Positions 1-64,000 of a stretch of DNA of 64,000 bases are shown in pieces. The stretch lies in assembly GCA_047495785.1 (NCBI GenBank), contig JBLDXI010000019.1:558001-622000 (forward strand). Reading direction: 5' to 3'. Position numbers and translations under genes: made by a program. Positions within the stretch are counted from its first letter, which is position 1. The number at the start of each line of letters is the position of its first letter. A model generated the notes under the pieces. It worked only from the letters and a program-made list of their open reading frames with translations, did no database searches and was not told where the DNA came from. Source of the DNA: Lepidodermella squamata (Eukaryota > Animalia > Gastrotricha).

Positions 1-3000
1 ATTCATCATTACTGGCGATTACATCTCAGTAAAAAACGAAATTCATAAATGTTTCGTAATTTTTGTAAATCCTTCAGGTGAATGGATACTCGCCTGGTAG
101 TAGCGCGACTGTTTTAGCGAAAAATGTCCTCGTTCCGAAATTATGGTCGATCCAGCCATTTGTTGTCGGCGTGGGGGCGCATAGCCTTAACACGCCCCAT
201 GAAGTTAACATCATCTCCATCCGGGTTTTTCAATCACCACCTTCGATAATCGACGTCAATTCCCTGCCACTTGGAATGTCGCAGGTGCCTGAATTCAATT
301 TCAATGGCTCTAATTTTGGTTTGAATTTAAAATAATCAGTAAATTTTGATTGATCAATTTTACCAACAGAAAACTGGATCGTTCAGTATCGATACAAGAC
401 TAATAAAACAGCTATAAATCCAAATTTTGTTAAACGAACTACTGGCTATATTTTGCTGCCAAAAGAAAGCGATAGGCAAGTGAGAATGTACAGCAAATTC
501 GTAAGAATTAATTCGATTTTTCGCAACATTTTCAATAAATTTTTCTCATCCAATCAGAATCTTACCGCCGGGGGTAGTGAATTGGTCACGCTACGCGTTG
601 CTGCTAACGTTGAAGCATCTGTGGTTTGTGATAGTTTTGTCGTTTTTCTCTGCCCAGATGAAGATTTCATCAACGGATCTCGTATGATTTCGAATCAAGA
701 TTTCGTTGCCAAATTTTCTGCTTTTCTTTTAATTCAGCGAACGAATATTATCTCCCACATTCATTTCGCGGTATCGCCGTCGCGGTCAATACGGCCAACT
801 CTTCGTCGAGGGGAGCGGCTTTCTATCATCAGTACAGATCTTACGTAGGCTCAATCACCACGGGGATCAAGCGAGGTAACATATTGAACGACCGCGTTCA
901 AGGATATGCTGTTTACGAGATAACTATCACGCCATCAAATGCTTCGGTAACTTAATGAAAGGCTCACGCATCAGGATTCAATTTTAACGCTTTTAAGGCT
1001 TCGATTTTGTTTTCCGATGGCAACAAAATCTACTTCGAGCCAACACCGGCCAACTTCCGAGGCATGTATACAGCCGGGCCGTGGGTTGTTGGAGCTTCAG
1101 CTGGCAACAGTCCAGCCAACAAATGCCAGATTCGGATCTACTCTATTGAAGTCCACCGCTCTCCGCCGGTAGCAAACCCAACAATATCTACTGAAAACGG
1201 TAAATTATGTAAATTACCCCAATAATTGGCTTATATTTTGCGTCAATTCAGCTTTTCTGGGAACTCGCATGCCCGCCTTCACTTATGACGGCTTCAACTT
1301 GGGTATATCCAAAATCGCTCATTTTTTATTTTTAACAAGTGTGGTGATAGATGATTGGTCGGCAAGAGGAAAGGACCCAGATGGAAGAGACAACCAATTC
1401 ACGCAAATGATTCAAACGCAGACGAAAGGCCTTACTCTTGTTACAAAAACCACCGACAGGCAAGCTGCGATCTTCTCTAGAAAGGTAATTTTTCGAAGAA
1501 GTTCAAGAATTTCATTGATTTTTTTTAAATTACTAGCCGCTACCAATGAATCAAACATTCAGTTACAACTTCGTCGTCAATTTGACTCTGACGCAATATT
1601 TCAACCTTGGATCTTTCGATTTTTTCCTCGCGCCGAGTGAATGTCTTAACAAACAAAGCTGGAATTGTTCGTCTTTTCATTATTTCGAAGCAATCGAAAT
1701 GTTTTTACCCCATAAACGCAGACTTGGCGTCCGAGTTTTACGCCCAAGCTCCAATGAAAGGATTCCATTTCATAGTTAACTTGAACAATGACGGGCTTCT
1801 TAAAACTGTCTATAGCTTGGAACCAACACTTGGCAACAATCTGACAATGGAAAACTCATTCGCGCCAGATTTGAACGTCAGCCCGTCGAAATTCACTGGG
1901 GATACATCGTACCGAATCCTGGTTCAGGGTGACTACATTTCAGTAGGGAAGAACTTTGTAAGATTATTTTATTGTAATAATCCTATTCCTAAGATTTACG
2001 TGACGCTGAATGATGGTGACGTAGTAAGTGTTTTGGAGAGCATATTAGCTCCTGGGCTATCGAGCAATGGCCCTTGGCATTTCGGAATCGGAGCCAGGGC
2101 GAGTGATCAGCGGTTCGAAATTTTCGTAAAATCCATTCAATGCTTCAGATGTAACTGCTTCAGAAACGTTCAATGCTTCAGATGTAACTACTACTACTAC
2201 TACTACAACCTCTACAACCAACGCAACTACTTCTGCCGCTTCTACAACCGAGACTACGACAATTAGCGTTTCACCCTCTGCTGAATCATCGAGTTCTATC
2301 ACTTCTACGGCAATACAATCATCACTATCAGCTTCAGTATCCACAATATTTCAATCGACTCAATCGACAGGCATAACACCTTTTACGGGACGTATCGAAA
2401 ATTTACTCCAATTAAGTTAGTAATGTCGACAAACTTGGTGACCGGAACATTTTTTCATACCTACCTTTTTTCCTTAGGCATAGGTGGAAACCTGCGAACT
2501 ATCGGAAATATCACTCTTTCAGACCAGCGAGTTTTCTCAAGTGAAATTTGGGATCCGGCTCTGGAAGATCCAAGTTCAAACACTTTCAAAGAAGTTGCTA
2601 AGGTCTTCGAATCCGTGGTAGGTGATATCGAATACCAAATCCCTCGGGTTCAATTATTATTTTTAAGATCGAGCAAATTTACGCTGAAACCGGGAATTTT
2701 GTTGACATCAGGGCTAAAGTGACGAAATTTAGCTACGGAAGCATCATCGCGGATTACATTGTTGCTTTGCGAAGCCTAACTCAGCTGTCGGAGGAACAAA
2801 TTCTAGAGAAGGTTCAGTCGGCAGTCGAAAAGCTTGCTGTCACCATATCAACGAAAATCGGGAAAATTCTAAAAATCGATTCGGCTTACATAAAGAATCC
2901 CACTATATCGCCTACAGTTGCTTTTGATTCCAATATTAAAAAGTTGGTTCCAGCCAAAGCTACGTCGAATAAGAACTCGAAAGTAATGGCTTCACATTTA

Positions 3001-3033
3001 ATAATAATTATGGCGATTGTAACTATGATTTAA
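1..3033 (+). pseudogene. Array copy 1 (5' part outside window): L-type lectin-like domains + Thr stalk + SEA + GPI-like tail; frameshifted
   Basis: Short GT-AG introns separate exons homologous to copies 2-5 (PWVVGASAG, SSNGPWHFGIG, YGSIIADYIVALRSLTQLSEEQI at ~2737; stop 3033). A 25-nt insertion at 2138-2162 shifts the frame just before the Thr-rich stalk. Confidence 0.75.
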
Positions 3034-3284
3034 AATAATTTTGTATAATTCGTAAAAACTATTTTTCGTTCCGATGAAAATAACTCAATTTCAACGCTAA
3101 ATAATTGAATATTGATTCTGGCCGGCTTATTATAGCCGTTCCATTAAATCAAACCAGAAATAAATAAAAACTGGGTAACGATTTCTTTACCATGTACATA
3201 CCGCAGGCCGCGGAATTCACCGCTATTCTGTTAGGTAAAATCTATCGGTTAGGTTTTTTCGAGGCACTTTTTAAATCATGTACT

Positions 3285-3570
3285 GTAAATCTTTAAGTCC
3301 CCTGAGCTTGTATAAAAAACGGGCCCTAGAAATTGGGTCCTGCGGATTTTCTTCCGTTTTTCTTCTGCGTCTACATCGACTGTTCGCCTCAAACGTGACA
3401 TCGGGTTTGGAAATAATGGCAACTGGCTGATTATTTTAGCTTATTTGCCTGAAATAATTAGGTACGCCCCTGAAGTCTTACCCCACTTTCGAAATTTGAT
3501 TGTATGTAAACCCAAGTTTCATAATGCAAAATTTACTCGGATTTCGGACTATGACATAGTTTTGAATAAA
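3285..3570 (+). promoter_or_regulatory. Conserved upstream/promoter region of copy 2 (paralogous to ~21843-22128)
   Basis: Non-coding similarity between copies 2 and 3; TATAAAAA at 3311 (CATAAAAA in copy 3). Confidence 0.45.
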
Positions 3571-3809
3571 ATGATCTACCGAAATAGTTTGATCGTAGGA
3601 TTTGGAGAGACACGTACTATTGCTAAACTTTACTTGAAAAATGATTAAAAGTATTTTATCCCAGGGCTTTCAGTACAATTGATGGTGGTCACGGCCATTT
3701 ATCTGGCCATCCATATGCAGTTTTCAGCTTGCCAAGACATTGCTGAACTTTCTCTCCCAAACGGCACCTCAAGTGAGCTTATAATAAAAGTTGATTGTTT
3801 CCAGGTGCA

Positions 3810-4100
3810 GCTTCCCGGAGCTTCCAGCTTGACCAGCCGAACACCAAGCTTTGGCCTTGCGTCAAAGCTGGCGAGTTCAGGACCTTGGAGGCTTATGAAC
3901 ATGAGTTATTGAAGAAAGAGTTATTAAATCTAGAGAAGGCACATACGGTTTTACCCGAAATATTTTCAACATCGAGCTGATTTCTTTTGTGGGTGTTGAC
4001 TTCGTTCAGCTCTGAAAAGCCACGCTCACAGTCCGCCGTAGCCACAGGCAAAACATTAAGATCATTGAGCAGTGTCCTCAAATGACTAGTTTCCGGCTCA
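3810..4100 (-). mobile_element. hAT transposase C-terminal (dimerisation domain) remnant in intron 2 of copy 2
   Basis: VLPVATADCERGFSELNEVNTHKRNQL followed, after a frameshift, by MFISLQGPELASFD, both typical of hAT C-termini. No TIRs located. Confidence 0.75.
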
Positions 4101-7100
4101 ACTCGAGTGCGCTTCCATTTGAAAGCGTGTTTGCGTCCCACTTTGGTGCCATTTTTCTTTTGCAAAGTAACAAATTGTTGTGCTTTTCAAAAGCAATACG
4201 TTACTTCGCCTCGAAATAGGCAGAATTAAAAAACGACGATGGTTTTTCCAGCCCCTCGATCAAATCGTTCCTCTTCAATTTTCTGCGCATTATCAAAGGA
4301 CTCGCCGATTTTATTACTCTGTGTTTCAAGCATGTTGCTCCAAGAGATTTGGTGCGCTTGACTTTTCACATTGACTTTTCTTTCAGTTTATCCCAAATAG
4401 ACCTACGGTCCTGATGACAAGTAGCACCGTCAGTTACGTCAAAGAGTAGAATCCTTCTTCTGATTTCCGATAGCGTTTAGCGTTGCTGTATTACTGTAGC
4501 GTGTAGCGTTACTTTGAGCTTAGGAGTAATTTCAATGAGTATTTTTTCATTTTTTCAGTCGCAGGAAACCTACTTTGGCAAATGAGGCTGAACGCCGCCG
4601 TTGATATCGGATCGCAATCAGTGAGACTCGTAAAAGATGTAAAGACATACCAAAATGGTGCGATTTGGTGCGCTACGGTAAGGATTTGTTGTGCTTCATC
4701 AGCCTAAAATATAAATTATTGTCACTTACAAACGCAGAATATCACTTCACCAAGCCTTCGCGTGCAAGCGAAACTTGGCCTGAACGTTACGAGTGGAAGT
4801 GGCGCTACATTCGCCATTCTGCTCGTAGATCGATATAAAACTGCGAAGAGTAAGATTTGTCCAAGCAATATTCTGATCTTATGAAATTTGTTCACAGCTG
4901 GTGGGAAAAATTTGGATGTGCAGAGAGATTCTTTCGTCGGGCTTGGCGTTATTTTCTCGTCGATGAAAAAATACGCCTACGTCGTTTATTCCCGAGTCGC
5001 CTTCGACACACTGGATGACGCTTTATTCTTTTACGACCAACCGATACAGATAGCCAATAAAAGCATCAGCGCCTTTAAGAATGGAGGATATTTGATAACC
5101 GTGGAAGTTTGCGACAACGAATTGTCAGTCTGGATGACCGTTCTGGATGGGAGCAAAGCAACCAAAATGTTCTCCCAAATCAAATTGAACGGTTTCGACT
5201 CGCTGGTATACGACTTACAACTGGGGGTAGTTGCTACGGTATCCGCCAACGGCTACGGCAACGTTGACGTTGCGTCGGTTACAACGACTTATCTCCCTTC
5301 AAATATCAGTAAGCAGATCGCTAATCTTCCTCACCTGGTTTTCAAAGTTTAAATAGGCAAAACATGGTCACTTGTTGAGGAATTGACGTTCGCTGGTGGT
5401 GACCCGGGTTGGTCATTATAGTTTTCATTCTGAAAGATTGTTAAAAAGCTTAATTTTCAGCCAATTACAAAACTGCTGCGAAGAAAACGACAGATTTTTC
5501 GGCCCTTACCCCATCGAACAGTTTTTCGCCTTCGAAAGGGTGCTACTTACATTCGCTAACTAATCGTCATTCAGCCTTTTACTCGAAAAATGTGAGAGAG
5601 TTTATACCTAGTTTGTCATTTGTCATTTATATCATTTCCGCTCATACTAACAGGCTTTACCGCAAGATGGTTCTGACATACGCGTGGTTTTCACGTTGAA
5701 TGTTCAACGAGTCGATAATGGGAATGGTTTCACTTTGTTTATAGCTCCTGTTGGTTCGCCAGCCGTTGGCGTAAACTGTAATATAAATTTTTGGCTAGCA
5801 TATCAATGAATTCTGGATTTTCTTATAAGCTACTGTTGGATTTCTGACCGACCCTTTACGCGGATTAGCTGTCATTGCTGGGGGGCCGTCTTGGAACCAT
5901 ACCATCCGCTTAGTCCATGCTGACTCTGACGGCTACGAATCTCTGAATGGAATTCTCGCACTCGTCAACCTAGCATCAACAGTGACGGAGAGAGTCAGTT
6001 ACAATAATACAGCTTTTGAGATAGCGGTGCTAGGAGATTACGTCTCTGTAAGAAATTCTGCGGTTTTTTCGAAAGCTTATCAACTTTTTTTACAGCTGAC
6101 TGCTTATTTACCCGGGAATGGTCTGACGATTCTTGCGAAGGATGTGCGGATACCTAATTTTTGGTCCATTAAACCATTTATTGTTGGCGTTGGGGCTCAC
6201 AGCTTGAGTATCCCTAATGAGGTCTACGTGATATCTATTCGTGTATTCAAATCTGACCACACGACTGATGTCGACCCATTTCCTGTGCCCGTTGGAATGA
6301 CCCGCCTTCCTCAATTCAGTTTCGACGGGTCGAATTTCGGTATAAAAAGATATTTTGAGGCGTAAGGATTTTCACATTGCTTTTACTAGGAAATTGGGCT
6401 GTCGAGTATCGTCATCAAAATTCAACCAAAATCAATCCGCTGCTAGTCCCACGAAACACGGGTTTCATCCTACTGCCCAAAGACAGTGGCAGACAGGCTC
6501 GAATGTACAGCAAATTGGTTAGTCTGATTATTTTCGTCCACTATAGAAAATTCCAGTTTTCCGTGTCTAGAACTTAACTGGAAGTGGAAGTGACCTCTTA
6601 ACTCTGCGGGTGGCGGCAAATGTGGAAGCGGGGGCAGCTTGTGAGGGCTTTGCAGTGTTCATAATACCGTCGGACCATTTTTACAATACTAACCGTCAGT
6701 GCAACAATGTAGCCTGAAATAACGATCATTTGATTGGTTTATTTTCGTTTTTCAGCGGCTTACTTCTTCTATCCAAATCCTGGGAGAGGGATAGCGATAT
6801 CTGTCAACACTACTGTCGTAGCTTCCAGAAATGCAGCTTTTATTTACAAATAAAGATCCTACTTGGGCCAGTTGTCATCAACTCCTGCTGTAGATCGGAT
6901 TTATGACGATCGAGTTCAGGGTTACGCGGTTTACGAAATCTCGATGTCTACCATTGCTCCATCCGTAAGTCGTTCAACTTCATTAGCCGGTTAAAGAGTC
7001 CAAATATATCTTGTCTTCAGGCATCCATTTTGTTTTCAAATGGATTGACTGTGGCTTTTAAAGTAGGCACAAGCCAGGGTATGTACACAGCTGGGCCGTG

Positions 7101-7982
7101 GGTGGTTGGTGCTTCATCTGGAAGTTACGCGAGTGCTGGCTGTCAAATAAGAATCTACTCGATAGATGTTTATCGATCAGCATCTAAATCCAACTCGAAT
7201 CTCGCAGATAATGGTATTGAAACGCTTTTACTTTACAGGCACCCAACGGCTCCTATTTCTTTTACTTCAAGTGCTCTTAGGCACTCCGATTCTTTCATTC
7301 TCATACGACGGCTTCAATTTAGGTAGATCTCATCGGAATAAAATGTTCCCATTATGTTGTATTTACATTTACATTTCAGATAACTGGGTCGTGAAAGGAA
7401 GGGACGCCGATGGAAGAGACAATAACTTTGATCCACCCATCCGGAATACAGATGGAGGACTGCTTCTGATACCGAAATCAGTTATAAGGCAGGCATCTAT
7501 GTTTTCAATTCAGGTAATCTTTCTGCCTGATGTTTTTTGTTCTCGCTATATGATCAATATAACTTTAGCCCATCCCAGCCCAACAGAATTTCAACTACAA
7601 TTTTCTGATAAACATAACAATAACGCCTCAGTTCCGCTACGGCGCCTTCGATATTTTTCTCGTTCCTGGACAAAATCTTGAAGCTATAAATTGGGATTGT
7701 TAGTCATTGATTTTGTTGTCTTTCTGTGAGATTGTTTTTCTTCTCGACACAGTCACGCTATCAGAGTTCTACGCACAGTCTCCGCTGAATGGATTTCATT
7801 TCATAGTTAGTCTAGCTAACGGAGTCATTCTAAAAACAGTCTTTACCACGGAGGCAATTCTCGGCGCGAGCTTGACCACGGAGAGCTCCTTCGGTACAGA
7901 TTTAACAGCCCAGACGAACGCCGGTCATATTACTGTCATATTAAAATACGTTTAAGTTCATATTAATGATGTCTTACAATAC

Positions 7983-8137
7983 ATATTACATTCATATAGT
8001 AAAATGTCCTGAATGTAATATGAATTGTCATATGAATTTTTTCGCGATATCCATATGACATTCATATCACTACTGTGCTAAATTTCGTATGATCGTTCAT
8101 ATGAAATTCAGGACATTTTACTATATGAATGTAATAT
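7983..8137. repeat. Perfect 32-bp inverted repeat in the left subterminal region of the CACTA element
   Basis: ATATTACATTCATATAGTAAAATGTCCTGAAT at 7983-8014; exact reverse complement at 8106-8137. Confidence 0.9.
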
Positions 8138-8479
8138 TATCACCGGTTTGTAACAAGTCGTATTTCTGTAATATCATCAATTTATTATCTGAATTAAAGT
8201 CACTGACAGAGAAGTCACCGAGAATGAACTAGCTAGAACATAGGATGAAAAATGTCGAGTAAGTCAGAATATGATGGTAATGATAATGATAATGAGTCCA
8301 GAGTATATAATGGCACAGGGTATTGTAATATAATGGCAAGTTCCGAAATCATAATTTCATAGTACAGAAATTCATAAGTAATCACTCAAACGGATCAGAA
8401 AATGCATCAGAAAATGCAAACATATATGTAACAACAAAACACAGAAGTTTGTTTTGCCACAGCGGGTTTAGGCAAATAA

Positions 8480-10658
8480 TTAACATGACGGCGACATGCT
8501 TCGTCTGTTGCTTCTTCCTTGCTTCTTCTTCCTCCATGCTTCTTCCTCTTCTTGTTCGTCATCGCCGCTGCTGTCACTTCCACTTCTATCCTCGTCTTCT
8601 TCATCGCTGCCGTGTTCGTCTTCTTCGACTACGCCATCGCTGGAGCTATTTTCCTTGTCTTCATCGCCATTGACTGAGCCGCCGCCACTGCTATCGTCGT
8701 CGTACTGCGGTCCGCTGCTTTGTAAGAACCCGCCTTCAGTAGTCACAAGCGTAACGGGAGGTGGCTCAACGGGCACTGGCGATAAGCGCTCTTCGTTCAT
8801 CCTTTTCTTGGAATGGGTCCTCGCCGGGTTGAACAGGCTATCCAGTGCATTAAAGCCAGGGTCTTTCTTAAGGCGGCGCATTAGTCGACGAACGGCCTCG
8901 ATCACACCGTCGAATTTTTTCCTGTTATCTGTAAGCTCTGGAAACAAACTCTTGGCCAGTCCTATTAAAAGCAGGCTGAAATATACTGATAATAGACAAT
9001 AATTATTGCTTTACCTTCCAAATCGGTGCACTCATTCTGAGGTAGTTGTGTCTTGGTGACCCCAGAGCCTAGCTTTTCCTGGCCGAAATGAATTAGGTAC
9101 GTTGCGACATGGAATGTATATGGGTCTCGCTTGTTGCAATGGAAGCGTTTACAAACAGCTTGGTAGAGTTCCAACTGATCGCGAGTCCAAGGCACGCCTC
9201 CGATGTTGGGATCCTAGAAAAGAAACGATTCACATGCATTTTTGATGGCGATAATCGACGCTAACGGTACCTGGTAGGTTGCGTTCGAAGTCACAGCTGC
9301 ATGCGAAGTGGCGACAATGCCGGTCAGATTGTAAACTAGTTGCAACAGATCATTGATTTGGAGCGACATGTTTTTCAACACAAAGTAATCAGCACTTTCA
9401 AGGTCCTCCCAGTATCGATCGCTGCCAATGATTCGGTCAATGCGCTTCTGCCTTTTCGTTCTAAGTTATAAGCAAGACGCAGATAAGGTAAAAATATGAG
9501 TTGGACGGTAAAAACTTACAGCTCGCTGTAAATCTCTTCGACTTGTTTTCGCCTAATCGTGAGAGAAAAAATAAGTCAAATAATTCAAATAATTAATCTA
9601 CCAATTACTTTGCGTCAAAGGTTTGAAGTTGCCGGCCGGATGGCTTTATCGGCGTCGCCTCGTTTGGCTTGGACGAGTCAGCCTCAACCTCTTCCAAGGT
9701 AAATTGCTTTCGCTTCGCCGGATTCGACATTTGGTTGCTTGTGCTAGGCGTATCAACACTGGGCTTGGAATTCGTTTTCGGTTCACCCGTAGCAGAATTA
9801 GCCTTCGATTCAGACGTAGTTGATCTCCGTTTCGATTTAGACGACGTTGATTTTCGCTTCGAGTTGTTGGATTTCGCCTTTGATTCAGATTTCTTAGGTA
9901 TCGGCTGTGAGTCAGACGAGTTTGATCTCGGTTCCGGGTCGAACGAAGTCGGTTTCTGCATCGATTCATAATTGTTGAATTGCGGCTGTGATTCAGATTT
10001 CTTAGTTATCGGCTGAGAGTCAGACAAGGTTGATTGCTGCATGGATTCATAATTGTTGAATTGCGGCTGTGATTCAGATTTCTTAGTTATCGGCTGAAAG
10101 TCAGACAAGGTTGATTGCTGCATGGATTCATAATTGTTGAATTGCGGCTGTGATGCAAACGGGTTCGATTCCTTTTCCGGGTTAGATGAGGTTGGTTTCC
10201 GCTTCGATTCTTCAGACTTCTTTGATGTCAGATTTGGTTCACTCACCGACTTAGAATTTTGACTGCTGAATGGATTTCGGCGCGTTTTTCTCGTAGATGT
10301 CTTACGCGGCACCTCTCCACTGTCTGAATCAGGTCCACCTGAAAGTCGAGTTAACCGCTTTAGCTCAGCGTTGGCCATATCACAAGAGGCAACTAAATGA
10401 AGCTTGTAAAAAGCGAGGCAGTGTTAAATAGTTGAAAGATTTACATTTTGAAAGGAAGACCCCACTGCCTACTGCATTTTTGCCCTGCATCGGGGCGGTA
10501 TTTAATCTGTTCATCCAGGTCCAGCTATAACGCTGGCCGACCACCAGCTTTTTCGGTGGGTCTCGCAGGAGGGTATTCGTAATGTAACAGTAGTACGGTT
10601 TCTTTCTGGCATCAACGTGCATGACGAGGTACCTTTCCGGGTCGCTAGCAAGCGTCAT
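8480..10658 (-). CDS. Transposon accessory protein, multi-exon, low-complexity middle, possible C-terminal BEN-like domain
   Basis: ORFs 10380-10658, 9605-10378, 8965-9195 and 8480-8947 can be linked through GT-AG introns (e.g. DLEG|LAKSLFPE); the small middle exons were not fully resolved. Divergent from the transposase and inside the TIRs. Confidence 0.65.
9960..10152 (-). repeat. 81-bp (27-aa) coding repeat in the transposon accessory gene
   Basis: GATTCATAATTGTTGAATTGCGGCTG at 9963, 10044 and 10125 (QPQFNNYESMQ three times). Confidence 0.9.
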
Positions 10659-11243
10659 AGCTAAGGAATCTAACTGAACAGAAGGAAAAATTCAACTAGC
10701 CATTCCTAAAAAAGTGACAGATGTGAACAGTGTGAATCAGTTGTCTACACGGTGCAGCCGAGGTGGTATGTTTAAGAATCAGGGTGTCTAAAAGCTTAAA
10801 GTCATCGTGGCAAAAAAATTTCGCAAGTCTTTTTGCCGCCTTTTCTCACCGCTAAGTTTCAAAACTGAAAAACGTGCTTACAATTTTTCACATTTGTTCT
10901 TAAACTTATAACTTTCAAATTTAATATAAAAACAAATTAATTTTTATTAATTTTATTGTTTTAAAATTCAAAAATCGCGCGTGAATCGAGACCAGAGCCA
11001 TCGCCAAAGCAGGCGGTGAGTGAAAGTATGTGACTCGCGGCATCACGGGGTCACAACAAATGAAGGAAATTTAATTTTGATGGCGTTTAATCTCTTGATT
11101 TCATCATTTCTTTGATTATGCAACAGAGTGTGTGGATTAGCTGCCACTCAAGTCGTGCTGCGAGTCGCCCCGCTTTTTTAGTCAAAATTCCATCATAAAT
11201 TACGCCAGTTCATCAGAAACAAATTTTCAATTCATTTCAACAG

Positions 11244-11747
11244 AGGGGTTTTTTTTTATTCGCAACAGAAAATACAGATACAGCTACAGTTTGTTGCATT
11301 CGAAAATTCGCTACAGAAATACTGTATTTCTCCAGTATTTTCTACGTATTCGAATAAAAAATACAGAAAATACAGCCCTATTTTTTCTACAAATAATACA
11401 GCCAGAAAAAGTGTGCTAAGTGTAGAAATGGGGCTCCTGGTGCGCATAAAAAGTGCCGGGGCAAAAATAAGAAGAAAAAAATTGCTTGACCCCACGAGGA
11501 GTCGAACCCTCCACGCCGATTTTGCCCGATAAATAAATTCACATTCGCGAATGGCTTACGATTTCTGCATTTTGCACAGATTCAAAAATCAAGTGCTGGA
11601 AAAATATTTTTTATACTGTATAAAATATAGCGAATTTACAAACGCGTGGAAATTATTGCATTTTTTGTAGAAAGTGCCATTTTCGAACGACAATACACTA
11701 AATACAGTATATACTGTTCGAAGTGTTGCGAATAAAAAAAAACCCCT
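11244..11747. mobile_element. 504-bp MITE nested in the CACTA element (PIF/Harbinger-like by TSD)
   Basis: Perfect 24-bp TIR AGGGG(T9)ATTCGCAACA; 3-bp TSD CAG at 11241-11243 and 11748-11750; non-coding. Confidence 0.85.
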
Positions 11748-12446
11748 CAGCTATTAAAATGCCTGTCTATCTTCTATCTCCTTTGATTTGCAGATTTTTT
11801 CTAAGGTCAATTGCTGATCAATGATCAACTAATAGACCCATCTGAATTATCCTGATTTTTCATTATTTAGCAGTTATCTCGGCCAGAAAATTTCTTTAAC
11901 TTTACCAGCATTATTAGCATGGGCAAATTAGGCTTGAAATCTTGATTTTTTTTAGGAAACTTAAACTTCAGTTTTTCGAAATATATTTCCCGGCTGTGTT
12001 GCGTAATCATGAAAAATTATGTCCTTGTTTTCACATTTATTTGAATTTCGATACGTAAATTTATTCTCATAGTTTGACCGATTTCATTGGCTCGGTTTTG
12101 AGTTATTGGAATTATTAGCCGGCTTTCGATATGTCAATAGGCCTGATCTAACATGGCTCCCACTACTTTCCGATTTACTTGCTCAATGCCCTGGCAATTA
12201 TCCCGGGTTTTTTTCACGACGTTTTATAATTTGATTTTGACTTTGAAAATGGCAACATCCCGAGGAGGGGCGGCGGGAGCTTTTGCCCGATTTTTCAACT
12301 TGATTTGAGCTTGTTCCAGGCACCGTTTACCTTTGTTTTTTTTTTTGTTTTTAGGTCCTAATTTATAGCTCATGACATTGATTACGAATTTCTTGTTTGT
12401 CAATCATAGGTTTTCCGTTACACAACAGTTCTATTTTGCTTCTACA

Positions 12447-15100
12447 ATGGCTGACGAAGATGAATTACATCGTCTAACTCGAACTTACACGCCTAGGCAT
12501 GATTCGAGGGTATGTAAATCCGCCGAACTGTTTTCGAAGCTCAAGCCACCAGAGCGATTGATTGAGGACGACGGCAAAGATTTCGAGCCAAAAGTTGCAT
12601 CAAGCAAGAGGACTTCGCAACCCCCCGTAAAAAAGGCTGCGTTATCACTGCCGGGGGCAGCCAGTAGTAGCCCGATTGAACATGGCGACGTTGCACCTCT
12701 GGATGTAGACGCACATTTTCTTAGATCTCTACCTGAAGAAGGAGAAGCCGAAGAAGACGGCGAATCCGAATTTGATTCTGAAAGCGACTCGAGCCCAGAC
12801 GATTTGCCGGAAATTGAGGGCAACGAAGCATTTTTCGATGCTCAGGATGTGGCCGGATTCGAAGATGCTGGAGAATTCGAGGAATCTACCAATGCCGGCT
12901 TTGATTGGTCTACTTTGGATAAGCCTGTTTTAGCCAATGGTCGAATGTCTTACCTGACTGTGTTTGTTCTGATTCTTGGCGTCGCTTGGCGATACAAGTT
13001 ACCTTGGGTAGCCATAATCGAAATTCTGAAGATAATTGACGGCGTTATTGGAGCGCATTTTTTCGAAGATACTATTGCATCGAAAGGCCGACTTCTTCGC
13101 CGGTTGGTTGACACTCAGTCGATGATCAAGTTCATTAGCTGCAAGTGTGGAAAGATGTCATCCGTGAAGAATGAATGGGAAGCCATTGCTAAATGTTCCT
13201 GCAAGAAAATTGGCCACGGAGTTTCTTACGATTTGGCGAAATTTGTTAATTTTGTAGCCGATCGAATTTCAATTCAGAAAGGTGTCAAAAGTATTATTCT
13301 CAATACTCAGTGGTTTTACGACGGCATTTCACCGTATCGCAGGCAAGTATGGCTTCTGATCGTTCGATTTGAAGGCATTCCTTATAAATTCTTACATACC
13401 ATCTGGGTTGGCACCACGCATCCGTGTAAATTCGTTCTGAAACATTTCGTTCAACAAATGAAAAAATACTGCTCGTCTGGCATCGAACTCGCTAACGGAG
13501 TCCGCGTCAAACTGGCTCATCAGTTCGGAGTTTGTGATAGCCCGGCTAAGGCCATGACCTTAATGATCAAGCACCATGGCGGCTATTTCCCATGCCCGTT
13601 TTGCTTTGTCGAGGGGAAGAATTTATCAATCGGTGATTCCGATTCCGTCGAGGGTGTTGAGAAGAAAAAGAAGAAAAAGAAGTCGAAGCGAATTTATCCA
13701 AATCAGCTGAACAAGAAGCCATACCCCAAGCGTACCCGTGCCTCTTACGAAATGGCTGCCAAGCTGGCTGAGCAAACGAAAACTGCTCAAAAGGGAGTCT
13801 TGGGTGAGGCTCTTGTACTCGATATTCCTGAATTCGATCCTGCAACTGGTCTTCCGATAGACTACATGCACACTGTAAGCTTTAATTTAAAAATAAACAA
13901 TAAAAATGCATAATTCATCATTTATAGAAATTCATTTTTTACAATTTTTGTTTGATCGAATTTAAACTTGATGTGATTTAGGTTTGTCTCGGCATTGTGA
14001 AATATTTGATTTGTGAGATATGGTTCAAAGCATCTTCCGCTTACTATGTGAAAAATTGGCGCATCATCGACAACTGTTTGACCAGCAACGTTGCCATGGG
14101 CAGTGACCCGGTCAGGGCGGTTTTGGACATTTGTAATAACGACCGGATCAACAAGGACTGGCACGCGCAGGACTACAGGACCTTTCTGCTCGGTCATGGG
14201 GCGGTTTTGATGCAGTCATTTCTTCCTGTAGAAGAGGGCGAAAATTTCATGCTGCTGCGCGATGTCGTCTACGAAGCTCTCAAGGACGATTTCGATATCG
14301 ACTTCATCGAAAAGAAGGCATCGAAATGGGTCCACGATTACGAGGCGTTGTACGGCGAGGCAGCAATGACCTTCAACGTGCATGTTTTTGGTCATCACGT
14401 TGCTGATTGCGTGCGGAAACATGGGCCGCTCTACAAATATTCGAGTTTCACTTTCGAATCCTACCTTGGGGTCGTCACAAGGCAATTGCAGACGGCTGGC
14501 TCTATTGACGTACAGCTTGTCAACAGATTTGCCATGGTTGATTTCATGCGAATGTGGCTGCAAGACGACTGGCTTCAGCCTGTTGGTGCGTCGGTAGGCT
14601 GGTCTTTAGAGACCAGTAAAGTCATACTCTCATATTTGCTCGATCGGAGCTCGGAATTGCCTGCCACAGCTCGAGTCTTCAATGGCGAGAATCCGGAGGA
14701 GACAGCTGTTTTGTGCGGTCAGCAATTCAACTGCAAGTCGCCTTCAGGCGAGGCTGTCGTTGCCTTCCCTAAGCTGAATGTCAAAGTGGTTGCCAGTCTT
14801 GCCAAGTCTCTCACTTACGCAGCTGACATGGCTGTGTTCTGCCGCGTTTCCAAAATCTATGGAACGATTCAACATTTTTTTACCAGTGGATTTCCGGAAA
14901 AACTGTACATTGTTCTGAACCAAATGCATATTAGTCCTTACAAAAAATCGAAAAATTACAAAATTTTCAATAAATATTCTTCTCTCGTTGTGCTTGACTT
15001 CTTCAGCACCGAGCTAATGCCCTGCATCGCCTTTAGCAAAGATAATACTATCTATCTATCGCAAGTGCCAAATCTTCAGGAGTTGACTGACATAAATTAG
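12447..15100 (+). CDS. CACTA/EnSpm-type DDE transposase, two exons (12447-13874, 13982-15100), ~848 aa
   Basis: Motifs FYDG, CDSPAKA, GYFPCPFC, PIDYMHT|VCLGIVK across a GT-AG intron, FNVHVFGH, FTFESYLG. No stops or frameshifts. Confidence 0.9.
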
Positions 15101-15274
15101 TTTATAATAAAATTTCCTGTGTGTTGTCGTGATAAACCAGTTTTTACTCGTTCGACTGGCTGGGTCTTTTTACCAAATACCCAATTTAGTAGACGCCAGA
15201 GAAATAAAGATAAAGCGATCATTTTTGAATTATTTATATATCTTATTTTTTACTGTTCTTTATAGAACTTGAAA

Positions 15275-17908
15275 ATGCCAACTACTTGGAAGGAGTTTGA
15301 TTTCATTAACTCGCCAAGTTGCGATTTCATGCATTTTATTTGGTGAGTCTATATTAATTTGTATATCATTGTTATTATTTAATAATATTTTTAGCCAAGA
15401 AAACAGCTTTAATTTGCTTGAGGTCTGGTCTGAGGAGGCGAATCGGGCGCAATACCGAAAGGAAACCGACGACGTGGCATATTGGTCCAATCTTACGAGT
15501 GAGGTTGGTCATTTTTACGTAATTAAAAGATATTTTGATAATCTAACCTTGAAAAATTCGGTCAGCTGTCTCTATCTCCCTTAATAATTTTTCAATTCCT
15601 CTTCTGAGTTGATATGATGCTCTAGCATGATGAGACCTCGGCGAAATACGGTTGGAGTTTTTCAATCGGAATTAAATTGAAATTTTTGGCCATTTTTTTG
15701 AATTTTCAAAAAATGCCCATGGGTCATCGTATTCGGGTCTCCAACTCCCTTAATAATTTTTCAATTCCTCTTCTGAGTTGATATGATGCTCTAGCATGAT
15801 GAGACCTCGGCGAAATACGGTTGGAGTTTTTCAATCGGAATTAAATTGAAATTTTTGGCCATTTTTTTGAATTTTCAAAAAATGCCCATGGGTCATCGTA
15901 TTCGGGTCTCCATCTCCCTTAATAATTTTTCAATTCCTCTTCTGAGTTGATATGATGCTCTAGCATGATGAGACCTCGGCGAAATACGGTTGGAGTTTTT
16001 CAATCGGAATTAAATTGAAATTTTTGGCCATTTTTTTGAATTTTCAAAAAATGCCCATGGGTCATCGTATTCGGGTCTCCATCTCCCTTAATAATTTTTC
16101 AATTCCTCTTCTGAGTTGATATCCTGCTCTAGCATGATGAGACCTCGGCGAAATACGGTTGGAGTTTTTCAATCGGAATTAAATTGAAATTTTTGGCCAT
16201 TTCAAGTGCTCAAGTGCTCAAGTGGTATCAAGTGCTGGGGAAAGGTGCCGGGTTATTTTTCTCCGAAATAAGCCGACTGGTTCCGTAACTGCTCTTCAAT
16301 TTAGCCAGCTCAGGTCATACCATTCGTATCTCGTAAAGTTCAAATGACCTTCCTTAGCAGCGATATAAAGAGCCGAGAACTATGCGGTGGAAAATCTACA
16401 CTAGTTGAATACAATTTGATGACAATTTGTTTGAAGCCGAAGATTATAAGAAAATACAGCATTGGCTTAGAAAAAATCGCCTGCTCCCGGCAGGACAAAT
16501 ACCGGCAAATTATGTAGCAGATTATGAAACTATACTTTCGCAGACTCGTTTTGAGGCGAAAAGGCTACGATTTTGTCCAGAAAAGCATTGTCTTCAAAGG
16601 CAGCAGAAATCGGCACGACTTCTCGTAATAGACAACGCTGGAGGCGACCTCGGCGATTTTCTCAGGCAAGACAGCGTTCAGGATTTTTTGATCCTGTTTC
16701 CCATCGTTCGCAACCAAAAGAATTGTCGCGGCAGGGTGCTAAGTATCAAAAGAATGCAGTTCAGCTTACAGTACTATAGGTGCAGAAGATCTTATCATCC
16801 TCGTTTACGGGCAACGCGATTGACGACGTTCAGCCTAGCCTTTTCAGCCATTCGCTAACGAACGTGTTCATAATGCCTTCGGGTTGATATTGATTCGAAC
16901 GAGCGTTCTTGAAATCGTCCAGCTTTGCAGCGAGTGATTTCATATGGGTTATGAGCGAAAAGATTAGCCGGATGTTTAGGGATGGTAGACTTCTGCTTCG
17001 AATTGAAATATTTGAATGCATCAACATTGTTAACCTTTTCATGTCATGCCTCTCAGATTTCGACTTCGAAATTTTTATCACTAGTAATTTTATATTGCAA
17101 AGCAATTCAAAACATCTCAATGTCACATTTCTAGTCTAATATTTGGAATTTTTCTTATTATAGGCCAAAGAAGCAAATGGAAAGAAGCGAGCAGAAACCT
17201 GATGAATGGTAAGTTACCTTGAAAAAAGCTGAGATTAAAGAATTTTATAACTTCGTTTTTTCATCCAGAATGAGAATTACGATGAGATGGCCTCAATCTT
17301 AACCAATTTATTGTAGAATTTTAAATCGAATTTCGAAAACACTGCTCAAAGTGAACTATGGAACGTGAGGTAATCCATCCTAATTAATTTGAGAATTTTC
17401 AAACTTATTTTTATTAGGATAATCAGCCGCCGAAGAGGCGTCTTCCAGAAACACTAACAGCCCCGAAAAATAGCTTTCGCCGACCGCCTAGTCCGCTCAC
17501 CGAGGATCAATTGGGTATTGTTGACCGAATTGTCGATGAAGTGAGTGGAAAATTTAATAAAAAAAAATTCAGCTCTTGATTTGGTAAATTTTATAGGCCG
17601 AAGATCGAATCGCGAGTCAAATCGAGTTCCATTTAGAAGATGCTCGAGGTACGATCGACGAAGCAGCAGAAAATTGCGTAGAAACCCTGCTCGATCAGCA
17701 CAACTGGCCGCTGTTTCGTGACAGCATAATCGCGGAGGTGAAGGACGACGTAATCAACGCTGTTGCTGCTGAAATAAAGGAGGAAGTCGTTCATCAGCTG
17801 CGGACTGCCATTATTGCTCTTGGAGAACTCGTCTTCGAGTTGTTTGTTTTTATTTCACATCTTTCCGATGTACAGCGTGTGTATAAATATTACCTACCTT
17901 TTTCATGA
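15275..17908 (+). CDS. Third spliced gene inside the transposon, unknown function (5' structure uncertain)
   Basis: Clean in-frame exons 17418-17540 (DNQPPKRRLPE...IVDE) and 17597-17908 (AEDRIASQIEF...). Candidate upstream exons near 15394-15502, 16544-16780 and 17164-17208. Confidence 0.45.
15575..16203. repeat. Tandem repeat, 169-bp unit, ~3.7 near-identical copies
   Basis: CTCCCTTAATAA recurs at 15576, 15745, 15914 and 16083. Confidence 0.95.
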
Positions 17909-20900
17909 AGCATATGTGCCATGTGATAATTATAGAAATATTTCAGTCTGACTCGATGTCTTGTCTCACCAACAAACATTGCTTATTATTTCGCCAAATT
18001 ACGCAATAAAGTGCCATCTTATTGAGAAAACGGAAGTCTCTGTTGTTTTTATTTATATTCGCGTTAAATTGATCAATTCAACTACTGACCGCATAAAGTA
18101 TAGTAGCATACATTTCATTACTAGTTGCTAAACCTTTTTCAGTACTGTGTTTTCAGATTGGTGCGGTTTTCAGTGTACCCTTCAGTGTATCAGAACTTTG
18201 GTTACCATCAGCCGCTAGCCTCATCGATCATCCGACAGCGACTGATTACGTGGCGAAAACTGCGAAACTCAAATCAATCAACAGGAAACGGCTGCGAAAA
18301 TTATAGGTAGAAAAATTTGATTTTCATCTCATTCTTTTAACAATAATCCACATCTTGCGATAGTCTTAATCGCAATTTCTCGAAGTTATAACCTCGTTAT
18401 GACCTCGTCACACGACGCTTTGCTCGAATTATTGCAAGTTTTTCGCCTTATCAACCAAATGCTAATAAGTTACAAGTCCAAGACCAACTTACAAGTCAAA
18501 AAGTCCAAGCCTAGCGGCTTTCATCTGCGCTTTCATCTGCGAGCGCCAAAAAGTTAGCCAACAATTATCCCAGTTAGCAATTTTCATTATAGCTGCGAAA
18601 GTTGGGGCTATATTTCACATAACAGTCATATTACCCGAACAAGCTGTTATCATACACAAGTCTGCGAACGCCGGTCGTATGAATTGCATATCACTAGAGT
18701 AGTATAATTTCACAATACTATCAATCATATGGTGTTCATATCGCCATTTCTCGCAATATTCGTACTGAATTTCAGGTCTTAGCAAGAATATGAAATTCAT
18801 ATGAATTTACATTGCAAGTTTCACACGTATTTTTGGCATCGTTTCCGTTGATATGACAGTAATATGACATTTACGCTCATTTTTAATATAAATCATGAAT
18901 CAATATCACAGCCATATTAATTTCATATGAATTAACCAAAAAAACATATGAACGGCGTTCGTCTGGGAGTGAGCGAATCAAAGCTCATTGGAAACACCAT
19001 TTATCGCATTTCAATCAACGGCGATTTCATCACTGTATGTTCCACCATTCATCCAATGATAACACTCCATTGACATTCCAGGTTGTTGCGACGTTGAATG
19101 ATGGATCGGAGTTGATTGTTTTGGATAATATGAACGCACCTGGCTTGTCAAGCCACGGCCCTTGGCGTTTCGGAATTGGACCGAGAGCTTATGACGTGAA
19201 CTTTCAGATGGCTGTCAATTCTATTGCTGCGTTCAATGGCGAAAATATAACAACCACGACGTCAACCACAACGTCAACATCAACCACAACGTCAACCACA
19301 ACGTCAACACCAACCACATCAACCACGACGTCAACCGCAACGTCAACACCAACCCCATCAACCACGACGTTAAACACAACGTCAACCCCAACCACATCAA
19401 CCATAACCACACCAAACCCAAGCACGACTACGTCAACCCCAAACATGGCATCAACTACAACCCCAGCCATGACGAGTACTCCGGTAAATTTCGATACTAC
19501 TTCAGCCACTGCGAATTCTACGAATGTGGATATGTCATATCCATCGTCACAGCCAACCTCGATGTCAACAAGTTTTATGAACTTGGATAGTTTCCCGAAA
19601 ATGGGTAACGAAATTTAACGCCATGCATTAGTATTTTTATCAACCACAAAATCGCAGAAATTTCGGGAAATATTTGGAGCATGGGAGCTGTTACACTTTC
19701 TGACCAACGAACTCTGCCGAACGATTTCTGGGATGCATTTCTTGAAGATACCAATTCAAAACTATTTAAAGACGTCGCTCTAGTCTTCGAGTGGACTGTA
19801 ATATATTCCAATGGAGTGATTATTCGTTAGCTGAAAATCATTTTTTTAACAGATTGAGCAAATTTATTTAGCAACGGGAAACTTCGTTGCAGTCAAGGCA
19901 ACGGTCACGAAACTTAGCAAAGGAAGCATTATTGCTGACTATATTGTCGCGTTGCGAAGCCTAACACAGCTATCTGAGGAGCAGATCCAGGAAAAAGTAA
20001 CGCTGGCAAGGCAAAAACTTGCAGGTGTCATTGCAACAAAAATCGGCGAAATCTTGAAAATGAATGTCAAGATAAACAACGTACCAGCATCATCTCTTGC
20101 ACCGACTGCGGCTGCAAGGCCGAAAATCACACCAGCTAAGACTTCATCAGCAACTTGCTCGTTACATTCGAATGCTATCATTATCCTGCTGCTAGCAGCT
20201 AAGTGATTGTTGCTTCTCTTACTATGTAATATTTGTTAAGTAATCAACATTGTGAACATTTTGATGTGGCTTATAAATAAAATTCTCAATTATTTATTGC
20301 GTGGCTTTTAATTCTAAATGCCTTGTAATGAATTCGATGTTAGTAAAGCTGGTAATACCGAGCTTGTAATCTTGGTTACAATGGCAAATTCCTTAGTCGT
20401 TCCTGAACATCCCACATTTGGAAACATCCGCATTAAATGGTCACCTTTTATTTTCTTAGAAACTGTTTACATTACTTCTCACTTCACCCGATGATGAAAT
20501 CATGATTTATTTCGAGCTGTCATTCTAGTCACGCTAATATCGGAGTTGGTGACAGAACGACTTGCATGGAGTTGAAACTAATGGCCTAAAACTAACTTTT
20601 TGCATCTCCGCCAAGTCAGTCGCGTGCCTGATCGCTAGAAGACCAGTGTTTTGTGTGCATCAAGTGGTACTGTCGCCCACCCCGCGCGATCGACGATTCA
20701 ACCATCAAGTAGTTGGAGTTTGAGTCTGCAAATCTGGCCTGATGATGATACGTGATAGAGTTTTGGTCTTGCAAACTGTTACAAAACTCCGCTATCACGT
20801 CAATTTTAATTTTTAGTTTATTTCCTACAAGGCATTCTTAAAGAACGTCACACTGGGGGAGGGCTTGCGTAAATGACTGGAGGCATGGAAGGGGAATGGG

Positions 20901-21712
20901 GAGTTGTGCGATGCCTTCTCGCGAAATGCGAAATCCCTGTTATACCACTCGAACCGTCTTGAAATTGTAGTTTCTTTCGAAACTACGTTTCCCCATATAC
21001 GATTTGTATCAGCCGAACCAGATGGTCGGCGCTGATGGCAATTCCTCATTGCCACTGCAATTACAGCAACGAACACCTCGCAAGTATGCCTTCAAGTCGC
21101 GATTTCGACAGCGTCGTAAGTCGTAAGCATCGAGCCTCATCAGTGCAGTTTCGAGCCTTGTGGCCGTATCGCTATCAGTTGAAACATTGAACCACATTTG
21201 ATTGCTTGACCAGAAACCAACGAAATCTAAACGCGAACGGCTTGCAAATCAGCAGGCCATTTTTCAATAATTATGCAGCAAGATCGTAGGCGTACAGCTC
21301 AATTATAGCTTCCTTGCCGCGCAGTTCGACCATCTCGGTCATCTTGCCGCCAAGCCTTGTTCTCAGTCGTCCATACAGCATCGTTGTCGATGATGGTGAG
21401 CACAGTTCTGTAGTTTGAATGCGCTTTTGCACCAGAGATTTTTTCCAGACATTAGACAGCCGCTTGTTTGCTCGAATCGAGAAAAATAGTAAGCCCATCT
21501 GCTGTTTGTTTTCAGCTCTCGATGATGGCGTGCGGTGCTGAAGCCACGATTTAAGACCAGAGTTGCCTCCGATTGCGGTTCAAATTTTTTTAGAATGACA
21601 CATTTGTTTCGCTTGTTATCTTGGCGGGTTGACTGATTCAGTTTGAGTAAAAGTAAATGGAAGCTTGAAATTTGCTACACGAGGTTTTTTGTTTTTATAT
21701 TCAATGCGATCA

Positions 21713-21763
21713 GTCACGAAATTTAACTACGGGAGACTCATCGCGGATTACATTGTAGCTTTA
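21713..21763 (+). pseudogene. Orphan fragment of the SEA exon (copy 1-like)
   Basis: Encodes VTKFNYGRLIADYIVAL versus copy 1 VTKFSYGSIIADYIVAL (2719-2769). Confidence 0.8.
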
Positions 21764-22128
21764 CACAACTCCCTTGTCCCATGTTCGGTAAAATGTAAAA
21801 TCTAAGAGCTGGATTGTTTCGATGCACTTTTCCCAACTTTTACAGTAAATCTTCGGGTTACCTGAGCTTGCATAAAAAAACGGGCCCCGCTCATTTTAGG
21901 CCCCTTCTTTGTCTTTCGCTTTTCGTCTGTCTATACCATATCGATCTATACCTCAAGCTTAACATTGTTTGGAAATAATGGCAATTGATTGTTAACGTTT
22001 ATTTGCCTGAAATAATTAGGTACGCAACTGACGTCTTCCTCCACACTCGGATTTTAATTGTATGTAAACCCAAGTTTCATAATGCAAAATATGCTCGGAT
22101 TTGGAACTACGATAAAGCTTGAAATTAA

Positions 22129-25100
22129 ATGATCTGCCGAAAGAGTCTGATCGCCAGATTTGGAGAGACGCGTATTAATGCTGAAGTTGAGTTAGAAAAA
22201 TGCGTATAGCTCTTTTATCACAGGGATTTTATCTCAATGGTTGGTGGTCGCGACTGCGCTACATCTGGCCATCCATATGCAGTTCTCAGTTGGCCAAGAA
22301 ATTGCCGAGCTTTCTCTCCCAAACGGCAACTCAAGTGAGCGTAAAACCACAAACATAATTATTTCCAGGTATTTCCCATGCGATAAGAAGATGTCGTTAG
22401 CGTCGTTGAATAACTCGGATTTAGGCTTGTTTACATCAATTTCAAGGTGATAGTTGGCAAGTAATTAAGTCTTTTTTGACCTCTTCCTTCACGTTAACAA
22501 CCCCGCTTTAACTTGTCACCCGTCACATTCAAATGATCGTAAACAAGCCTAAATCCGAGTTATTCAACGACGCTAACGATGTGCGCAAGGGAAAATTCCA
22601 ATATTTATTACGGCAGCATTTTCAATGTTACTTGGGAATGTCCTGCCTATTTTGCATTCTCATTTGAGTTTGAGTTGACGCTTCGATATTCAAGCTTAGA
22701 ACAAAATCATACCACATTCCTTATTATCGAGATTCGAAAAAGCATGAAAAAGATAACTTTGTATTCCCTTTTTCTTACCATATATTACTCATACCATCTT
22801 ACCATACCATATCTTACCATATCAAAGAACTGCGTAACAAGTAGTATTTTTTGTGTTCTTGAAGTCTCTGTAACAACACTTTTTCATTTCTTCAGTCGTA
22901 GGAAACATACTTTGGCAAACGAGGATGACCGCCGCATTCGATAGTGGATTGAAAACAGTTAAACTCACAAAAGATGAAAGCAATTATCAAACTGGAGCAA
23001 TTTGGTGCAACACGGTAATGATTCGTCTGTTACAATAAGCCTAAATTATGGTCATTTACAAGCTCAGAGTATCACATCTCCTCACATTCGTGTGCAAGTG
23101 CGATTTGGGATAAACATTACAACAGGAAATGGTGCAACATTCGCCATTCTGCTTGTAGATCGATATAAAACTGCAAAAAGTAAGAATAGCAGTTGTTGAA
23201 ATAAGATTCTCATCATCGCATGACATTGGTCACAGGTGGGAAAAATTTGGATGTGCAGAAAGATTCGTTCGTCGGGCTTGGCGTTATTTTTTCGCCGATG
23301 AGAAAATTAGCCTACGTCATTTATTCCCGAGTCGCGTTTGACACACTGAATGACGTATCATACTATTACGGCCAACCGATACAGATAGCCGAGAAGGGTG
23401 TCAACTCCTTTCACAACGGAACTTATTTGATAACCGTAGAAGTTTGCGACAACGAGTTGTCAGTGTGGATGAACAGTCTCGATGGTAGCAATCCCACAAA
23501 GCCTTTTTCCAAACTCAAATTGTACGCTTTTGACTCGCTTGTTTACGACTTACAGCTAGGTGTATCTGCCACGGGTTACGACACTGCCTCTGGCTATGTT
23601 GACGTTGCGTCGGTTACAACGACTTATCTCTCTTCAAACAGCAGTAAGCAACTCTGTTATCTACTTCGCCTGATTTTGAGATTTTAAACAGGCAAAACGT
23701 GGTCGCTGGTTGATAATTTGACGTTCGCTGGTGGTGACCCGGGTTAGTGATTTATTTTTCTTGTGAATGATAGGTGAAAAGCTTCTTCACAGCCAATTAC
23801 AACACTGCTGCGAAGAAAACGACCGATTTTTCGGCCCTCACCCCATCTGACAATTTTTCGCCCTCGAAAGGCTACAACTTACAACCTCCAACTAATTATC
23901 GCCACTCAGCCTTTTACTCGAAAAATGTGAGAAAGAATTACCCCGGTATGTCATTATATCATTTTTATAATCAGGTTTTACCGCAAGATGGTTCTGACAT
24001 ACGCGTGGTTTTCACGTTGAACGTTCAACGAGTCGATAATGGGAATGGCTTCACTTTGTTTATAGTTCCTGTTGGTTCGCCAGCCGTTGGCGTAAACTGT
24101 AATATAAATTTTTGGCTAGCGTATCAATTAGTTTTGATTTTTTTAATAAGCCACTGTTGGATTCCTGACTGACCCTTTACGCGGTGTAGCTGTCATTGCC
24201 GGCGGGCCGTCCAGGAACCATACCATCCGTTTAGTCCATGCTGACTCAGGTGGTTACGGATCTATGAATGGAATTCTTGCCCTCGTCAACCTAGCATCAA
24301 CAGTGACGGAGAGAGTCAGTTACAATAATACAGCTTTGAGATAGCGGTGCTGGGAGATTATGTTTCTGTAAGAAATTCGGCTGTAAAAGTCAAACGCTAA
24401 TCAGATTGTTTTTAGGTGACTGCTTATTCCCCTGGCAATGGCTTGACGATTCTGGCGAAGGATGTGCGGATACTTAATTTTTGGTCCATTAAACCATTTA
24501 TTGTTGGCGTTGGGGCTCACAGCTTGAGTGTCCCTAATGAGGTCTACGTGATATCTATTCGTGTATTCAAATCTGACCATACGACTGATGTCGACCCATT
24601 TCCTGTGCCAGCTGGGATGACCCGCCTTCCTCAATTCAGTTTCAACGGATCGAATTTTGGTATGAAGCAAATCTTTTGAGGCGTAGGGATTTTTTGCTTT
24701 CTTCTACTAGAAAATTGGATTATCGAGTATCGTCATCAAAATTGGACCAAAATCAATCCACTGCTAGTCCCGCGTAACACGGGCTTCATCCTACTGCCAA
24801 AAGACAGTGGCAGACAGGCTCGAATGTACAGCAAATTGGTTAGTATGAATACTTTCGTCCATTATGGAAAAATGCTACTTTTTTCGTCTAGAACTTGACT
24901 TCAAGTGGAAGCGATATCATAACTATGCGGGTGGCCGCAAATGTCGAAGCGGGGGCAGCTTGTGAGGGTTTTGCAGTATTCATAATACCGGCAGACCATT
25001 TCTACAATGCGAATCGTCCGTACTATAGAATGTGACTCATAATAATGATCGCTTAATTGGTTTATTTTAAATTTCCAGCGTCTTCCTTCTTCTTTCCGAA

Positions 25101-27360
25101 TCCTGTGAAAGGGATAGCGATAACTGTCAACAATACGGTGACGACATCGAGAAACGCAGGCCTCATTAACGCATATAGATTCTATAAAGGACCGCTACCA
25201 ACTGCTCCTGTTTTGGAACGTATTGATGACGATCGATTTCAGGGCTACTCAGTTTACGAAATATCGATGACTATCACTGCTGCATATGTAAGTCTTCAGT
25301 CTCACTGCATTGAGCAATAAATTACTCTTATCTCGCCTTCAGTCGGCCATCCTACTTTCAAATGGATCTAGCGTGGCTTTTAAAGCCAGGGAAAGTCGGG
25401 GTTTGTTCACAGCTGGACCATGGGCGGTTGGTGCTTCATCCGGAAGTAATGTGAATGCTGGCTGCCAGATTAGAGTCTATTCGATTGATGTTTATCGGTC
25501 AGCGTCAAAATCAAACTCTAATATCCCACAGGAAAATGGTTGATATTAAAACTCTTTTACACAGCAGATATCTAACTGCCCTCATTTCTTTTCAAGCTCT
25601 TGGCACTCTGATTCCTTCATTTTCTTACGACGGTTACAATTTAGGTGAATCTCATGTTCGAAATAATCAATTATTTTATATTAGGTCAAACATATTATTA
25701 GATAACTGGGTAGTGAAAGGAATAGATCCTGATGGAAGAGAAAGTCAATCTCCTCAAATGAGCCAGTATGCGACTGGAGGACTGCTTCTGATTCCGACAT
25801 CAGTGAAAAGGCAGGCGGCAATTTTTTCAACTCAGGTAATCTATCTGGCTGAAAATTGTGTTGTCTCTATTCTCTATTACCAATAGCCCCTCCCAGCCCA
25901 GCAGAATTTCAACTACAATTTCGTAGTCAACATAACAATAACGCCACAGTATCGCTACGGCGCCTTTGATATTTTTCTTGTTCCTGGAAAAAATCTTGAA
26001 ACTCTCAGTTGGAATTGTGAGTTATCAATTGTTGCCATTTTCTTTTAAGGATTTTCTTTGCCCAAAACAGACTCTTTATCAGAGTTCTACGCGCAGTCAC
26101 CACTGAATGGGTTCCACTTCATAGTGAGTCTAACAAATGGAGTAATTCTGAAAACGGTTTTTACCACTGAGGCGATACTTGGCGCGAACTTGACAACGGA
26201 GAGTTCCTTCAGCGCAGATTTGACTGTGAGCGATTCGAAACTGACTGGGAACACGCTTTATCGCCTTTCCATCACCGGTGATTTTATATCTGTACGTTTC
26301 ATCGTATTTTGCCGAAATGATGAAGATTCATTTACAGGTTGTTGGGACGTTGAACGATGGATCGGAGTTGATTGTTTTGGATAACATCAACGCACCTGGG
26401 TTGTCAAGCCACGGCCCTTGGCGTTTCGGAGTTGGAGCGAGGGCTTATGACTCGAACTTTCAGATGGCTGTTAATTCTATTGCCGCGTTCAATGGCGAGA
26501 ATTTGACAACCACGACGTCAACTACGACAACCACAACCACAACTGCAACGTCAACCCAAACCACATCAACCACAACCCCAACCGCGACGAGTACTCCGGT
26601 TAATTTCGATAGTACTACTACTTCGGCTACTAAGAATTCTTCGAACGGGGATACGTCCTCTCCAACGTCGCAGCCCACCTCAATAGCAACAAGCATAATG
26701 AACTTGGATAGTTTCCCGAAAATTGGTGAGGAAATTTATACACTAAGTATTCGAGTGTTTATCAACCATGAATTTGTAGAAATTTCGGGAAGTCTCAGGA
26801 GTACGGGCGTTATAACGCTTCTTGACCAACGAACTCTGCCGAGCGATTTCTGGGATGCATCTCTCGAAGATACCGATTCAAAGCTCTTTAAAGACGTTGC
26901 TTTAGTCTTCGAGTCAACTGTAATATTGCCGATTGAAGTTATATCGTTTAGCTGAAAATAATGTTGTTCTTAACAGTTGGAGCAAATTTATCTAGCAACG
27001 GGAAACTTCGCTGAGGTCAAGGCAACAGTCACGAAACTCAACAAAGGAAGCATTATTGCCGATTATATTGTCGCGCTGCGAAGCCTAACCCAATTGTCTG
27101 AGGAGCAGATCCAGGAAAAAGTATCACAGGTCGCGCAAAAACTTGCCGGTGTCATTGCAACAAAAATCGGGGAAATAATAAACATCAATGTCAAGGTGAT
27201 CAACGTGCCAAAACCATCCCTTGCGCCAACTGCGGCTGCAAGGCCGAAGATAACACCAGCTAAGACTTCATCGGCAACCGGCTCGCCACATTCGAATGCC
27301 ATTACCATACTGCTAGCAATTGATTCATTGCTGCTTCTATTACTATGTGTAAATATTTAG
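22129..27360 (+). CDS. Array copy 3: four L-type lectin-like domains + Thr stalk + SEA + GPI-like tail (apparent 1-nt deletion at ~24335)
   Basis: ATG 22129 (MICRKSLIARFGET); multi-exon; GSII at 27046; ends AITILLAIDSLLLLLLCVNI*. Has GCTTTGAG where copy 2 has GCTTTTGAG, implying a frameshift or a homopolymer sequencing error. Confidence 0.75.
22395..22578. mobile_element. 184-bp MITE in intron 2 of copy 3
   Basis: Perfect 40-bp TIR (22395-22434 / 22539-22578); 4-bp TSD ATGT at 22391-22394 and 22579-22582. Confidence 0.88.
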
Positions 27361-28023
27361 ATAATGAATGTCGTCAACATATTTTGTGATGGTTTATAAA
27401 ATGAAATCGAAATGTCTTGTAATAAATAAATTCTAACAAATTTCAGCGATGCTGGTAACGCCGAGCCTGCCACAACGACAACGGCGAATACTTGAACTTC
27501 GAACATGTGGAAACGTCCAAATTAAACGTTCAGCTTTTTTTTCTGACAACATTCAACAAAAATGACTTATTTCGAACCGAAAGACAAAACTGTCACAGTC
27601 CACTACGACATTTCATTATGTTAGTATGTCCATTTATGTAGTCTATTTCCTAGAACTTCTTTGGAGCTTCCAAGCCAAATCTAAAATGTCCGAAATAGGA
27701 TGGGCCATTAAAGTCTTGTAGCTTCTACTTCTATCCATCCAATTAAACGGCAGGGTCTATGAAACGAGACAATTAACGCGAGCTATTTCTGACTTGTTGC
27801 AATTATCTTCTTGCCTTTTGTTGCCGACAGTATCAGCTTTCGTGGGATGACATATTTGCTTTCAATATTCCGTGCGCCGATGAAATCCGTGGCTTAATTG
27901 ACGATGCGAGGCTCCTATGATTGAAAACAAACAAGAATTTTGAGGCATCTTCATTACCTTCATAACGTTCATTCCGACTCAAATAATTAAACGAAATTCG
28001 ACTTGAATGAGGCGAAATAAAGC

Positions 28024-31000
28024 ATGGATATCCTAGAATGTCTAATCAAACTGTATCTTCTGTCATTTTTTACGGCTAACGTTTCAAGCCGTAAGTCATG
28101 AACTCAAATGATCGTTTTATACATGTTTTGATATCATCATTAGGTTTGGTAGCTTACTGGCCGCTTAATGAAGTGACATTGCTTGAGGACGTTAGTGGAA
28201 ACGAATATCACGGCAAGTTGTGCGACAACAGCCAGGCCCAGCTAGACCCCGGAAAAAACTCGTACATCGTCGGCCAGAACTCTGCCAGTTGCATAATTTT
28301 TCCGCATAGTGGCCTTTCTCTGAATGGTAGTTGGACTATAACTGGTCAAGTCTGGGTGAAATCTGGCCGTGGTCCCTTTTTTGAGTATCTAACTTTACCA
28401 CCCGGCTCATCACAGGCTGGAACTCATGCATGGTTGATGCCGGAAAATGGCGCAACTACGTTCTTCCTAAACCCTAGGATTGGCACTAGCAATTCAATGA
28501 CACAAAGCGGGATAATCAACCAATTCAACCAATGGATGACGCCTTGGGTTGCTTACGATGGCGCACAGTTTGCCGCCTACCACGGCCAACAAAATGTGAT
28601 TTTAAATATACCTAAAGGACAAGTCTTGGACAATAGACCATTCGGCATGATGATTGGAACAAGGTCAGTAAAGCAAAATGAAATTAATGCACCGAATTTT
28701 TATCGTCAAAACAGATGGCAATCTGAGGGCTTTTACGGAAACGTCGCCTGCTACTTTATCTTTGACGAGTGGGTCGTTTCTAAGGTGCTATTGCCCTCTA
28801 AAATCTGCAATCACAGTAAGATACCGTATTATTCGGCTACATCATCCATTCTAATAATTCTCGTAAACATTAGGGCCGAGTAAGAATTTTTACAGTGCTA
28901 TACCGCTGGCGCCAAACGCCGGTCAAGCTGTATTCTCAAGGGAGCTTTCGCTGGCTGTAGGAGCATCTTGTGATTTTTTTACGCTTGGAAATATTTTACG
29001 ATTTGACGGTTTTTTCCCTACCAGCCGGGTCAAAAACCTCGAAATGGATGGTGAGTGGTAAAGCCTTTACGCAGATGGTCGGTGCGGTATTGTCGGAGGA
29101 TAAGAGCGTTGACCAGGTGTCAGGAATATGGTGCTCTTCGGTTCGCTTTTTGAGGATTAATAGAGATGATAGAGTTATCTCACTCGCCATCAAGAAATTA
29201 AAATTTATGGGCGCAAAATGGCAAGAGATTAACGCTTTGTCCTTGAGTAAAAAAATGAAATCATTAGAAACCGGTCAATCGCTCTATCGATATCACCGGA
29301 TCGAGACGACCATTTTAAAGTTTGATTTGAGAGAACCGTTATACTTGATCGTTGACCGCTTACAATTTTCAAAATTTATGTAACTTTTTTACCCCAGGAA
29401 AGTGCGTTGATCACTTGCCATTTGGCGCCCGTGGCGTTCCATTTCTTATGGCGATTGAGCTCTCCGCCATTCCTACCAGAGAGTTCCTTCATCCTAAAAC
29501 TCTAAAAAGCCATGAATTTCAGAATATCACATCGCCGAAAATCCGAATCGAATCTCAATTTTGGGTGCAGATAACCTCGAGTTCCGGAAGCACATTTGCC
29601 GTCTGGTTGGTCGACCGTTATAGAACATCAATGAGTTTGTTTTACAATTTCTGGTAATCTCATAATTACCCAAGACCTACAGGCACGACCACACTTGATG
29701 TTCGAGTCACAAATTTCGCCGGTTTGGGCGTGGTTGTCTCGCTAGCAGATGACGCAGTATACACTCTATATTCTCGGGTGGCCAAGGAAGATTTGTCGGA
29801 TATTGATTTCTATCGCAACCCCTCAATACAAGTTGCCGAGAAAGCTATACCTGGACTTAATGCCACAAGCTCGGGGTCTTTTTATTTAATTACCTTGGAA
29901 ATCGTCGATAACATGTTGACGGTATGGCTCGAAATTGACGGAGGCTTGCATAGGATAGCCGGCGCTGTGAGTCTTCCGGGCTTTGACACGTTCTTCTACG
30001 ATTTGCAACTCGGATTAACCGCAACATCGAACACGATTGACTTCGGTGACGTTTGGGCGCTCACTGTTAACGCCTTCTACCTAACATCACAGACGAGTAA
30101 TTGCAGTTTCTTCGAAAAATATGGATTGCATTGTATTGATAGGTGTCACAAATTGGCAACCAATAAACGAACTAACGTTCGCAGGCGCTAATCCAAGTAA
30201 TGCCCTCATTTGCTACTGTAAACTTATGTTCAATTTAATCTTAAACTACTTGCAGCTAATTACAATACAGTGGCCAAAAGCACAACAGATAACAGTCCTA
30301 TTGCTCCATCAAGTGACTTTAATCCGATTACTGGATATTGCTTACAGCCACCGGTCAGCAATCGCCATTCAGCGATATATTCGAAGAGTGTAAGAAACGG
30401 ATTTATTTCCTCAAATATTGTGGAAAATTATTATTCTTTCAGGTTCTACCTCAAGATTCTACGTCCATCCGTGTTCAATTTACAATCAACGCGAAGAAAG
30501 TTGCTGAATCTACGGGATTTACGCTTTTCTTCGTTCGATCAGATTTGCTCGCAGCAGGAATACCATGTAAGAAAGAATTGATACACTTTCAATCAGGGGA
30601 ATAAAAATCGTTATTCTTCGTCTCTTCCAGCCTCTGTTGGACACTTGCCTGATCCGTTCCAAGGTCTCGCTCTCATAGCTGGAGGGCCAAAGTCTAATCA
30701 CTCTATACGCATCATTTACGATGATACCCTAAAATACCCAAGCTCAAGCTCATTTTTGGGGCTTATTGGCCTCGCGTCAAACTTTACCGAGCAAATCAGC
30801 TACGGAAATATTCTTTACGACTTCTTCATTAGCGGTGACTATTTATCGGTACAAAATCTGCAAAAGGAGTTTTTACTATTCAAGTTTTATTTCCCACAAT
30901 AGATTAACGTCTCGACTCCCGGAATGAATGCTGTGACTTTGGTGAAAAATGTCATGATTCCCGGGTTCCTTTCACTTCAACCTTTGACGATTGGCGTTGG

Positions 31001-33780
31001 CTCGCACAGTTTGGCGGTGCCGCATGAAGTATACGTCTTTTCAATCAGGGCCTTCAAGTCAACTGCGAATACACCGTCACCACCTGTCGATACTACCAGG
31101 ATGCCCCAATTCAGCTTTGATGGAATTAATTTCGGTAAGAAGTTTATTTTAATTGAACTAGGCTTACTAATTCATAATCGGAGCAGACAACTGGGGCGTG
31201 GACCTTCGATTCTTAAGAAATCAGTCAGCACTAATACCGGAAATTGCGGCCAAGAAAACTGGGTTCATCCTTATGCCGAATGTTGCTAATCGAGAAGCTA
31301 GAATATACAGCAAAATGGTGCGGCAAACATTTGTGTGTAATAACTGAATTTTTAGTTCTGTGACTCCAGAATCTCACGGGATCTGGTACCGAATTGGTTA
31401 CCATCAGAGCCACAGCCAATATCGAAATCGACGCTGTTTGCGACAGCTTAGTGCTATTCGTCATACCTTCTGAGGACTTCTACACGGCCAAAAGTAAATG
31501 TTCCACATAAAATCCTTTTTTGCTTAACAATGCGATATATTGCTAGTGTCAAATTACTTCTTACCTTATCCATTGCGTGGTACCTTTGTGTTTGTCAATA
31601 CTTCATCATCCGCCGCGCTAACAGCTGGTCTGTATCATAACAACCGAGCTGGCTTTGGAACCTTAACCTCCTCCAAGCCACTCGCCCAAGTCACCAATGA
31701 TCGCTTGCAGGGACTTTTGACATTAGAAATCACAATCACCACTCAGAGCGCCGCGGTAACTTCTTTAATGCTTTAATTGATAGATAGTGACATGAGTTTT
31801 ATCAGGGCGCAGTTCTGCTATCTGATGGATCTAAGTTATCTCTTCAAGGGAAAGCAAACGTTATGAAGGGCATGTATACTGCAGGGCCATGGGTGATAGG
31901 GGTTTCCGCGCGAAATGCACCTAATAATCAATGTCAAATGCGTTTGTGCTCAATTGACACATATCGGTCCCCTGCGAAATCGAATCCGATTATTGCTCCG
32001 GTTTTTCGTAAGTAAAAATTGTAAGTATAATCCTGAGATAACTACCTACACATTGATTTAGCTGGTTACGGTTATTTGGTGACCCCCGCAACGTACGACG
32101 GGTTCAATTTAGGTAAAAATCTAATGGCTTTTATCTAAAAAAATATAATTTTTACGCAGACAATTGGATCGTCAAAGCTAAAGACAGTGACAGCAGAGAA
32201 GCAGCTGTCGAAGCACCCTATCAATTATCCTCAGCAGGAGGCGTCTTCATCCAGTGCATGACAGCTCCGCGCCAGGCTGTTTTTCTCACTAGAGAGGTGC
32301 GCTCATTATTTTGCTGTTCGGTATTGCCATAATCAGTCATTTGCAGCCGCTACCCTCTGATCTCAGTTTCAGCTATACGTTCATTGTTAATGTATCATTA
32401 ACGAAGAATCCACCGCCTGGGGTATTTAGTATTTATTTGGCTCCAAGAAGTGATTTGCTTAAGACTAACTGGAATTGTAAGAATATCACCTTTAATTCAT
32501 CATTTCCTTAATTATGACTTCAACAGATACATTCTCTGAGTTATATGTTCAGTTACCGACTAAAGGCTTTTATTTCATCGCGAGTTTTGTCACGGGCGGT
32601 CTGCTGAAAACCGTTTACAGTGCAGATCCCACCTTAACTACCATTCTGTCTGCGCCATCTTTTGGAGAAGACGTGGTGGTAGACCCATCGCAACTAACCG
32701 GTGCCACTTCATACCGGCTCCAATTCAATGGGGATTACATTTCTGTGAGTAAGGCCTCAAGAGCGAATAAGGTAAATCTTATCGGGTTGTTCCATGTTCA
32801 GATTACGGCGAGATCAAGCACTGGATCTGTTTACGAAGTTTTGACGAATAAATATGCCCCAGGTATTTCATCGAACGGGCCTTGGCATTTCGGAGTAGCA
32901 TCAACGACATACAAGAATGGTTTCGAGTTCACCGTGAATTCCATTGAGGCATACAATACGAATTTTCAAACGTCCACGACATCGACTACAACGAACTCTA
33001 CCCCTACAACAAGCACTGATGGCACTTCTACTAACGAATCGACCGGAACAGTGACAACCGATACTATTTTACAAACGAAGCTAACATCAGGACCAGCCAG
33101 TAATAATATTTTGGAATCAAATGCGTTGGGTATTACCTATTGAAATCCTCCTTTATTGCTGTCGTAACATTCCGATTTTTTTTATTTTAGAAGTCATCGG
33201 TGTCATGTCGATAGGTGACATAATGAAGTTACCTGGCGGCGTTGAATTGAATACATCAGTTGAGTGGTCGAGCTCGTTGAACGATCCTAATTCCCAACTG
33301 TTCAAAGATGTCGCAGCAGCGTTTGAACCCGTGGTGAGTTTCCACTCTGAAGTGAAGCCATTTCGTTGACTCCATCAAATATTTCAGATTGAAGAAATTT
33401 ATATGGCGACTGGTGACTACTCCTACGTCAAAGCAACAGTTACTAAGCTGACAAAAGGCAGCATAATAGCTGATTACATAATTGCCCTGCGTAGTTTGAC
33501 GCAATTAACAGAGGCTGATATACAAGCGAAGGTCAAGATAGCTGTAGCTAGAGTTGCATCAGCTGTAGCAACAAAGCTCGGCGAAGGATTGGCTCTAAAA
33601 ATTACACAAGTCCACGCATTAACAACACAGCCGGCTGGTACAACGAAACCAGTTCCAAGAGTGGATAGGCCAACGAAAACACAACGGAACCAATCGCATC
33701 AAGTCAAGAATCCAACATTTCTGGTCTTTAGTGGTTTTCTCTTTTCAGTTCTTATTCATCAACAATTCTACCAAAGATGA
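28024..33780 (+). CDS. Array copy 4: signal peptide + LamG/ConA-like domain + four L-type lectin-like domains + stalk + SEA + GPI-like tail
   Basis: Exon 1 MDILECLIKLYLLSFFTANVSS; exon 2 LVAYWPLNE..DVSGNEYHG is a typical LamG_3/pentraxin-like start; GSII at 33457; tail FLVFSGFLFSVLI. No lesion seen in the exons checked. Confidence 0.8.
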
Positions 33781-34051
33781 TCAGTGGAATTTCAAAGAAT
33801 GTAACAGAAGAGGACATTCATCCAATTTGCATGATGTTTCTATCATTGGACTGCTTTATTGGAATTTTGCGCCAGTTTCAGATCAATAAACAATTTTCGA
33901 AAAGACACATTTTAATTAAATGAAAAAGTAGACAGTTTATTTTTCGTTAGCAGCGTTGATTCTAATGCAAGCTGATGCAGATTTTGATGGGAAAAAGATA
34001 TTTCCCTCAATCCATCGATTACAACCAAAATTGAACTCCATAAACTGATAA

Positions 34052-37000
34052 ATGTCTTTTGGCGCCTTTTTGCCGGCCTTTTTGGCCTCGGTCAACTTAC
34101 TTTCTGTCGAATGCAGTAAGTTCAGCCTCTTGCTCTCATCGCAGCAGTTGTAATTTAACACTTATAATTTCGACGACCTCCACCCTGCGGTTGGCGGAGT
34201 TCGTGACGGGGGGAACCTAACGCGGTCACTGGTTGTGTGGGTTGATGTGATCGGGAGGGCGACTATCTATATGGAATCGATCAATTCGATCTATGCATCC
34301 AGGATCCAGGGTCTGTGAGCAATTCTGGGTTAAAAGTTAAAAGAGTTGAGAGAGTAGTGTAGATAATAAGGGCAAAGAAAACAAGAGAAGTTGGGGTCAT
34401 TTGTGGTTCGTCCATAGTGTTCGGTGAACACTGTTGAGTGTTGAGTACACTGTTAGAGTCGAGTCGAGTTGAGCTTCTCACTTGAACCTGACTGTAAACT
34501 TGCCTGGTCTACTAGCTAACCAAAATAACTTGAATCCAATTGAAGACTCAATTGAAAGGTTAGTGCATGCAAGTAGCGGCGATATGAGCCGTGAATCGCA
34601 AGGGCAATTGGCCGTCAAAACAGCGATCTGCAAGTATGCCAGTTGCATTTGCAGTTGCATTGAATCATAATATACTTGGTCGAAATGGTCGAAACAGAAC
34701 GCCATCGATGCCCATTTTAGCTGTTTTAACTATGCACATGCGAGCACAACGAGCAACAACCCTCAATCGCCTCCCCTGTTAGAAACAGGAGATACATAGC
34801 AATAAATATTCTTTCCGATCAAGTCATTTTAAATCAACAGCTGCGATGATAGCACTACTCTTATTGCCTCGTTAAACGTCGAACAAGGGCATGAGACCTG
34901 GAATAGCTTGGTTAGGAATAGCTGTGTAATTTTTCATTCGGTATCGTCTGATTTATTTATTATTTATTTATTTATTTCAAAGCTATAACACCCAGAGAGG
35001 GCAGCTCGACAAAGTTAAGTTTGAAAGGAAACAGATAATTGCAGGACAGTTACAAAGGGATAGGACAGTTGGAGATGACATAAATTTGAGTCAACAATTA
35101 GTAAAACGAAACAATATTACAACAACGGCAGCTCACCGTTTTTTTTCCGTGGATAAGGAAATATAAAAATAGAATATATAGAGCTTCATTTTAATTTTAA
35201 TTTTGCAGCATTTTTTTCGTAGAAGTGCGAGTAGGTGGCTTCCCTGCGGGTCTGAGCTGTTTCAGATTGATGGACATTGCATTTTTAACTAAATTTAGCG
35301 TTAGTGTAAACCGCAAATGCAATCTTGAAGCTTGTAATAACTTGATTTTACATGAAATGAAGGGAACGAAGCGGCATTAGAAGCTCAAATGTGCTGGGTT
35401 TGAAAATTTAATACCACTTGAAATTAATTTCCATACAAAAATTGCCAAATGAATTGCATGCTACTGATGCACGCTGACACAACCGGGCGATATGCCGGAG
35501 CGGATGATCCGCGAGTTGGATGGCACTGCAGATACCGCTTTATCTTGCGTCGACTAAAGTCAGCCAAGAATGGCACAGCTTGGCCTAAGGTAATGTCACC
35601 GTAGTTTTAGTGAACACCAAACCGTTCGCCATCACTAACGCTGTTCTCCAATCAAGGAGTTTTACAGCCAACTTTACAGCTAACAAGTCTTTTGGCCTCA
35701 GCGATATGTTTCTTAAATGAAAGCTTGTTGTCAATCGTGAAGCCCAGAGTGACCATGGCATTTGTATTTGTAGGCTTGAGTATTGGCGACTGGCGATACC
35801 GTGCACCGTGCAGTGTAGATACCGTGGGAAATGGAGAATGGGAAACTCTGAGTGATGAGAAAGGGTTTTTCGACCTACAACATGCATATCGTCATTGATT
35901 TAAGAATCTTTTATTCTTTCAATTTGCGTTGCAACAATTTATAATCGATAGAACAGTGTGCCAGCATTTGGGCACCCATGATGCCGGACCCTTTTCCCCT
36001 TGAACCTACAATTCAAGACCAGCGTTGGATATCGCTAGCTGGTAGACGAAACTTTCACGCTATTAAACTGGTATTGGGGTGCAAGCATCATCTACATGAT
36101 TGTAACCCTGGGACATGAATGTAGCACATGGTAAGGCATATTTAGCACAAGCACTCAAGTGTTTATCTAGTGGCTATTGCTGGCCAATGGCAGAGAATGT
36201 CCGATCACAGAGCCGTATATAGGGTGTGAACCATAGGATGTCGCAGATCTACGGGTACTGCTGTCCGTGTTGGCGTCCATCTTTTGCACCATAGAGCTTA
36301 TGCACCGTGCGACACCGCAAGCTCCATTGCCAGCAAACCGACTTCGACGAGTGTCGTGCGGTTTCGCTTGGTTACTGCTGACCGAGATGATTGGGTGATC
36401 TTGACAAGGATCGACGACCGAGGGTATTGCTGCCACCCAGCCGGAGCAGTATGGGTTAAGTGCTCTGCTTAGTTAGACACGCGCCGAGAATTGAAGGCGA
36501 AACACTGTAGCAGATAACGATTTACTCCATGATGAGTTAATGCTGAACAGCCGCGTCTGAACACGCAATGTAAAGCAGTACATATGAAGGCACGATCAGA
36601 TCAGTGTTGCATACAAAAGAGGCGTGCGATACTAAATTTCAAAGGATCGGGAGCTCAAGAAACATCAGGATAATCTTATTTTGCAATTCATCTTCAGAGG
36701 TAGAGAGCGGCAACTAAAAGCGAGACTAAAAGCGACACCTGTTGATGATTTGGCCTGTAGCCAGGGAGCAGAAATCACTAAGATTCGCTCCAGATTTTAA
36801 ATCGCGCGCTCGAAAAAATTCATTCGACCGCCTGAATTACAAAAATGAAATTATAGCAAACTATTTTTTATATTTAAATATTGACCCTTACAACGCTGGC
36901 CATTTTTCACATTAATAAAGCTTCAGACCGACACACGAAAACCGCGTCTACAACGGGGGTTCCCCCCGTCACTTCAAGGTTTGATCGCTTATTGGCCCCT

Positions 37001-40000
37001 CGGTGAAATAACAGGTCTAGAAGACGTGAGTGGCAACGGTTACCACGGTCAGCTTCGCGATTTCAGCCAGGCTCAACCGGACCCGGCCACTAATTCATAC
37101 AGCGTTGGTCAAAACTTGAGCAGCTGCATCAGCTTTCCCCACGCGGCGTTGTCTATCAATACTTCATGGAGCGTTGCTGGTTGGATCAAAGTGAACTCGG
37201 GTCAGGGGCCTTTTTTCGCTTATCTCACCAACCCACCTGGAGAAAACCAACTTGGAGCTTATGCGTTGTTAAATGGCAACAATGGCACCATGACTATAAA
37301 CCCTATGTCTGATGGAATCGGGAATTCAAAAGAATTCCGTTGCTCCTCAAACCCGGGGCTGGTTGTGACTACGGTTTATGACAGCAGCAAGTCTACCTTC
37401 TCTGGCTACTGTGGGCCGAACTCTGGCTCGGTGAACACAACTGGAGTGCCATCCAATAACAGACCATTCGGCATGACGATTGGAGCAATGTAGGATTTAT
37501 AGCTTTTAATTTTAATGGTATTAATTTTCGTTTTGTTTGTAGTTGGCAATCGAATGCATTCAGGGGAAACGTGGCGTGTTACATGCTCCTAAACGAGGTC
37601 ATAGGAAGCAGTTTGTTGGTCACAATCGGCTCAATCTGCAAACTGAGTTGGCCTATCAGTATCAATTACTAATTGCTTTATTCTTTTTTGCATATCATCA
37701 AGGGCCGAATAAGAAACCTTATTTCGCGATTCCACTGTCAGCAAGGGCGGCCCTGCCGATTTATTCCAGGGATTTATCTCTTCCGGTTGGGTCGGCTGGT
37801 AAGTGAAAATTATATAAGATATTCAAGATTGATAAAAGTATATAATTTAAGCATCGAAATCTAAGAATTGGAAGTTGAGCGGAAAGACCTATTCTACGAC
37901 ATTCGCTGCACGATTGGTGGACGACAGCGCTTCCTATCAGAAAGGGGGCATATGGTGCTTGGCTGTTAGTAAATCAGCCGTCGCTTTTTTTTTACTTATT
38001 ACTTGCTTTACAACATTGTAGAATATAATGTCGCCGAATATTCGGGTTGAAGCCTTGTTCCAAGTTGCTTGCACCAGCGGCGCTGGGGCTCAGTTTGCGG
38101 TGTGGCTTGTGGATCGTTACAGAACTTCAATGAGTAATTTCAATCCCTCTGAAATTGGCATTTTATGGATGTATAAATATAATATATCTTTTCGAGGTGG
38201 AACCCTTCTAGACATTAGAGCAACAGCTTTCGTTGGGCTGGGAGTCGTGATTTCTCCAACAGAGGACGCCGCCTACGTACATTACTCTAGAGTGGCATTT
38301 AATAGCCTGGACGATAGCAAGTTTTACCGCGATCAACCGATCAAAATAGCCGAGAAATCCCTGAGTGGTCTTGGCGGAGGGAATTACCTGGTCGTGCTCG
38401 AAGTAGTCGATGATATACTGACTGTTTGGTTACAGCTAAATGACAACGCGCCGTCTATCTTGTTTGAAAACGTCAAACTGCCAGGCTTCTCAACGCTGGC
38501 CTATGATCTGCAACTTGGGCTCACAGCGACAACAAAGGCTACACAATACTACGGGAGCGCATGGGTAGTTCTAGTCAACACATACCTATTGTCCTCGAAA
38601 TCAGGTACCTCTTAATTCCATCTGAGATTATACAAAAATCTGAAATGCCATTTATGTCCAGCTGGCGCTCTTTGGCAACCTATCGATGACTTGACATTTG
38701 TTGGTGCAGATCCAAGTTAGAGAGCGAAATAGTTCTTTTTGGTATGGATACAATTATATTTTCCGCAGGTAACTATAGAACAGCGGCGAAAAGCGCAACG
38801 GATTATTCAGCAATCACCCCTTCAAACGTGTTTTCCAACATTACCGGCTATTATCTTCAACCACCCGTAACTAATCAGCACTCTGCTTTTTATTCGAAAG
38901 CCGTAAGATTAAGGCAACAAATTTGTAATTTTTAAAAAACATTTTTCAGTTTTTGCCTCAAGACGGATCGGATGTTCGAGTTCAGTTTACGCTCTCCGTG
39001 AAAAAAGTTGCAAATGCGGGTGGGTTCACGCTCTTTTTCGTGCCCGAGTCTTCACTGGCGATTGGAACAAAATGTAAATTTAGAACTGTCCCTAATCACG
39101 CCTTGACTAGTCTTGATTTCAGCAACTGTCGGATTTTTGCGGGACCCGTTTCAAGGCATTGCTGTTGCAGCGGGGGGTCCAGCAACTTATCACAAATTGT
39201 CTGTGAGCTATGGCGATGTTGCAGCTCAGCCTGCCTCTAGTTCGATCATCAGTCTCATGACACTGGCATCAACTTTCACCGAGCAGCTTTGCTACAATAA
39301 CATCATGTTCGAAATTACCATCAGCGGGGATTACCTATCCGTAAGGTTGAGAATGATTTTTGGTAAATGAGTTATCGCTTTAGGTACACGTGTATGTTCC
39401 GGGTAAAGATCCGATCATCTTAGTGAAAGATGTTCCAGTGCCTGGTTTTCTATCCCTCATGCCGTGGACGATCGGCGTTGGATCGAACAGTTTAACGACT
39501 GCTCATGAAGTTAACGTGACCTCGATTCGAGCTTTCAAATCCTCCCCGGCGCAAGGGGATAAATTCCCACCACCTAACGGTACTACAATCGATACTCCAT
39601 TTAGCTTTGATGGTGCAAATTTTGGTATGTGAAGTTTTCTACGCTCATCTAATCCTATTTTTCACTTGAATTCCTGGTCAAGATGATTGGAATTATGAGC
39701 TCCGAACCGTCAGTACTAAGCAGCCGATAGAGCAGCCGCAATCATCTGGTGCGACGGGTTTCATTCTTCTTCCGAAAAAGGAGGACACGGAAGCTCGGAT
39801 TTACAGCAAATACGTAAGTTAAGCGAAGATGATTGCATATTACTTTGATTCGCGGATCAGAACTTGACGGCAAGCGGGAGCGATCTTTTGCGAATCAGAG
39901 TGGCGGCCAACATAGAAGTTGCCTTGGCTTGTGAAAGCTTCACTGTATTTGTCATACCGGCCGATGACTTTCATTCGCAAATAAGTGAGTTATTTTACAT

Positions 40001-42223
40001 ATTTGTTACGATTCGCATTGTCATTAATTATTTTAGCTGGAAACGACTTCTTACCAACAAGTTTAAGAGGGCTATTTCTGGTGGCAAAAACGAATTCTTC
40101 GTTGAGAAAAGTCACCTTTTATCAGACTTATCGAGCTATCGATAGCCTGACTTCATTGAGCTCCATCAATCAAATAGCCACTGATCGAATCCAAGGTTAC
40201 TTGACCATGGAAATCTCAATAACTCCAGCAAGTGGCTGGGTATAAAATATCAACTTGTATACATCTGATTTCGCGTTTCATCTTTATCTTTTATTCGCAG
40301 GGTACAGTGATTTTGTCTAACAAAACGGAATATCAATTAGCCGCAGGTAATGCTTCGGGAATATATACCTCTGGACCATGGATCGTCGGAGTCGCTGCGA
40401 AGAATTTGCCAAATAATCCTCTTCAAATCAGAATTTCCTCGATAACCGTTTATCGCTCGCCTCAGATCAAAAATGCGCTTATTCCTACAATCGCTGGTAA
40501 GGAATTGCAATGGTTTCTTTCATCAAATTGCAGCATGATTCTCTAAAGACAGACAGAGTGACCTGGTACCATCTGCGACCTATGACGGTTATAATTTAGG
40601 TCGGTCTTCGTGAATCAGCTTACGTATAAGCATCAAACTGTTCTCGCTTTCCAGATGATTGGATGGTGAAAGCTAAGGACAATGACAGCAATGATGCTGT
40701 GACTGATCCGCCATTCCAGTACATAACCGGGGTGCTATCACTGCAATGTAAAACAACCACTCGACAAGCTGTCATTTTCACTCGGAAGGTGTTCAACTGA
40801 AAAAGAAATTGATTATTAAGATCTTGATAATTTTTTATATGCAGCCTTTAGCCGCCGATCTTGGCTTCAACTACACGTTCCTTGTCAACGTGTCAACAAC
40901 GATTGGGTACTCAAGTGGAGCTTTCGCAATTTTGCTATCTTCTTCTGATAGTCTGCTAACTTCTGATTGGAAATGTGAGGGATATAATAATGCTGCATTT
41001 CAATTTATTTTAATTTTAAATTCTCCATTGTAGATGGTGCATCAGGGTTTTACGCTCAAAGTCCGAAGAAAGGATTTTTCTTCACTGTCAACATTGCCAC
41101 GGGTTTATTGAAATCAGTTTACATGGACGCGGGAAATAACATTTTCGAGAAAAAGCTGACACTTTCTGCGGCAGAACTCGTTGGAAGAATGGCATTTCAA
41201 CTTGAATTCAAAGGCGATAACATCTCGGTACAAAGTCAAAGTGAAACACGTTCGGCATTGAATTTTCGCTTTTCTAGATCACGGCTATCATCGGCAACCA
41301 ATCACGGTACAACGTTTTGTCGGATGAGTATGCTCATGGGCTGTCATCGAACGGACCGTGGCATTTCGGAATCGGATCTACATCCTATGATACTCCTTTT
41401 GAGATGTCTGTAGCGTCGATTGAGGCATATAGATCGGCCGTAATGACTACATCTACAACATCAACAACAACATCTCAAGCGACTGAATCTTCTACAATTG
41501 CTTCTACAACCGATCTTATGCAAGCTGATTCTACTGCGGGGAATCTATCATCGATGGCTACTGGAAAGAGCATTGTTACCACAACTGAGTCCACCATAAT
41601 AAGTCTGTACATTGTTTTTAGCTTTCATTTAGTAAAGAAGTACTATTGTTGGTAGAACTACCCGGTTTTATGGCTACAGGTGACATCATAAGAACGCCTG
41701 AACTCGGCATTTTGGATACCACAAGAGAGTGGCCTGCCGCCTTGAACGACCCTAATTCCACTATGTTCAAAAGCGTGGCGCAAGCGTTTGAATCAGCGGT
41801 GAGAATATCTGATATATCATCCTCCATTCCCTAACTGATTTTATATTAAAGATTGAAGACATTTACTGGGCAACTGGTGATTTCACTTACGTCAAAGCAA
41901 CTGTGGTCAAATTGAGTAAGGGCAGTATTATAGCCGACTACGTCGTGGCCTTGCGCAGCTTGACGCAATTATCAGAGGCAGAAATTCAAGCTAAAGTTCA
42001 AATTGCTGTTGCTCGGATAGCGGAAGCGATTGCAAAGAAGCTTGGTGAAGTCTTATCCCTGAATGTGAAATACGGTGTAACTACAGCGCGCACAACTAAA
42101 TCGGTTCTCAAGACAGATAGTTCGGTGAAAACCCGGCTTAGCAAAGCAAATCAAACTAAATTGTCCAATGTTTCGCTTTTTGTTCTGATATTTATCGCTG
42201 CGGCTTTATCTTTTGATTGGTAA
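34052..42223 (+). CDS. Array copy 5: signal peptide + LamG/ConA-like domain + four L-type lectin-like domains + stalk + SEA + GPI-like tail
   Basis: Exon 1 34052-34115 (MSFGAFLPAFLASVNLLSVEC) has a phase-1 donor GTAAGT at 34116 that joins exon 2 at 36979 in frame (S-LIAYWPLGE). GSII at 41921; ends SLFVLIFIAAALSFDW*. Confidence 0.8.
34168..36977 (-). mobile_element. Helentron/DINE-1-like (HINE) non-autonomous element in intron 1 of copy 5
   Basis: 15-bp subterminal IR GTGACGGGGGGAACC (34203-34217 / 36958-36972). Partial IR and a GTGTGTCGGTCTG tract at one end, a terminal stem-loop (34178-34199) at the other, TT-flanked on the - strand. Removal restores a 53-nt intron. Confidence 0.65.
34950..36470 (-). 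mobile_element. Highly degenerate LINE-like reverse transcriptase remnant
   Basis: Ordered eroded motifs on the - strand (QAKPHDT, YGSVIG, HVDDA, RYL) with stops and frameshifts, and an (AAAT)n-like tail at ~34951-34977. Confidence 0.35.
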
Positions 42224-42637
42224 TAAGTTGATTGAAGGCGTGAATAAAACTGCGTGAACTACCTCCAATTCATTTTCAACAACTTTTATCGGTCAAATAG
42301 AAAGGATTAATCAACAGATTATAGAAGATAGAAGAATGCTAAGCTCTAAGATGTTCACAGGGCCGCAATAATTGTCTTGGGATACAAGATTTTCAATAAG
42401 CAGTTTGCACCATGGAGCGAACGGTTTCTAATGTAAACCATTAGGGGTTTTAAAAAAGCCAAGAAATGGAGAACCCATAAGGCAAATACCGAGTAACAAG
42501 TGTTTTAAAATGATAAATAAATAAGAGATGAGTTTCGGCTGACGGGGAGAGTGGACAGATATCTTTCAAACAGATTTTCAAACATTTTCATGTGGATTTA
42601 ATTATTTAAGAATTTTCGAGCTGCGAACAGTGAAAGA

Positions 42638-45600
42638 ATGATAGTAGGCTTTCGACGCTACACTGTCGCTATTTTTCTGTGGGCCTGCGGTCACAAAGCG
42701 GTTGCTTGGACGAGTGAACCAGAGCTGAGTTTCGATGGAACATCTTCACGTATGATCGACCAGCTAGTAATTATATGCTTTTGAAGACAACTGTTTAATT
42801 AATTGCAGCTAATTGGGTAGCAGCGGCCAAAAATGCTGATACAAATATAGCAGTTGGGGCTACAATGCCATCTTCTTCGAACAGCTACGTTTTGCACCCT
42901 TCCGGGACAACTAATCGCCAAAGTTTGATGTACTGTACAAATGTAACTAGAGCATTATAAACTCTAGAGTCGACATCACGTGCTTTTCTTTCAGGTGTTG
43001 CCAGCTTCTAATTCCACCAATTTTAACATCAGTTTCACTGTTGAACTTCAAAGCGGAAGCTCTGGAGAAGGATTTGCCATTTTCTTCGTTCGACCAGATA
43101 GCTTTGGCACATCAGTCCAATGTAGAAAATTATGACACATAAATTAATGCCATCCTAACTTTTCATCTATGTAGCTTATCCTTTTCACCTGCCGGCTAAG
43201 TTCGTAGGACTTGCACTAGTCGTATCGCCAGCACTCAAATTGCTACGTTTGGCCTACGGAGACAGCTCAAACTTGTTGGATTTAACTTCATCTTCACTCT
43301 CATTGATGGAGGGGGATATTTCCCAAATGTCGACTAAAATTTACGGGAAGAACACGTATGAGTTCGTAATTAACGGCGATTACGTAACGGTATTAGATTG
43401 ATTCATACCCGAAACGACATTGTTCGCAATACTTTTTGATCAGGTGCAAATCAAGGCAGCCTCGACCACGACGTTAGGCAGTATTCTGATTCCAAGGTTT
43501 TTGGCGAATGGTCCTTGGACGTTTGGCGTGGGTGCTCATAGTAGCTCATACACTAATGAGGTCAAGGTTTACTCGATAATAACCGCAACTTCGCCATATG
43601 TACCACCGTCAACGCCATTTACCATTCAACCAACTTATACTTTCGATGGGACAAGCTTGGCTGATTGGGCAGTATCGAAGCTATTTTTTAGTTCAGGTTC
43701 CGCTGCCCCCACTCCAACGGTGAGCTCCGGCTTTGGCCTAGAATTACTGAACTCATCAGATGGAAATCGTCAAACTCGAATCTATAACAAATTGGTAAGA
43801 CTTGGGTCTGATTCTGCACATTATGATGCATCAAGATTCTTCTTAGACCATCGCACAAAACGCGGCTAATATTAAAGTTAAATTTTCGATGGTGGTTCAG
43901 CCGAACACTTTAGGAGATGGTTTCGCTTTTTTCTTTTATCCTAAAGACTTGGCAGCCAATATTCCAGGTAGATTTGGTTCCGAAAGTGTCAACATTTGAA
44001 GCTTTACTATGTGATAACAGCGCGTAGTCCTTACTTCATGGCAATGCCGTTTCGTGGGCTGGCTGTTATTGTTCAGCCGGCGAGCTCACGAGTCAAACTT
44101 GTATACTGTTACAAACAGGTTGCTTCAGTAATCCGCGATTGCCCCGCCCTTGTTCAGGATGTTCTAACTGCCCAAAGCCAAAGCCTATACGGACAGACGT
44201 CACACGAGATCACTGCCGCAGCGGATTACGTATCTGTACGTATTCTGCTTTAGTCTACATTTCCGTAACGTCTGATGACTTTCAGTATGCGTTTACTACG
44301 GCAAATGGCGTTTACAAGTTGATGGCTGATCAAGTTGCTGCGCATGGTTTTTCAACCATGCAACCGTTGGTTATGGGGATCAGCGCTTATAATAATGAAA
44401 CCTCTTCACCTTCAGCTGTTCGCTTAGTGTCAATAACATCGATGACAACAGTCGCAAAGACACTAGCAATACCGCCTGTTGTTGGGGGTAGGTTCGCTAA
44501 CAATAAATTAAAAAACCTAAACAAATGCATAAATTTTAAACTAAACAGGAAGCTATTTGCCGATTTACTCCTTCAATGGTTATGTATCGAGTAGGTCTTT
44601 ATTTAAGCAGATCAAGACAGAGAGGCTCATTTCGTTATTTCAGACACATGGCGAGTCAAAATGAAAGGATCAGACGATCTTGACGCAGCTGAGCCCAATG
44701 TTCCGAAACAACTCACCCCTAATGGTGGCATCTACATTCATCCATCTTCGACTGATCGTCAAGCAGTAATGCATGCCAACACAGTAAGATACTGACCATG
44801 TTGTGTTATTATCGATAAATTCGATTTTTCAAGTTCTTGCAACAAGGTTCATTGTTCAACTACTTGATTTCTGCGAAAGTCAATTTACCATCAACTGCAC
44901 AAGGCGACGGTTTCGCGATTTTCTTAGCGCCGAATTCATCCCTTCTAACGAATACCTGGAAATGTGATGGCGGTTGCAATTAATTTTTCATTTTTTTCAC
45001 TTTTCAGTCTTTTAGATACTAATGCAGAATTCTATGCGCAGTTTCCCTTATCAGGCCTGTTTTTAGTGGTGCTCATTCAGAGCAGGGAAGTGAAACTGGT
45101 TTATGTTCCGGAGTCGACCAGTTCCTCGATAAGCAGCTTCACGCCCGTCGTACCCAGCACTGTACTGGACGATTCAAAGTTTTTTGGTAACATAACTTAT
45201 GAGCTGAGACTAGAAGGTGATGTTGCTTCGGTAAGTTTATAAACTAATAATCTCATCTTGGTGTAAATTAGTTGATACACAGGTGACTGTGACTTCCAAC
45301 GATAAGACGGTCAGCATGGTTGTGAATCGAGCGCCCGTGCCTGGATTGTCAACGAATGGACCTTGGACACTTGCTGTCGGGACTAAAGCTGGCTCCTTGC
45401 CAATGGATCTAACTATTTACTCATTGAGAACGTATTCAATGGGTCCGCTGACTACAACTACAGCGTCCACAACTTCAACAACAATGACTACGACTTTCGC
45501 AGCTACCAGCTCGTCATCCGCGAGGACCTCGACTCCGTCAACAGCATCTGGTTCAACGTCTGGATCAGCTTCGCTAACCTCGACTGCAGCAGAGGAAACA

Positions 45601-46466
45601 AGTTCTGATCCAATGACCACAGACAAAATTCTCTTAACTACAGCTACAAATGATCTAGAGTCTACGATAGAGACTACTGAAACTTCACCCGATCTTTTAT
45701 CGACAAGTACAGAGTTCAAAAAGCAGACGACTTCTACCTACAGTACTGAAAAAGCGGCAAACCCTGCGTCTTCTACTGGATCATCGAATGTTGATCCAAG
45801 CCTCTACTTCATGAGTAAATAATTCAAATAATTTATGCAGAACATATTTTTAGCGAAATACGTTAATAGGGGCAGACGCGTCATTCAAGTTGAATGGCAA
45901 TGTAACTCTGCCTGGAGGGGTCGAAGTTTCAAGCGACAATTGGCCTGCCGAATTGAATGATACAAACTCTGATATGTTCAAAAATTTTGCTTCTGCCCTG
46001 GCTAATGCGGTTTGTGTTTCACGTTGTCCTTTGTTAACGAGATGCATCAATCCTTGCTTTCAATTAGATCAAAGAATTTTACATGGCAACTAATCAATTC
46101 AAAGAGGTCAATGTTGCGGTAACCAAGATCTCGAAAGGGAGCATTATTACCGACTATATTGTAGCTCTGCGAAGTTTGACTCAGATGACCGAAGAGCAGA
46201 TATCGGCAAAAGTGAGCGATGCTGTCAAGAAAATGGCGGCAACTGTTGTTGCAGTAGCCGGCCTTAAGCTGAAAGATGTGCAAGATGTTAGTGTGAGCAA
46301 AGTCACAGTGCTATCTTCACCAGTGATCTCGCCAACGGCGAAGGTCCCGATTTCTGATACCAAACATCAGGCCTCAAAATCAGCACGTATCCATTACATT
46401 GGAGCTCATTTCTTCGTAGGACTTATTTTATTTACGCAGCATTATTTCGTTCCTTCATCGTCTTGA
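42638..46466 (+). CDS. Array copy 6: signal peptide + three L-type lectin-like domains + stalk + SEA + GPI-like tail
   Basis: MIVGFRRYTVAIFLWACG...; lectin motifs GEGFAIFF, GDGFAFFF, GDGFAIFL; GSII at 46137. Confidence 0.85.
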
Positions 46467-46899
46467 ACTCGTTTTATAAAAGCTGTTTATCTTTGATGTC
46501 AATAAATTTAATAAGATATACGTAGTTGCTGAATGTTCTATGTACCGGGGAGCGGTACAATGTTGACAACGCCCAATGCTCTTTTCTAAAACAAATTCAG
46601 GTTTTTGAATCCGGTAAATCTGACGACACATTAGGAACCCCTTCACCTGGCGCTAATTTAAATGCCAAAAACCAGGTTGAATCCGTTTTTGGCTTAGAGC
46701 CTTTATCAGGTAAAGAAAGGTACAACGTTATCAAGCAAGGTGCAATGTTGACAATCTGGCAGAGGGGTAGCCACCAGTCCGGTTCTATATTCGATATAAA
46801 CTAAGTAAACCAAATCGATGAATCATATTTTTTGATAACATTCAACACCGTTTAACAATTTCCTTAGGGAAAATTTTCGCCTACATTTCTCGGCTAATG

Positions 46900-47228
46900 C
46901 AAAGGATTACTCGACAGCTCACAGAAGAAAGCTAAGCTCTAAGGTGTTCACAGGTCACAGGTGTTCCTAATAATTGTCTTCGAATGCAATATATTCAATC
47001 AGTAGTTCCTTGCTTGGAGCCGAAGTTTTCTAATGTAAATCATTAGGGTTATAAAAATAGCCAAGAAACGGAAAACCCGGAAGGCAAATACCGAGGAACA
47101 AGCGTTTCATAACGAAAAATAAATAACAGATGAATTTCGGCTGATAGGGAAAGTGGACAGATTCAAACAGATTGTAATTTCCAGGATTTTATTTTGTTTA
47201 GAATTTTCGAGCTCCGAACAGTGAAAAC
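46900..47228 (+). promoter_or_regulatory. Conserved upstream region of copy 7 (paralogous to ~42300-42637)
   Basis: Non-coding similarity between copies 6 and 7; TATAAAAA at 47050. Confidence 0.4.
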
Positions 47229-50200
47229 ATGAATGCAGGTTTCCGAAGCTACGTAGTCGCTATAATTTTTTGGGCATACAGTCTCTACGTGGCTGCTTGG
47301 ACGAGTGAACCAAAGCTGAGTTTCGATGGAACGTCTTCAAGTATGATCGCACAGCTATTAATTATAGGCTTCTGAAATTGAAGATGTTCAATTAATTGCA
47401 GCTAATTGGGTAGCAGCGGCCAAAAAAGCTGATTCAAATTCGGCCATCATGGCTACATTTCCATCTTCTTCGAACAACTATGTTTTACATCCTTCCGGGA
47501 CAACTAATCGCCAAAGTGTGATATACTGTCAGAATGTAACTTGAGGAAACATGCTGATTATAACCTATCACATGTGCTCTCGTTTCAGGCATTACCAGCG
47601 TCTAATTCCTCCAATTTTAACATCAGCTTCACTGTAGAACTTCAAAGTGGAAGCTCAGGGGAAGGATTTGCCATTTTCTTCGTTCGGCCAGATAGCTTTG
47701 GCACATCAGTCCAATGTAAAAAATTATGACACATAAATTAATGCCATCCCAACTTTTTTATCTATGTAGCTTATCCTTTTCACCTGCCGGCTAAGTTCAT
47801 CGGGCTTGCACTCGTCGTATCGCCAGCCCTCAAATTGCTACGTTTGGCCTATGGAGACAGCTCGAACGTGGTGAATGTTACGTCATCTCTACTCTCCTTG
47901 ATGGAGGGAGATATTTCCCAAATGTCGACTAAAATTTACGGGAAGAACACGTATGAGTTTGTAATTAACGGCGATTACGTAACGGTATTAGATTGGTTGA
48001 AACCCGAAACGACATTATCGCAACCATTTTTACTTTTAATCAGGTGCAAATCAAAGCAGCCTCGGCTACAACGTTAGCTAGCAACATCCTGATACCAAGA
48101 TTATTGGCTGATGGTCCTTGGACGTTTGGCGTGGGTGCTCATAGTAGCTCATACACTAATGAGGTCAAGGTTTACTCGATAATTACCGCATCTTCGCCAT
48201 TCGTACCAATCTCAACATCTCCATTTGGCATTTCACCAAATTATTGTTTCGATGGGACAAGCTTGGCTAATTGGTTTATAAATAAGCAAATTGTTAGCTC
48301 AGGTGGCGCTGCCGCCACTCCGACGTTGGGCTCCGGCCTTGGACTAGAGTTACTGAACTCTTTAGATGGAAATCGTCAAATTCGAATCTATAACAGATTG
48401 GTAGGATTTGGGTATGGTTCTATACATTATGATGCACCAAGATAATTCTTAGACAATCTCACAATCTGGGGCTGATATTAAGGTTAAATTTTCGATGGTG
48501 GTCCTGCCGAACACGTTAGGAGATGGTTTCGCTTTTTTCTTTTACCCTAACGGCTTGGCCCTCACTATTCCAGGTAGATTGATTCCGAAGTGTCAATATT
48601 CGAGGCTTTACCATGTATTTACTGTGTAACAGCGCGTAGTCCTTACTATATGCCGATGCCGTTTCGTGGGCTGGCCGTTGTTGTCCAGCCGGCGAACTCA
48701 CGTGTCAAACTTGTCTACTGTTACAAACAGGTTGCTTCAATGATCCGCGATTGCCCCTCCCTAGTTCCAGATTTCACTGGTCCAAGCCTATACGGACAGA
48801 CGTCACATGAGATCACAGTCACAGCGGATTACTTAACTGTACGTTTTCTGCTTGACATTACGTTTCCGCAGCATCTGATAAATTTCAGTACGCGATTAAT
48901 ACCGCGAATGGCGTTTTCAAGCTGATGGCTGATCAAGTTGCTGCGCCTGGTTATTCAACTATGGGACCGTTGGTTATGGGGATTAGCGCCTATAATCATG
49001 GAACTTCCTCCCCTTCAGCTGTTCGCTTAATTTCAATAACATCAATGAGGACATCCGCACGGACAACATTAGCACCGTCGGTTGTTGGTGGTTGGTTTGC
49101 TAACAATAAACTAAGAAGAAACCTAAAATTTGTCCGTACAGGAAGCTATATGCCGGCTTACTCTTTCAATGGATATATGTCGAGTAGATCTTTATTTGAG
49201 CGAATCCTGACAGAGAGGCATATTTTGTTATTCCAGACACTTGGCGGGTGAAAATGAAAGGATCAGACGATCTCGACGCTGCTGAGCCGAATGTTCCGAA
49301 GCAACTCATCCCTAATGGTGGCATCTACCTACATCCAGCTTCAACTAATCGTCAAGCAGTAATACATGCCAACACAGTAAGATACTGGCCATGTTGCTTG
49401 ATTATCGTTTAATTTTATTTTGCAAGCTCTTGCAACAAGGTTCATCGTTCAACTACTTGATTTCAGCTAAAGTCTATGTACCATCCACCTCACAAGGCGA
49501 CGGTTTCGCGATTTTCTTGGCGCAGAATACATCCCTTCTTGCGAATACCTGGAAATGTGACGGCAATTGCAATTAATCCTTCATTTTTAACAATTTTTTA
49601 TATTTCCAGATACTAACGGAGAATTCTATGCACAGTTTCCCTTATCTGGCCTGTTCTTAATTGTGCTCATTCAGAGCAGGGAAGTGAAACTTGTTTATGT
49701 TCCGGAGTCGACCAATTCTTCGATAAGCAGCGTCACGCCCGTAGTACCTAGCACTGTACTGGACGATTCAAAGTTTTTTGGTAACATAACTTATGAGATG
49801 AGACTGGAAGGTGATGTTGCTACTGTAAGTTTTTGAACCAATTGATTTTATCGTTGTAAATGATATGACTCGCAGGTTACGATGATTTTCAACGATAATA
49901 CTGTAAAGATGGTTGCGAATCGAGCTCCCGTGCCTGGGATTTCAGCAAATGGACCTTGGTTACTTGCATTCGGGACTAAAGCTGGCTCCTTGCCTATAGA
50001 TCTAACTCTTTACTTGTTGAGAACGTATTCAATGGGCCTGCTAACTACCACCCCGGCTTCTACAACTTCGACGACAATGAGTACGACTTTTAGATCCACG
50101 ACTACCAGCTCGTCATTTGCGGTAACTACGACTCTGTCAACAGCAGCTGATTCAACGTTTGAATCGACCACGAGTCCAGCTTCGCTAACCACGACTGAAG

Positions 50201-51323
50201 TGGAGGAAACAACCTCGGATACATCAACGGTAACAACGACGTCGTTGGATACGTCAACGCCAGAAGCTACAACAGAGTCGTCAACAGTAACAGATGAAAC
50301 AAGTTCTGATCCAATGACCACAGACAAAATTCTCTTAACCGATACATCAACTTATGAAGCAACGGCAACGACAGCTATAACTGATTCAGATTCCACGATA
50401 GAGACGACTGAAACTTCACCCGATCTTCTATCGACAACTACAGTGTTCAAAAAGCAAACGACTTCTACCTATAGTACTGTGATTACTAATTCATCGTATG
50501 AGACAACAGTTTTATCGAGGCTTTCTACCCAGACAGCAGATCCCACTTCGGCAAAGCCAACATCTACTTATATCGCTCCAACCACCAGCTCCTCACCTAC
50601 TCTGAGTGGAAAAGCGGCAAACCCTGCGTCTTCTACTGGATCATCGACCGTCGATCTGAGCCTCTACTTCATCAGTAAACAATTCAAATAATTTAAGCAT
50701 TACATACTTATAGCAAAATGCGATAATAGGGGCAGACGCGTCATTCAAGTTGAGTGGGAATGTAACTCTGCCAGGAGGGGTCGAAGTTTCAAGTGACAAT
50801 TGGCCTGTCGAATTGAATGATACAAACTCTGATATGTTCAAAATTGTCGCGCCTGTTCTGGCTAATGCGGTTTGTGTTTTTAATACTTTATTGATGAGAT
50901 GCCTCATACCTTGCATTTTAATAGATCAAAGAATTTTACATGGCAACTAATCAATTCAAAGAGGTCAACGTTGCGGTGACGAAGATCTCGAAAGGCAGCA
51001 TTATTACCGACTATATTGTAGCTCTGCGAAGTTTGACTCAGATGACCGAAGAGCAGATATCGGCAAAAGTGAGCGATGCTGTCAAAAAAATGGGGGCAAA
51101 TGGTGTTGCAGTAGCCGGCCTCAAGCTGAAAGATGTGCAAGACGTTAGCGTGAGCAAAGTCACAGTGTTATCTTCGCCAGTGATCTCGCCAACGGCGAAG
51201 GTCTCGAATTCAGAGAACAAGCACCAGGCCTCAAAATCTGTAGGTATCCATTCCACCGGAGCTCATTTCTTCGTTGGACTTGCTTTGTTTACGCAGCATT
51301 ATTTCGTTCCATCATTATCTTGA
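47229..51323 (+). CDS. Array copy 7 (recent paralog of copy 6, longer stalk)
   Basis: MNAGFRSYVVAIIFWAYSLYVAA; exon-for-exon match to copy 6; GSII at 50994. Confidence 0.85.
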
Positions 51324-51579
51324 ATTCTTTATATGAAATCTGTTGATGTTCGATGTCAATAAATCTAATGAAATATACGATGTAGTTATGTGATCTAAGC
51401 AGAGGTTTTAACATGTACGACTCGCAGGACTGAGTTCGCGAGAACGAATTCTGAAAAAAATCATCTGCAAAACTAAACAAGTTGTTGTTTTTATTTGTTT
51501 TGAATTAGCCTGTACATATCATGCAAGCGCGAATTGTAGAGGTTTTTTAAGGTTTCTCTTCGTGGAGACATTCGAAAAA

Positions 51580-54500
51580 ATGACCTACCTTTCACGTATC
51601 TTCTTGGCTATTTCTCTCGTTTCGGTTCTACGCGCTAATACGCTGAATTGGATAACAATAGCGAACCTATCATACGACGGGTCGTCGTCACGTTAGCTGA
51701 TTACCGTTAAATTTCTAGCACATCATCGCAAATTTGTCCTATTTAGAGAACTGGATGCTTGCAGAAAAGTCAAATTTTCTCAAAGTGCAAACAACGGGGG
51801 GTCTAAAGGGTTCCCCCATTTCTGTAATCTCAAAGTCCACTACTTCAGGAAGTAATAAAGCAATGTACTCAGCGAACGTAAGAAACTTTACGGTTGTATC
51901 GGTGTTTTCAAATTCTGGCTTTCATCATTTCCTAGACCTTGCCTACGTCCGGCAATTTGATGGTGTTAGTTTCAGCTACTTGCACAATGGCTTTCGACCC
52001 GGACGGAATGTCCATATTTTTCATGCCTAAAGCTGATCTGACAACCGATGGAATCAAATGTAAGAAATTATCCGATATCGTTTAACACAACAATATTTTT
52101 CATTGAGAATCGCTCTTGCAGCGTATCCATCATATCTCTCGCCTAAGTTCAAAGGCTTGGCTTTGGTTGTTAGTCCTCGAAAGAAACTGCTACGACTCGC
52201 GTATGGAGATGTGGCTGAAACAGATGTCACAAGTACCGCCGCACTGTCTCTCACTGATGGCGACTGGGACTCAGCTCGGTCTATGGTTGATGATAAGCCA
52301 GTATTCCAATTCACATTTATTGGCGATTACGTCACCGTTTGTTCTGAGCAAGCAATTTAACGCCTATTAAGATCAATTCCCCATTAGGTCAACATGACTG
52401 CATCATCAAAATCTTTGCAAATAGCTACCGATGTTCCAATTCCGAAATTTCTGAAATCCGGCCCGTGGGTTATTGGCGTCGGTGCAAGTAATTCCGACTA
52501 CGATAACGTAGTATCTGTCTCATCGATAACGACGAAATCCGCTGAAACCGGGACGACAGTGGCAACTGACCAGTTTACGAGGCTAAAAGATCTCAGTTTT
52601 GACGGCGCTGATCTTACCAATTGGCTACGGGAAATGCAAAGTCCCTCGAACGGTTTCAAACTCCCACCACCGGTTATCAACTCTAATTTTGGCTTGCGAA
52701 TGCTCGACTCGACAACCGATAGGTCTGCCCGCGTAGTCAGCAAATCAGTAAGAAAACTTGACTATTCAGTCTGATATAACGCTATTTCGATTTCACCTCG
52801 AAGTCACTGACGCTATCAGGTACAAATTTCGTCATAACGTTTTCTATCGTTATTCAACCGGATGCGAAAGGAGAGGGATTTGCATTTCTGTTGTATCCGA
52901 AAGATTTAAACAGCAGCTTGGGTGAGCCGTAGTATATTAGTTATGCGGAAAACATCATTCATATATCATAGGATTTCCTTACTCCGCCCCAATGCCTTTC
53001 CGAGGACTCGCTATCATTATTAACCCACGCGATGGTGCGAGTATTCAATTGTCGCATTGCTATGAGCCGGTTGATTCTGTTCTGAATTGCCCCATTCGCG
53101 GGAGCAAAGTCCCGAAGCAACAAATATTCGGATATACGTTTCACAGGGTGGAGATATTTGGTAACTCCGTCTCTGTATGTTTCGCATAAATCTTAGTACA
53201 GACTAAGAACAAAAAATGTCGTTTTTCCTGTGAAATAGTATGCTTACAATTCAGCAAGCGGCGTTACCACGATGATTGCTTCTAACATAAGTGTTGGCAG
53301 TCTAGCAACCATGGGACCTCTTGTTCTCGGTTTTGCGGCTACTGCAATCAAAACGATATCTCCTGTTCGTCTGCTGTCAGTTAACACGATGAAAGGCCCG
53401 ACAAGAGCTGCCAGCCCGCCGCCAGTGGAAGAAAGTACGATTTACGCCTTTAAATGTCTTCAATCTCATCAGTATCACAAATTACAGGATTGACATATCT
53501 CAACGAATATTCTTTCGATGGTTACATATTAGGTGAGATTTCAATGTAGCTTTGAACGATGTAGTCATATTTTCTATATCAGACAACTGGGTCGTCAAAA
53601 AGAGGGAAACGAGTGGAAAGTACGCCCTTACAGCGAGCTCTCCTTATCTGCTGAATTTCGGAGGTATTTTCCTGCATCCAACTGCTACTACGGCGCAACA
53701 AGCTGTTATGTACTGCAATAATGTTAGTCACTATGCGTCGCGCCTTTCAATTGCGTCTAACCGGGCTCTTTTCTATAGGCATTTCTTCAGGGCGAAAGCT
53801 TCAGATATCACATTTCAGTCAAGCTGAACGTGAACGCATCATCAGCTGGCGATGCATTCAGCTTGTTCCTGGCTCCACTCAATTCTCTGAACACATCTGA
53901 TTCATCTTGGCAAAGTAAACTTATCATTTCAGTTTGCCCAAGCAAAATCCTATTGCTTCAGGTCCCAGTGGTGGTTTCTACGCGCAATACCCACTATCTG
54001 GCGTTCAGATCATGATAATTCCCGTCAACGTTGATACGTTCAAATTGAAAGTCGTGTACAAGAATCCGCCAATTTCATCAACATTCGAAGATGAAACTCC
54101 CTTGGGTAAAGAGGTGAATCTCAACAAAGATATCTCCCTCGGGAACATACAATTCAATATTACGTTTGGGGAAGATTTCTTCAGCGTATGTTATTACTTC
54201 TTCTCATCCTTTAAGGCTAGTGCCTTCCTTCAAAATTTAGATCAATATGGTTGCAAGTGATGGAACGGTGAAGTACCCTGCTACCAACCTACCAGTGCCA
54301 GGCATATCTACCAGTGGGCCTTGGCATTTTGGAATCGGAACTCGAAGCTCTTCGAATGTAATGGAGTTGAGAGTGTTAACTATTTATACGTATTACATTG
54401 GGGAAATGACCACTACCACCTCAACCACCGCAGCCACCACAACCGATCCAACGACACCTACTTCCCCGACCACCGAGGAACAGAGTTCACCAGTTACGGA

Positions 54501-55374
54501 TGCTCCGATGCAATATTCGCCGACCGATGAGCTAACGTCCACAGTTTCAACTACTCAAAATGTCACTATCACAGTCAACGACAGTTCTTACCAGGCAACG
54601 AGTCCGAGAATGAGTCAAGCAACAAAGGAATCATCGAGTAGTGCAGCTGTTCAAACCTCAGTTATGACAGACGCTCCAAAGCCGATTTCGGCGGCAGATG
54701 CTGTGGGAAATGCAATGAGCGGCTCTTACTACGCTATGAGTAAGATATTGGGTGATGCACTCAACGGTGCTAATTCTGTTTTAATTCAGGAGTGGATGAT
54801 GCCTGGTTCAAGCTCAATGGAAGTGTCACACTTCCTAATGGTAGGAACATTTCGAGCGATGACTGGCCACCTGAACTAGACGATCCAAAATCTTCGTTAT
54901 ATAAGGAAGTCGCTGGAATAATGAGTAACGCGGTTAGTCTTGCATAATCCCCGAAACAGCACACATGATTTTCATCATTAATCATAGATCAAAGCATTTT
55001 ACGAAGAAACGGGCGAATTTCGAGATGTCTTAGTAAATGTTACCAGAATCAGCAAAGGCAGCATAATTGCTAACTACATCGTCGCACTGAGGAGTCTCAC
55101 CCAGCTGACAGAGGAGCAAATCCAGCAGAAAGTCAAAGAGGCGATTAAAAAATTGGCAGCAGTTGCCGTTAGTAAAATGGCTGGTATCAACATAAATGAT
55201 GCCGGGCCAAACGTGATCGGAAAAGTTACAGTCATATCTGCACCACAAAAAGCATCATTGTCAAAAGTTGTAACAACTCCTGCCTATCGTGTTTACAAAT
55301 CTGAATCTAACTATCTCCATATTGGTCTTAGATATGGTTTGATTTTTCCGATTGTCTTGACCTCAGTTCTGTGA
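51580..55374 (+). CDS. Array copy 8: three L-type lectin-like domains + stalk + SEA + GPI-like tail
   Basis: MTYLSRIFLAISLVSVLRA; motifs PDGMSIFF, GEGFAFLL, GDAFSLFL; GSII at 55057; ends YGLIFPIVLTSVL*. Confidence 0.85.
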
Positions 55375-55657
55375 ATGTAAGCGGCCATTGCACCTCATTT
55401 TCACCCGTCTGTCATGAGACTTAAAGTTTGAGCCAATTATTTCCCTGCGTAATACTGAGTCGCCAAAGTGGAAACTTGAAAGACAAAATGCTATACCTCT
55501 CTTCGAATCATGCTAAATTCCTGGTAAAATATATAGATGTTTGCATTTAATTAATTGTGACTATTCGATTTTTTGTGGCTTAATTGCAAAGAATAAAAAT
55601 TCAAAATAATATTCTTTGAGAAGTGACGTTTGTTAGAATTTCGTACCTTTGAAAGCT

Positions 55658-58600
55658 ATGCCAAAGTTGGCGCTCTCAGTTTTTCCGTTGTTGTTTCTGT
55701 TCCCTTCGATTAGTATTGGACAATGGACCACGATCCCCGAGCTAACTTTTAGCGGTTTAGAATCTGGTTAGATGAAATAGAGCAGCTTTCCAGTCATGAT
55801 AACGAAGCTTTTTTAGATGCAGCCAACTGGAAAACTGTCGCCAAAAACCCAAAAGAATTGGATCTCCTGATTACGAGGGAAACCCCGACCTCCAGCAATA
55901 ACTACGTCTTGCATCCATCATCAGTCAATGATCAGCAAAGCGCAATTTACTCGATTAACGTACCTAATCAACTTTCAATCTTTATTTTAATTCTGTGAGC
56001 TTTATTTAAAGCCTGTTCCCAACAATTACGCAAATCTGCGAGTAACTTTCTCAGTCGGGTTAGAAGCTGGAACAAATGGCGATGGTTACTCAGTGTTTTT
56101 CGTCCCGAATGAAACTCTTGCGACTGGAGTTGAAAGTAAGAAAGTGGATGCGTTTAGTTTTTCATGCCATATAACATGTTTTACCCACCACAAGCTTCTC
56201 CATCCTACCTTGCCGCCAACTTTAAAGGCTTGGCTCTGTTCGTTCAACCATATTGGAGTTCGATAAGACTATCTGGCGACATGGCCTCAGGCTACGACGT
56301 CACCTCGCCGCAAACTTCATTAACAGACATGGATTACAGCAGTTACGGAAGCTATTTCTTTGGCAACGCTCAAATCGAATTTTCATTTATGGGTGACTAC
56401 GTATCGGTATGTAAAATTATTCACCTCTTTTCTTCGCTTAGCTTTTGCCTTTTACCTCAGGTTCAAGTTACAGCGGAAAGTGGATCCAAGTTCTTCGTTG
56501 CCAAGGAACTTTATCTTCCCAAGTTCCTTAAATCTGGCCCATGGGTAGTCGGTGTTGGCGCTCATAACGGAGATAACACCAACGAAGTCAAAGTCTACTC
56601 GATCGAGACAGTTTATTCTAATGATTCCAGTCTGCAGCCGAAGCAACCAGCGACATATGCCACCGCCCCTATTTGGTTCGATGGGGCCGATCTGAGTAGC
56701 TGGACTGTTCAGAAGAGGAGCTCGGCGGACTTAACTCCCTACCAAGCTCCTCGACCTACGCCGCCGTTTGGACTGGTTCTACTACCAAAACAGGATGAGT
56801 ATCGCGAGATTAGACTTGTTAACAAAAATGTAAATAACTAAATGAAAAATTGACAATATGACGAAAGATTCCCAATAGGCTTTGTATCAAAGTGGTAGCG
56901 ATATCTTGATTCATTTTGCGGTAGTTATCGAACCAGGCTCAATGGGTGACGGTATAGCCCTTTCTCTGCAATCCAATGAACTAGCTTCGCAACCTGGAGG
57001 TATGACTGAATTTGATTCTATATTATTCCAATTTCACTAGGAATTTTCCTTGCAGCTAACACCAAGTATTACACGCCGGCCCCTTACAGAGGGCTGCGAA
57101 TAATTCTATCTCCGAAATCCAATATGCTTGTTTCGTTCAGTTGGTGCTATTCCTTCTACAATAATATAGTAGAATGTAAAGGATCAACGAAAGATATGAA
57201 GAATCAATCGATATACGGATATACAACCCATGAGTTGAGGATCTCTGGCGACATTGCTTCGGTGAGTTAGAAACGAGTAATCTGATGGTAGAACTATCAA
57301 ATTCTGATTCTGATTCTTCAAGTATTCTTACACAACGGCCGATGGTTCGAAACAAAATTTTTTCAACAGCTTCCGCTCGCCTGGTTTATCAGCAATCGGT
57401 GCGCTAATATTTAGCATAAGTGCAGTCAACAGTGATACAACCTCGCAATATCGGCTGATTCACGTCAAAACATTTATTAATGCACCGTTGACATCTTCAG
57501 CGCCAAGTTACAGCGGATCAGGTTAGCTTACATTCCTTTTTAAAAGTAGTGATTGATTATCACCTTTGATACAGTTGCTTACCTGATTCCTCAATCCTTC
57601 GACGGCTTTAGCCTGCGTATGCTTTATCATTATTCCTTGATTAGTGATTTTAATTTGGCATGAAACGTAATGTTATACAGGTGATTGGACTGTTCGAAGT
57701 AGGGACACAACCAACAACATAGTAACTACATGCATGGCGCCAAGACTCTTACGACCACTTACCGGTTTGTATCTCGATCCAAATGCTCGGAATAGGCAAA
57801 GCATCATGCTCTGCAATAGCGTAAGATAGACGCTCAAATCAAATCAATCGAAAATGAATTATTTGTTGAACTTTCAGCCCATCTTGAAGCAAGGCTTAGG
57901 GTTTAATTATGCAGTCGTAGTAGCAATAAATTTTCCCACTTACCCTAATGCTGATGGCTTAGCTATAATGTTGGTTCCTCTATCCAATTACTCGAGTGCC
58001 TGGTCGTGTAAGGCTTTAAGGCGTAAATTTAAATTTTCTATGCGCCTTTAAAATCGCAGGGTCCAATGGCGAGTTCTTTGCCCAGGTACCCCTTATGGGC
58101 GTACACCTTTTGCTGCTGACTGATAATGGGACAAATTCTCTGCGACTCATCTATATGCCGCAGCCAACCTCAGAAAAGGTCCGAAGTTTGACTCCGATAG
58201 TTCCGGAAATTACGCTAACCAGCGATCGAATTAATGGAACCCTGAAGTTCGAACTTTTATTCCAGGAAGATTTCTTAACGGTACGTCTTCCACTAAAATC
58301 TTCTTTATTTATGAGTTTCGTGCCCAATATAGGTAAGAGTGACTTGTAATGATGGCAGCCAAATTGTTGTAGCCGATCGGGCAAATGTGACCGGAATGTC
58401 AACAAACGGCCCTTGGTCTGTTGGTATTGGATCAAGATCTACAACGAATGCATCGGATTTGGTAATTCTCAGTGTAAGAACCTACTGGCTTGGTAATAGC
58501 AATGTGAGTACTACAACGACGTCAACGACTTCGACAACATCCACGACCGATAGATCCTCAACAACCCCAACTGTTACTACGAGAATGTCAATTACTAGCA

Positions 58601-59324
58601 GCAATAATGCACTTCCAACATCGATTCCTATTTCTAAGGACACTTCAGCTGCTCGGCTTTATGACGATTCCAACTATTTCCTACTACGTTTGTCCTTGTA
58701 ATAGTATTGGAAGTCCAGAAATGAAGGGTTTTTTTTACTATAGAAGCCGAGGCATCCTTCACGTTACGAGGAAACGTGTCTCTCCCAGATGGTCGAATTA
58801 TTTCAAGCGAGCAATGGCCAAGTGATATGAACAATGCTTCGTCATTTCTCTTCAAAGAGGTCGCTGATGTTATTTCGAATGCTGTAGGTCATCCTTATTA
58901 CCTTGAAGATCTCTCTTATTCTGACACAAAAATTCAGGTCACGCAGTTTTATATGGCGACTGGTGAATTCAATGATGTCAAAGTCACTGTCACTGCGATC
59001 CGAAAAGGTAGTATAATCTCGGACTATATCGTCGCCCTACGAAGCCTAACGCAATTGTCTGAGGAGCAAATTCAGAAGAAAGTGCAAGATGCTGTTCGTA
59101 TTATGGTCTCAACAGCTGCGAAAGTAATTCAGGGCATGAATATCAAAGACGTTGGCGAAACGACTGTATCTTCGGTGTCAGTTCTGTCTCGACCGAAGGC
59201 TGCGCTGACTACTATGCAAGTTCCACGCAAAGTTGATGATGAGAAAAAGTTCGCATCGAGTACAGCAAATCAACATTATTTTACAGTAGCCTTAATCATC
59301 TCGTTGTTGAACGCTTGCATGTGA
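55658..59324 (+). CDS. Array copy 9: three L-type lectin-like domains + stalk + SEA + GPI-like tail
   Basis: MPKLALSVFPLLFLFPSISIG; motifs GDGYSVFF, GDGIALSL, ADGLAIML; GSII at 59007. Confidence 0.85.
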
Positions 59325-59462
59325 ATTTGTTTCTATCTTTTACTTCATCTAAATTCAAATGAAATTCGTGAAATCTCCCAAATTCTTTCAAATCTTGTAC
59401 TTATTAAGTTTTTTTTACTGAAATCCAGGAATTTTCCAATACTGCCCGATAAATTAGCCGGG

Positions 59463-59725
59463 GAGCAAATCCAGCAGAAAGTCAAAAGGGCAAAGTTGGC
59501 AGCGGTTGCCTTCAGTAAAATTGCTGGCATCAATATGAATGATGCAGGGCCCAACGTGATTGGAAAAGGTAGAGTCATATATCTGCACCGCAAAAGACGC
59601 TATCATCGGCGAAAGTTTTTACGACATTTGGCTATCGTGATTACTAATCTGATTCAAACAAAATATTTTGTTTTCATTGGTCTTATATACGGATTGACTG
59701 TTCCGATTATCTCGATGTCATATTT
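59463..59725 (+). pseudogene. Degenerate copy of the last exon of copy 8
   Basis: EQIQQKVK...LAAVAFSKIAGINMNDAGPNVIGK matches 55113-55370, with indels. Confidence 0.85.
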
Positions 59726-60201
59726 GTATGGTATAACATGAGTAAAAAGTTTGTATCTGAACGGAGCCGGCCGAGATTTACGAATCGAAACGAGCCGGAG
59801 GCGAGCTGAGATGAGTAAATCGAGCACGGCGAGTTCAGATATGAACGATTTACGAATGTTATACCGTAAAATATCGAATTGTCATAGCGACTCGACCTAT
59901 ATTTCTGGGGACAATTCTATATTTGTTGTGGTAAGCGGCTACTGCAACGTCATTCTCGCGAGACTTCAAGCCAATTATTTCACTGAGAAATATTTAGCGA
60001 ACCGTCAAGTTGCAACAAGAGGAAAAAACCATATACTCCTAGAGTCGTACTCTTTATAATACTGGTAGACAGAGATGCATGTTTGCTTTTAATTAATTAT
60101 CTCTTATTGAATTGTTTGTGGCTTGATTGCAAATAATAAAAATGGAATATATTCTTCAAGACGTGACGAGCGTTTGTTAGAGTTTCGTACCTTTGAAAGC
60201 G

Positions 60202-63200
60202 ATGACGAAGTTGTTCCTCTCATCGTTGTCGTTACTGCTGTTGCCTTCGTTTAGCATTGGACAGTGGGCGACGATCCCAGAGCTGACTTTCAACGGCCAA
60301 GCATCTGGTTAGATAAATTCAGTGACGTTAATGTTAATATAACGAAGCTTTTTAGATGCAGCGAATTGGAACACTGTCGCAAAAAACCCAAAAGACTCGA
60401 GTCTCCTGATTACAAGGGAAATCCCTACCTCCAGCAATAACTACGTTTTGCATCCATCATCAGTCACTGATCAGCAAAGCGCAATTTACTCAATTAACGT
60501 ACCCAACGACTTATAATGTTACATTTAATTATAACAACTCCGTTCAAAGCCTGTTCCCAACAATTACGCGAATCTGAGAGTAACTTTCTCAGTCGGGTTA
60601 GAAGCTGGAACGAATGGCGATGGTTACTCCGTGTTTTTCGTCCCGAAAGAAACTCTTGCGACTGGAGTTGAAAGTAAGAAAGTGGATGCATTTAGTTTTT
60701 CATGCCATATAACATGTTTTACCCACCACAAGCTTCTCCATCCTACCTTGCCGCCAACTTTAAAGGCTTGGCTCTGTTCGTTCAACCATATTGGAGTTCG
60801 ATAAGACTATCTGGCGACATGGCCTCAGGCTACGACGTCACCTCGCCGCAAACTTCATTAACAGACATGGATTACAGCAGTTACGGAAGCTATTTCTTTG
60901 GCAACGCTCAAATCGAATTTTCATTTATGGGTGACTACGTATCGGTATGTAAAATTATTCACATATTTTCTTCGTTTAGATTTTGCCTATTGCATCAGGT
61001 TCAAGTCACAGCAGAAAGTAAATATAAATTCTACGTTGCCAAGGAACTTTATCTTCCCAAGTTCCTTAAATCTGGCCCATGGGTAGTCGGTGTTGGCGGT
61101 CATAACGGAGATAACACCAACGAAGTCAAAGTCTACTCGATCGAGACAGTTTATTCTAATGATGCCAGTCTACAGCCCAGCCAACCAGCTGCATTCAGCA
61201 CAACCATAATTTCGTTCGATGGAGCCGATCTGAGTAGCTGGACTGTGCAGAAGCGGAGCTCGGAAAATCTAACGACTTACGATTCTCCACAGCCAACCCC
61301 ACCCTTTGGCCTGGTTCTTCTACCAAATGAGCAATATCGGCAGATCAGACTTGTCTATAAAACTGTAGGTAACAACCAGCTAAATAAAAATAGATGCTAA
61401 CCAGAGATTTTCGTCGAAGAATTTGTATCAAAGTGGTAGCGATATCTGGATACAATTCGCGGTTGTTATCGAACCAGGTTCAATGGGTGATGGTATAGCC
61501 CTTTCTCTACACGGAAACGAACTATCTTCGCAACCTGGAGGCATGATTGTAAAGTTGATTACCAGTCATTTTTCACTATAATTTTTCTCGGCAGCTACCG
61601 CCAAGTATTACGCGCCGACCCCTTACAGAGGGTTGCGAATTATTTTGTCTCCGAAATCCAATATGCTTGTTTCGTTCAGTTGGTGCTATGCGATCGAATC
61701 TAATATAGTAGACTGTAAAGAATCAGCGAAAGATATGCTAAATCAGGGTATATACGGATATACAACCCATGATTTGAAGATCTCTGGCGACAGAGTGTCG
61801 GTGAGTTCTTTTTTTTCGTGGTAAATCTCGAGTCCTGATTTTGTTTTTTTCAAGTATTCTTACACAACGGCCACGGGTTCGACAGAAACTGCTTTTAACA
61901 GTTTTGATTCGCCTGGTTTATCGACAATGAGTCCTCTGGTGTTTAGTATAAGTGCAGCCAACAGTGATACAGCGTCGCAATATCGGCTGATTCAAGTCAA
62001 AACTATGATGAATTCACCGTTGACATCTACAGCGCCAAGTTACAGTGGATCACGTAAGTTGAGATTCCTGATAATAGCTCTGATCGAAACTTAACTTTAA
62101 TTCAGTTGCTTACCTGAAAGAGCAATCCTTCGACGGCTACAGCCTGCGTATGTTAATCATTATCACTAAATACTTAGACATTTAAATTAAAAACAATTAT
62201 ACAGGTAATTGGATTGTTCATAGTAAAGACAGTAACAGCAACCCAGCGGCTGCACACACAGCTCCGAGACTCTTACGACCACTTGGAGGTTTGTATCTCA
62301 TGCCGAATGCTGATACCAGGCAAAGCGTTATTTACTGCCTCAGCGTAAGATATTATAATCTCAACGGATGAAGTTTATTTTTCGAAATTATTTCAGCCCA
62401 TCTTGAAGCAAGGCTCAGAGTTTAATTATGCAGTCATCGTAGCAATAAATTTTCTCACATACCCTAATATTGATGGCTTGGCTATAATATTGGCGCCGCA
62501 ATCTAACTTCTCAAATAATGGCTGGTCATGTAAGGGTTCAGATAAGCTTAAATGTTCCTTAAGGTTTAAATCATGAAAATCCCAGGGATCAAGGGCGAGT
62601 TCTGGGCCCAGGTCCCCGTTATGGGCATACACCTTATGCTGCTGACCGCTAACGGGGCAACCTCCCTGCGACTCGTCTATATGCCGCAGCCAACCTCAGA
62701 AAAGGTCCGAAGTTTGCCCCCGATAGTTCCAGAAATTCCGCTAACCAGCCGGCAAATTAATGGAAATCTGACGTTTGAACTTGTGTTCCAGGAGGATTTC
62801 ATCACGGTGAATTTTTCTTCGAAAATTTCTCTATTAATGAAATTCAGTGCCCAATAGGTAAGAGTGACGTGTAATGATGGAAGCCAGATTGTTCTAGCCG
62901 ATCGGGCAAATGTGATTGGAATTTCAACAAACGGCCCTTGGTCTGTCGGCATTGGAGTGAGAGCTACAGCGAATGCATCCGATTTTATCATTTACTCTAT
63001 AAGAACCCACTGGCTTGGCAATAGCACTGTGAGTACTACAACGACATCAACGACTTCGACAACATCCACGACATCGACAATGACCGAAAGGTCTTCGTCA
63101 GCTACGACTATTACCCCGGAAATTTCAAGAACGATTTCTGATAGTTCGGTCACTCTAAGTAGCAATATGATCCTTCAAACATCGACTACGTCACCTGCGC

Positions 63201-63912
63201 CGAAATTGATTCCCACTTCAAAGGAACCTTCAACTGCTCGGTTGTATGACGATCCCAGCTATGTTCTACTAAGTTGGTCCCTTTGAATGTAATAGGGAAA
63301 ATCAAAGCGTGAATGATTTTATTTAATATAGAAGCTGAGGCATCCTTCACGCTAGGAGGAAATGTGTCTCTCCCAGGTGGTCGAATTATTTCAAGTGAAG
63401 AATTGCCAAGTGATCTAAACAATGCTTCATCCATTCTCTTCAAAGAGGTCGCTGATGTTATTTCGAAAGCCGTGAGTAGTCCTTTTTAACGTTGGGAATG
63501 TCTTTTATTGTGAAAGAAAATGCAGGTCACGCAGTTTTATATGGCGACTGGCGAATTCAATGATGTCAACGTCACTGTCACTTCGATCCGAAAAGGGAGT
63601 ATAATTTCTGACTATATCGTAGCCCTGAGAAGCCTGACGCAATTGTCTGAGGAGCAAATTCAGAAGAAAGTGCAAGATGCTGTTCGTATAATCGTCTCAA
63701 CAGCTGCGAAAGTAATTCAGGGCATCAACATCAAAGAAGTTGGCGAAACGACTGTATCTTCGGTGTCAGTTCTGTCTCGTCCGAAGAATGTGCTGACTAC
63801 TATGCAAGTTCCACGCAAAGTTGATGATGAGAAAAAGTTTGCATCGAGTCGATCAAATCGACTTTATTCTTCAGTAGCCTTAATCATTTCGTTGGTACAC
63901 GCTAGCCTGTGA
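60202..63912 (+). CDS. Array copy 10 (recent paralog of copy 9)
   Basis: MTKLFLSSLSLLLLPSFSIG; colinear with copy 9; GSII at 63595; ends SVALIISLVHASL*. Confidence 0.85.
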
Positions 63913-64000
63913 CTTTTCTTTTATTACGTCATCGAAATTTAATCGATGTAGCCAACAGGTTATCTGGATGATACGGTGATGTTTGGTTTTAATTATTCAT

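Follow-up and report, generated by a model that had tools for sequence, protein, structure and literature searches.

A tandem gene array predicted to encode mucin-type surface glycoproteins with multi-module, ConA-like heads

The window (the whole 64,000-nt stretch of DNA analysed here) is filled by a compact tandem array of 10 related genes, all on the plus strand, which bears out the original prediction of at least 10 same-strand tandem paralogs. We mapped a stop codon for each gene, ending at the last coordinate listed for it below, and divided the genes into subfamily A (G1 to G5) and subfamily B (G6 to G10). Modules were located with an HMM built from window sequences, with per-domain E values of 1e-37 to 1e-75.

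1..3033, plus strand: G1 (subfamily A), 5' end cut by the window edge
72-236, 369-1162, 1347-2149, plus strand: G1 module tail, gamma and delta modules, then a SEA-like block and hydrophobic tail
3571..20206, plus strand: G2 (subfamily A), ATG at 3571
4588-5292, 5460-6254, 6386-7179, 7376-7908 + 18968-19237, plus strand: G2 alpha, beta, gamma and (split) delta modules
7909..18967, strand not given: DNA transposon, 11,059 bp, inserted within a G2 exon
8480-10378, minus strand: low-complexity ORFs of the transposon
12372-13913, 13997-15100, plus strand: transposon ORFs
15568-16202: transposon tandem repeats, 169-bp unit
19240-20206, plus strand: G2 stalk, SEA-like block and tail
22129..27360, plus strand: G3 (subfamily A), close paralog of G2
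22916-23627, 23792-24574, 24707-25501, 25698-26493, plus strand: G3 alpha, beta, gamma and delta modules, then Thr stalk, SEA-like block and tail
28098..33780, plus strand: G4 (subfamily A), with an N-terminal LamG_3-like domain at 28143-28815
29024-30080, 30252-31061, 31183-31970, 32156-32957, plus strand: G4 alpha, beta, gamma and delta modules, then stalk, SEA-like block and tail
36978..42223, plus strand: G5 (subfamily A), with a LamG_3-like domain at 36978-37489
37854-38585, 38762-39542, 39682-40459, 40651-41436, plus strand: G5 alpha, beta, gamma and delta modules, then stalk, SEA-like block and tail
42638..46466, plus strand: G6 (subfamily B), the reference model, with a signal-peptide exon at 42638-42749
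42808-43590, 43639-44447, 44640-45438, plus strand: G6 beta, gamma and delta modules
~45440-45789, plus strand: G6 Thr/Ser stalk
45854-46015 + 46068-~46330, plus strand: G6 SEA-like block, then hydrophobic tail to 46463
46137-46142, plus strand: G-S junction of the G6 SEA-like block
47229..51323, plus strand: G7 (subfamily B), 79% identical to G6; its stalk is the longest of the array, followed by a SEA-like block and tail
47398-48193, 48245-49050, 49233-50031, plus strand: G7 modules
51580..55374, plus strand: G8 (subfamily B), signal-peptide exon from 51580
~51700-52537, 52595-53394, 53579-54396, plus strand: G8 modules, then stalk, SEA-like block and tail
55658..59324, plus strand: G9 (subfamily B)
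55816-56619, 56677-57475, 57683-58488, plus strand: G9 modules, then stalk
58725-59321, plus strand: G9 SEA-like block and tail, one open frame through a stop-free intron
60202..63912, plus strand: G10 (subfamily B), 79% identical to G9
60355-61157, 61212-62010, 62204-63013, plus strand: G10 modules, then stalk, SEA-like block and tail

Across the whole window, the module HMM found 33 full modules of ∼220 aa and one truncated at the window edge, with three per gene in G6 to G10, four in G2 to G5, and at least 2.25 in G1. This agrees with the predicted three to four repeats of a 200- to 250-aa module, and the motifs predicted for the repeat are those of the module consensus (F-D-G....N-W, R-Q..I-Y-S, G-D-G-F-A.F, G-L-A, and G-P-W..G-V-G-A). 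The modules are of four position-specific types, alpha, beta, gamma, and delta, which form clades with supports of 1.0, 0.89, 0.52, and 0.99. Their order is fixed, beta-gamma-delta in G6 to G10 and alpha-beta-gamma-delta in G1 to G5 (G1 being 5'-truncated by the window).

Eight of the at least 10 array genes are apparently intact, with open spliced frames of 920 to 1430 codons and conserved intron positions; most module copies have introns at matching module positions ∼53, ∼95, and ∼168. The original prediction had called for splicing the models with RNA-seq. One intron, at 45231-45282 in G6, was confirmed by a contig of RNA run X2 that carries its GT..AG joint, and the remaining exon models are approximate. 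Evidence for expression is thin, comprising this contig and low RNA-run word shares for two of the genes. In G1, the Thr stalk (∼2150-2390) is read in another frame following a +1 shift near position 2150. Only a 31-nt GT-AG intron would restore the frame, and the gene may be a pseudogene.

The structural model covers one module piece. We submitted to AlphaFold2 the part of the G5 alpha module at window positions 38022-38591, ∼75% of one module, which lacks the first ∼53 residues and includes a read-through intron, every module being split by introns. The resulting model had a pLDDT of 75 and a pTM of 0.76, and its top Foldseek matches in the PDB were legume lectins, Emp46/47, ERGIC-53, and an Entamoeba legume-lectin-like domain (E ∼1e-4). 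VIA-align placed it on ERGIC-53 with Z of 12.8 to 13.1 over 141 to 144 aa (rmsd, 2.6; 16% identity), a match recovered twice, once as a second look and once by searching independently of Foldseek. VIP36, arcelins (Z, 12.1), and YwfG (PDB 7yl4; Z, 9.4) were also among the matches. The top-ranked AFDB clusters were legume or L-type lectin-like by name, and all of the ten best named language-model matches carry L-type lectin families. Galectins were near-equal (Z, 12.9 over 122 aa) and CBM66 scored nearly as high as the L-type lectins, so structure alone leaves the subtype unsettled. Given how closely the galectins score, we describe the modules as a predicted ConA-like beta-sandwich, with L-type as the best-supported subtype. 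The original prediction had claimed an L-type lectin fold and named modules that are not ConA-like as its refutation; the one piece folded and searched came out ConA-like, with L-type lectins as its best and longest matches.

Pfam scans took exon-sized pieces because introns split the modules. No lectin family reached threshold in these module exon pieces, the L-type families of the ConA-like clan (PF00139, PF03388, and PF18483) included, and a first scan of single-exon ORFs gave no match. Lectin_legB was the sole family to match more than one piece (2 of 56, both below the cutoff), with a best E value of 0.0067 at 12 bits against a cutoff of 26.3. The matches lay on the G-D-G-F-A exon and fell in the part of the profile around its A-D-G strand.

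We then compared the residues that serve sugar and metal binding in L-type lectins. At the column of the sugar-binding Asp in the A-D-G strand, placed by the motif and by a structural alignment whose register is approximate, 20 of the 33 modules have Asp or Glu. The acidic residue at G-D-G is kept in 15 of 15 modules of G6 to G10 and in the five gamma modules of G1 to G5; it is missing in the other 13, which comprise every alpha module plus the beta and delta modules of G1 to G5. Canonical L-type metal loops are marked by a V-A-V-E-F-D-T or G-I-F-F-D-S-F-D-N-D strand with acidic and Asn residues after it, and by D-x-F-x-N. In the sequences of the 33 modules, we found no counterpart of the Ca2+/Mn2+-binding loop after the G-L-A strand and no D-x-F-x-N-like motif; the invariant Gly of that strand is followed by hydrophobic-hydrophobic-x-Pro/Ser/Asn, without a conserved Asp or Asn. 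With no such loop, and with an acidic residue at the Asp position in just 20 of the 33 modules, we treat glycan binding as putative.

Downstream of the modules, the predicted Thr stalk proved mucin-like (PTS), at 52 to 154 aa and 43 to 72% Thr+Ser+Pro in G2 to G10 (the G1 stretch lies in the shifted frame). The GSII block also held up, in that K-G-S-I-I..Y-[IV]-[IV]-A-L-R-S-L follows the stalk directly in all 10 genes, 85 to 109 residues before the C terminus. This block is probably a SEA module, as had been claimed. All 10 genes have the G|S-[VI]-[VI] SEA autoproteolysis motif beside the stalk and a C-terminal anchor-like end; of 19 exon pieces scanned, 6 matched Pfam SEA (PF01390) with an E value of ≤1 (best, 0.008, below threshold), with one match at E of 0.011 and 16.3 bits against a cutoff of 26.4 spanning profile positions 9 to 93 of 106, and language-model features assigned the block to SEA clusters with a score of 0.89. 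On the other side, AlphaFold2 modelled the SEA/tail exon poorly (pLDDT, 56), and the model was left out of the fold searches; profile searches of PDB sequences with SEA alignments matched no SEA structure.

The proteins of all 10 genes end, as predicted, in a hydrophobic stretch (12 to 20 residues) with no cytoplasmic tail, 0 to 10 residues following it. By inspection, Ser/Ala/Asn/Gly-rich stretches precede the hydrophobic end in 10 of 10 tails, and, as judged by eye, the tails resemble the claimed GPI signals. The claimed signal peptide was clear by inspection in seven genes (G2, G3, and G6 to G10) and doubtful in G4; no signal-peptide-like start and no start codon were found for G5, and the 5' end of G1 lies outside the window. 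Ahead of the alpha module, G4 and G5 encode an extra N-terminal LamG_3-like domain, for which language-model features scored 0.98 with 77 of 100 matches in LamG_3 clusters. Pfam Laminin_G_3 (PF13385) matched the G5 copy at E of 0.09 and gave no match to the G4 copy, and searches with the LamG_3-like exon found neither sequence homologues nor a PDB match. Neither this domain nor the module types, the G2 transposon, or the apparent G1 frameshift had been part of the original prediction.

Sequence searches recovered no relatives of the family. A phmmer search of 1.84 billion representative proteins with a 227-aa module exon found no genuine homologue; its sole match, P0001 (a chlorovirus glycoprotein-repeat protein), was rejected as spurious. 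Protein homologue searches with the SEA/tail exon and with an 85-row module alignment gave no match, and none of the JGI metagenome contigs scanned carried the pattern of the A-L-R-S-L-T-Q block. Against PDB sequences, a profile of the C-terminal module half retrieved nothing meaningful, and the lysozyme matches of an N-terminal-half profile arose by chance, MAFFT having overlaid two exon sets; this profile was discarded. The combination of three to four lectin-like modules, mucin stalk, SEA-like block, and GPI-type end was absent from the protein databases and papers searched, in keeping with the original prediction, which did not recognise a family of this architecture. That the family is undetectable by sequence search shows the scale of lineage-specific surface biology missed by homology-based annotation.

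In animals, the established role of L-type lectins is that of cargo receptors with one lectin domain, working in the early secretory pathway. The best structural matches to the module were ERGIC-53/LMAN1, VIP36/LMAN2, and Emp46p/Emp47p (Z, 11.4 to 13.1 over 141 to 144 residues; 12 to 16% identity). The A-D-G-L-A-I-W strand of the ERGIC-53 type resembles the module's G-D-G-F-A-I-F, and ahead of that strand ERGIC-53 has L-T-P...Q-R-G-S-V-W where the module has L.P....R-Q..I-Y-S. Proteins of this type have one lectin domain, a type I span, and a cytoplasmic sorting tail, act between the ER and Golgi, and bind mannose in a Ca2+-dependent manner (PMC8226959). The array proteins, in contrast, have three to four tandem modules, no recognisable metal loop, a mucin stalk, a SEA-like block, and a GPI-type end, the last three of which point to the cell surface. 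There are a few reports of single-domain L-type lectins with immune roles in crustaceans (PMC8226959, PMC11602452).

The C-terminal part resembles that of MUC1 and MUC3/12/13/16/17, in which a Thr/Ser-rich O-glycosylation stalk precedes a membrane-proximal SEA domain with G|S-[VI]-[VI], implying a shed, non-covalent ectodomain. Mucins of the MUC1 type lack a globular lectin head and are held by a transmembrane helix with a signalling tail, whereas the array proteins have a short stalk (52 to 154 aa), a GPI-like end, and a lectin-like head that makes up their bulk. Fungal GPI adhesins (Als, Epa/Flo) combine a signal peptide, N-terminal binding domain(s), a Ser/Thr stalk, and a GPI signal, and occur as tandem families. 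The logic of this layout is the same, but the fungal folds are PA14 or Ig-like and there is no SEA, so no homology is implied. Plant LecRK receptor kinases and bacterial (Lactobacillus/Lactococcus) adhesins such as YwfG also display an L-type domain at the surface for recognition or adhesion, but have one lectin domain and kinase or LPXTG/cell-wall anchors, and belong to other kingdoms. Several CRD-type domains per chain, with built-in multivalency, occur in tandem-repeat galectins, the mannose receptor family, and tandem F-type lectins (PMC11186620), whose folds and families differ from those of the array module; L-type or legume lectins are not mentioned in that review.

Taken together, we consider it probable (roughly 60%) that the array codes for membrane-tethered mucin-type surface glycoproteins with multi-module ConA-like/L-type heads that are likely to bind glycans or glycoconjugates. 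We expect such proteins to be secreted, with heavy O-glycosylation of the stalk and a GPI anchor. The SEA module would self-cleave at G|S-I-I, leaving head and stalk held only non-covalently, so that force could shed both, as in MUC1-type mucins. Raised above the glycocalyx, the head would offer a composite multivalent surface for extracellular ligands, most likely glycans or glycoconjugates, through a binding site unlike the one that classical L-type lectins use with Ca/Mn. Growth of the family was probably by tandem duplication, plus gene conversion and some decay. If correct, the array would add a new class to the lectin-like receptors of eukaryotic cell surfaces, with three to four ordered modules on a mucin/SEA stalk, and a natural system for learning how an L-type fold works without a metal site.

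The same architecture could instead carry modules that are not lectins, serving as ConA-like scaffolds for protein or other non-glycan ligands or only as bulky structural heads of a coat protein or glycocalyx. Sugar binding has been lost in this way from the legume-lectin fold of arcelins and alpha-amylase inhibitors. The arcelin matches fit this alternative, as do the missing Ca/Mn loop, the loss of the canonical Asp from every alpha module and from the beta and delta modules of subfamily A, and the lack of any lectin family at the Pfam threshold. Against it, subfamily B modules and subfamily A gamma modules retain the acidic G-D-G residue, and the domains that match best in structure bind sugars; we regard it as possible, if doubtful. 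We give lower odds to a role as mainly shed or secreted components of matrix, coat, or mucus, structural and glycan cross-linking rather than receptor-like, with the hydrophobic end as only a transient anchor. Both the SEA motif and the GPI-type tail permit release, multi-module heads could cross-link, and several very similar tandem genes are common for abundant structural products, but the RNA word shares of 0.13 and 0.08 for two of the genes (one run, tissue unspecified) are low for an abundant product, and we judge this improbable.

Decay of the array into mostly non-functional copies would account for the transposon-split G2, the apparent frameshift in G1, the G5 start codon that was not found, and the relic terminal-exon fragments. 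It is very hard to reconcile with the eight open, consistently spliced frames, the spliced RNA contig, and Ka/Ks values of 0.33 to 0.39 in three recent paralog pairs, with constraint strongest in the SEA block, and we consider it highly improbable. These ratios indicate that the family is under purifying selection and give no signal of the positive selection that the word "diversified" in the original prediction might suggest. Within the preferred reading of surface glycoproteins with probable glycan-binding heads, a more specific version is unlikely but worth stating, namely, a lineage-specific extracellular cassette of L-type-lectin-like head on mucin stalk that has no detectable sequence relatives elsewhere, in which the proteins would be sheddable GPI-anchored receptors, the fixed beta-gamma-delta order would form one composite metal-independent site, and the genes would constitute a new family of surface sensors of glycans or contact.

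The introns of the source genome are short, and relic terminal-exon fragments lie between genes of the array. An Rfam scan of the window matched no RNA family, and the ORFs of the transposon matched no Pfam family. This 11,059-bp element, which splits the delta module exon of G2, is bounded by 15-bp perfect terminal inverted repeats (CCCAGACGAACGCCG) and flanked by a 2-bp target duplication (AG).

The window encodes ten paralogs that share a real architecture, in which a head of several ConA-like, L-type-lectin-like modules sits on a mucin stalk, followed by what are probably an SEA domain and a GPI anchor. The features originally observed were confirmed, and their interpretation as a diversified glycan-recognition or adhesion system was partly supported. 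All-against-all comparison of stop-free translated segments showed that this single repeated family, on the + strand, occupies nearly the whole window, which is eukaryotic sequence (GC, 0.40 to 0.45). We built approximate exon models by dynamic programming, scoring codon usage, similarity between paralogs, and data-derived splice sites; the models are adequate for domain analysis, but single splice sites may be off. Introns in the models are GT-AG and very short (median, 52 nt). Some stop-free introns have lengths that are multiples of three and lie in frame (38134-38196, about 56290-56340, and about 58890-58935), and such read-through introns lengthen the apparent exons in a plain ORF list, adding 15 to 21 spurious residues. 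All ten predicted same-strand paralogs were present with ends that could be located (G1 to G5, subfamily A; G6 to G10, subfamily B). Signal peptides had been predicted throughout the family; by eye, signal-peptide-like N termini were recognized in G2, G3, and G6 to G10, but the candidate in G4 is doubtful and none was found in G5.

Paralogs of the array, with ends from the exon models and signal-peptide-like N termini by eye
G1, + strand: end, 3033
G2, + strand: N terminus, 3571; end, 20206
G3, + strand: N terminus, 22129; end, 27360
G4, + strand: N terminus (doubtful), 28098; LamG_3-like domain, 28143-28815; end, 33780
G5, + strand: LamG_3-like domain, 36978-37489; end, 42223
G6, + strand: N terminus, 42638; end, 46466
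G7, + strand: N terminus, 47229; end, 51323
G8, + strand: N terminus, 51580; end, 55374
G9, + strand: N terminus, 55658; end, 59324
G10, + strand: N terminus, 60202; end, 63912

A module profile, seeded with three G6 modules and iterated on the exon models, detected 33 full ∼220-aa modules plus one cut by the window edge (E, 1e-37 to 1e-75, window models). As predicted, genes carry three (G6 to G10) or four (G2 to G5) modules; the 5′ end of G1 lies beyond the window edge. The consensus (F-D-G....N-W, R-Q..I-Y-S, G-D-G-F-A.F, an invariant Gly in the G-L-A strand, and G-P-W..G-V-G-A) includes every motif named originally. Introns fall at shared profile positions (∼53, ∼95, and ∼168) in most copies, indicating that the module multiplied together with its introns. 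Phylogenetically, the 33 modules grouped by position and not by gene, into alpha (first module of G2 to G5; support, 1.0), beta (first module of G6 to G10 and second of G2 to G5; 0.89), gamma (0.52), and delta (last module of all genes; 0.99), with median identities of 24 to 42% within types versus 19% between them. Based on this grouping, the beta-gamma-delta head is older than the gene duplications, and alpha was gained later by subfamily A. That the positions are fixed and not equivalent suggests a division of labor among the modules, or a composite site built by them jointly, and not repeats of a single site. G4 and G5 also encode an additional domain of ∼230 aa at the N terminus, mostly in one exon, that begins with L-[VI]-A-Y-W-P-L.E......D-V-S-G-N.Y-H-G, typical of LamG_3 domains. 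Atlas language-model features assigned it to Laminin_G_3 (score, 0.98), Pfam matched Laminin_G_3 weakly (E, 0.09), and sequence searches found no homologues of it.

Because no full module occupies one open frame, we folded the longest contiguous piece (38022-38591, first module of G5; profile positions 54-217, including a 63-nt in-frame intron), aligned with 84 other exon pieces. The AlphaFold model was all-beta (pLDDT, 75; pTM, 0.76), with low confidence where the intron is read through. Foldseek ranked legume lectins, Emp46p/Emp47p, ERGIC-53, and an Entamoeba legume-lectin-like domain at the top of the PDB (E, ∼1e-4; query TM, 0.5 to 0.57). Using VIA-align, ERGIC-53 reached Z 13.1 over 141 to 144 residues (rmsd, 2.6; 16% identity) and legume lectins Z ∼12 over 147 to 151 residues; galectins scored up to Z 12.9, but across only ∼122 residues. 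A Foldseek-independent search again placed ERGIC-53 first (Z, 12.8), followed by Entamoeba, Methanocaldococcus, VIP36, and Emp47 L-type domains, and clusters named legume or L-type lectin-like headed the AlphaFold DB search. For a G9 module exon, the named top matches by language-model features were all L-type lectin clusters (score, 0.91). Lectin_legB was the sole Pfam family matching more than one exon piece (best E, 0.0067, below threshold), and its match fell on the G-D-G-F-A exon at matching profile positions 60-95. The agreement among the fold searches indicates that the modeled module is ConA-like. The L-type assignment of the original prediction is the best-supported subfamily but is not proven, since scores for galectins and CBM66 are close behind and every Pfam match stays below threshold.

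Glycan binding is the weak point of the earlier reading. The sugar-binding Asp column (A-D-G) holds Asp or Glu in 20 modules (15/15 in G6 to G10 plus the five gamma modules of G1 to G5) but Ala, Asn, Gly, Ser, Thr, or Val in the remaining 13. In legume lectins and ERGIC-53, Ca/Mn ligands sit after the strand equivalent to G-L-A; there the modules have no conserved acidic or Asn residue, with hydrophobic residues and Pro/Ser/Asn instead. Should the heads bind glycans, they would do so without the classical metal site. That they bind in some other fashion, not as lectins, is a serious alternative, to which the 13 substituted modules and missing metal ligands point and against which the 20 acidic modules stand.

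The predicted Thr stalk follows the last module as 52 to 154 aa of 43 to 72% Thr+Ser+Pro. Next comes a K-G-S-I-I..Y-[IV]-[IV]-A-L-R-S-L-T-Q block in 10/10 genes, retaining G|S-I-I at the position of SEA self-cleavage in every one. Pfam matched SEA below threshold in the one gene that has the block in a single open frame (E, 0.011; profile positions 9-93 of 106); SEA was also the sole recurrent Pfam family there, matched at E ≤1 by 6/19 exon pieces, and language-model features placed the block among SEA clusters (0.89). We consider SEA probable rather than established because the AlphaFold2 model was poor (pLDDT, 56) and profile searches of PDB sequences found no match. At the C terminus, every protein has a hydrophobic stretch with no more than about ten residues after it, agreeing with the predicted lack of a cytoplasmic tail; judged by this tail shape, a GPI anchor is probable. 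The head may be shed.

This architecture, combining known kinds (the L-type lectin fold and SEA mucins), appears undescribed so far: the full-text literature searched on L-type lectins with SEA, mucin, tandem, or GPI contained no description of it, and a 2024 review of tandem-repeat lectins leaves L-type lectins unmentioned (PMC11186620). A phmmer query of 1.84 billion representative proteins with a module exon (single match, spurious), word-indexed searches, including one with an 85-row module alignment, and a metagenome pattern scan returned no true relatives, although exon-sized queries and limited search lengths may have hidden relatives that are longer or more distant.

The family may have diversified, but positive selection was not shown: the recent pairs G6/G7, G9/G10, and G2/G3 (75 to 79% protein identity) have Ka/Ks of 0.36, 0.39, and 0.33, and no 100-codon window exceeds ∼0.8. 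Within G6/G7, constraint is strongest on the SEA block (Ka, 0.03). A nearly identical G9/G10 tract (56158-56700 versus 60696-61240; codons 100-200, Ka 0.00 and Ks 0.04; whole-gene Ks, 0.31) points to recent gene conversion. G1 has a +1 frame change between the last module and the stalk (∼2140-2190), with a 33-nt direct duplication at the site; the frame would be restored only by a GT-AG intron of 31 nt, the shortest of all, and the change may reflect a pseudogene, an error of assembly, or an unusually short intron. Two relic terminal-exon pieces are probably remains of unequal crossing-over, and G2 is interrupted by a DNA transposon whose 15-bp terminal inverted repeats (CCCAGACGAACGCCG) are perfect and whose 2-bp target duplication is AG. 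Neither long transposon ORF matched a Pfam family.

Relic pieces and transposon features
21671-21802: relic terminal-exon piece, intergenic, upstream of G3
59451-59726: relic terminal-exon piece between G9 and G10, resembling the G8 terminal exon
7909-18967: DNA transposon, 11,059 bp, inside the third exon of the G2 delta module
8480-10378, minus strand: acidic/Ser-rich repeat ORFs
12372-13913, + strand: long ORF, 513 aa
13997-15100, + strand: long ORF, 367 aa
15568-16202: three to four 169-bp tandem repeats

Sequencing run X2, recorded as probable RNA, contained 13% of sampled G6 words and 8% of sampled G9 words, thin evidence of transcription for both genes. A spliced X2 contig confirmed the intron at 45231-45282 (52 nt, GT..AG), in agreement with the exon model. 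Run X1 spans introns and intergenic DNA and is therefore a DNA run. At 42593-42827 and elsewhere in 42500-46600, X1 contigs form two overlapping sets, of which the first matches the window exactly and the second differs by 5 to 10% (e.g., 16 differences in 235 bases), pointing to a second, divergent haplotype or to a near-copy of the array left unassembled.
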